Source: Rhynchopus sp. YZ270_cl-10
Lineage: Eukaryota
Assembly: GCA_964035575.1 (NCBI GenBank)
Contig: OZ037838.1
Location: 248,001-312,000, forward strand
Length of the DNA stretch: 64,000 bases
Direction of reading: 5' to 3'
The position numbers were made by a program, and so were the translations under genes. Under the pieces are notes generated by a model. The model made no database searches and was not told the origin of the DNA. It saw only the letters and a program-made list of their open reading frames with translations. Each line of letters opens with the position of its first letter. Position 1 is the stretch's first letter. Positions 1-64,000 of the stretch are shown here, piece by piece.

Positions 1-2715
1 TGCGTAGACCCCTGGGGGCAGGATTATGGAGCGCACCTTCTCGATCTCGACCTTGCGCTCCCACAGGAGCAGTGCAGTGCGGCGGTATTCGGCAGGGTCG
101 AGGATGCCGTTGTCGTTGAAGTCGAGCTCCTTCGCGAAGAAGCGCCAAGGGCTCAGCTCGGCTTCGGCGTGCGTGATCCAGTACATGTGCGAGAAGGAGT
201 ACTGCATGTCCACAGGGGAGCGGAAGCGGTGGCTCGACGTCGCCTCAAAGCGATCGGACCACTCGCTGTGCATCTCGCGGACGACCTGTTGGAGTGTGGG
301 GGGTGGGGTGTTGGGAGGGGGGTTAGAATAAAGTGTCCCTAATCGGACTTCTTCAGATTTGCAAATTTAGAGAAGAGGTTGGTACATGAATGCATCTCTT
401 GCCTTAAGATGCATCGGTGACAGCATTAGAAGGATATGAAAGAATAATGTGTAGAGCAGAGCAAGGACACACCTGTGAGTCGATGAAGTGCGGCATGTGG
501 GAAGGCACACGCCTGGCGCTGGTGCCGAACTTCTTTGTGTACAGCCGGTTGACCTGCTTCAGCGAGTCGCCAAAGGTGTCGAGCAGCTTCCGCCGTGTGT
601 CGTCGACCAGCTCTGCCCTGTCGTCCCCTTGCAGTGAACCGCCGAAGGGCTCAAGCCACTTGCGGCCCTCGGTTCTCCAGAGCGCGTCTGTGGCGTTCTC
701 TTCTTGGCGCCGCATGAGGAGCTTGCGTGAGGACGTCTGCTGTGCCTGGGGCTCCTCCTCCTCCTCCTCTGCATGCTTCTGCCCTTGCCCTATGATGCGT
801 ACCTGCGACAGAAGCAGGCCAGCATCAGCATCAGCATCTATGTCGACACTCAGCAGACGTCGGCCATGTACTGCAGAGGCCAGCGTGTCACTGCCCGTGG
901 TGTCCACCGGTGCAGCGTCCTCATCGATGGGTGCGTCGTTCTGCATGGGTGCCTCGTCGTTCTTGTTGACGTCGGCCTCATGTACAGCAACGTCGCTGCC
1001 GTCGTCTGCTGGCGCAGCGTCAGTGTCCATGGGCGCCTCATCCAGGACCTGTGTAGGTCTGTCTGCACTGAACGTAACGTTAAAGAGAACGCGAAGGGTT
1101 GCTGGCGTGTCGCCCGACGTCGACGCACTCTGCTCTGTCTCAGTGGGCACCTCCCCGACCAGCTCAAACTCCGATTGGAAGTACGGACGAACCGGCTCGT
1201 CCGCTTTGAGCATGACAAGCAGAAGCTTGTACAGCTGCGACACTGCCACAATGCGAAGCGACTCCGACACGCTGTTGAGGAACGTCCCCGAGGTGACGGT
1301 GCCTGTGCCCAGCGGGTAGCACTGACTGATGTTGACGACAAGGAGGAAGGCCTCGCGCGGCACCACGATGTTGTCGAGGTGCAGTGTTCTGTGCTGCGGT
1401 GTGGTGGCTGTCGCCCACTCGTCGCACTCAAGCGTCGAGAAGACGTAGTCCCTAGGCAAGGTGTCGTCGCTGCCGCTGCCGCTGCTGTCTGTGCGTGGTG
1501 TGTTCTGCTCTGCCAGCACGTCCTCGATGCCGCAGTCCAGCGCATCGTACCCACACTCCCGGTTGTTGCAGTTCCTGTCGCAGAACCTGTCCCCCAGCCA
1601 TGAGTCCGGGCACCCACTGTGGCAGTGCTGTGCGACCCACCTGTTCTGGTTGTGCGCCGCTGCCGGTGCTGGGACAGAAGAACCTCCAGCAGCACCGTCC
1701 TTGCTCTTGCAGTCATCCGCATCCCAGTCGCACGCAGCATTGTTGCACGTCTTGTCGCAGTACCCATCCCCGACCCAATTCGAGGGACACCCCTCAGCAC
1801 AGTTCGGCACAGGCCACGAAAGGTAAATACGGTGCCCCGACACCTGCAATGAAATTAAAGATTCCCCAACCTTCCAAAAACTCGAACCCCTAATCCACCC
1901 CACCTTTAGAAAAGCAAAACCCACTTCACCCCACACCTTTTCCCTACTTCAACCCATCACCCTCCCCACACCCCACATACCTGCGAGACAAAGTCCTCTG
2001 GATGGACGGGTCGCCCGAAGAAGGTGTCGTCATTCAGATAGATGAATCGCCGTGAGAGGCCTTCAATTCTGTGTAGATGGCACTCAATCGAGGGTGACGC
2101 GAACACGGGGAGGTGCGACGCATTGGTGTAGATGTCGTGGTGCGGCACGACCTTGATGCGTGGGTGCGCTATGTCTAACCAATGCGGCACCTGCCCGTTC
2201 GTCACGATGTAGATGTTCCGGATCCACCCTGCGTTCTTGATGAGCGAGCGGATCGAATACCTCAGCTCCTGGTTGTCCTGGAAGCGCGATGGATTGGTCT
2301 TATCCTCCACATCCTCACTGCCACCACCACTCCCACTCCCACTCCCACTACCCGACCCCGTCTCATTCGACCACGTAGCATTGAAGCTGTCGGTTTCGAA
2401 GGCCCGCATCTCAGCCTCAGCTTCGCGGGCTCTGTAATATCGCATGTTGCGTTGCATCCAAGGGTCGCTTCCGTTGACCCAAGTGTACACAGCATCGATA
2501 GGCTCGTGACAGAGGAAGTCTTCGTAAGAACGTTCTGCAATGTTGCGTGCAAAGTGTCGTCTCGCATTCCCATGTGTGTCAACAATGGTGATTCCAAAAA
2601 GGTTTTCGATGGAAAACAAAATTTGGTGTGTTATACCAACAACAGCAATCGCGGCAAGCACCACCGCGACCCGACCACAGCGTCCAGCAAGGACAGACAC
2701 GATTCTGCGGAACAT
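1..2715 (-). CDS. GNPTAB: GlcNAc-1-phosphotransferase alpha/beta precursor-like (Stealth family), 3' partial; exons 2715-1981, 1843-473, 285-<1
   Basis: Stealth CR1 ([13 protein letters not shown]), CR2 ([14 protein letters not shown]...[24 protein letters not shown]), two LNR/Notch repeats, CR3 ([12 protein letters not shown]...[16 protein letters not shown]) and an EF-hand-like [13 protein letters not shown] introns 1980-1844 and 472-286 join the frames in phase 0. Confidence 0.92.
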
Positions 2716-2832
2716 CGTAAAGATAGGAGAGAGAAAAGCGAGGAAGAAAAAGACAAAAACGCGGTGATCTAAATCCAATTCAGGAATGGAAAAACAACAA
2801 CTTTTGTGAACCTAAGCCTTTTGCTTAGTCAC

Positions 2833-2890
2833 CTAACGAGAGAGGTAAAAAAAGGGAGAAAGGGGAGAGGGAGAAGGGGAGGGGGGGGAG
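2833..2890 (-). promoter_or_regulatory. Putative spliced-leader trans-splice acceptor (polypyrimidine tract + AG) for the GNPTAB-like gene
   Basis: The minus strand reads a long C/T tract ending ...ctctctcgttAG about 118 nt upstream of the ATG at 2715. The role is inferred. Confidence 0.4.
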
Positions 2891-3340
2891 ACGATACAAA
2901 AAAAAAATCCCTCGAACCGAGTTATAACCCCTCGCTCATTTAATGGGTTGGGGATGGTGGAGGAGGAGGGGGGTTCTCTGTGTGGTGTAGGTGTGGGGGT
3001 GGGTGAGGAACCAAATAGGGGGGTTTTGGGGGGGAGGGGTCAACGGAGGAGGTGAAAGTTTGACGAACAAAAAAAAATTACGACGAAAGCGCGAAAATCG
3101 AAAAGCAAAGTACGAGCTTTAACTGCAACGATGAGAAATGGATCTGCACCTGCCCTACCTACCCTCTCAGCTCCGAGGAGGAAGTCAAAAAGGAAAAACA
3201 GTGCTTCGCCGGCCCAAAACTGATCCCGATGAGTGGCTACACGTGGTAGTGTTGTGGGCTTATGCTGAAAAAGTCGTGCTTCGTCTGCGAAGACTTGAAG
3301 TTGGACCCTGACCCTTGGGAACGTGCGACAAATATGATAT

Positions 3341-4351
3341 GGGCTCGTCCGGAAACCCCCCAGCCCAAAATCATCTATTTTGGGGTTTTTGGGGTTTTAC
3401 CAGAAATTAGCGCCGATAGGTGCCCAGAACCACCCCAGAAACCATATTCTGGCGGGTTTTGGGGCTTTTGGGCAAAAATACACTTTTTTTGACTCATTTT
3501 TGGGTATTTTAGGGTGGTTTTAGGCTAGTTTTGGCCACAGTGGCTTGTATGGGGTAATTTTACTGTTTCGACCCCATTTTTGGAGGAACGTTCCACACAC
3601 ACCCGAACGATGTTGGGGGTCACATCGACACATATGAACACGATATGAGCAAGGTTGAACCAAGGAGTCATGTACAGAAGGGTGGGACCCACGTGGATTC
3701 GGGATCCAGGTGGAGCCCAACTTGACAATATCAGTGACCAAATACAGCAAGGGTACACGGATCTAAGGACAGACCTCAGGTTTCGGGCTCCACGTGGATC
3801 CCGAAAAGCTGTAAGGACTCAACATTTGCACTCAGGAACCTCACTGGAGGGTAGTAGGGTGGTTTGGGGTGGTTTTGAGACACAGGTACGGGCTGTCTGC
3901 TGTTTTTTCCATGAAAGTGCCGTATCACCACACAAAACACTAGGTACAATGGTGGCCAGTAAAACAGGGGTTAGCATGCAAAGCTCCACATCCCTCCAGC
4001 ACACCCCACCCTTCTGTACATGACTCCTTAATTCAACCTTGCTCATATCGTGTTCATATGTGTCGATGTGACCCCGAACATCGTTCGGGTGTGTGTGGAA
4101 CGTTCCTCCAAAAATGGGGTCGAAACAGTAAAATTACCCCATACAAGCCACTGTGGCCAAAAATAGCCTAAAACCACCCTAAAATACCCAAAAATGAGTC
4201 AAAAAAAGTGTATTTTTGCCCAAAAGCCCCCAAAACCCGCCAGAATATGGTTTCTGGGGTGGTTCTGGGCACCTATCGGCGCTAATTTCTGGTAAAACCC
4301 CAAAAACCCCAAAATAGATGATTTTGGGCTGGGGGGTTTCCGGACGAGTTC
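3341..4351. mobile_element. Foldback/MITE-like element with ~345-bp near-perfect inverted arms
   Basis: 3341-3686 is the reverse complement of ~4005-4351. Flanked by ATAT at 3337-3340 and 4352-4355. Confidence 0.8.
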
Positions 4352-4355
4352 ATAT

Positions 4356-6791
4356 CAGTGGCTGTCACGAAATGTGGTAATTCATGTGGCCCGCCTTTAA
4401 CTAATTAAAATTTTGGACTTTTTGCTCGATTTTTTTTTCATTTTATTGCGCGGACCTCGGAAATGCAGTTAAGCGCATTTTCGACTTCCGGAAAAATGCC
4501 AATATTTCCTGGGATAAGGGGATGAAGACCGAAAAAGTGACCTGGAGAAGACGTGTCCAGGACAATAGCTTTTCCTCCAAAAAACGCCGAAAAATATTTT
4601 GTTGGATTCAGCGGACCGAAAACGTGCAATTCCGTACCCCCTTTTTTTGTTTTGACACCCCAGGACTCCACCCCCAAACCTCCCCAAGCACCCCCAAACC
4701 CACTTTTCAGTCACATTTTGGTAGGGAATTTCACTTAAATTTCGCCTAAAATGACCCAAAAGGACCCGTGTGCCATGATGTCTGCCCGTTTCTTGTGCAC
4801 AAAATTGTCAATCTCCCCACCTACGTGGCAAAGAGTCTGTTCGTGTCACATAGCAACACTGAACCAAAGACCTGGCCTATGCCTAAACTTCCTCACTGCC
4901 AAAGGGGTTTTTGTGCCTCCTAATATGGCAAACGGGTAACGGTTACACAGGCTTGTTCAGGGCAAATCCTTAAGAAATCGTGCTGTTTAACCGAACCTGG
5001 TACAGATCGTTCACAGAGGTTCAACTAGGATTTTTTCATCATTTCTTTATTTATTTTCAAAGATTGTGAAAAGATCTTTCAAAAGGCACCATTTTCGAGT
5101 TGAAATACCAATTACTCCCGGGTAGAGTGTGACCGCAAAGCCAAAACAATTGACCGGTCCTTAAGGGGTGTGTAAACATACAGGGAAACAGTGAAATACT
5201 GTGTGGCCCGCCTTTAACCCTTTAAGGACCAGAGGGGACATATATGTCCACGCAACCACCTAAATTGGCTTCCACTAGGACTTTTTGAAGATTTTTTTTT
5301 TAAATGAGAAGATTTTGTGCGAAATCTTTCAAAAGACGCAAGATTCGATTTTTTTTGACGCTCTCATCCCCTCTCATCCACACCCGGCATTATCACATAA
5401 TAGGGTATTTTGGGTCATTTTTGGGGAATAATGTACCATTCTGACGCGCTTGAGTCATCAGAGGATTCAAACTTTGGTGTGCAGGGAACCATTTTGTACG
5501 GTCTTCAGAAGCGAAACTAAAATAATGGAAAATACCCGCGACTGGGCAAAGTAACACGCGTAGTTGCAGTTCCTGACCCTGAACTGGATGTGCCTCTTCT
5601 CCGTGTATTTATTGCATTTTGTCTTTTGAGGAACATTGTACAGAATGGTTATTTCCCTCCCTCCCGCCAAAGCCCGAGGGACCCTTGAGGGAGGTCAGGG
5701 CTCCCCGAGGGCCGAAGGCCCGAGGGAAGCCCTGACCTCCCGAAAGGAGTCCCGAGGGCCAAGGGAGGGTGGGATGTAACTTTGTGCCCCGATCCGTGGC
5801 TTTTTGTGCCCGACTGTCGTTTTTCATTTTTTGCCTGTAAAAACCCTGTATAAGGGGTGCAGCATGGGGGCACATGGTGCCCCACACATGGCTCTTGCAC
5901 GCCAAATTGCCCTCAAATTGCCCGGAATGCCACGCATGGGGCAATCTAGACCGTTTTTGGACCGATTTTCGCGACCAAAAAAATTTTTTTCGGAGGGTCC
6001 CTTCGAAATTTCGGCGGGAGGGTACGGAAAGCCACAGGGAGGGGTACAAAATCTATATCAACACGGTCAAGGTACAGAGACACTGGCAGGAGGGTGTTGG
6101 TCGACAACTTCTTCTTGCTTGGGAAACAGGCGTCTGAAAACAGATTACATGTGCGTGGGATGCGGCGTTCACCTTTGTTCAGCACCATGCCAAGTTGGCC
6201 AAAAGTCCCAAAAGCCCCAACTTTTGTACTGTCCAACCTCTGTACAATTACGGTATATGTAGTTGGTTGGTACCTTCTCTCCATGCAGTGAGACATTATC
6301 TACTAGGACTTTTTGTTCGATTTTTTTTTCTTTTGAAAGATTTTGAACCGATCTTTCAAATAAAGCCATTTTCGAAAACCGAAAAAACAGGTGCGCAGCC
6401 GGAATAATTTTTTTCCTCAAAATTTTCAGAAAAAAATATCAGCTCTCCTCAATTTTCCATTTTCCATTTTTCTCATTTTATTTCGATTTCTGCTCCATTT
6501 GAAAGATCTGCTCAAAATCTTTCAATTGCGGCCAGGTACGATCAAAAATATGCATCAGATCACATTTTACCTACGGGAGAGAAGATCCTAGCAAATCGAA
6601 AAAATCGTAGTAACGTGGGTGTTATGATAATTACCCCCAAATAAATTTCTGAAAAAAAAAAATCGAGAATCGTTTCGTTGCAATCAGCGCATTCCGCGCA
6701 ATGCAAATAAAAAAAAAATCGGTGAAAAAGTCAAAAATTTAGTCATTTTACTCAAAAATGTTGAAATTACCACATTTCGTGACAGCCACTG
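4356..6791. mobile_element. Non-autonomous TIR element (CAGTGGCTGTCACGAAATGTGGTAATT termini) with piggyBac-like internal debris
   Basis: 27-bp perfect TIRs plus degenerate subterminal inverted sequence. ATAT flanks both ends (4352-4355, 6792-6795). Confidence 0.75.
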
Positions 6792-7147
6792 ATATACAGT
6801 CTCCGCTCCACACAATTGGGGCATTACCGTATCAGGACGTAGTGAAGTGCCTAGAAAGCACCTCCTCGCACCGTGGGGAAGAAGCGTGCCTGCATCGCCT
6901 CGGACAGCTCTGAAACACCTAGAGCAGAAGAAGAACAAGGATGCCCCAAGGAAATAACCACCATGACCGCACCAAACCACGCGCCCCGAACCTTCCCAGA
7001 CAAATAAGAACGGGGAATAAGTCTTCCTGCAACAGGGCAAAATGGGTTTTTTTGGGGGTGTTTTGAAAGTCTTGCGTTTTTTGTTGGGACCCTGGATTAC
7101 GTTATATTCATCACCACCCTCCCTCCCCTCCCCTCCCTGGTCACACA

Positions 7148-8257
7148 TCACTCACTGTGTGGGTACAGATGTCTTGTCGCAATGTAGGTATCTTCTTCCG
7201 ATACCAGAACAACACGTGAACACGGTGATATCGCAAATGCCTCGCATTGCGGTATCTCACGCACACAGGACATGGTCGCCACATCATACTGGCGCAGGGG
7301 TATATTGTTATATTCATCTCTGTCTTCATCATAATCCTCTACCCTCACCACAAGGTACTTCCCACATGGTGTGAACTGCATGTCGACAGCCCCATCCACA
7401 TCAACACTGCGAAGAGCCGCACCACTCCAATCATAGAGGTGTACGCTCTTTTTAACCTGCACTGCAAAGACAGAAGCAGACCGTGAAAGCGCTACTACAC
7501 CGCACCACCCCCCCTCCAACGGTACACATGCAACAGCTTCACCTGTGTTCACATCCCACAGACGTGCGTTCCTCTCCCTGTTGGAGGAGGTGATCACCCA
7601 CCCACCACAGTCAGACACTGCCACCACACACCTTTCATGCGAGAGAGTGCGGAGCAACGTCAGGTCTTCGTCATACACAGAGACGCCGTCTGTGCCCTTC
7701 GAGACAACGACACTGCCGCACGCGAACACTGACTTCGAGGAGCCGTCGACTTTGCGGACCACCTCCCCACCCGGAAGTGCAACCTTGAGAAGGCAGTCCC
7801 AACACGCCAGGTAGCAGCGTGTCTTGCACTGCGAGATGGCAGGCGGACCGTGCACTTCATTGTCCACTTCAAACGAGAAGGCAGTGTTGAAGGTTTCTGT
7901 GTCGAAGCCGCCAACGTTCTCATCACAAAAATAGATGCAGAGCGTTCCACAACGCGACAGCGAGAACATTATCAAGCCCGCATCTTCACCCTCATATGTT
8001 GCAGTGTACTGAGCAGGACACTTGATGTCGGCAAAGCGGCGGGCAAGCACAACCTTCACCCCTGCATCAAACGCAGTGTCCTGCAGACGGCACGTCCCCT
8101 CCAGCACCTGCGTGCCGATGCGCATCTCGACAGACGCAGGCGAGACAGCAAGCGCCGTGCACGCAACCTCCTTTGCCGCTGCAACGTCCGCCTCGCACGG
8201 CACCTCCACTGTCGCAGTCACGCCGGACTCTTCCAGCACAAAGGTCACATCCATCAT
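7148..8257 (-). CDS. Ubiquitin-like domain + WD40/YVTN-like beta-propeller protein, copy 1
   Basis: N-terminal ~72 aa follow a ubiquitin-fold pattern with no di-Gly. Seven blade repeats follow (SLSRCG, AISQCK, AVSDCGG, RLWD, ALSRSAS, QFTPCGKYL, AISPCSR). Confidence 0.85.
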   Translation of the reverse strand: MMDVTFVLEESGVTATVEVPCEADVAAAKEVACTALAVSPASVEMRIGTQVLEGTCRLQDTAFDAGVKVVLARRFADIKCPAQYTATYEGEDAGLIMFSLSRCGTLCIYFCDENVGGFDTETFNTAFSFEVDNEVHGPPAISQCKTRCYLACWDCLLKVALPGGEVVRKVDGSSKSVFACGSVVVSKGTDGVSVYDEDLTLLRTLSHERCVVAVSDCGGWVITSSNRERNARLWDVNTGEAVACVPLEGGWCGVVALSRSASVFAVQVKKSVHLYDWSGAALRSVDVDGAVDMQFTPCGKYLVVRVEDYDEDRDEYNNIPLRQYDVATMSCVREIPQCEAFAISPCSRVVLVSEEDTYIATRHLYPHSE

Positions 8258-8521
8258 TGTTTCACAAGCTCTGTTGGTGTGGTGCAATTTAATGTTCTGT
8301 TGGGTGGACAGTTGAAGGAGCTGAGAGGGTGGACAAGAGGGGATGAGGGATGGGGGTCGTTGTTTTGGGCGGAGAACAATACATGCGAGACGAAAGTGTC
8401 TCCCGTGTCATACACATCGTTACTGATAAAACACCCATTTCAAAGAACAACCTAACCTCTCGTGCTTAGCCCTCTGTGAACTGCCTGCGAGGAGCTGCGC
8501 AAACGCCGCATCTCGCAATCA

Positions 8522-9625
8522 TCAGTAGGGGTACAGATGTCTCGTCACAATTGTAACCAAACCCGACTTCACAGCCACCGCACGTGAACACGGCGAGATC
8601 ACAAATGAAGAGGCACCAGCGACGTCGGAGAACACACGCACACAGGACATGGTCGCCACGTCATACTGGTGCAGTGAATGTTGTCGATGATCCCCCGCCA
8701 ACTGTACTACGAGATACTTCCCACACGGAGTGAATTTTATGCAAATAAAGGAAAGATTCTCCTGTTCAAAGCTGCCAAGAGCCGCACCACTCCAGTCATA
8801 GAGCTGCACTTTGTCAGAGTGCACGACAGCAAAGACGGAGGCACGCCGTGAAAGCGCCACATTCCTCCCAGTCGCAGGCACACATGCCACAGCTTCACCT
8901 GTGTTCACATCCCACAGACGTGCGTTCTTCTCAGTCCTCGAGGAGGTGATCATCCACCCACCACAGTCCGACACCACGAACCCACTGCACCCTTCGTGCG
9001 AGAGAGAGCGGAGCAACGTCAGGTTTTCGTCATACACACCACAGCTTCTTTGTCCACGGGAGACAACAACACCACCACACGCGAACACTGAGTACGAGGT
9101 GCCGTCGACTTTGCGGAGCACCTCCCCACCCGGAAGCGCAACCTTGGCAAGACAACGCATACTCGCCATGTAACAGCGTGTCTTGCACCGTGAGATTGCA
9201 AGCGCACCGCAGGCCCCAATGTCTACTTTGAACTCGAAGGCAGGGCTGAAGGTTTCTGTATCGAGGCCGGTCACATAGCCTGGATCCTGTGTAAAGAGAC
9301 AGAGTGCTCCACAAGGAGAGAGCGAAAAACGATTTATATCCATCCGTTGCCCACCAGTTGGCGCCTCTACACTGTACTCAGCAGGACACTTGATGTTGGC
9401 AAAGCGAGGACAGGCAAGCACAACCTGCACCCCTGCACCAAACGCAGTGTCCTGCAGACGGCACGTCTCCTCCAGCACCTGCGTGCCGATGCGCATCTCG
9501 ACAGACGCAGGCGAGACAGCAAGCGCCGTGCACGCAACCTCCTTTGCCGCTGCAACGTTCGCCTCGCACGGCACCTCCACTGTCGCAGTCACGCCTGACT
9601 CTTCCAGCACAAAGGTCACATCCAT
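8522..9625 (-). CDS. Ubl + beta-propeller protein, copy 2
   Basis: Same architecture; starts at the shared MDVTFVLEES. Confidence 0.85.
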   Translation of the reverse strand: MDVTFVLEESGVTATVEVPCEANVAAAKEVACTALAVSPASVEMRIGTQVLEETCRLQDTAFGAGVQVVLACPRFANIKCPAEYSVEAPTGGQRMDINRFSLSPCGALCLFTQDPGYVTGLDTETFSPAFEFKVDIGACGALAISRCKTRCYMASMRCLAKVALPGGEVLRKVDGTSYSVFACGGVVVSRGQRSCGVYDENLTLLRSLSHEGCSGFVVSDCGGWMITSSRTEKNARLWDVNTGEAVACVPATGRNVALSRRASVFAVVHSDKVQLYDWSGAALGSFEQENLSFICIKFTPCGKYLVVQLAGDHRQHSLHQYDVATMSCVRVFSDVAGASSFVISPCSRAVAVKSGLVTIVTRHLYPY

Positions 9626-11277
9626 TTTTTTATTTATCCGTATTCCTCTGTGTTTAATGTACTGTGATGTGGCATCTTGGGTAGAAGACACTCTTGACCT
9701 ACCTCGAGGAGGTGGACACGTGGAAAGAGGGGACGAGGGATGGGGGTCGTTTTGTTTGTTGCAGTGTCGACACTCACTATGTCAGAGAGATTGGTGGCAA
9801 AATTGACTGTCAGTTGAACTCATCCAACCGCCTGGTTGGTTTTTATTGTTTTTTGATTTTCTTTGGGTACGTGCACAGTGAACAACCTACACAAAAATAC
9901 GAGCACGTTTAGATACAAAAAGCACACCCGCCTAGCGGGAGGCATATAAAACACTTAACTAAGGTCCACCCTTTAACATTGCGGACTCCAAATCTTCAAA
10001 AACCCGTTGTTTCCCGTTTTTTTCCCTTGCTAAAAACCCCTGAAAGCGGTCGTATTTCTGACCGCATTTGTTACGTGTTTCCAAATAAAATCCATTAAGG
10101 CGACGAGGCCTGTGGGTCGTTATTTTGTTAGAAAGCAACATCCCCCACCTCGAAGAAACAATAGTGAAAGCGTTGTGAACAAACTGGCCTCCTTCAGCTG
10201 TGAAAAGGTTAGAGTTAAAGTACACAGCAACACATCAGGGTCAGACGACTGTCTTGTCTCCTCCTTCACGGGAGTAGCCCTGTGTGCCAGGTAAGCCTGT
10301 CCGACCTTACCTTCACTATCCAATACAAAAGACAAATAATAATTGCACACACGACAGCACGAATGAGCTACCATGAGCTAATAGCGTCGTTCGTCATAGT
10401 CGCAAAGCAAAGGTGGACACGTGGAAAGAGGGGACGAGGGCTGGGGGTCGTTTTGTTTGTTGCAGTGTCGACACTCACTATGTCAGAGAGATTGGTTCTG
10501 CGCACAATTTTGGGGCTTTTTTGTGTCAGAAAAAAAAAACAGAGAAATGTGCACCTACGACAGAACGAGGGCGGTACACAACCGTCCGTCAGCCGGCGGC
10601 CCACCTTCTCCTCACTCAACCAACCGCCTGGTTGGTTTTTAGTTACCATTCCCAAACAAAAGAGACAATCCCAAAAACACCTTGTCTTATTGTTAGTCTT
10701 CACCCAAGAGTCTGAGATGGAAGGGATGGGTAGCAGCAACGTGCTGCAATAAAAGTCTGTCTTTCAAAACACAAAAACAAAATGAAGTTCACGTGCACAC
10801 GCATTGAATAGATTTGCTTATTTGTAGATTTGATTTTCTTTGTGAACAACCTACACAAAAACACGAGCACGTTTAGATACAAAAAGCACGCCTAGGGGGA
10901 GGCATATAAAACATTTAACTAAGGTCCACCCTTTAACATTGCGGACTCCAAATCTTCAAAAACCCGTTGTTTCCCGTTTTTTTTTCCCTTGCTAAAAACC
11001 CCTTGAAAGCGGTCGTATTTCTGACTGTATCTCTCGAAATTGTTCAAGATTGAACTGAGAGAAGAAGAAACCCCAAACCCTCCCAGACCAAACGGTCTAA
11101 CCTGTTGTATTGACATAGTGTGGAGGAGAATGAGGAGCACAAGAATCGTCTTCGCGTATGCTAAAAGATTTCCTACGATATGTCACAAGTGTCATGTCAC
11201 CGAAAAAAAGATCTTTTTTTTTTTGGCCCAAAAAAAAAAAAAAAAAAAAACTGCCTAAAACAGGGTTCTAGCTCAGA

Positions 11278-12452
11278 CAGAGTGTTTTCCACGGTGGTTT
11301 TGGGTGGCATGACATGCCACCCAAGATTTTTGGGGTGGTTTTTGGGTGGCATATATGCCACCCAAGATTTTCTTCTTTTTTTTTTTGAGTATTGTATGAC
11401 CTGTGACCCCACCATGGAGAGCACGTGGCTCGCTGAGTTGCTCGAATTGCCTGCAGCTATCCAACAAACATCATCACCGTCTCAGCTTCCTTCACGAGCC
11501 GTTCAGCCTCCGCCACCTTCACAAGCCAAAGTAAATAGGGCAAAAGTAGCGTACCGTGCGCCTGCGGCGCTCTTGCTGTCTGACAGACAAAATCACATTG
11601 CCAAAATTGTGAATAGTGCAATTTTTTCCGCCCTCCCTCCCCTCTCCTTCCTGTGATTGGCAGGGAGTCGCGCGCGCGACGACTGCTAGGGCTCGAAGAA
11701 AGCTCGGGGGGGGCCAAATTTTGAGACCAAAAACCAAGCGGAAGCCCTGTTCGGGTAAATCATGTACAGTGTTTAGGAGGGGGCCTTCCGCGCGGGAGAA
11801 TTTTTTTTTGGCCTAACAGTGTTTTTTCTAGGATTTGGGTTTTTCATTTCGAGGGGGGCGGTAAAAAAAAAATTTTTCCCCCAGAAAAAGTGGTTTTTCA
11901 GGGATTTTTGGGTGTATTCCGAGCTTTCTCGACGAGGCCTCAGTCTCATCAGAATATCATGGTGTGTGTGTAGCGTACTTTATCAAGACATAGGAGGAGG
12001 ATCGTTGCTCAGATCGTTGCTCTCCTGTGGGCGACGCTGACGTGGTGTCGCTCTGCTTTCTCGTCCAGCTTCTGCACGTTGTCCATTGGGCTTGATACCC
12101 ACTCTCCAGTGTTGTAGTGTCGGCGGCAGAGGGTACAATAGTACCCGTCTGCGTTGGCTTCTAGCCAACAGTACTTGCTGACTGCCAAAAAACGCCTGTC
12201 CTGGGCGTAGACGGACGGCGCAGTGGTCGGAGTGAGCGACATGGTGTTTGAAAATGTCCCACTGATCTTTAAACCCACAGTAATCCAAAAAATAAAATCC
12301 AAAATACCGCCCCCCTCGAGGGGGGCGGTATTTCCCCAAAAAAATCCCAGGGGTGTAAAGTGCCCCCCTCCAACCCCCTTAGAAAAAACACTGCCTAAAA
12401 AAAAAAATATGCCACCCAAAAAAAAAAATGTCAGATCCTGGAAAACACCCTG
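11278..12452. mobile_element. Nested TIR element (middle layer)
   Basis: TIR CAG(A/G)GTGTTTTCCA, flanks ctcaga/gtcaga, and subterminal TGCCACCCAA motifs at both ends. Confidence 0.6.
11817..12393 (-). mobile_element. Nested hAT deletion derivative with a TTF-type zinc-finger remnant (inner layer)
   Basis: TIR CAGTGTTTTTTCTA with CCTAA direct repeat. ORF 12242-12009 encodes WLE..YYCTLC..W..ERHHVSVAH, resembling the ZnF_TTF N-terminus of hAT transposases. Confidence 0.65.
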
Positions 12453-23356: not shown

Positions 23357-24241
23357 GGCATACTGTGCGGGCGAGTAAAAAAAACTCGCCTACTCGCCAA
23401 AAACTCGCCTAAAACTCGGCTATTTTTGGGGGGCGAGTTTTGGCGAGTTTTTTTTTTTGGTAGGGATTTTACCTTGGGAAAAGTGTACACACGAAAATAT
23501 GAGGGAAATTTGAGTTTTGAAGAGAAAATTTTTTTCGTTCCACTTGAACAAGACCTCTACAGTTTGCTTTGTAGGCTTCCACAACCAGTACCACCAGTCC
23601 AGCTGTAGCTTCTGCGGATCCATGAAGCTTGCACAGATGGGTGCGATGTAGTCGTGGGGGAGTACCGCCAAGGGGTGGCCTGCAGGGTTGCCATTTACCG
23701 GCATGGCGAGGACATTGTTGTATAGCGAGTGTAGCCTCGGTTCATGTCTTCGTCATCCTCCGGATTGTAGCACGTCTTGTCCCCCGGGATCTATGGCACG
23801 CCTGGATCTTCCCCTGGAGCAAATGTTTACATACATGCCTGTCAGCCACTGCCGTGACATGGTTGCCTTTAGACGTACAAGTGACACAATTTCAATTTTT
23901 TTGTGTGTTTTCGAGTGGCATGTTGTCATCAGTCACCCCCGCCCTCCATTTTCACATCCTGGTGCACATTTTCACCCCCAAGGTGCGTATGTGCACCAGG
24001 ATTTGCACCCAAATTGGGGCGAGTTTAGGCGAGTTTAGGCGAGTTTTTGGCGAGTTTAGGCGAGTTTTGGCGAGTTTTTGGCGAGTTTTGGCGAGTAATG
24101 GGCGAGTAGGGCGAGTTTTCGGCGAGTTTTGGCGAGTAATAGGCGAGTAATGGGCGAGTAGGGCGAGTTTTTGGCGAGTTTTTCCTGAAAATCAGGAAAA
24201 CGAAAAACTCGCCTAAAAACGGCTCGCCTGCACAGTATGCC
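23357..24241. mobile_element. MITE-like TIR element with many subterminal GGCGAGT repeats
   Basis: TIR GGCATACTGTGC(G/A)GGCGAG; TA (or CTAG) duplication; tandem GGCGAGTTT(A/T) at 24017-24182 and inverted copies near both ends. Confidence 0.75.
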
Positions 24242-25160
24242 TAGGGGGGGGGGGGGGGGGGGGGGGGGCAACAAATTACTCCAGCAATGGAATCAAGACC
24301 AAAAAAGAGACAATGAATCTTCCGCTAAAGCCAATAGGTGAATCGCAGTTGTTGCATTATCTACCACAACACACTATCATACGGTACAGCTGGCTTGAGG
24401 TACACCCCCAACCAGGCAAGCCCGACATAAGGCCAGCTATATTAGCACCGTCTAGTTCGGCGAGACAACACAACATAACAAAATAGCGCTAATCCGTTTT
24501 GCCAAGGTGCCAGACGGCCTCTGTAAGGCACTCTGAGCCCTAGACACATACACACGCCCCTCTCCCTCTTCACACACCCTTTTGGGAAGAAATCTACAAA
24601 ATAAAATAAAAAATCGGAGAAACGTCGTGCACCAATGACACCACACATTTTCCGGTAAAGGAAGAGGGAAGAGAAACTCCCTCAAAAAAAAGGTAGCTGT
24701 GATTGCCACCTTGACGTCGAACAAAAAAGTAGAGTTGAAGCAAAATGTTCAACATAAGACATATCGAAGAACGTATTGTATGTACCCACCCCCACCGCCC
24801 CTGTCCCCTTTTCCGCTATTGTCGCAAGCCAGGAAATTTCAATAAAAAAAGCATCGCTTCACAAATATCTTCTCCTTTATTGGCTTGGAAGGACCGAGAT
24901 TTCCCCCCCAAAAAAAAAAGAAAACGCTTATTCAGTAAAATGGCATTTGGGACGCAATTATACGGCCCGATTTATCCGAGAGAAGCGGATAGATGAATGC
25001 ATTATTAGCCCCTTCTTTCACACCTTTTTTTTTAAATCTGCTTGAGCATCGAACACCTGAAAAATGACGGTTTTTCTGAAAAAAAATTCAAAAAAAAAAA
25101 AAAAAAAAATACGTTCGGACCACCCATCACCCTCCCCTCACCCAACCTTCTTTTTCGTCA

Positions 25161-28100
25161 TCACTGCAGCCCCGTAGCCCGCGCAAAGATCTCCCTGTGT
25201 GCAGGGGGGAGGTGCTGCTGAACGATAGCGATAATGTTCACACGCTTCGTGAGTGCCTGGAACTGGGTGCTGAAGAAGGTGTCGATGGCAGCGATGTTTG
25301 CGCAGTGGTCCACCTGGGTCTTCGCTGCGCATGCGAGGGGGCAGTACGAGTTCGTGTACCCCTCTTCGTACTGTGGGGTGTTGGGGTGTGGAGATAATCA
25401 AACAATGAACCTGACACATATCTCTCACTCAAAAAAAAAGATAAAAATGTCAAATGAGGTGCCCTCTCACAGACATGTCTGAGGTACTCCGCTTGCATTC
25501 TTGCAGCTAGCATCAAATGAATGTTCACTCATCTTTCAAAACAAACCCCCGTGTTGTGTATTTTGATACCTTTTCTCCAAGCTTTTCCACGTCGTGCACT
25601 TTGAACTGGAAGAACCCCCCCTCTCTCGAAGCTGCCTGCTCCTTGTTCGTCATGATGTCGAGGAAGAGCTGCAGGCCCTTCGCCCAGTCGGCAGCACGCT
25701 CAGGGGCAAGCATGTACTCGCTTTCTGTGAGGATGCGGATAAAAGCGACACGGACTGCCTTCTTGTTGAGATCACCATCCACCTTGCACACGTAGAGGGA
25801 CCACAGCTTGTTGTACACAAGGTCCCACATGTTGGGCTGGATCGACAAACAAATGCGCACCAATGCATCTGGGCCACGTGTGTTGATCACCTGACCCAGG
25901 AAGATCACCAACATTTTGGCAAATTTGTCTGTCTTACTCGTGGTCATTCTCTTGAAGACATCATTCAGAATAGCGGCCAACATAGGCTGGTCGAGGTGCT
26001 CCGCAGGGATGCTCAGAAGCAGCTGGCTCAGAAGCGCGAACCCGTCATGGTCCATAGTCTTGCTGCGGCAGAGTGTGTTTGCAGTGTTCACGGCAGGGTT
26101 GAGGTGGTGGTTCGTGACTATCATCTGCGGGTCTTTCTCAATGAACACTGTGTGGAAAGGGGAGGGTGAGAAGGTTGGTGTGGGTTGAAATTGTGCATAC
26201 CACCAAGGAAGCGAACAACGGCAGGCACGTTGCCTTTGTTGGCGTAGAGCTCGGGGCGCACGAGGAAGGGGAGCTGTGGTGTTATGTGTGGTGTTTGACA
26301 TCAGTTTGTGGGTCATTCCTGAGGCAATAATGCACATATGTGGATGTGCTTGGCTTCAGTTGTTTGGGGAATCCCTCAGTGTGAAAAACACACACAAAAC
26401 CCCTCCCTGAATACATACCAACTGTGCATAGCAGGCCGGGATGTCCGACCGCAACTCGAGCATCTGCGCGTAGATCTGGAAGACGTATGGCAGGAACTCG
26501 GACACATCGCCCTGGAGAATCTCTGCGAAGGGCGCAAAGAGAGCCTCCTCGATGTCGGCTACTTGGGGTGCGTTGTACTTCACAAGGGCCGAGATGCTTT
26601 CGAACATGTAGTGGTTGTAGGCAGGGTTCGCAGGGTTCTTCGTCACCTTACGCAGCATTGCCACCAGCGGCTGCAGCACGTTCACGATGTACCCCCCTAC
26701 GTTCTCCTGCGCGCAGCGGATGACCCTCATCAAGCTCATCATGACGTAGTGGTTCTCCGTCTCCGCTGACGACAGGCACGTGAACAGATTCTGGAACAAC
26801 ATGCTGGTCAGGGGCGCCATCTCCGCCTTGGAAATCCCCCCAGCACGGTCCTGGTTCAACATACGCTCAATGCCCGAAGCCGCGTACGTGGCCACCACCT
26901 CGCTTGGGTGCAGCACCCACCCTGCGAGGACACGGATGTAGTTGGGGTACTGTGCAGCAGGGATCTGCTTGCGGAAGGAGATGGTAAACTTGATGACGTC
27001 GGCCTGTGGGGAGAGGGTGGTGGTGGTGCATGACACATGGCGACCTAGTATACCAAGACGCACTATGATCATAACTTGTTAAAATGACATCGAAAAAAGA
27101 CGCTCCCCGCACCAACAACGTACACACATCTTATTAGCACAACGCCCACAGGGGACGCCAGAAAAGGTAGGGTGTTGAGCCCCTCTAAGACGAAATCTAG
27201 ACGAAATGGAAACAATAACATACCGCAAGCATTGGGTTGGGTCTCGCGTTGCCTTCCTTTGCGAGCTCAGGCTGCACCTGAGTTTCGGTGAAGGACTTGA
27301 TATCAATCACCTTCGACTCAGTCACGCCCGTCATCACGATGCTTCCGGGGGTGCGGTCCACACAGCCGAGCGCGGTGACGAGGTAGATGGCAGCAGACTT
27401 CGCACGCCAGTCGCCCTTCTCCTCGTATTGGGCAAGCAGCTGTCCGATGTGCTGTTTGAATATGGGTGCTGCCACGGCCTCGAGGGTGCTACAGAGCGCT
27501 TGGATCAGCTGGCACGCACTGTGCCTTCTTGTGTCCAGGTCGCTGCCTTCTATGTCGCCTGCAATGTATTCACGTGGTTCGTGTTCGAATATTTGCAGGT
27601 CGGAGTCACGCACGCTGATGTTCGGAATGACAATCGAGGTGCAAATAGTGGAGAGCGTGCTCTGCTCCTTGAAGACCTGGTGGTGGATGGACCGCGCGGT
27701 TGCCGCAAGGAAGTCCATTGAGGTGATACTGAGCTCGTCGTGCTTTGGGGCGAGGGTGGTGTTGTGTTCGAGCATTGCCCAGACGGCTTGCGCGAAGTGC
27801 TGCATAAAGGGCTCGAACTCGTCATCGTATAGCTTCAAGAAGCGTGTCAGGAGGTCGATGACTTCTGCACGCACGAGGTTGAGGGTGCCGGGTTGGTAGG
27901 AGGTGGGGGGTGTCTCAAGCTTGGCGTTGCTGTACTGCAGAACAGTGAGGAAGGTGGTCATGAAGCGCGCCAGGTTGTCCTCGAAGTACGGACTCATATC
28001 AATACAGTTGCCGAGGTTGAGGTCCACGAAGATGCTGACACATGCGAGGAACACACGAAGCAGCTTCTCGAGGGCCGCGACGTCGTCTTGTTTGGTCTCT

Positions 28101-28675
28101 CTGAGCGCCGCAACGGCCCATTCTTGGACCGCAATGATGCACGGTCCGATGCTCTCGGTCAAAGGCATAACCTCGTTTTTGATCTCCTCCGTCAATTCGT
28201 ACATATCCCGGTACTTCCCGAGGACGGAGTGAATGAGAGAGAGAAGAGGCTCGAGGCAGTCGCTTTTGGTGACAAATTCGGCCTCGGCCTGCTGGACCAC
28301 GTCGTTTAGGACGCCGGGCCATTTTAAAGGGAAGTCGTTTTCGCAAATCAGTGTTATTGCTTCTTGGAGGATTTTGCGGACAGCAGAGCTTGCCTGGAGA
28401 AACGTTGCGATAAGGCTTTTCTTGATGTTGACTTTGTCAGCTTCGCTGATCACCGCATCCAGGTTGTCAGAATAGCATTGCCGAGCAATGTTTTTGATAA
28501 AAAGCGCCGCCGCCACGTACACATCGTCCCCCGCCCCGGGCGTCTGGAACACCTGCATCACAGAGGTTGCAAACCCCTCGACAAGTCGAAGCTTCTCCAG
28601 CTCCCTCGACGCCCCTACCCGCACACCCTCATCGGCCGACAGCGACCCTCGAAAGAGGTCGCAAGCATTTTGCAT
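25161..28675 (-). CDS. CSE1: Exportin-2 / CAS (importin-alpha re-exporter); exons 28675-27224, 27003-26419, 26273-26201, 26147-25570, 25370-25161 (965 aa)
   Basis: Motifs ENDFPLKWP, YFEDNL, DIEGSDLDTRR, WRAKSAAIYLV, ENHYVMMSLMR, KNPANPAYNHYMFES and DVSEFLPYVFQI. Four GT-AG introns give a continuous frame. Confidence 0.93.
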
Positions 28676-28841
28676 ATTTGATCAAAAAAAAAAGGATGGA
28701 ATAGAAACGTATCAGAGAGAAGTGATGAAGTGTGTTGTGTGTTTGGAACCCTTTGAAGGGAGCGTCTGTTAGGGGTGGTGGTGGTGGTGGAGGTGGAGGG
28801 CACAGCTGAGAATAAGACTCGGGGACCCGGGAGAGGGCCTA

Positions 28842-28922
28842 TAGTGTATCTTTAGTGTATCTTTAGTGTATCTTTAGTGTATCTTTAGTGTATCTTTAGT
28901 GTATCTTTAGTGTATCTTAGTG
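28842..28922. repeat. Minisatellite (TAGTGTATCTT) ~7 copies
   Basis: Direct reading. Confidence 0.95.
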
Positions 28923-31528
28923 AGACCAATAGGTATTCTCAGACGGAATGGGATTGGGACCGGGACCTAGGGACAGGGACCCGGCTCATTCTCAGCTGTG
29001 ATGGAGGGGAGGGAGGAAAGGGGGAGGTCGCGAGATGCCACGGCATGTAATCGCTAGGGATCTGAAGGCGTGAACTGTGTGAGAGGTTGAGAAAATTGAT
29101 CACGTATGTACTCAGAATTTGTCCAGTTCGGCAAATTGACCCCACCACAGCGCGGACGGATTCCGGATATGACAATGCAGGTGTTTAAAAGCCTCAGTCA
29201 TTTTATTGTTCACTTTGTCAAAATCTCTTTGTTTTTCTCTTTTGTCTATTTTTCCTGCATTTTTTATTCTCTTCTTTGTACTTTCTTTTGTTTTGGTTGT
29301 TGTTAGATAAGCTCAATCGCCTATCGAGTTCTGTGAATAGCACGGAACTCCTTTTCATGTGTATCCATGGAAATCAGTATCATATGTGATACCGGGAAAT
29401 TTTTTGAAAAAAGGTGTCGTTTGAGAAAAACAAACAAACGGACGCGCTGTGTGAAAAACGAGTGTTTCTCTGCGCGTGATATTTTGTGGGGAAGAATAAA
29501 ACATTATGAAAAAAGCTCGTTGCGTTCCCACTATCGTTTCCGCTGCACTCTCACTAGCGTTCCCACTCCATTCGGTTTTCTCTTACTTAAGAAAAAGGCT
29601 CACGCCGGTGAGGAAAAAAGTGACTCGCCTCCAACACCTCCCAACACCCTGCTATTTTAATTACACTTTATTTTTGGATTTAGCCACACCAAAATAACTT
29701 GTTTTTTGCCGCGATTTTTGCTTTTTCAAAGTTACCGAATAATAAAGTTATTTGGGGACCCCCTTTATACTAAAAGATTTCCTACGATATGTCACAAGTG
29801 TCATGTCCGAAAATCTTAACGTGCGCTCTCTGTTGATTCTAAAACGGGAGGGTAAAAAAGCGCGAAAGGTAAATTGGGGAAGAGGTTGAAAAGTTGGGAA
29901 CGCTTCCTCACCCCAGATCACACATTTTTTGAAAAAAAGTATATTTCCTTCCTTCAAAACTTCACACACAGCGCTTTTGGTTTTTGGAAGACACACAAGG
30001 TGCCGGGTTCTATGATAAGCACGGAACCACCCTGCACCTGTTTGTCATAGTATTATTGTTTCCCGTGCAATACATGGGGAAACGTTTCGCTGTCGAAACT
30101 AGGGAAAGCTTTTTGATAAAATTTTTATTTCCTTACTTCAAAAACTCTCTCTTTTTAAACTGATTTGGTTTTGGTTGAGACACATCAATGGTGTCGGTTC
30201 TGTGGAATCACTGAACCACCCATATCCTGTGTCACATCGTTGATTGTTCTTTCCCTGCGTTGACTGCAGGAAAGTTCGCGACACTATCATCCAGGAAATG
30301 GGACTTTTTTAAGAACAATAAAAACAAATAACGCTAAGTCAATCATGATTCAAAGGTATCCGGGTTATAGAAAAACATCTCCACGGAAGAAGCACAAATA
30401 TAGCATCTGCATGTTTGACGCACATCAGAGATTGCGTGCCGGCTGTGCTCGCGCACTATCAACAAAACTCTCGCAGTCGACCCGAGTCGCACTGCTCCCA
30501 TTGGCAACAAAAACACACGCAGAAAAGATATACAAAGCTACAAGCAAGACAATAAAACGCTAACCCATGCACGCAGTCCTAACAAAAATTGCGTGTCGGC
30601 TGTGCCCGCACACGCACTGGTAACATACCACACGAATTAAAAGAAACACTCCGGGGTTACATGGGTAGAAACAATTAGATGATATAAAACATTGACCTGA
30701 GCCACATTGCTCCCGTTGCAGCTTTTTTAATGAAAAAACAGACCCATGCAACAAAGAAGAAAAAGAAAACTGAAGATTGCTTGACATACAGCTAAAGTAT
30801 GCCACCCTAGGTTGCCTTTCAGATAGTAAACCCTAATCTGCTAATTTCCACAACCTATTGTAGTTGTACCCGTGACGCACTGCACCCACTTTGGCTTTTA
30901 AGGAGGCAGGTACACATCGGCGAGAATGGAGTGTAAAGCACGAAGCCCACTGCCATCATGACCTCGCGTAGTCGAACCCCAGTCGCACTACTACCGATGA
31001 GGCACATCAAGAGTTGCGTGTCGGATCGCTCCTGCACGTAGTCTACCCGGGTCGCACTATTACCACGATGTGACTTCACACACAAGCAAAAAAACAAAAA
31101 AATGCACGAAAAACGCTACTAGGTAAAAAACAAAACACCCCAAGCCCTAAGGGTGGGATGGTGGGATTTTTCAAAAAAGATGAAAAAGCAGAGAGTTAGA
31201 CAGCAAAAAACGTTTGTGTGAAAAAGTGTTTTCTGTCAAGTGTTTTTGTGTGTTGGCGGAGAAGAAAACAGTTTACAATAAAAGACTCCTGCGTCGGTTT
31301 TCTTTTTCACATAAAAAAACCCCCCAAAGCCCCACGAAAAACAAAAAGACCCTGAAGGCACAAAAACGCCCCGTATACCCCTCCTCGCCCCTGTTTTGTA
31401 ATCTCTCAGGTAGGAGACATCGGTTCGAGCGGTCAACACCTTCATAGAGTTTCTAGAGGAACGCCCCGGATGCAATTTAAGGTCCAGCCAGGACCCAAAT
31501 AAAAGATGTGTTGTGACACGGGCACACA

Positions 31529-32656
31529 TCACTCACTGTTGTGTGGGTACAGATGTCTTGTCCTAATTGCGCCATCTCGTTCCATAGCCACAACAACACG
31601 TGAACACGGCGATATCGCAAACGCTCCGTCGGCATTTCGTATCACACGTACACAGGACATGGTCGCCACATCATACTGATGCAGGAAAAATTTCTCCTCA
31701 AAGGAACAGCCAGAAGAATTAGCCCAGGTGCCATGTATTTCCACAACCTGTACCCTTGCCACAAGGTACTTCCCACACGGGGTGAACTGCATGCCCTCGA
31801 CACCCCCACCCACATCAGCACTGCGAAGAGCCGCACCACTCCAATCATAGAGGCGTACACTGCTCTCGCTCCCCACAGCAAAGACAGAGTCAGACCGTGA
31901 AAGCGCCACTTCACACCACCCACCCACAGGCACACATGCCACAGCTTCACCTGTGTTCACATCCCACAGACGTACGTTGTCCTCACCGTAGGTAATCACC
32001 CACCCACCACAGTCCGACAGTGCCAGGTCCCTGCACTCTTCGTGCGAGAGAGAGCGGAGCAACGTCAAGTCTTCGTCATACACAGAGACGTTGTCTTCGC
32101 CCTTCGAGACAACAACACTGCCGCACGCGAACACTGTCTGTGGGATGTCGTCAGTCACTTTGCGGACCACCTCCCCACCCGGAAGTGCAACCTCGAGAAG
32201 GCAATCCTTGCATGCCATGTAGCAGCGTGTCTTGCAGCGCGAGATGGCAGGCGGACCGTACACTTCATTGTCCACTTTGAACGAGAAGACAGTGTTGAAG
32301 GTTTCTGTGTCGAAGCCACCGACGTTCCCACTCTCGTTACTGTGGACGCAGAGCGTTCCACAACGTGACAGCGTCAACGACGTCGCTTGCGGCTCTGCAG
32401 TGCACTCAGCAGGACACTTGATGTCGGCCAAGCGAGGACAGGCAAGCACAACCTGCACCCCTGCAGCAAACGCAGTGTCCTGCAGACGGCACGTCCCCTC
32501 CAGCACCTGCGTGCCGATGCGCATCTCGACTAACTCAGGCGAGACAGCAAGCGCCGTGCACGCAACCTCCTTTGCCGCTGCAACCTTCGCCTCGCACGGC
32601 ACCTCCACTGTCGCAGTCACGCCTGACTCTTCCAGCACAAAGGTCACATCCATCAT
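31529..32656 (-). CDS. Ubl + beta-propeller protein, copy 6
   Basis: Same architecture. Confidence 0.85.
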   Translation of the reverse strand: MMDVTFVLEESGVTATVEVPCEAKVAAAKEVACTALAVSPELVEMRIGTQVLEGTCRLQDTAFAAGVQVVLACPRLADIKCPAECTAEPQATSLTLSRCGTLCVHSNESGNVGGFDTETFNTVFSFKVDNEVYGPPAISRCKTRCYMACKDCLLEVALPGGEVVRKVTDDIPQTVFACGSVVVSKGEDNVSVYDEDLTLLRSLSHEECRDLALSDCGGWVITYGEDNVRLWDVNTGEAVACVPVGGWCEVALSRSDSVFAVGSESSVRLYDWSGAALRSADVGGGVEGMQFTPCGKYLVARVQVVEIHGTWANSSGCSFEEKFFLHQYDVATMSCVRVIRNADGAFAISPCSRVVVAMERDGAIRTRHLYPHNSE

Positions 32657-33345
32657 ATTGTTAAGGGGTCTGTTGTGTTTGATATGATGGTGGTGTCACT
32701 TCGCAACGACATATAAGAAGTCTGGTGGGTTAAATACGTGTTTCAACAAACTCCGACAAGCACTGGAATTCTGTGTCTTTAGGTTTTCCGATTCCAGCGA
32801 CAAACTAGCACTAGCTAGTGAGCCCTCGTTTGGAGACACCAGTCAGGTGGGGAGTTTGGGGTGTGTACGATGAGGTGGCTCTGAGTGGGAACGAGAGAGG
32901 GGGAAGGTGGGCTTTCTTTTTTCATTTACCGTTAGTTTCGTGACAGTGCAACGACGAAGCGACGCACAATATGAATGAACACACCTCTCGTGCATGTATA
33001 TCATCTCGACTTTTGCGAATGGAAATTCGCCACCGCCAAAAAACAAAGATGTGTTCCCTGCCAATACTGCCAAATCCTCTACAAGACCCCAACAGGACCT
33101 TGACAGGACTTCGGTAACACTAATAAGAAAAATGAAATAGAAAACCTGATGACTGTGCCTCTCGCACACATCGTTTGAATAGAAGAATAGAAGAAAAAAA
33201 AAAATATGCGGTTTCTGTGAAACCTTTATGTGGCTAGCAATATAAACACAGACACACATACGCCACATATGAGCAACTACACCATCGGAACCCAGGAACT
33301 GCAAAAACCCCCCCCCAATAATTTTTCGCCCGCGCCGTTCTTTTT

Positions 33346-36300
33346 TTAATTCATTTTATCTCCACCTTTTTTTGGCGATTCGCCCCCTTCTCCATGAACC
33401 GCCGCAAGCTCAGATGACGCCGACTCACGCACCCTCATCTGCGTCCGCGCAGGTCCATGCATACCTGCATGTGAAGTCGCATTACGCACTGCTGTCGGCG
33501 AAGGCTCGCTCCCTCCACCTCCACCCCTGCCCAAATCCACGACCCTTTCTAGCGTATGCGCCTGCTTCAATGCCATGTCATCAATTTTATCGCTTAGGAT
33601 GGCAACCGTTTTGGTGAGTTCGCGTACAGCAGCCATGACAGATTCTGCGAATCGGGGTGATGGCATCATCCTCCCAGCAGATGCGATGCGTCGTGTCGAC
33701 GAGCCCCGTGGTGTTAATGCAGGCTCTTCATCAGGAAGCGACGCCACCTCGGAGCTTGTGTCCACCTGGACACCTACCCGCACCTTGGTAAGCCGGAAGG
33801 AAGTGTTGCGTGGGGAATACCCTGGCGCAGTTGCTCTTCGTGAGGTAATGTCGATGGACCGTCCAGAGATAACAGCGCGTGGTGAAGTGGTCTCCTCTGT
33901 GTAGCGCAGGCTTTCTCGAGAGGAAATTCGGCTGATCGACTCAAATTGCGAAACATCCTCCTCCGTCGATAGCAGCGACGCCGCCCGATCCTGCAACCCA
34001 AACTCCTCATTGTCAATCTGCTTGACCGAGAGAGGCGGGGTGGACGAAGCGGAGGACTGCGACGACGTCGTTGGGCTAGAGTTCCGTTCCTCCGGGAGCT
34101 TGAACCCAAGAAGCGGGTCCACCCCTCCTGCCTCATTCAGATCCGCAAAAGACAGCGAGCGATGCGTGTCCCCTCCCCCTCCCCCTTTGGTCTCCTCCTC
34201 AGCCTCGGCCTGGTGTTCTCGTACACGCGCCAGCGCTTCATGATCCTCAGGTACCGTAGGGGGAAGCATAGTCAGCATTACCTGCCCTCTTTCTTGAAAA
34301 AGGTCTTCGAGCATCGCTAGAGGGGCAACAGATAGGACGGGAACCCCATCGATGGCGACGACCTGCATGCCTTCCACGATCCCGGCAGCGTGCGCGCTCA
34401 TCTCTGGGTCGACCTGAACCGCAAGAAATCCTTGCGTATCGGATTGTCCCCATTGAATGCCTACTGCGTCTCCTGGAAGCTCGGCCTGCAGAAGGAACTC
34501 CGATGTGTATTGTGTAGGATCGATGTGGCGATCCGCCATTTCGCGGAGCACTGCTTCTTTCATTTCTTCAAATTGACGTAAAATGATGAAAAAGGCGCCT
34601 TTATCTAAGCGGAAGAGCTCGCAATACGTTAGAGTTCGAACAGATGCACTGCGTCGTAGGTCAGTTAGTAGAGCAATTTCTCCAAAAAAACCTCCAGCAC
34701 GGAGGATATGCCATAATGTCCCCTTCGGGCCAACTACTTCTGCGATTCCATGGCTGAGGAAGAACATTTCGCGTCCGTGGTCACCTTCCTGGAGAACGAC
34801 GACCTCGGGTTCGTACACGATGCTGCGAAGAGCGTTGGAAAGACCGACTAAGCAATCCACGGGGAGATCGTGGAACATAGGGACCAAACAGACGAATTTC
34901 ATTTTTACAAATAAACCTACCCGGCTCCGCATGACGGAAGGTAGATTTGACAGAACTTTGAGGAGATTGCCTCCCATATTGGTTTGGAGCTGATGGTATT
35001 GGTATGCTAAGACCTCGCAGGCAAGCTGTTTGGGGATGTCAAATTTCTTCAAAACGGAGAGTGTCTCGTTCATGGTGTCGGAGCGCTCGCTTTCAACGTC
35101 GCCTTTTTGCATGATTGAAGAGATCTTTGAGACAACCACCCCTTGCACGACCACTCCGAGGACAAACAGAACGCACGCAAACAGCTTTTTTTGTACAGTA
35201 TCGATGTCGACGTCGCCATACCCTACTGTAGTTATAGTGTATAATGTCCAATACAGAGATGTAACGTAAGATGTGTCCGTTCCATTGTCGACTCCGGTGA
35301 CACCTTGCTTTTGAAGAAATATGAAGAAGAGGGTCATGACATTGGTTATGAGCGCGCATTTTATTGTAAGTCTTACGATAGGAACGATTTTGTATTTGAA
35401 ATAGACTGAGGAGGGGCTAAGTTTTATTGCAGTCGCAACTTTGAAGAGACGTTGTTCGCAAAGAAATTTCGGTACCTTGAAGGCAATGAGACTCGCAATG
35501 TGGATCCATGCGTAAGGTGTCGCCCTTCGGTCCTCCCCCACAACTGTCAACAACAAAACCACATCGATCGGGATCGCTGCCGGCAAATCATAGTAACCAG
35601 AACCCCGAAAATACCTCGCCCGCACCATAGCCGCGTCTTCTACAAGCCCCCCTGATACGCAGTCAGCCTGCGCGGTACGTTGCCGCACATAAATATCAAT
35701 CGCGAAGATCACAGACACCAAACCATCCATCACCAAATGCGCTATATGGCCTGCAGGGAGGAGAGACCGTTCATTTACTATTTGATATGGCGTGAAGATC
35801 CCGACGTACGTCAACGCAAGGAGGATAACTGTATCCCAATACCATAGGTTTTGATCGTCCGGTTGAAAAAGCTGGCTGGAGAGCGCGTTTTCGAGCCGTG
35901 ATAGCGTGAGTTTGCTCTTCCCAAGAAGGCCTGTTTTGAGTGGGTCGTCTGATATAACGTTTGAAGCGGAGTTGCGTTTCTTCTGTTGCAGCGCCTTAGA
36001 AGTAGGAGAAGCTGGTGTAGAATGGTGGGAGGTAGGAATAGACTCCTTATCTGTGACCATCTCGCTTTGCACCTTTTCCAGGAGGTTGCCACCCCACTCT
36101 GCTCGGAACCTTGCTGCGGCTTCTAAGGGGTCGGAACAACGTGACATACTGCAGACACTCCCACGGCGTGCGGTGCTTACCCCTTCGTGTGTGCTTTGTA
36201 CTACTTCTTCTTCGGACACGAAGGTCACAGAGGTGGGGAGTTTTTTGAGTTTGAAGTTCATGGATTGCTTGCGTCCGGAGGAGAAGGAGCAGGCGGATGC

Positions 36301-36738
36301 AGAGTCGCCAGAGTGGATCGGTTGTGGGAGAAGGGCAGGGATGGTGGGGGAGAAGTTCTGACCGGACCCGGGGGAGTGGAGGTTGAGGGTGGCGGCACGC
36401 CACTCATGCCATGAGGAGTTGGAGACTAGGTCGTCGTGCTCAGCTGCGTGCAGGGTGGCGTGTGGATGTGCTGGTGGGTCGTTGGAATTCACGGGTTTTG
36501 ACATAGGGTTCTTAGATGGTGGCGGCAGCGGAACCGGAGGTAGATTAGCCATATTAGGTGGTGAAATCGGTGAATTCGGTAAGTTCGGTACACTAGATGA
36601 TGTGATAGGCAGTCGCGGACAACTCGCACCCCTACCCGGTGTCGGGCTGGCCAACGACACCTCGATGTCATAAGCACTTTCCGCGTTCTTACTTTGGGAC
36701 TCCAGGGCCGGAAGACTACGCGGACTCTCCGGAAGCAT
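33346..36738 (-). CDS. Cyclic-nucleotide-binding-domain K+ channel (KCNH/CNG/HCN-like) with a C-terminal PDZ-like domain
   Basis: S1 WYWD...FTPY, pore YWTLYTITTVGYGD, C-linker, and CNBD FFGEIALL...RRSASVRTLTYCELFRLDK. Then GIQW...QVDPEMSAHAAGIVEGMQVVAIDGVPV (PDZ-like). Confidence 0.9.
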   Translation of the reverse strand: MLPESPRSLPALESQSKNAESAYDIEVSLASPTPGRGASCPRLPITSSSVPNLPNSPISPPNMANLPPVPLPPPSKNPMSKPVNSNDPPAHPHATLHAAEHDDLVSNSSWHEWRAATLNLHSPGSGQNFSPTIPALLPQPIHSGDSASACSFSSGRKQSMNFKLKKLPTSVTFVSEEEVVQSTHEGVSTARRGSVCSMSRCSDPLEAAARFRAEWGGNLLEKVQSEMVTDKESIPTSHHSTPASPTSKALQQKKRNSASNVISDDPLKTGLLGKSKLTLSRLENALSSQLFQPDDQNLWYWDTVILLALTYVGIFTPYQIVNERSLLPAGHIAHLVMDGLVSVIFAIDIYVRQRTAQADCVSGGLVEDAAMVRARYFRGSGYYDLPAAIPIDVVLLLTVVGEDRRATPYAWIHIASLIAFKVPKFLCEQRLFKVATAIKLSPSSVYFKYKIVPIVRLTIKCALITNVMTLFFIFLQKQGVTGVDNGTDTSYVTSLYWTLYTITTVGYGDVDIDTVQKKLFACVLFVLGVVVQGVVVSKISSIMQKGDVESERSDTMNETLSVLKKFDIPKQLACEVLAYQYHQLQTNMGGNLLKVLSNLPSVMRSRVGLFVKMKFVCLVPMFHDLPVDCLVGLSNALRSIVYEPEVVVLQEGDHGREMFFLSHGIAEVVGPKGTLWHILRAGGFFGEIALLTDLRRSASVRTLTYCELFRLDKGAFFIILRQFEEMKEAVLREMADRHIDPTQYTSEFLLQAELPGDAVGIQWGQSDTQGFLAVQVDPEMSAHAAGIVEGMQVVAIDGVPVLSVAPLAMLEDLFQERGQVMLTMLPPTVPEDHEALARVREHQAEAEEETKGGGGGDTHRSLSFADLNEAGGVDPLLGFKLPEERNSSPTTSSQSSASSTPPLSVKQIDNEEFGLQDRAASLLSTEEDVSQFESISRISSRESLRYTEETTSPRAVISGRSIDITSRRATAPGYSPRNTSFRLTKVRVGVQVDTSSEVASLPDEEPALTPRGSSTRRIASAGRMMPSPRFAESVMAAVRELTKTVAILSDKIDDMALKQAHTLERVVDLGRGGGGGSEPSPTAVRNATSHAGMHGPARTQMRVRESASSELAAVHGEGGESPKKGGDKMN

Positions 36739-37707
36739 TTTTCTGGAGAATCAAAGAAAAGCTGAAAGATGATTTTGGCTCGAAAGCTTGACGGCGTAAA
36801 CCCCCTTCGAACGCCCACGGAGAGGGGTCAATATCGAAGTTGAAGCCCCCTTTCCTCTGTTGGCTTTGGATGGAAGGTTACCCCCTGTGGGGTGTTGGGC
36901 AACCTTGTGCGATGCTTCACTCCGATGACATATGTGCGCTATGTAGGCATTGGGGCAGGGTGGGGTGAATATGGGTATGAGATCAGATCTACAGTGTGTT
37001 GGCTGTGAGGGGTGAGGGGTGAGGAGTGTGCATGGGACAGCGCCAACGTCTACAGGAAGTAACTGAGTTGATATGTGGTTTCACCCTTGTCAGCCAACGG
37101 TGAAACCACAAATGGTGTGGCCGACAGCCCCAAAATAGCAGAAAATAGCAGAAAGTAGCACAAAAAATAGCACCCCCTTTCAGCCACACCAACAAGACCT
37201 CCAACAGAACGGCACAGAGTCAACACACAGACCGGCTCTGAGGGTGCGTAGTGCTTTTCTCTATGTCGGAAGAAGGCACATAAGCGAAATGCAGAAGAGA
37301 CAGAGGAGGCACCTTGTATGGTATTCTGCACTGTTGCTGCAGGCGTGGGTTGAGCAAAAAAACAGCAGTTTTTCAAAAAAAAACCTTCTCCCTTCTGGAG
37401 TTGCAGGACGGTCTAGCATACACCAACTGTCGTAGCATGGTTCTTCATGCTCGTTGGCTTCTTCGCATCGGTTCCACTAGATGCTCTGAATGCTCTGAAC
37501 CTCACGTCAAAACATAAATGTGGAGCAAAAAAACAGCACACATTGGGCTATCAGAAGCAATGGCTGTTTAAAAAGCCTTCAAAAAAAGTAGGGGCGGGGT
37601 GTACCTCTATTTATCTTATGCTGCCCTGCTTGGAGACGCTTCAAAAAGCACAGGGGAGGAGGAGGGGGGAGACAACGTGCGTTGCATTAACAAAAACGAA
37701 GCTGTGC

Positions 37708-37797
37708 AGTGCAAAGTGCAAAGTGCAAAGTGCAAAGTGCAAAGTGCAAAGTGCAAAGTGCAAAGTGCAAAGTGCAAAGTGCAAAGTGCAAAGTGCA
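37708..37797. repeat. Minisatellite (AGTGCAA) ~13 copies
   Basis: Direct reading. Confidence 0.95.
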
Positions 37798-38107
37798 GAG
37801 CGCAGGCATCGGCGTGCTCAATGGGGAAGGGGGGGGCATGCAGGGGGGGAGGTTCCCTGCACCCTCCGTGAAGAAGTGTAAGATAAAAGAGAAGTTTGAA
37901 CGATCAATGTACCGTTTTTTTTTGTACAAATCGAAACAGCCTGCAAAAAGGGGAGTGATTTGAACAAAGCATCATAAAAAACAAAAGGGGATGTACGGGG
38001 ATGAACAAAAAAACCCCAACATGAATACGTGTCATACGCACATCTTTCAACCCATTACACCCAAGAGACTTCGAGACCAACGCTACTCTCACCTTCTTTT
38101 TACGTCC

Positions 38108-41100
38108 TCATTGCAGCCCCGTAGCCCGCGCAAAGATCTCCCTGTGTGCAGGGGGGAGGTGCTGCTGAACGATAGCGACAATGTTCACACGCTTCGTGAG
38201 TGCCTGGAACTGGGTGCTGAAGAAGGTGTCGATGGCAGCGATGTTTGCGCAGTGGTCCACCTGGGTCTTCGCTGCGCATGCGAGGGGGCAGTACGAGTTC
38301 GTGTACCCCTCTTCGTACTGTGGGGTGTTGGGGTGTGGAGATAATCAAACAATGAACCTGACACATATCTCTCACACTGAGGTACTCCGTCCTCTGCATT
38401 CTTGCAACTAGCATCAAATGAATGGCGCTTTTCGGGTGTGACTTGAAATAGAGACCTTATGCATTGGAAGAGGAAACCTATTTGAGGGCAAAAAATAAGA
38501 CGCTGTGTATTTTGATACCTTTTCTCCAAGCTTTTCCACGTCGTGCACTTTGAACTGGAAGAACCCCCCCTCTCTCGAAGCTGCCTGCTCCTTGTTCGTC
38601 ATGATGTCGAGGAAGAGCTGCAGGCCCTTCGCCCAGTCGGCAGCACGCTCAGGGGCAAGCATGTACTCGCTTTCTGTGAGGATGCGGATAAAAGCGACAC
38701 GGACTGCCTTCTTGTTGAGATCACCATCCACCTTGCACACGTAGAGGGACCACAGCTTGTTGTACACAAGGTCCCACATGTTGGGCTGGATCGACAAACA
38801 AATGCGCACCAATGCATCTGGGCCACGTGTGTTGATCACCTGACCCAGGAAGATCACCAACATTTTGGCGAATTTGTCTGTCTTACTCGTGGTCGCTCTC
38901 AAAAGGTCGTTCAGAACAGCGGCCAACATAGGCTGGTCGAGGTGCTCCGCGGGGATGCTCAGAAGCAGCTGGCTCAGAAGCGCGAACCCGTCATGGTCCA
39001 TAGTCTTGCTGCGGCAGAGTGTGTTTGCAGTGTTCACGGCAGGGTTGAGGTGGTGGTTCGTGACTATCATCTGCGGGTCTTTCTCAATGAACACTGTGTG
39101 CAAAGGGGAGGGTGAGAAGGTTGGTGTGGGTTGAAATTGTGCATACCACCAAGGAAGCGGACCACGGCAGGCACGTTGCCTTTGTTGGCGTAGAGCTCGG
39201 GGCGCACGAGGAAGGGGAGCTGTGGTGTTATGTGTGGTGTTTGACATCAGTTTGTGGGTCATTCCTGAGGCAATAATGCACATATGTGGATGTGCTTGAC
39301 TTAGTTGTTTGGGTGTGAAAACACACACAAAACCCCCTCTGAATACATACCAACTGTGCATAGCAGGCCGGGATGTCTGACCGCAACTCGAGCATTTGCG
39401 CGTAGATCTGGAAGACGTATGGCAGGAACTCGGACACATCGCCCTGGAGAATCTCTGCGAAGGGTGCAAAGAGAGCCTCCTCGATGTCGGCTACTTGGGG
39501 TGCGTTGTACTTCACAAGGGCCGAGATGCTTTCGAACATGTAGTGGTTGTAGGCAGGGTTGGCAGGGTTCTTCGTCACCTTGCGCAGCATTGCCACCAGC
39601 GGCTGCAGCACCTGTTTGATGTGATCCCCAGCCATCACCTCGTCTGCAGAAAGCTTTCTCCTTTTGCGTGGGTTATCGTACGTTGCGCTGTGTTGCATGA
39701 CGTCAGCGAGACGCTTCGACGTAGTGGTGGACGCTGTACCGGCAGCAGCGATAAGCTGCGCAACCTCCTTCTGCCCGTACACTTCTGCGTACTGTGCTGC
39801 ATTGCGCTTCCCCTCGTCCACCAGGTCTGTCCTGCACCCTTTCGCCAGGAGGAGCTTCACAACATCTGTGTGGCCCATACCCGCTGCCAAGTGGAGTGCA
39901 GTCTTCCCATTAACAGCCGCGTTTGCGTAGTTCATGTCCACACCTCGTGCAATCTCTGCTGTCACACCTGCAAGGTCTCCGTTGTGTGCCGCAAGGTAGA
40001 TTGTGGAAATGGTTTCTTGCTTGGGAGATGCTTCTGTTGGTGTGGCAGGTGTGCCGGCAGCGGCCTTCATGGAGGATTCAATGAGCTGAGCAACTTCCTT
40101 CTGCCCGTACACTTCTGCGTACTGTGCTGCATTGCGCTTCTCCTCGTCCACCAGGTCTGTCCTGCACCCTTTCGCCAAGAGGAGCTTCACCACGTCTGTG
40201 TGGCCCATACCTACTGCCAAGTGGAGTGCAGTCTTCCCACTAACAGCCAAGTTTATGTCCACACCTCGTGCAATCTCTGCTGCCACACCTGCAAGGTCTC
40301 CGTTGTATGCTGCAAAGTGGATTGCGGCCATGGCTACTTGTGTGGGAGATGCTTCTGTCGAAGGTGTGGGTGTGCGCTCGGGAACGGAGGTGGCAGGTGT
40401 GCCGGCAGTGGCCTTCATGAAGGATTCAATGAGCTGTGCAACCCCCTTCTGCCCGTACACCTCTGCGTACTGTGCTGCATTGCGCTTCCCCTCGTCCACC
40501 AGGTCTGTCCTGCACCCTTTCGCCAGGAGGAGCTTCACCACGTCTGTGTGGCCCATACCCGCTGCCAAGTGGAGTGCAGTCTTCCCATCAACAGCCGCGT
40601 TTACGTAGTTTATGTCCACACCTCGTGCAATCTCTGCTGCCACACCTGCAACATCCCCTTTATGTGCTGCAAGGTGAATTGCAGTAATGGTTTCTTGTGT
40701 GGGAGATGCTTCTGTCGAAGGTGTGGGTGTGCGCTCGGGAGCGGAGGTGGCAGGTGTGCCGGCAGCAGCCTTCATGGAGGCTTCAATGAGCTGTGCAACC
40801 CCCTTCTGCCCGTACACCTCTGCGTACTGTGCTGCATTGCGCTTCTCCTCGTCCACCAGGTCTGTCCTGCACCCTTTCGCCAGGAGGAGCTTCACCACGT
40901 CTGTGTGGCCCATACCCGCTGCCAAGTGGAGTGCAGTCTTCCCATCAACAGACGAGTTCATGTCCACACCTCGTGCAATCTCTGCTGCCACACCTGCAAC
41001 ATCCCCGTTGTATGCTGCAAGGTGGATTGTGGAAATGGTTTCTTGCTTGGGAGATGCTTCTGTCGAAGGTGTGGGTGTGCGCTCGGGAGCGGAGGTGGCA

Positions 41101-41282
41101 GGTGTGCCGGCAACGCCTTTCATGGAAGCTCCAATGATCTGTGCAACCTCCTTGTGCCCTTTCGCTTCTGCGTACTGTGCTGCAAGTTGCAGTAAGTTTA
41201 TGTCCACTCCTCGTGCAATCTCTTTTGCAACACCTGCAAGGTCTCCTTTGTGCGCTGCGATAAAAATACTGGCATTGCTCAT
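38108..41282 (-). CDS. Chimeric ankyrin-repeat / CSE1 C-terminal domain protein; exons 41282-39351, 39219-39147, 39093-38519, 38317-38108 (~929 aa)
   Basis: Tandem ankyrin modules (GKTALHLAAGMGHTDVVKLLLAKG) with P/T/S linkers are fused in frame at ~39611 to a duplicate of the 3' part of CSE1, with its three downstream introns retained. Confidence 0.8.
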
Positions 41283-42004
41283 TAAGCCAGCAGGTGTAGG
41301 GGATACCCTGTGTGGGATGTGTGGTTATATACTAGGATGGCAGTAGCGAAGACAATATCTGAACAGTTCAACATCACCCAAAAGGGCTGGTGCGCGACGA
41401 GATCCACGGGTGGACCCGTAACCTTGCACTGCATCTATTTTCGTGGTGTCTATCAAAAATCTTGACGTGCACTCTGTTGATTCCACAACGGGGGTAAAAA
41501 TAGCGAAATGGAAAGGTGGGAGAGCTCAACAGTTTCTTTTTTTTGAATGACGGAAAACACCTCTCGTCATTGTAACTAAAAGAAACCCGACGCAGGAGCT
41601 TTTCTTTGAACTGTTTTATTCTCCCCACCCCAACAATATCACATTCAGAAACATCGTTTTTATTCGCTTTCATTTTTTCTCCCTTCTCCCTTCTACCTTT
41701 TTTTGTGAATTAATTTTTTTTTCGTTTTAATGAGGTCCCACCTGAGGTACAAATGCGGAGCACGAGAATCGTCTCCGCACACACGAGCTGTGCCCAGACT
41801 GACTGAAACGTCTCATCCTCGACACTACATGAACTTCAGGCTGTGCACCACCTCTGCCCAACCTCGTTGGTGTAAACCAACGACCGACCCTCCTGGAAAG
41901 AAGAGACCGCTAAGATGCAACGGCTAACTGCTTCTTAGATGTGCTCTCAGCAACTGCGGTAGAGATGTGGAAACACCTCTTGCCAGAGAGCGAGGCCACA
42001 ACTA

Positions 42005-44092
42005 CTATTCAATACTGCAGGCTCTGTGGCGCACAAGAACATTCTCAAGCGCAGACGGCGGTGTCACGCCCTCAGGGAGCTCGCACACACACATCACCCC
42101 GTCACGCACAGCTTCTTCACACAGCGTCCAGCTCCGCCGCACACTCTGCCCCATCACAGTCACAAAGCGCTGTGTCCGTGCACCAACGTCTCCGTGCAGA
42201 ACGGGGCCGCTCACAAGCCCTGCACCGTTCAGTGCAGACTTGGTGCGCAAGCGCTTTGCAAACCGCACCGCGTTCTCCATGTGTGCAGGTGCAGCACGGG
42301 TCACGTTCCATACAACGCACACACAGTTCCCAAGCAGCGTCACCAGGCTGCCTTTGCTCTGGTCCAGTGCAATCGTAAGTATGGACAGAGCTGTACTCAT
42401 GCTGTGCAGTGCTGTGACCTGGTGCTGGTTACCCACTGCAAGCTCAGCAATACCCACAGTGCCTTGCATCTGTCGTACAGTGTGTGACACACCCAGCACC
42501 TCCGACAGCGAGCTTCCTCCTGTCACCGTCGACCCGCCTTCTGAGCTGCGAGTTGTCATGTTCCATACCCCCGCACGTTCGCAAAGAGGTGTTCTCCTCC
42601 TCCCTGCGAGTGAGACAGGCCATATGCAGCACACGGACGTCTTCCCAGACACACCCTTCAGGTCAAGTGCTTCTGAGTCCCCAACAGCAGCATCGCACCA
42701 CCCGCAGTCAGACTCCCACATGTCGCAAGGCAGGGCCACAGCACCAGGCGTACATGTGCTCTCAAGGCGCGATGCAATGTTCACCGTGTGGCCGAAGTAG
42801 TCAGTTCGTCCCGTCAGCGTGTTGTGCTCCACAGTCACAGGGCCCGTGTTCACACCAATGCGCACAGTCAGCCCCCGCCAGAGAGACCCTTGCGAGGCAC
42901 AGATTGGTGCATCCGCAAGCAGCGACGCAGGCCAGTTTGCTTCGAAAAGACGTTCCTGCACACTCAACCCAAACGAAACTCCATCGCACGTGGATGAAAA
43001 TGCAATCATAAACGCGTCGCCAATTGTCTTCACCTCGTACCCACTGTACATCTCCATCACCTCACGTATCACTCGGTTGTGGATCTTCAGCCCATCATGC
43101 ATCCCCGCAGGTGCGTTCTCCCAGATCGACGTCGACGCACGGATGTCTGTGAATACAATAGTTGCTGTCTCGCTGTCAAGGCCAGGTGGTGCCACAGTCG
43201 TGTGCTGCACCCTGTCCCTGTCCCTTTCCGTCTCCGTCTCCATCTCCTCAAACAGCGCAGCAGGGAGGTAGGGACGGTACTTCCGCAGGTTCTGCTCCAG
43301 AGTGTGCAGCGTGGCGTGCATCTCCACCGGCAGCAACGACTGCTGCGCATCCAGCATGCGTGCCACACCGTCCACGTCGTAGCCTGCAAGCAGCAACGCT
43401 ATCTGCTGCACGGTGCTGATCGTCCGCTCCATTGTTTTCTGCTCTGCAATCACTGCACGTGCAAACCTACGTGTAGCTAAGAAGTCCAAGACGAACACGA
43501 CCACTGGAATCCAGAGCTTCCGTGCCACATTTTTAAAACCCGCGGCACACGGCGTCTTCTCGCAGTGAATCAACGCCTCAAAGTGCGCACGTCTGCCGTC
43601 TACACCCTCCTGCGGAATTGTACCTGGGATGTCAAGCAAACCAAACCGCACTGCTTCCTCCACAGCGATCACCACGAGCCATAACACGACACAGAACACA
43701 AGCAGAGCGGTGTACTTCTCGGGCATGCGTAGCACCAACGTCACGTCCACCACGAGCACGAGGAGGGGCCAGATGGTGAGCCCACTGCCACGTGCCACAA
43801 GGTCGAACAAGGTGAAGGTCAGAACGGCTAGCGCGAGCACAGGGGGGAGAATCGTCCTCACGTTACCCCCCCACAGTACGTACATCGCACCGATGCACAG
43901 TGAGGTGCACATCGTGCTCATCATCCACGTGACAATAGTGCTGATGCCTGAGCTGACGTAGAACGTATATATCGGTGCAGCAAGACAACAAGCGCCGCAC
44001 ACGAACATCACATACACCTTCGCATCCTTCCTGTCCTGCTCACTCACATTGCCACGCGCAATGTACTTGTCAAGAAACCCACAGCAAGGCAT
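42005..44092 (-). CDS. Membrane adenylate cyclase, copy B
   Basis: Cytosolic part nearly identical to copy A; TM region strongly diverged; different last residues. Confidence 0.9.
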   Translation of the reverse strand: MPCCGFLDKYIARGNVSEQDRKDAKVYVMFVCGACCLAAPIYTFYVSSGISTIVTWMMSTMCTSLCIGAMYVLWGGNVRTILPPVLALAVLTFTLFDLVARGSGLTIWPLLVLVVDVTLVLRMPEKYTALLVFCVVLWLVVIAVEEAVRFGLLDIPGTIPQEGVDGRRAHFEALIHCEKTPCAAGFKNVARKLWIPVVVFVLDFLATRRFARAVIAEQKTMERTISTVQQIALLLAGYDVDGVARMLDAQQSLLPVEMHATLHTLEQNLRKYRPYLPAALFEEMETETERDRDRVQHTTVAPPGLDSETATIVFTDIRASTSIWENAPAGMHDGLKIHNRVIREVMEMYSGYEVKTIGDAFMIAFSSTCDGVSFGLSVQERLFEANWPASLLADAPICASQGSLWRGLTVRIGVNTGPVTVEHNTLTGRTDYFGHTVNIASRLESTCTPGAVALPCDMWESDCGWCDAAVGDSEALDLKGVSGKTSVCCIWPVSLAGRRRTPLCERAGVWNMTTRSSEGGSTVTGGSSLSEVLGVSHTVRQMQGTVGIAELAVGNQHQVTALHSMSTALSILTIALDQSKGSLVTLLGNCVCVVWNVTRAAPAHMENAVRFAKRLRTKSALNGAGLVSGPVLHGDVGARTQRFVTVMGQSVRRSWTLCEEAVRDGVMCVCELPEGVTPPSALENVLVRHRACSIE

Positions 44093-44151
44093 CGTTCAGC
44101 AGACGTTCTGGTGAAGTCTGGGTTGTCTGGTGTTACAAAGGTTGGGAAGAG

Positions 44152-45065
44152 GGGTGATGGGTGATGGGTGATGGGTGATGGGTGATGGGTGATGGGTGAT
44201 GGGTGATGGGTGATGGGTGATGGGTGATGGGTGATGGGTGATGGGTGATGGGTGATGGGTGATGGGTGATGGGTGATGGGTGATGGGTGATGGGTGAGGG
44301 GTCTCTCGATATATATAAGAGCAAAAAGCAAAAAACGCAAATCCGAATAAAAAACCCTACCGCCCCAATCTTTTAATTTTTTGGCAAACACTATGCGAAG
44401 TTAACGTACGGAGGGTGAGACCGGGGAAACACGAGGTCTACGAGGTTTCCCCGGTCTCACCCTCCGTACGTTAACTTCGCATAGTGTTTGCCAAAAAATT
44501 AAAAGATTGGGGCGGTAGGGTTTTTTATTCGGATTTGCGTTTTTTGCTTTTTGCTCTTATATATATCGAGAGACCCCTCCCTAGTAAACTTGTTTAAGCA
44601 GCTCTGCTGCGTCTTGGGGGTCTCTCGATTATATATTTTTAGGCTTCGCGTCCTGCATGTTTATTGTCCACTTGCATCTGCAAGGTTGGAAGAGGGTAAC
44701 AGGGGAAACTTTAAAAATCATTCACTCACTCATCAGGATTTTTTGTGTTTCCCCGGTCTCACCCTCCGTACGTTGGTACGAATGATTTTTAATGAGTTTC
44801 CCCTGTTACCCTCTTCCAACCTTGCAGATGCAAGTGGACAATAAACATGCAGGACGCGAAGCCTAAAAATATATAATCGAGAGACCCCCAAGACGCAGCA
44901 GAGCTGCTTAAACAAGTTTACTAGGGATGGGTGATGGGTGATGGGTGATGGGTGATGGGTGATGGGTGATGGGTGATGGGTGATGGGTGATGGGTGATGG
45001 GTGATGGGTGATGGGTGATGGGTGATGGGTGATGGGTGATGGGTGATGGGTGATGGGTGATGGGT
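44152..45065. repeat. Two (GGGTGAT)~20 arrays flanking two adjacent palindromes (44296-44579, 44578-44927)
   Basis: Direct reading. The paralogous site at 21031 has a single GGGTGAT and no insert. Confidence 0.85.
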
Positions 45066-45295
45066 AAGTGGCAAAGATAGAGCTTCTTGTTTTGTAACTG
45101 TGAAGAAATGGGTAAGTGGATGTGGTTGGTGCCCGTGCACCTCAGACGAGGTGAAAGGGGAAGACCAAACAACTGAAAGGAAAAGCAAAACTGGAAAAAG
45201 AGAAAAGAGAAACACATTGAATCACGCAAACAAACACAAAGAACTCCAAACCCAAGGCACATGCCGCCGTCTCATGTTCACGTTCACGTTCACGG

Positions 45296-45820
45296 TCACG
45301 CCACCTCAACCTCAGGTGTGGGTGCTGCTGCTGCTGTGCTCTTCGTCATCCGCAGGGTCTGCACGTGCTCGTGGTGTGAGGACAGCCTCGCCAGACGCTG
45401 TGCACGCATGTCCGCACGACGTGCATCTGCACCTGCGTGTCTTGCAAGCATGCGGTCACGTGCCGCCTTCGTGCTCGGACGGTGCGCCTGCTTCACACGC
45501 TCGTGGTGTGCACCCACACGCGACAGCACAGCACTGCGCCTCTCCTCACGACGGATCTCCGCACCACACATCCGCTCCTGGTCCAGCACATTCCGCAGGC
45601 ACGTCTCATCCCTCCGCCTCACCTGCTTCACACGCTCGTGGTGTGCTGCCACACGTGCAACCACCGTGCTCTGTGCTGCCGCCCTCCGCTCCACAGCAGC
45701 ACGCCTCCGCGTGTCCGCACCCTCACGCGACACAAACCGCCCGTTGATGTTCTGCGGCTCCCACGCAGACGCAGTCATCCCTCCCTCAATCACAGTCACC
45801 GCAAAGGCAGACGACGGCAT
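45296..45820 (-). CDS. Stathmin-like protein, copy B
   Basis: Near-identical to copy A. Confidence 0.65.
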   Translation of the reverse strand: MPSSAFAVTVIEGGMTASAWEPQNINGRFVSREGADTRRRAAVERRAAAQSTVVARVAAHHERVKQVRRRDETCLRNVLDQERMCGAEIRREERRSAVLSRVGAHHERVKQAHRPSTKAARDRMLARHAGADARRADMRAQRLARLSSHHEHVQTLRMTKSTAAAAPTPEVEVA

Positions 45821-46416
45821 GTTGATGATGTCTTAACAAGTGTCAAATGTGCAACTGGACGTGGTGTGTGGTGTGTGGTGTTTGAAATCCTGTTTTGCCC
45901 CTCCTCCCCCCAATGAATGTTTGCGGGTCGACAATCACTGCTATGTGCAGGATCTGTACCCAATGTCGCAGGCAATTGTACTTAAAAGATATAAAAGGAA
46001 GGGGGTTTGAAAGTTTGTTTGTTTTGTTTCTATTTTTGCTGTTTGTTTGCTATTGCTACTCTGTTTGTATTGTAGTACTTTGTCAGTTGAGAGGTAGGTG
46101 CGCTTCTTTGTTGAGATAGCGACAACTCCTCTTAAGGTCTCACTACAAGCAAACATGTTTTTGAAAACGAAAAAAGGGGGAATCTTTTTTAAAAAATGCT
46201 CGAGAGACTCGTTCTCTTTGCTTGTTGCTCAAAAGACGATAAACGGGAGGGGGTAAAATAACGGTTGTTTGTTGTTCGCTTCCACTGGGTGTGGACTTTT
46301 TTTTTTTGTTTTTACACTGGTGAAATTACAGTGGTGAAAAACATAAAGTGGTCCCGTACATCAAAAAAGTTACGAAAACCAGTTCGTAGCACACTACTGG
46401 CAGAGCGCTCATCCTA

Positions 46417-47649
46417 CTAGAGGAAAGAGGAAAAAGATCTGCCAAGCCAACTAGCAGCAGCTTTGATCAGACCAAAGGGCGACATAATCCGTCGTCTTTT
46501 GGGATGACGATCCGTGGGAACAGGGACAGGAGGCGTAGTTTCCGGTATCAGTATATCCTCATCACTGTTGTGTGGGTACAGATGTCTTGTCGCAATGACG
46601 CCATCTCCCCATCTCAAAGTCATAACAACACGTGAACACGGCGATATCGCAAATGCACCTGAACTTTGCGGTATCACATGCACACAGGACATGGTCGCCA
46701 CATCATACTGGTGCAGGTTTGCATTGTAAGCATTATCAGATACCCTTGCCACAAGGTACTTCCCACACGGGGTGAACTGCACAGCGTTGGCACGCCCATC
46801 CACATCAACACTGCGAAGAGCCGCACCACTCCAGTCATAGAGCTGCACGTTGGTATGGCCCTCCACAGCAAAGACAGAGGCAGACCGTGAAAGCGCCAGT
46901 TTACACCACAACTCATGCACACATGCCACAGCAACACCTGTGCTCACATCCCACAGACATACGCCGGCATCTTCGTCGGAGGAGGTGAGCACCCACCCAC
47001 CACACTCCGACACTGCAACACTCCCGCACCTTCTGTGCGAGAGAGAGCGGAGCAACGTCAGGTCTTCGTCATACACAGAGACGCCGTCTCTGCGTCGGGA
47101 AACAACAACACTGCCACACGCGAACACTGCGTTCGAGAAGCAGTCAACTTTGCGGACCACCTCCCCACCCGGAAGCGCAACCTCGAGAAGCCAATCCCCA
47201 CACGCCAAGTAGCAGCGTGTCTTGCACTGCGAGATCGCAGGCGCAGGGACCACTTTAGTGTCCACTTCAAACGAGAAGACAGTGTCGAAGGTTTCTGTGT
47301 CCAAGCCAACAACATTCGCATTATCAACATAGATGCAGAGCGTTCCACAACGCGACAGGGAGATCCTTGCGTACCTCGATGACAACTTTAATTTCTGATC
47401 AGCAGGACACTTGATGTTGGCAAAGCGAGGGCAGGCAAGCACAACCTGCACCCCTGCATCAAACGCAGTGTCCTGCAGACGGCACGTCCCCTCCAGCACC
47501 TGCGTGCCGATGCGCATCTCGACAGACGCAGGCGAGACAGCAAGCGCCGTGCACGCAACCTCCTTTGCCGCTGCAACGTCCGCCTCGCACGGCACCTCCA
47601 CTGTCGCAGTCACGCCTGACTCTTCCAGCACAAAGGTCACATCCATCAT
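46417..47649 (-). CDS. Ubl + beta-propeller protein, copy 7 (C-terminally extended)
   Basis: Same architecture; reads past HLYPHNS into a ~45-aa tail. Confidence 0.85.
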   Translation of the reverse strand: MMDVTFVLEESGVTATVEVPCEADVAAAKEVACTALAVSPASVEMRIGTQVLEGTCRLQDTAFDAGVQVVLACPRFANIKCPADQKLKLSSRYARISLSRCGTLCIYVDNANVVGLDTETFDTVFSFEVDTKVVPAPAISQCKTRCYLACGDWLLEVALPGGEVVRKVDCFSNAVFACGSVVVSRRRDGVSVYDEDLTLLRSLSHRRCGSVAVSECGGWVLTSSDEDAGVCLWDVSTGVAVACVHELWCKLALSRSASVFAVEGHTNVQLYDWSGAALRSVDVDGRANAVQFTPCGKYLVARVSDNAYNANLHQYDVATMSCVHVIPQSSGAFAISPCSRVVMTLRWGDGVIATRHLYPHNSDEDILIPETTPPVPVPTDRHPKRRRIMSPFGLIKAAASWLGRSFSSFL

Positions 47650-48040
47650 ATTGTTAAGGGCTCTGTTGTGTTTGATGTGATGGTTGGTGGTGTCACTTCG
47701 CAACGACAAATAAGAAGGTTGGTGGGTTAAATACGTGTTTCAACAAACTCTGATAAAGAAAGCAATTTGAAGATACCCTGCAAACGCAGGAGATATGAAA
47801 AGAAACCTCGCGGCTTGCCCTTACTGTGGTGTGAACGGGGAGACACATAACCGCTTGTCGACAGGTTTTGTAGTTCCTTTTAACGGCAAGCCACAAGAGC
47901 AGAACAACACACAAACTCTTGAGAAACACACGACAATGAGACCTAGAGTCTCTCTTCTTTCTTGTGAAGTAGACGAACACAAAAACAAAAGCCGAAAAGG
48001 GTTTTTTATTATTTGCTGGGACCCTGGGATATATTTATGA

Positions 48041-49225
48041 TCACCATTCTTCCTCCCCCCCACTTCCCTCCCCTACACTGTCACATTGCTCAATAGAGTA
48101 CGGGTACAGATGCCTTGTCATAATGACGCCATCTGATGGCATAACCACAATAACACGTGAACACGGTGATATCGCAAATGCCCCATTCTCGGTTAGCGGC
48201 ATCTTGCTCACACAGGACATGGTTGCTACATCATACTGGTACAGGTATAGATTGTGCTCGTAGTAATAGCCATCAGGATCATAGGTGTCCTCATCATCCA
48301 TAAATACCGCAACATCTGCCGTCACCACAAGGTACTTCCCACACGGGGTGAACTGCATGCACTCCATATACCCACCCACATCAACACTGCGAAGAGCCGC
48401 ACCACTCCAATCATAGAGCTGCACGGTCTTTCCCTCCCCCACAGCAAAGACAGAGGCAGACCGTGAAAGCGCCACCTCCCAACATCTCTCCGCCCCCGGC
48501 ACACATGCCACAGCAACACCTGTGTTCACATCCCACAGACGTACGTTCTTCTTTTCGGAGGTGATCACCCACCCACCACAGTCAGACACTGCCAATCCCT
48601 TACGATCCTCGTGCGAGAGAGTGCGGAGCAACGTCAGGTCTTCGTCATACACAGAGACGCCGTTTTCAGACCCCGAGACAACGACATTGCCATGCGTCTG
48701 TAATGAACCCAAGAGGCCGTCTACTTTGCGGACCACCTCCCCACCCGGAAGCGCAACTTCGAGAAGACCTTCCGCCCAACATGGCAGGTAGCAGCGTGTC
48801 TTGCACTGCGAGATGGCAGGCCGACCGCATACCTCAATGTCTACTTTGAACGAGAAGACAGTGTCGAAGGTTTCTGTGTCGAAGCCGCCAACATGCCCAC
48901 TCCCGTCACCATACACGCAGAGCGTTCCACAACGCGAGAGTGACACGTTTATTGCTTCCTTCTGCAGGCTGTACTCAGCAGGACACTTAATGTCGGCCAA
49001 GCGAGGGCGGGCAAGCACAACCTGCACCCCTGCATCAAACGCAGTGTCCTGCAGACGGCACGTCCCCTCCAGCACCTGCGTGCCGATGCGCATCTCGACA
49101 GACGCAGGCGAGACAGCAAGCGCCGTGCACGCAACCTCCTTTGCCGCTGCAACGTCCGCCTCGCACGGCACCTCCACTGTCGCAGTCACGCCTGACTCTT
49201 CCAGCACAAAGGTCACATCCATCAT
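48041..49225 (-). CDS. Ubl + beta-propeller protein, copy 8
   Basis: Same architecture. Confidence 0.85.
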   Translation of the reverse strand: MMDVTFVLEESGVTATVEVPCEADVAAAKEVACTALAVSPASVEMRIGTQVLEGTCRLQDTAFDAGVQVVLARPRLADIKCPAEYSLQKEAINVSLSRCGTLCVYGDGSGHVGGFDTETFDTVFSFKVDIEVCGRPAISQCKTRCYLPCWAEGLLEVALPGGEVVRKVDGLLGSLQTHGNVVVSGSENGVSVYDEDLTLLRTLSHEDRKGLAVSDCGGWVITSEKKNVRLWDVNTGVAVACVPGAERCWEVALSRSASVFAVGEGKTVQLYDWSGAALRSVDVGGYMECMQFTPCGKYLVVTADVAVFMDDEDTYDPDGYYYEHNLYLYQYDVATMSCVSKMPLTENGAFAISPCSRVIVVMPSDGVIMTRHLYPYSIEQCDSVGEGSGGEEEW

Positions 49226-49465
49226 ATTGTTAAGGGCTCTGTTGTGTTTGATGTGATGGTGGGTGGCGTCACTTCACAACAACAACAAAAATTACAGCAT
49301 CCCCCAAAAAGAGAAGTTGAAAGTGCAAACGCCTCACCGTTCATCGGCGGACTGCAGGCACTAGTTGTGGAGGGAGGAAAGGGGTCGTAATAAAACCCCC
49401 TGGAGGGTCCCTGCTCCAGGATGCCCAGGGTTCTCAGGAAATTACGGGAAATTTTGGGGCGTTTA

Positions 49466-51346
49466 AAAATCTTAACGTACACTCTCTGTTGATTCTAAAA
49501 CGGGGGAGGGTAAAAAAGGCGTGAAAGGTAAATTGGGGAAGAGGTTGAAAAGTTGGAACGCTTCCTCACCCCAGATCACACTACAATACAAAGGTTTGGG
49601 TTTGAATAGGGTGGGTTCTTCTGACGATGAAACCTACTCCCTTCTAAACTTTCTTTCTTTTTTTTTTTTTTTTTTTGAAAAATAAATAAAACTCCTCTCG
49701 AAATTGTTCAAGATTGAACTGAGAGAAAGAAGAAACCCCAAACCCTCCCAGACCAAACGGTCTAACCTGTTGTATTGACATAGTGTGGGGAGAATGAGGA
49801 GCACAAGAATCGTCTTCGCGCATACTAAAAGATTTCCTACGATATGTCACAAGTGTCATGTCACCGAAAAATCTTAACGTACACTCTCTGTTGATTCTAA
49901 AACGGGGGAGGGTAAAAAAGGCGTGAAAGGTAAATTGGGGAAGAGGTTGAAAAGTTGGAACGCTTCCTCACCCCAGATCACACCCAGGACCCTTGGGACC
50001 CTCAAGGGACGCTACGCGAAAAAACTTCTTCAGCGAAACGGGATGATCCATCCAGGAGCGCGGGAGGAGCTCTGGCCCGAAATTGTTCTGTGTGGCTGCA
50101 AATAAATAGAGTAACTGCGTAACTGTCTCCTACGATGCAGGGATTGAGATAAAAATGATATATGATGGCCCGAAGTCTCGCGTGCTTCGTCACTTTCCTT
50201 AGATACGTTCTTGCAACGCAGCAGCTGCGTAGGATACCACAAAGGCATTGTTCCGATGATGAAAATCCCCCAACAGTAATTTAGGCACGCACGTTGTAGT
50301 GTTCACGTAATGAGCATGGTGTAGACCGGGTGCGTGAGAGATTGGACGATGGTCGTATTCACGAGTCTGGGTGAGGCAAAAGGATCGGCCCTGCAAAACA
50401 AGTGAACTTCTAACGGTCACCAGTTGTCTCTCTTGGAAAACAACAGTCCAGGTTGCCTCAACATCGCTAGCTGTGGTTTAGAAGCTTGCCTATATTTTGC
50501 AATCGGCGTCGAGTAATCGCTGTCGTGCGTCGGAAATCGCTTCGTCTACTATTTCGATGTTCCTGCACAACGGAGCGGAGGCTCTCTCTCTCGACTTCTT
50601 GTTGCTGCCTGCTCATCTTTGGTGTTGTACAGTGTCGGGGCACTCCGCGAAAACGCCAGCTTCGACATCTACTACGATGCATGACGTTATTCCTGGTGTG
50701 GACTTGCGATTTCGTGTCCATGAAAATGAGGCTGTACAAGGTCACCCCACGCGTTGTACCCTCTGATTTCGTCAGTTTTGTCGAACTTGGTCGCTTGCTC
50801 CCAAGGAAGCTTGTTGTATGCCCGCACGTAGTATTTCCACGTGTCATCTCCCATCACGAGGGCCGGCTGAATCGGTAACGCCCGTGTTTCTGAGAAGTGA
50901 AACTGCCCAGGTGTTCTCTGCAGCATCAACGTCCATTGTTCTTTGTTCTGTTGTCTTCCACCTCACCATGCGTGTCAATCTTCAGGGCTTCAGCAATGGA
51001 AACCTCTCTCGGAGGGCTTACAGTAAACTTTGCTGAGTACTTCACCTCTTAAACGAGAACCCTCAAAAGTTGCCTACTCCGGAGGACTTCGGTCGACAAA
51101 AGGTTTCCTCATCTTGAGGACTGCCGAATAGTGGCCTCCTCTAGGGGATTTCAGTCAAACAAAATACAGCATCGGCAGTAAGGTCACCACAAGTAAGTAC
51201 TCCGCATTTCATGTAAACGAACTTGTATCCTCACGGGAAAGTCCTCGAAGGCGTCGGTCGTGGTCGCGAGCAGGTTGACGTCTCTCTGAAGCAGGTGGGC
51301 TTCTGTGGAGCTGTTGCTGCTGATATGTCACAAGTGTCATGTCACC
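49466..51346. mobile_element. Two tandem copies of a TIR-less element (left end 'TCTTAACGTACAC...CAGATCACAC', right end '...GTCACAAGTGTCATGTCACCG'), with different internal sequence
   Basis: Left module at 29811, 49466, 49868 and 63497; right module ends at ~11201, ~29810, ~49866 and ~51346. Ends abut A-runs. Confidence 0.55.
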
Positions 51347-51580
51347 GAAAAAATAAATATGAAAACTTCTCTTGTTTTGTAACTGTGAAGAAATGGGTAA
51401 GTGGATGTGGTTGGTGCCCGTGCACCTCAGACGAGGTGAAAGGGGAAGACCAAACAACTGAAAGGAAAAGCAAAACTGGAAAAAGAGAAAAGAGAAACAC
51501 ATTGAATCACGCAAACAAACACAAAGAACTCCAAACCCAAGGCACATGCCGCCGTCTCATGTTCACGTTCACGTTCACGG

Positions 51581-52105
51581 TCACGCCACCTCAACCTCAG
51601 GTGTGGGTGCTGCTGCTGCTGTGCTCTTCGTCATCCGCAGGGTCTGCACGTGCTCGTGGTGTGAGGACAGCCTCGCCAGACGCTGTGCACGCATGTCCGC
51701 ACGACGTGCATCTGCACCTGCGTGTCTTGCAAGCATGCGGTCACGTGCCGCCTTCGTGCTCGGACGGTGCGCCTGCTTCACACGCTCGTGGTGTGCACCC
51801 ACACGCGACAGCACAGCACTGCGCCTCTCCTCACGACGGATCTCCGCACCACACATCCGCTCCTGGTCCAGCACATTCCGCAGGCACGTCTCATCCCTCC
51901 GCCTCACCTGCTTCACACGCTCGTGGTGTGCTGCCACACGTGCAACCACCGTGCTCTGTGCTGCCGCCCTCCGCTCCACAGCAGCACGCCTCCGCGTGTC
52001 CGCACCCTCACGCGACACAAACCGCCCGTTGATGTTCCGCGGCTCCCACGCAGACGCAGTCATCCCTCCCTCAATCACAGTCACCGCAGAGGCAGACGAC
52101 GGCAT
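51581..52105 (-). CDS. Stathmin-like protein, copy C
   Basis: Near-identical to copies A and B; the downstream cassette is truncated at ~51371. Confidence 0.65.
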   Translation of the reverse strand: MPSSASAVTVIEGGMTASAWEPRNINGRFVSREGADTRRRAAVERRAAAQSTVVARVAAHHERVKQVRRRDETCLRNVLDQERMCGAEIRREERRSAVLSRVGAHHERVKQAHRPSTKAARDRMLARHAGADARRADMRAQRLARLSSHHEHVQTLRMTKSTAAAAPTPEVEVA

Positions 52106-53277
52106 GTTGATGATGTCTTAACAAGTGTCAAATGTGCAACTGGATGTGGTGTGTGGTGTGTGGTGGTACCAACTACTCCATAAACGCTGTGCAATGAAAT
52201 CTAAACGCCCCTTTTTTTTATGTATCTATCTTGTGACCTTGCTTTCTTAAGAACACTGTTGGGTCTGAACCTGAACCGCTCAAGACCACCCACGATGTGG
52301 CACAACACTTGAACAAAATGGGAAAAATAAATTTAAAGAATTCTATATCTACGACAGGGGTCTTGGAGGGTAAAGAAGGCGTGGGGAGTGAAAGACTGCA
52401 AAGGCTTCCCAGCAGACGTGGGTTCTTTGTCTACTAGAGACTTAAGCAAAAGTTGCAACGAAAGCACAATGAATGGAAGACAAACAAACCGGCTCGACAC
52501 ACCTCCTGCTGAAGCAGGGGTGTGTACTGCATTGCATATCAACCAGATACTGCAAATTTCATAGCAATCTTAACGCACAGAAGAGTAGGAAAGAAAAGTT
52601 GAAAGTGCAAACACCTCACCGTTCATCGGCGGACTATAGATTATAAGGCACTGTTTAAAAAAAAAGTATTTTCATTCAAAAAAAAATAAAAAAGAGAGAG
52701 CGTAAGACGTTACCGCCGCATGCCTCACTCTTACTACTCTATGAACGTCGATCGCAGCTATACAACACTTTTACTTGAGGACATTTTCTTGAACGTTTGT
52801 TTGTTTTTGTTTGTTTGTTTGCTGTTGTGACCATACCCTTGGTGGGTGAAGAAGACTAAAATCCTCAACAGGTCGAAGCACTTCTTTGTACTACAGAAGG
52901 CACAGACAGAGCTCGCCCTCAACCTTTTTAGAACAACAAACAGCACGAACAAACCTTTGAGTAGTCCTCACGCGCCCTTCTTTCTTTTTTTTTTTGTTAA
53001 CAAATCTAGCGGGAGAGGGCGGAATGGGAAAAGGGAAACAAAATGATTAGACCAGGTTATACCAGGTTTCCTGCATCACATATATTGCTCAACAAGGGGG
53101 TTAAATAGAAAAAAAGTGGTAAACAAAAATCGTTGGTTCTCCCTGCATTGCTTTTATCTTTTGTTTTTTTTTCCCCCCGAAAAAAGTACTGTAGTTTGGT
53201 CGCTCAAAGGGGGGGAGGAGGGGAGGTTTTAAAAGGGAATCTACAATATTTCCCACCCCATCTCTCCACTCGTGCCT

Positions 53278-53316
<39 letters not shown>

Positions 53317-53720
53317 ACACGCTTTAGCGGAGCAGCTTCGCTGCGTGTTGGGAGATCTTTGATAGAGACTACCGTCCTTTTGATTTGACATGGCACGCAC
53401 ACTGCTATTTGGCAGAATATTTATTTGATTTTCCTCAGGCTTTGTCCTGGTTGGCCGGGGTCCGTTTATGTTTCAGTCTCTACCCTCACCAAATCACCAC
53501 ACCATCTTCATCAGATTTTTTGTTGGAATTTGTTTTGGGTTGTTTCGGCTTCCACATTCGCCCCCCTCATCTTTTTGTTCCCCCACACACGATTCTTCGC
53601 TTCGCATCCATCTTCTCGTCCCCTTCCAAGCCACCTAGACGTCTCGGTAGTGTGCAGCCTGCTGGGACATATACACCACCTTCGACTCCGCCTTCTCCAC
53701 CCAGTGCACCCCTCGACGCT

Positions 53721-54974
53721 ATGGCCACAGCACACATCACCGATTGTGCTACGCTGTTGGCGGCGTTCGAGGCGCAGACGACGAGCCAGCACGACTGGTC
53801 GCCTCCGGATGCGGCCCTGCGTGCGCTGGGCGTGGAAGAGGGCTCCCCTGCGCTGGTGGGACGCAAGATCCAGTTCGCGGATCTGGCGCGGACGATGCGG
53901 GCCCTGGATAAGGAAGTCGCCCGCCACACCGGCGTCCAGGGGCCAGGGCAGGTGACGCGGTTGGCGATTGTGTCCGCCATCCTCGTCCTCCTCAAGGCGG
54001 AGGTGACGGAGGCGAACAGCGCGATGTTCTCAGAGGGCCAGCGCATGTCCCTCACGCGCCTGGTCGGCACCCTCACGGTGCTGTCCACGGTGCTGGGGGA
54101 CCCCGAGACCCGGTCCCGCCTCAGCGGTTCCCGCCCCCCCGCCACCACCGCCGAGACGCCGGTTTTGCCTCAACGTGAGGACAGCCCGGAGGCGTCCATC
54201 CCGCGCGAGCAGCAGCCGCAGCAGCCGCAGCAGACGCAGCCGGCGGCGGACAACGCGCGGATCGCGCAGCTGGAGGCTGCGATGATGGAGTTGGCGGCAG
54301 CGAAGCGGGAGGGGGACGCGCGGCACGAGCTCCTGTGCCAGCAGCTCAACGCGGTCAGGGACGGTGGTGCGCCTCCTCCGGCAGCTGCAGCATCGGACTT
54401 CCTGGCGCAGTTACGGGCGGCGATCGGCACCGGGGCAGCGGCGCCTATGCAGGTGGAACAGCCGGTTATGGGGACGGACGTGGACGTGGTGGCACGCAAC
54501 CCGAGACACTGGGTGGATTTTTGCGCCGACGCCGACCACTGCGCCGACGCTCTGGTGCAGGCCCTGAAGAGGCGCCTGCCTACCGAGGCCGGCGACGCGC
54601 AGGACGGGGCCCGCTTCGCCGTTGATGTGGTGGGTCTGTTGCTGCAGCAAGCTCCCTTGGAGGCGGTGCTGAGAAAGCTCGATGACAGTATCTCCTTCTG
54701 GCAGTTGAGGGCGAGTTGTGGGAGGTCGGGTGCGGTCGCCTTCCGCGACAAGGTCTGGACGGCGGATGTCGTGCCGAAGGACCGGCAGGCGGCGGTGGCG
54801 GCGGCGCACGCAGCAGGGCGTGGTGCGAAGTCCGGGCACGGGGGTGGCCGGGCCGGGCAGGCGTACGGGGGTGGCAACGGGGGGGGCCAGGCCGCGCAGC
54901 CGTACGCGCCGGGAAACGGTGGTGGCAGAGGCCGAGGCGGGGGAGGGCATTGGCGCGGTGGTCAACGCAAGTGA
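53721..54974 (+). CDS. Retrotransposon ORF1 (gag-like, 417 aa)
   Basis: First ORF after repeat A1, from the ATG at 53721. Helical/coiled-coil region and RGG-rich C-terminus. Gag role inferred from position. Confidence 0.7.
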   Translation: MATAHITDCATLLAAFEAQTTSQHDWSPPDAALRALGVEEGSPALVGRKIQFADLARTMRALDKEVARHTGVQGPGQVTRLAIVSAILVLLKAEVTEANSAMFSEGQRMSLTRLVGTLTVLSTVLGDPETRSRLSGSRPPATTAETPVLPQREDSPEASIPREQQPQQPQQTQPAADNARIAQLEAAMMELAAAKREGDARHELLCQQLNAVRDGGAPPPAAAASDFLAQLRAAIGTGAAAPMQVEQPVMGTDVDVVARNPRHWVDFCADADHCADALVQALKRRLPTEAGDAQDGARFAVDVVGLLLQQAPLEAVLRKLDDSISFWQLRASCGRSGAVAFRDKVWTADVVPKDRQAAVAAAHAAGRGAKSGHGGGRAGQAYGGGNGGGQAAQPYAPGNGGGRGRGGGGHWRGGQRK

Positions 54975-55109
54975 CGAGAGCAGGCGGTAGCGCGCGTTAC
55001 GCTCTCCCTCCCACCACCCTCCCCCCCCTCTCCCCCCCCTCTTGTTTTTTCTTCCCCCCCCCCACGGCCCTCCCCGCCAAAACACACATCCGCCGAGTTT
55101 TCTTCCGAA

Positions 55110-56105
55110 ATGCTGCTTCAGGCTTTGCACAAGCCGAAGAAGGGTCTCGGGGTGGCGAGGAGGAAGGAGGTGGACGACTGCGTGTTCCGCCTCCGCGACG
55201 GCAAGCAGGCCGCGCGCGCTTTGGCCCATCTTGTCCCGTGGGACCAAGCGCACACTTTCGACGTGGGGCCCCGAGCAGCAGGCACCCGCGACTGGCTGCT
55301 CCGAGCGTTCCGGCAGTTCGCCGAAGGGGAGACCGAGACCACGCCTCCCGACCAGACGTTGATTCGGTTCGTCTGGGGTCGCCTGCGCGGAGCGTCGCCC
55401 CTCTCCGTGGCCGACTACTGCGGGCGGCTGCTGAAGGCACTGGCGGCCGAGGGGGAGACGGGATACCGCACGCGCCGGGTGCTGGCGGTGAAGCGCGCGC
55501 TGACGCGTTTCGGGACGTTGCTGAGGCCGAGTCAGGCGCCGCCGGTAGACGTGGACGCGGTGATGGACGTGGTCGAGGCTTTCGGTCGCGAGGGGGCCGA
55601 GCGCGAACGGGCGTTTGTGGCCTTGGTGTGGATGGCACGGGCGCGTATGGCGGACGCACGATACCTGCTGGTGCGCGACCTGGTGGAGGTGACCGACGAG
55701 GGCGCGACGGGGCTGGAAGTCGCCCTGAAGGAGAAGCAGCAGAAGAGCTGGACACCCGTGGTGTATTTGCCACCCGGGACGCTTACCCAATACGTGGTGG
55801 AATGGGCACGCGCGCGTCGCTTGGCGGAAGGACAGGACGCGCCGTTGTTTGCAGTGACCGAGACGCAGTACCAGCGCCTCATGCGTCGGGTGGTGGGGGC
55901 TCTGCCGGCAGGGTCCTGGGCGCACTCGCTTCGCAGGGGGTCAGCGCAGGCCCTGCAATCCTGGGGGATGAGCGTGGACGGACTGAGGGACGCGCTGCGC
56001 CACGCGTCATCCAGAACGACGGTGCGTTACCTCATGCGTACGGCGCCCGAGGCTCGCAGGAAGGCACGCTCGACGCTGGACGTCCTGCAGGAGCGGCCGC
56101 TGTAG
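55110..56105 (+). CDS. Tyrosine recombinase
   Basis: Catalytic set: R (ARMAD), K (LKEK), HSLR, LRH and Y (TTVRY). Confidence 0.92.
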   Translation: MLLQALHKPKKGLGVARRKEVDDCVFRLRDGKQAARALAHLVPWDQAHTFDVGPRAAGTRDWLLRAFRQFAEGETETTPPDQTLIRFVWGRLRGASPLSVADYCGRLLKALAAEGETGYRTRRVLAVKRALTRFGTLLRPSQAPPVDVDAVMDVVEAFGREGAERERAFVALVWMARARMADARYLLVRDLVEVTDEGATGLEVALKEKQQKSWTPVVYLPPGTLTQYVVEWARARRLAEGQDAPLFAVTETQYQRLMRRVVGALPAGSWAHSLRRGSAQALQSWGMSVDGLRDALRHASSRTTVRYLMRTAPEARRKARSTLDVLQERPL

Positions 56106-57811
56106 GTTGGTTGTTCCGGGGGTTGGACGGGTACCCGTTGGGGGAGTATGTGCGTGACGAGGGGGATGACGTGGTGGAGGCGGATGTTGAGACGTCTGCG
56201 GCGCCTCCACATGTGCTCTTGGATGATGTCGCTGGGGTCTGGGGTGGCCCATCTGGGGTGAAGCGGCAGGTGCTTGACTCATTCCCGGCGGGTCTGATTG
56301 ATTTGGGGGCGCTCCGCCGACTGGTACCGGCGAAGGCCAGGTTGTTCGCAATGCTTGACGACATTGCGACTTTCCGTGCGCAGCTGACGGGGTCTGGGGT
56401 GTCGATGCCGGGCCCGCCCTCCAAGCTCCAGGACGGCATGTTGGCGGCGTGCGTGGGTAGTGGGATTTTGCGCACGGAGAAGCGAGCTTTCCCGTCGGTG
56501 TGTGGGCTGTCTGTGTTTCCGCTGGCGAAGACGAACGGCAAGATGCGTCTCATCGTTGACGCACGGCCGTTGAACACGGCGATGCACTCCCCGCCAAAGT
56601 TCAGCCTCCCTACACCATACGAGCTGTCGGAACTCATCCTACGCGGGGGCGCTACGCATGCAGTCGTGGCGGATTTTAAAGGGTTTTTCTGGCAATTCCC
56701 TTTATCCGCGGAGGTGGGGCAGTTTTTTGGTGTGCGGCAGGGTGCGCGTCGCATGCAGCTTACCCGCATGGCGATGGGGTGGTCGTGGGCGGCGGTGATT
56801 GCGCAGGAGACGTCGCTGGGGCTTCTCGGGGATATGGCGGGTGTGTGTGCTGCTGCGTGGATAGACGACAACCTCATTTTGGGGAAGTCGGCGGGTGAGG
56901 CGTCTGCGCGGCTTCGGGGGTTCCTGCGCAGAGCGGACGAAGTTGGCGCTGAGGTGAACCGCGAGAAGTCGACGCTCACTCCGGTACAGGTGTGTACCTA
57001 CGCAGGGATTGAGTGGGATTTGCGGGGGCGCAGAATGCGGCTGCCGGGGGAGTGGCGTCGGAAGGCCCGTGTCGTGATGGACGTATTGCTGTCGGCGTCG
57101 GGTCCCTCGCTGCGCGAAGTGTGGAAAGGTATCGGGGCCGTCATCTGGGCGACGTATGCGATGGGGGACCGGTTCTGCGGGGTGCCGGACATGTTGGCGT
57201 GGATTCGTGCGCGGGGCGCCGAGGTGTCTGCGGGCGCGATTGACTGGGACGACCAGGTGCAGATCTCTGCGGGCATGCGGACGGACTTGCGTGTGTTTGT
57301 GGAGCGGCGATTGGTGCCGGATGTGTGGCGCGTCCCCAGGTGGAAGCTGTCGCCGGAGGAGGGGTGTGACACGGTGGTGTGGTCGGACGCGTGCCCCGAG
57401 GGGTGGGGGTTTATTGTGCGGACGCTTGCTGGCGGGCGCGCTTTCAGGAAGTGGGGCACGTGGTCCACGGTCGAGGATATTTTCATTTTGGAGTTGCGGG
57501 CGATGGCCTGGGGCGTGCTGCATGCTGTACGTGGTGGCGCCCGCAGGATTTTGGTGGTGGGGGACAACGCCGCGGTGGTTGCTGTGCTGGAGAAGGGCCA
57601 CTGTGCAGTCAGGTTAGGGAACACGGTCTTGGAGCGCCTGTTTCGGGTCACTGACGGGGCGGGTGCGGGCATGTTGTCGCGCTGGATCGCGACGGACCGT
57701 ATGCCGGCGGACGAGCTGTCGCGCTGGGGTACCGCTGGGCAGGACTGGGCCGACCCCCCGTCGGACGGCGTGGTGGTCGACGGTGGCGGTTTTATGTGGT
57801 CGGACGAGTGA
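55802..57811 (+). CDS. Reverse transcriptase / RNase H (start uncertain; frame open from 54716)
   Basis: RT motifs KMRLIVDARPLN, ADFKGFFWQFPL, RMAMGW, WIDD, VNREKS and YAGIEWD. RNase H motifs WSDACPEGWG, IFILELRA, GDNAAVV and ADELSR. Confidence 0.92.
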   Translation: MGTRASLGGRTGRAVVCSDRDAVPAPHASGGGGSAGRVLGALASQGVSAGPAILGDERGRTEGRAAPRVIQNDGALPHAYGARGSQEGTLDAGRPAGAAAVGWLFRGLDGYPLGEYVRDEGDDVVEADVETSAAPPHVLLDDVAGVWGGPSGVKRQVLDSFPAGLIDLGALRRLVPAKARLFAMLDDIATFRAQLTGSGVSMPGPPSKLQDGMLAACVGSGILRTEKRAFPSVCGLSVFPLAKTNGKMRLIVDARPLNTAMHSPPKFSLPTPYELSELILRGGATHAVVADFKGFFWQFPLSAEVGQFFGVRQGARRMQLTRMAMGWSWAAVIAQETSLGLLGDMAGVCAAAWIDDNLILGKSAGEASARLRGFLRRADEVGAEVNREKSTLTPVQVCTYAGIEWDLRGRRMRLPGEWRRKARVVMDVLLSASGPSLREVWKGIGAVIWATYAMGDRFCGVPDMLAWIRARGAEVSAGAIDWDDQVQISAGMRTDLRVFVERRLVPDVWRVPRWKLSPEEGCDTVVWSDACPEGWGFIVRTLAGGRAFRKWGTWSTVEDIFILELRAMAWGVLHAVRGGARRILVVGDNAAVVAVLEKGHCAVRLGNTVLERLFRVTDGAGAGMLSRWIATDRMPADELSRWGTAGQDWADPPSDGVVVDGGGFMWSDE

Positions 57812-58603
57812 TGTCCTTAGATTATTCTTATTTTAGATTGCCTTCTGTTTTTTCTTCCAGCTTTTCATTAAAGCTGTTTCCCTGCCCTGTTTTTTGTCCG
57901 CTGTTTTTTTTTTGCAGTGGCTTTTGGTTTTATTTCTGGATGCCTGCGCCCGCTGAGGCTTGGTGTCGTATCATTGGTTTTTTGTTCACTCCGCCTTTTT
58001 TCTGGGCCCTCGGGGGTCCTGTGTTTTTGTTTGTAGTTGGGATGGATGCTCTCGTGGCCTACGGGTTTAAATATTCTACGTGACGGTGTCAGGAGGTTGT
58101 TTCGGCTTCCACATTCGCCCCCCTCATCGTAGCGCCTATTTCGAGATAAAAGTATCCCCCTTCCCTCCTCTCCGTTTTCATCATTGCTGTTCGCCCTTCG
58201 CGGGTCTTTTAGGTACTCTCTATCTATCTCAGATCTCCCTGAAACACGCTTTAGCGGAGCAGCTTCGCTGCGTGTTGGGAGATCTTTGATAGAGACTACC
58301 GTCCTTTTGATTTGACATGGCACGCACACTGCTATTTGGCAGAATATTTATTTGATTTTCCTCAGGCTTTGTCCTGGTTGGCCGGGGTCCGTTTATGTTT
58401 CAGTCTCTACCCTCACCAAATCACCACACCATCTTCATCAGATTTTTTGTTGGAATTTGTTTTGGGTTGTTTCGGCTTCCACATTCGCCCCCCTCATCGT
58501 AGCGCCTATTTCGAGATAAAAGTATCCCCCTTCCCTCCTCTCCGTTTTCATCATTGCTGTTCGCCCTTCGCGGGTCTTTTAGGTACTCTCTATCTATCTC
58601 AGA

Positions 58604-58677
<74 letters not shown>

Positions 58678-59049
58678 AGTCACTAGTGAAGTAGCTTTGC
58701 TACGTCTAGGGAGATCTAGGGATCTATCAGAATCTTGAAAGAGCTTGAAACCGAGGTTATTTTATTACTTTTTGCCACTTACTCAAGTAAGGTTGGAAGG
58801 GGAATTGAGAACACAAACACAACACGAAGCAGAATTTCCACATTTTTTCGTTTTTGCGTTTCCCCGATCTCACTCCCCCCGTACGTAAAAGACAGCACCC
58901 CACCCTACTCCCCCCGATAGTTTGATTTTTCGACCTCGCAGGACTTCACTCAACTACAACTACAACCAACAGGTACACTGACTCTTCCCTAGATCTCCCT
59001 CTCTCTCTCTCTCTCTAATTGGCTGTACGCTCTACACATAGCGAACTAG

Positions 59050-59150
59050 CCAGGTAGAGTTTGGCTGGGGCGGCACATCTGTTACACATTAACGCAGGTG
59101 TCCTAAGGCAAGCTCAGTGAGAACAAAACTCTCGGAGCATAAGGGGAAAG
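59050..59150 (+). pseudogene. Degenerate ~100-bp fragment of LSU (28S) rRNA, domain V
   Basis: gagtttggctggggcggcacatctgtt...aacgcaggtgtcctaagg..agctcagtg matches a conserved eukaryotic LSU segment; no flanking rRNA. Confidence 0.8.
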
Positions 59151-59195
59151 TTGCCACATTCAAGCTATTGTAGTAGTGCTCCGGGAGGGGTCGAT

Positions 59196-59433
59196 ATTGA
59201 CAGGTCACTGACAGGTCATTGACAGGTCATTGACAGGTCATTGACAGGTCATTGACAGGTCATTGACAGGTCATTGACAGGTCATTGACAGGTCATTGAC
59301 AGGTCATTGACAGGTCATTGACAGGTCATTGACAGGTCATTGACAGGTCATTGACAGGTCATTGACAGGTCATTGACAGGTCATTGACAGGTCATTGACA
59401 GGTCATTGACAGGTCATTGACAGGTCATTGACA
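59196..59433. repeat. Minisatellite (ATTGACAGGTC) ~21 copies
   Basis: Direct reading. Confidence 0.95.
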
Positions 59434-59788
59434 CAGGGACTTTATACACACCCCCCCTGATATTGACAGGTCGTTGACCGACTTCCGAAAGCACCATACC
59501 GTTTTTTTCTTGAAAACATGGTTGTATTAGTGTAGCCACCCTAGAGTGTGCTCCACTCTTCTTTATTATTGTGGATGACAAGAAAAAATTAGCATACTTT
59601 TTTTTTTTTGGATAGGGTTGTGGATCGCTGTTTGAAAACTTTAGTTTTGCATCAGTGTATGAACACCCGAGGATGACCACTCTACTCCCCCCCACCTCTC
59701 TCTGCCTCACTCCCATTTATCTACTCAATTTTTTTTTCCCCCCATTTTTTTGTAATCTATACACCACTTCCCCTCTTTGTTTTCTCCT

Positions 59789-61222
59789 TTAAAAGCACGG
59801 AGGAGACACGGAGGCCACTCTGCTTGGGAAGGGGCTCATGCTGCGAGACACACTGCGCTCTTCTGAGCTCATTTCGCATGACGTGCTTGCGCTGTGCTCC
59901 CTCCATACACCTGAGGCAAGTTGCATGCGGGTACGCGCAAAGGAGGAGAAGGGCGAGTCTGTGAGTTTCACACCCCCTCCCGCACCCCCTGCGTGCATAG
60001 TATTCGCAGCCACTTCGTTCAGCGCACCGCGCTCCCGCATGGAGAACCGTGCTGCAGGAGGTGAAGCGGATGGTGGTATACATGCTCCCACACTGTCCAC
60101 CTCCGGCAGCACAAACGCGGAAGAAAAGCTCTCCACAGTGTCCCTACCGCCATGCACAAAGACCCGCCCATTTGACACAAACGCTGCTGACATTGTCCTC
60201 GTCGGCACCGCACCGTCCTCTCCTATGCGCTCCCAGGTTATCTCCTCTGTGACGTCCTCAGGGAGCTGCACAGCATAGGTATCGTTCATGACACTGTAGC
60301 CCTGGTCTTTGGAAGGCTGCACCATGGATCCACCGAAGATGACGAGGATGTCTGCCTTGGTGGAGTGGTCGTTTTCGTCGTAGATGGCGAAGTGTGCTGG
60401 GGGTGATGCGGGGGAGCCACAACGTTGTACCATGGCGGCACAGTGCCCCACGCGGGGGTAGGGCTTGGCACTGCCAAAGGTGGTGTGCAGCTTGACCCAG
60501 GTTGAGGTGTCGAAGGTGAAGCGGTGCAGGTCGTTGTAATGCGTGCCCGCTGCATCCCGCCCGCCGAAGACGTACATATGCCTCCTGCAAGAGGAGAGCT
60601 GCGCGGTGTGGCGTCTCCTCCCTGTCGGCACGGCGCCTCTCTGGCCAAGATGCGTCCAGCTCACAGAAGGGAACCCATTGCTTCCCCGCGTCTGCGTGAA
60701 GCTGGCCTGCCACAAATCTGCCAGAGACTTCGAGGCAGACATTCCTCCGCAAATGATCATGCTTGAAGTGTCGGGGGTGACGACCGCGTGGCCCCACCTG
60801 GCGCAAGGTGACGCCGCAGTGGGCGAGGCAGCACAATACTTCCATGTACGAGAGCGGACGTGGAGGAGGTAGAGTGCGTTCGATAGGACACCTGCATTCA
60901 TCATCCCGCCGAAGACAGCAATGTACTCACCTCCGCACACAGCAGTCGCGGTGTGTGCGAAGCAGCCGTGCGGGATGTCCCCGGTTGCGTGCACCTGGAC
61001 CCACCCCTTGCCAACGGTGTGCTGCCGGAAGACCTTGTTGCTGCATTCATCGCCGAACTCTCCCTTCGCAAGCCCGCCGATACAGAACAGCTGTCCACCG
61101 ATAGGGACTATGGCGTGTCCACTGATGCAGCCGGTGGTGGAGGCGGGTGCAGTGTGGTGGTAGGGTTTGTGCTCAGAAGCAGCCTCGCTCTTGTTGCGCG
61201 AGGTGAGGATCTTCTTCAGCAT
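59789..61222 (-). CDS. Kelch-repeat protein
   Basis: About six GH/AH...FGG...(D/A)L Kelch units (SGHAIV/CIGG, AHTA/VFGG, RWGHA/ICGG, RRHTA/VFGG, RVGHCA/IFGG, VHGG). Confidence 0.88.
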   Translation of the reverse strand: MLKKILTSRNKSEAASEHKPYHHTAPASTTGCISGHAIVPIGGQLFCIGGLAKGEFGDECSNKVFRQHTVGKGWVQVHATGDIPHGCFAHTATAVCGGEYIAVFGGMMNAGVLSNALYLLHVRSRTWKYCAASPTAASPCARWGHAVVTPDTSSMIICGGMSASKSLADLWQASFTQTRGSNGFPSVSWTHLGQRGAVPTGRRRHTAQLSSCRRHMYVFGGRDAAGTHYNDLHRFTFDTSTWVKLHTTFGSAKPYPRVGHCAAMVQRCGSPASPPAHFAIYDENDHSTKADILVIFGGSMVQPSKDQGYSVMNDTYAVQLPEDVTEEITWERIGEDGAVPTRTMSAAFVSNGRVFVHGGRDTVESFSSAFVLPEVDSVGACIPPSASPPAARFSMRERGALNEVAANTMHAGGAGGGVKLTDSPFSSFARTRMQLASGVWREHSASTSCEMSSEERSVSRSMSPFPSRVASVSPPCF

Positions 61223-61616
61223 CGTGTGTGGGTTCGGGGGGGGGTTTGGGGGTTCTGGGAGGTGGGTTGTGAGAGGTGGGGGAGGTGAGGTGGCCCCCCT
61301 GGGACGCCCCCAAAATTCTACTAGGGCCTTTTCATAGGTTTTCTTGCTGTTGAAATGTTTTGAAGTGATCTTTCAAACAAAAGAAACCCAGGTCAGGACA
61401 GAGTACGTGCAGGAAAACCACCGCCTGTCAGCAAGGCAGAGGTTCTGTGTGTCACCCGAAAGGAAAAGGGAAAAGGGAAAAGGGGTAAACCGTTCTTTTT
61501 TCTGTTTTTCTTTTTTTGTTGTGTCAACAATCTGCTATGTGCAGGATCTGTACTCAATGTCGTAGGAAGGCAGTTCATAAAAGATAAAAAGTGGGAGAGT
61601 GTCCACTGGTCACACA

Positions 61617-62708
61617 TCACTCACTGTTGTGTGGGTACAGATGCCGTGTTACAATATCGCCATCTCGTTGCATAGCCACAACAACACGTGAACACGGCGA
61701 TATCACAAAGGATTCCCAGGAGGAGACTGAGACTGGCGGTATCACATGCACACAGGACATGGTCGACACATCATACTGGTGCAGGTGTACATTCCAATCA
61801 TCATCAGGTACCCTTGCCACAAGGTACTTCCCACACGGGGTGAACTGCATGCCCTTCTGAACATGCCCACCCACACGAGCACTGCGAAGAGCCGCACCAC
61901 TCCAATCAAAGAGGTGCACTCTGCCAGAGCCCGCCACAGCAAAGACAGAGGCAGACCGTGAAAGCGCCAATTCACACCACAACTCATGCACACATGCCAC
62001 AGCAACACCTGTGTTCACATCCCACAGACGTACGTCCGTACCACATGTTTCGGAGGAGGTGATCACCCACCCACCACAGTCCGACACTGCCGCGTCCCTG
62101 CACACCTCGTGTGAGAGAGTGCGGAGCAACGTCAGGTCTTCGTCATACACAGAGACGCCGTCTTTGCCCTTCGAGACAACAACATTGTCACACGCGAACA
62201 CTTTGAACGAGGGGCCATCAATTTTGCGGACCACCTCCCCACCCGGAAGCGCAACCTCGAGAAGCCAATCCCCACACGCCAAGTAGCAGCGTGTCTTGCA
62301 CTGCGAGATGGCAGGCGCAGGGACCACTTTAGTGTCCACTTCAAACGAGAAGACAGTGTCGAAGGTTTCTGTGTCGAAGCCAACAACATTCGCACCATCA
62401 GCATAGACGCAGAGCGTTCCACAACGCGACAGCGACAAGCATTCTGCGCACACACTGTACTCAGCAGGACACTTGATGTCAGCAAAGCGGCGGGCAAGCA
62501 CAACCTGCACCCCTGCATCAAACGCAGTGTCCTGCAGACGGCACGTCCCCTCCAGCACCTGCGTGCCGATGCGCATCTCGACAGACGCAGGCGAGACAGC
62601 AAGCGCCGTGCACGCAACCTCCTTTGCCGCTGCAACGTCCGCCTCGCACGGCACCTCCACTGTCGCAGTCACGCCTGACTCTTCCAGCACAAAGGTCACA
62701 TCCATCAT
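61617..62708 (-). CDS. Ubl + beta-propeller protein, copy 9
   Basis: Same architecture. Confidence 0.85.
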   Translation of the reverse strand: MMDVTFVLEESGVTATVEVPCEADVAAAKEVACTALAVSPASVEMRIGTQVLEGTCRLQDTAFDAGVQVVLARRFADIKCPAEYSVCAECLSLSRCGTLCVYADGANVVGFDTETFDTVFSFEVDTKVVPAPAISQCKTRCYLACGDWLLEVALPGGEVVRKIDGPSFKVFACDNVVVSKGKDGVSVYDEDLTLLRTLSHEVCRDAAVSDCGGWVITSSETCGTDVRLWDVNTGVAVACVHELWCELALSRSASVFAVAGSGRVHLFDWSGAALRSARVGGHVQKGMQFTPCGKYLVARVPDDDWNVHLHQYDVSTMSCVHVIPPVSVSSWESFVISPCSRVVVAMQRDGDIVTRHLYPHNSE

Positions 62709-63620
62709 ATTGTTAAGGGCTCTGTTGTGTTTGATGTGATGGTTGGTGGTGTCACTTCGCAACGACAAATAAGAAGGTTGGTGGGTTAAATACGTGTTTC
62801 AACAAACTCTGACAAAGCGAGCAATTTGAAGATACCCTGCGGGAAACACACGGGAGTGAGGTGTGAGGTGGGCGACCTGAGACAGGCAAACAAGAAAAAA
62901 GCAGCAACAGGGCTGAAAGGGGAGTTTCTTGGGGGTATTTTGAGGGTCTTGGGTTCTTTTGCTAGTACCTAGTACCCAAGCAAGCAATTTGAAGATACCC
63001 TGCGGCAAACACACAGGAGATGTGAAAAGAAACCTCATGACCTGCCCTTACTGTGGTGAGAACGGGGAAGGTACACAACCGCTCGTTGGCAGGTTTGTGT
63101 AAGCGTTTAACGGCAAACCACAAAACAACACACAAACTCTTGAAATAGTAGGATCGGGTAGGTAAGTAAAGTTGTTTTCGTTGATTGCACAATCCTCCTG
63201 TTTGAGGAGGCGCCGCAGGCGAAAAAAAATTGGGATACGGTGTAAAAATGCTTCCTTTTACACTACAGAATCACTCAACGAACCCTTTTTTGAGTAGCAA
63301 AAAATGAAAATGGCGCCGCAAGCAAATTTTTTTTAAGGTGCAGCCTGGACGGTGCATACAGGCTCGGGAAAATATTGGCTCCCTCGGGGGAGACAAAGTG
63401 ACCCCCCACTATAAAACCCCTAGGAGGATAATCCTCCACCCGAGCCCGCCAAAAAAAAAAAAAAAATGGAGGAAATCCTCCACCAAAAAAGCCTGAAAAA
63501 TCTTAACGTACACTCTCTGTTGATTCTAAAACGGGGGAGGGTAAAAAAGGCGTGAAAGGTAAATTGGGGAAGAGGTTGAAAAGTTGGAACGCTTCCTCAC
63601 CCCAGATCACACTCCATGAT

Positions 63621-64000
63621 TCCTGACTCCTCAATCGAGCACTGCATAAGCGGGTCGGACTTCGGCAGACGCTTCAGTCCCTCAACAAGCTTGGGCAGGT
63701 CGGCGGGGGAGGAGCACTCCACAGCGACACGCACAGCGGGCGATACAGTGTACTTCATGTCCTTCAGGGGGTAGCACTCGCTCTCCTTCTCGTCGGTTGG
63801 TCGCAGTCTTCACAAATGTAACCACAGGGCACGTCCTCAACACGGCCTCCTGGTAACGCTCCATTCTGAGCAGGGTACAATCGCTGCGGCGCTGGATGTT
63901 CTTCACAGCCATGTCCTTCTTGGTTTCGGATTTGTAGTTGGGACCCCTGGTGCGTGCCTTCTGTCCGTCCTTGATCTTCCCAGAGAAAGACACGACCGAA
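63621..64000 (-). pseudogene. EEF2: Frameshifted fragment of eukaryotic elongation factor 2
   Basis: The minus strand gives FSGKIKDGQK..GPNY..IQR..MERYQEAV and, after frameshifts, [47 protein letters not shown], ending abruptly at the element's left module. Confidence 0.85.

What the first reader, a model, noticed from the sequence alone, without database searches (positions are those of the whole stretch)
7148..62708. Candidate diversified receptor repertoire: constant Ubl domain + beta-propeller hypervariable on one face
Seen: nine paralogs share an almost nucleotide-identical ~72-aa ubiquitin-like domain. They also share near-invariant alternate turns (S(R/P)CG, DTET, SQCK, LPGG, DEDL, SDCG, DVNTG, SRSA, DWSG, TPCG, DVATM, SPCS). 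The intervening loops differ in sequence and length between copies; one loop reads EDYDEDRDEYNNIP / AGDHRQHS / EVEEYVDGEDAP / QVVEIHGTWANSSGCSFEEKFF / SDNAYNAN / PDDDWNVH. Known: D-A and B-C loops form the top ligand-binding face of WD40 propellers, and N-terminal Ubl domains often dock on the proteasome, p97 or E3 complexes. Inference: an antibody-like cytosolic system coupling variable target recognition (viral, endosymbiont or TE proteins) to a fixed degradation handle. I know of no described family with this architecture and pattern.
Basis: partly seen in the sequence, partly recalled or inferred. Interest (0 to 1): 0.9.

Follow-up and report, generated by a model that had tools for sequence, protein, structure and literature searches.

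The report
Shuffled Ubl-propeller receptor repertoire in protist
A single-celled eukaryote (likely a diplonemid flagellate) carries nine copies here, and over a hundred close relatives in the protein database, of a protein with a near-constant ubiquitin-like domain and a propeller whose one face changes fast under positive selection and appears to be reshuffled between copies, which likely makes it a repertoire of inside-the-cell receptors for foreign proteins.

Summary
Nine intronless paralogs (eight intact, one frameshifted) encode a ubiquitin-fold domain plus a seven-bladed WD40 propeller (pLDDT 92, Z 29.5). At least 120 further family proteins are 67-77% identical, none sharing a 90% cluster. 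In 124 aligned proteins the D-A/B-C (top) loops average 2.45 bits of entropy against 0.27 for A-B/C-D loops; only top loops vary much in length (one 4-31 aa), and they are acidic. Codon models give omega about 5-8 at about 15% of sites, 26 of 26 on the top half; the signal shrinks but survives indel masking, multi-hit and synonymous-rate controls. New here: markers are unlinked between copies, and the Ubl is identical even at synonymous sites (2/62 vs 46/112), pointing to gene conversion. No RNA evidence was available. Best reading: a conflict-driven intracellular receptor/adaptor repertoire, working like nematode F-box or fungal HNWD genes but belonging to neither; target and partner unknown.

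The parts
7148..8257 (-). g1: intact Ubl + 7-blade WD40 gene, 369 aa
8522..9625 (-). g2: intact paralog, 367 aa, head-to-tail with g1
13174..14364 (-). g3: intact paralog, 396 aa, with an 11-12 residue insertion in the fifth B-C loop that resembles a duplicated strand
14653..15744 (-). g4: intact paralog, 363 aa; shares about 110 bp of 5' flank with g3
16728..17877 (-). g5: paralog frameshifted within the fourth D-A loop (near 17110); its second D-A loop holds a g4-type and a g6-like loop version in tandem
31529..32656 (-). g6: intact paralog, 375 aa
46417..47649 (-). g7: intact paralog, 410 aa with C-terminal extension; shares a near-identical tract (codons about 112-160) with g9
48041..49225 (-). 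g8: intact paralog, 394 aa
61617..62708 (-). g9 (= P0001): intact paralog, 363 aa, used as reference
62493..62705 (-). Ubl domain of g9 (codons 2-72); near DNA-identical in all copies; acidic (net -8); no I44 patch, no di-glycine
61641..62468 (-). Seven-blade WD40 propeller of g9 (codons 81-356); 14 hypervariable D-A/B-C loops, 13 near-invariant A-B/C-D turns

Best explanation
These genes are a large, positively selected family of Ubl + WD40 proteins whose copies appear to exchange sequence, and they likely act as intracellular receptor/adaptors that bind foreign proteins on the variable top face and hand them to one shared host partner through the constant Ubl and bottom face. Shown: fold, one-face variability, omega above 1 on that face, unlinked markers between copies, synonymous identity of the Ubl, clustering of many copies on two contigs. 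Inferred: (a) the repertoire is built in the germ line by tandem duplication, gene conversion and unequal crossover, loop indels and selection; the Ubl is the only long stretch free of variable loops, so it is homogenised most; (b) cytosolic or nuclear location (no signal peptide, the protein starts with the Ubl; no clear membrane segment); (c) targets are likely basic proteins, as the top loops are net acidic in nearly all rows; viruses, intracellular bacteria or mobile elements are the likely source; (d) the partner is likely a removal machine (AAA ATPase, ligase or proteasome) engaged through a non-canonical Ubl surface, as with Rsa4/Ytm1 or Ddi1, not through the I44 patch.
For: Fold: profile of 10 N-terminal domains hits ubiquitin-fold chains, best single-domain E=1.4e-6, gap-free alignment to ubiquitin 8-70; Pfam ubiquitin in 4 of 10 and Rad60-SLD in 3 of 10 members; model pLDDT 92.1, pTM 0.84; propeller Z 29.5, rmsd 2.5 over 274 residues. 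Selection on 258 gap-free propeller codons of 8 genes: M2a vs M1a 2dL=206, M8 vs M8a 205, omega 7.7 at 14.5% of sites, 26 of 26 sites with posterior above 0.9 on the top half; bottom strands omega 0.37 (p=7e-7); top loops omega 1.69 with their own synonymous rate (p=0.002). With codons near indels masked, multi-nucleotide hits and synonymous-rate variation together: 2dL=11.9, omega 4.4. Neutral simulation with a new tree for every four codons reached 1.69 in 5 of 210 runs. Exchange: blade-to-blade distance correlations -0.11 to 0.21, r2 about 0.01 beyond 5 residues; all 55 of 55 marker pairs show four combinations; g5 carries two loop versions in tandem; synonymous variation 2/62 Ubl vs 46/112 propeller codons, p=1e-8. 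Top loops net positive in only 2 of 124. Family size: 120 of 120 listed hits at 67% identity or more, each a one-member 90% cluster; 83 on a 2.71-Mb and 30 on the 457-kb contig (my tally).
Against: No target, partner or transcript is shown. dN/dS rests on 8 genes and my own codon code; strictest masking leaves few top-loop codons and at distance 5 the picked sites spread to the bottom half (7 of 17 with multi-hit). Within the 8 genes the Ubl shows no protein-level purifying selection (syn 0.030, nonsyn 0.058), and in the most distant relatives it is no better kept than the propeller's bottom half (16-42% vs 30-42%), so the constant-handle step is weaker than it looks. Unlinked markers could partly reflect a star-like burst with recurrent change; only about 3 of 28 pairwise tract tests reach p of 0.002 or less. 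The 120 proteins were the best scorers to one query, a biased sample. Two adenylate cyclase paralogs in the window show the same constant/variable split, so homogenisation is a general habit of this genome. The lineage is inferred, not shown.
Confidence: 0.55

Rival explanations
1. One reading: the Ubl is a canonical proteasome/p97 docking handle (Rad23/Dsk2-like) and bound targets are degraded directly.
For: Ubiquitin fold at the N-terminus; the pattern matches F-box and MATH-BTB adaptors as quoted in PMC4334554; Ddi1 shows that an acidic, atypical Ubl can still dock on Rpn1 (PMC11012796, passages).
Against: L8/R42/I44/V70 positions read E/E/R/A in nearly all 124 rows; no UBA, F-box, BTB, RING or U-box hit in the 8 window proteins.
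Confidence: 0.15
2. The proteins are offensive or symbiont-managing factors used against prey, hosts or resident bacteria, diversified by the other party's counter-evolution.
For: Positive selection fits either side of a conflict; parasitic and predatory behaviour and endosymbionts are reported in diplonemids (10.64898/2026.01.29.702485, passages).
Against: No signal peptide; maximum 19-residue hydropathy median 1.38; no enzymatic effector domain.
Confidence: 0.1
3. Self/non-self or mating-type recognition, as with the fungal HNWD genes, where the ligand is a polymorphic protein of the same species.
For: Same loops (D-A and B-C) are selected in HET-D/E, with sequence exchange between loci (PMC1805685, abstract and section 10).
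Against: No NACHT or cell-death domain; hundreds of paralogs rather than many alleles at few loci.
Confidence: 0.08
4. KRAB-zinc-finger-like silencing adaptors (family recalled, not searched): the propeller reads transposon proteins or chromatin marks and a SUMO-like domain recruits silencing machinery.
For: Rad60-SLD hits in 3 of 10 N-terminal domains; acidic top loops suit basic nucleic-acid-binding proteins; an intact-looking tyrosine-recombinase retroelement lies among the copies.
Against: Acidic loops argue against direct DNA binding; adjacency to a transposon is no evidence of targeting.
Confidence: 0.07
5. Neutral or selfish amplification: loops vary because they are unconstrained and the rest is homogenised by conversion.
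For: High synonymous rate in top loops (1.9 vs 0.4-0.7); truncated or frameshifted relatives are common (1 of 9 in the window; only 6 of 34 near-family representatives have both ends).
Against: omega above 1 under all controls; 8 of 9 frames intact despite many in-frame loop indels; omega 0.37 in bottom strands; 5' flanks differ and no terminal repeats bound the genes.
Confidence: 0.05

Closest known systems
Podospora HNWD / het-d, het-e WD40 receptors (PMC1805685; abstract and section 10 read)
   Same: WD40 propeller with positively selected residues in the D-A loop and B-C turn (top face); sequence exchange between family members.
   Different: HNWD are NACHT-type NLRs with near-identical repeats in a 10-member family; here there is no NACHT or death domain, blades differ from each other, loops also vary in length (4-31 aa), and there are over a hundred paralogs with an N-terminal Ubl.
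Nematode F-box and MATH-BTB ubiquitin-ligase adaptors (seen only as quoted in the Discussion of PMC4334554)
   Same: Conserved adaptor domain plus substrate-binding domain under positive selection, birth-death evolution, proposed detection of foreign proteins.
   Different: No F-box or BTB domain here; constant part is a Ubl homogenised at DNA level; link to a cullin is untested.
Rsa4/NLE1 and Ytm1/WDR12 (PMC8122580 and PMC6624252, passages)
   Same: N-terminal integral Ubl followed by a WD40 domain; the Ubl docks an AAA ATPase through a non-I44 acidic residue.
   Different: Those are conserved essential ribosome-assembly factors; no Pfam NLE hit here, and this family is multi-copy and hypervariable.
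UBL shuttle factors Rad23/Dsk2/Ddi1 (PMC11012796, passages)
   Same: N-terminal Ubl; acidic beta-sheet as in Ddi1.
   Different: No UBA or RVP domain; canonical hydrophobic patch replaced by E/R/A.
Giant-virus BTB-WD40 families (fold hits)
   Same: Expanded adaptor + propeller families; similar propeller fold.
   Different: Viral, BTB instead of Ubl, 7-16% identity; shared fold only.

Membership tests
WD40 seven-bladed beta-propeller | Seven four-stranded blades with N-terminal closing strand | tested here: met
   secondary structure; Z 29.5, rmsd 2.5, 274 residues to G-beta
Integral ubiquitin-like domain | Beta-grasp fold homologous to ubiquitin | tested here: met
   (via distant members; the window's own domain alone hits nothing), pLDDT 81-94 over residues 1-80; no separate fold search of this domain
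Ubiquitin-like modifier (cleavable) | Di-glycine at the end of the domain | tested here: not met
   No GG after the last strand in the window copies or the 120 relatives
UBL shuttle factors (Rad23/Dsk2) | L8/I44/V70-type hydrophobic patch | tested here: not met
   E/R/A in 123/124/121 of 124 rows
UBL shuttle factors (Rad23/Dsk2) | UBA domain | tested here: not met
   No hit in 8 of 8 window proteins; no room in the model
UBL shuttle factors (Rad23/Dsk2) | Binding to Rpn1/Rpn10/Rpn13 | not testable with these tools
Rsa4/NLE1 - Ytm1/WDR12 | N-terminal Ubl + WD40 architecture | tested here: met
   PMC8122580
Rsa4/NLE1 - Ytm1/WDR12 | NLE-type Ubl (Pfam NLE) | tested here: inconclusive
   Not among 12 families hit by 10 N-terminal domains at E up to 5, but the window's own domain hits no Ubl family either
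Rsa4/NLE1 - Ytm1/WDR12 | Conserved MIDAS-binding glutamate | not tested
   No alignment to Rsa4/Ytm1 was obtained
Rsa4/NLE1 - Ytm1/WDR12 | Conserved, low-copy housekeeping gene | tested here: not met
   At least 120 paralog-like proteins, no named orthologs
Fungal HNWD NLRs | NACHT domain and N-terminal effector domain | tested here: not met
Fungal HNWD NLRs | Positive selection in D-A and B-C loops | tested here: met
Fungal HNWD NLRs | Sequence exchange between family members | tested here: met
   (between genes; not between blades of one gene)
F-box / BTB ligase adaptors | F-box or BTB domain | tested here: not met
F-box / BTB ligase adaptors | Constant adaptor plus positively selected recognition domain | tested here: met
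Diversity-generating retroelement or deaminase hypermutation | Adenine-specific or C/G-transition-specific change in variable regions | tested here: not met
   Change rates in the top half A 0.26, C 0.22, G 0.25, T 0.18; all 12 substitution types present
Antibody-like somatic diversification | Cell-to-cell rearrangement or mutation | not testable with these tools
   Only contigs were available

The most novel reading that the evidence does not exclude
A unicellular euglenozoan runs a cytosolic immune repertoire of several hundred to over a thousand Ubl-propeller receptors: fourteen CDR-like loops on one face are recombined between paralogs as a shared gene pool, a homogenised Ubl anchors the exchange and docks all receptors on one removal machine, and captured viral or bacterial proteins are eliminated without target-specific E3 ligases.
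Probability: 0.25. Interest if true: 0.92.

Novelty: new variant of a known kind. Interest (0 to 1): 0.74.

Why it matters
How free-living protists detect intracellular invaders is largely open. This family gives a concrete, testable candidate: a small single-exon scaffold, over a hundred naturally varied binding faces, strong positive selection and signs of constant shuffling between copies. It would be an independent route to the 'variable reader + constant handle' design of F-box adaptors and HNWD receptors, with a different handle. The natural loop library (length 4-31 aa tolerated on a fixed propeller) is also of interest as a binding scaffold.

Tried and rejected
No whole genome is held, so no genome-wide count or flank analysis. 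Expression: no RNA holder listed; one run guessed as RNA (X12) gave 10 and 4 short pieces and did not cover the single-copy neighbour; no conclusion drawn. Strain polymorphism: runs X1, X2 and X5 showed no other letters in the listed single-copy pieces of 32830-36800, so they look like the same genotype and give no independent alleles. Summed contig depth over the Ubl was about 1100-1850 times single-copy depth in those three runs; the tool says this is no copy number, so it is a hint only. Joints to 31995 and 32626 with GATC-like inserts look like adapter artefacts (my reading). First model from 8 sequences left the Ubl below pLDDT 50; single-sequence PDB search of the Ubl found nothing. RNA structure as cause of Ubl DNA conservation: z=-0.86, rejected. 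Profile search with distant members found only generic WD40 proteins plus three family members; among the best 150 representatives no long protein carried this Ubl with another domain. The CSE1 search gave no named relative. Earlier scan findings: none. Literature: searches found no paper on such a family; 'WD40' and 'ubiquitin' do not occur in the main text of PMC10161547 or 10.64898/2026.01.29.702485; their supplements were not seen and could list it among expanded families. The primary F-box paper was not held.
Full report
Observation. A six-frame search and tblastn give nine minus-strand, single-exon copies between 7148 and 62708, 59-76% identical; eight are intact (363-410 aa) and one (16728-17877) is frameshifted near 17110. 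The first 72 codons are on average 98.3% identical in DNA (minimum 95.8%). The 5' flanks fall into several unrelated types and no terminal repeats bound the genes. In lower-depth run X4, pieces of 112-162 bases match g1 and g2 coding sequence with no other letters, which argues against assembly chimeras at those places.

Host. No genome was held. Neighbours include CSE1 in three coding pieces, a Stealth/LNR gene in two pieces, a cyclic-nucleotide-gated channel and two membrane adenylate cyclases. The cyclase's best solved relatives are the GRESAG 4 receptor-type cyclases (E=1e-24, next best 1e-6), which I recall as trypanosome proteins. With introns present and the genes examined on one strand, I infer a euglenozoan, likely a diplonemid. 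This is inference; the CSE1 search returned no named relative.

Structure. Pfam gives only sub-threshold WD40-type hits for the window proteins. A model from 42 aligned family members has mean pLDDT 92.1 and pTM 0.84, with a beta-beta-alpha-beta-beta N-terminal domain and a propeller; the best structural match is G-beta, Z 29.5, rmsd 2.5 over 274 residues. Strand order gives seven blades closed by residues 82-84. A profile of ten N-terminal domains aligns without gaps to ubiquitin 8-70 (best single-domain chain E=1.4e-6); four of ten members hit Pfam ubiquitin and three Rad60-SLD. By that alignment the positions of ubiquitin L8, R42, I44, H68 and V70 are E, E, R, V and A in 123, 122, 124, 124 and 121 of 124 rows. 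The canonical hydrophobic surface (L8, I44, V70 in PMC11012796) is therefore absent; the domain has net charge -8 and no terminal di-glycine.

Family. The homolog search scored 420 proteins at E up to 0.001; the 120 listed are all 67% or more identical to g9, unnamed, and each is a one-member 90% cluster; by my tally 83 lie on a contig of 2,712,987 bases, 30 on the window's 456,684-base contig, 7 on four others. I did not see the other 300, which may include generic WD40 proteins, and I cannot show that all contigs belong to one assembly. The profile search added about 34 near-family representatives, many truncated (6 of 34 have both ends), and six distant relatives at 25-30% identity, five with a clear Ubl; all other hits were generic WD40 proteins by length and matched region. 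A tree of 22 proteins puts the expanded group in one supported clade with an unresolved interior.

One-face variability. In 124 proteins (8 window genes plus 116 others) mean entropy is 0.12 bits in the Ubl, 0.27 in A-B/C-D turns, 0.40 in bottom strand halves, 1.33 in top strand halves and 2.45 in D-A/B-C loops. Bottom turns keep one length (a single exception in 13 x 124); all 14 top loops vary, the sixth B-C loop from 4 to 31 residues with 121 distinct sequences. The top loops are net acidic: median -9, positive in 2 of 124. PMC1805685 (section 10) identifies the D-A loop and B-C turn as the top interaction platform.

Selection. On 258 gap-free propeller codons of the eight intact genes, M2a beats M1a by 2dL=206 and M8 beats M8a by 205, with omega 7.7 at 14.5% of sites; all 26 sites with posterior above 0.9 are on the top half (19 loop, 7 strand). 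Bottom strands have omega 0.37 (p=7e-7), bottom turns 0.60 (p=0.12), top loops 1.69 with their own synonymous rate (p=0.002). The signal falls with stricter controls but stays: 38 with indel masking plus multi-hit, 11.9 with synonymous-rate variation added; at the widest masking few top-loop codons remain and picked sites scatter. Neutral simulations with a new tree every four codons reached 1.69 in 5 of 210 runs. The substitution spectrum in the top half is flat across bases, so neither adenine-directed nor deaminase-type hypermutation is indicated. These models are my own implementation on eight sequences.

Exchange between copies. Distances in different blades are almost uncorrelated (-0.11 to 0.21) and r2 between 56 two-state sites is about 0.01 beyond five residues. 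All 55 pairs of 11 mid-frequency markers, including indels, show all four combinations; the highest r2 (0.15) is for two markers two residues apart. g7 and g9 share a tract around codons 112-132 (p=0.001 uncorrected; 3 of 28 pairs reach p of 0.002 or less). g5 carries a g4-type and a g6-like version of one loop in tandem, as an unequal crossover would leave. Synonymous variation is seen at 2 of 62 amino-acid-invariant Ubl codons but 46 of 112 elsewhere (p=1e-8), and it rises from 31% to 56% towards the variable loops, apart from a bin of three codons. Fitted synonymous rates are 0.03 (Ubl), 0.43-0.73 (bottom), 1.2-1.9 (top). This is the pattern described for paralogs under gene conversion, with peaks of divergence at selected sites (PMC3924837, passages). 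RNA structure does not explain it. The Ubl is the only long run without variable loops, so I infer it is converted most often. It follows that its constancy is not by itself proof of a fixed partner: omega in it is not below 1, and in distant relatives it is no better kept than the bottom of the propeller, though it is better kept in mid-distance ones (65-90% vs 60-79%).

How it likely works. Each copy would present a different acidic, loop-rich top face in the cytosol or nucleus (no signal peptide; median maximum hydropathy 1.38), bind a foreign, likely basic protein, and pass it through the constant Ubl and bottom face to a common host partner. Known integral Ubls dock without the I44 patch: Rsa4 and Ytm1 bind the Rea1 MIDAS domain through an acidic residue (PMC8122580, PMC6624252, passages) and Ddi1 has an acidic sheet that binds ubiquitin and Rpn1 (PMC11012796, passages). 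A removal machine is thus still my best guess for the partner, but it is a guess. Rivals are listed with their odds. Nothing here shows expression, targets or partner.

Comparison and novelty. It works like nematode F-box/MATH-BTB adaptors (seen only as quoted in PMC4334554) and evolves like Podospora HNWD propellers (PMC1805685), but lacks their defining domains. It shares the architecture of Rsa4/Ytm1, so the architecture is not new; a hypervariable, recombining multi-gene family of that architecture was not found in searches or in the main text of two diplonemid genome papers (supplements not seen). I rate it a new variant of a known kind, interest 0.74.

Noticed in passing
window:53290-58610 (+): Tyrosine-recombinase retroelement with apparently intact gag-like, integrase-family (54975-56102) and RT/RNase H (54686-57808) frames and split direct repeats (53292-53571 = 58216-58498; 58095-58240 = 58465-58610).
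   Followed up: partly
window:18857-20962 and 42008-44095 (-): Two membrane adenylate cyclase paralogs: the first 200 codons differ strongly (90 amino-acid, 39 synonymous differences) while the catalytic part is almost identical; same variable-sensor/homogenised-constant pattern as the Ubl-WD40 genes.
   Followed up: partly
window:39231-41324 (-): Open frame joining tandem ankyrin repeats to a duplicated CSE1 C-terminal segment (copy of 25145-26679 at 38091-39611).
   Followed up: no
window:3335-4357, 22165-23356, 44296-44932: Long inverted repeats or palindromes (350 bp arms at 98%; a 1.2-kb palindrome at 96%), possibly non-autonomous DNA transposons.
   Followed up: no
window:21028-21853, 45052-45880, 51370-52168: An 800-bp element in three copies at 98-99.6% identity.
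   Followed up: no
A-B turns of all copies (g9 residues 96, 137, 173, 211, 292, 339): Six near-invariant cysteines sit at the same turn position on the conserved face; several are kept in distant relatives. Metal binding, acylation or redox role unexplained.
   Followed up: no
protein list: All 120 listed family proteins are one-member 90% clusters: no near-identical recent duplicates, unusual for a family this large.
   Followed up: partly
window:59792-61372 (-) and 407-2811 (-): Single-copy kelch-propeller gene next to g9, and a Stealth/LNR (GlcNAc-phosphotransferase-like) gene in two pieces.
   Followed up: no
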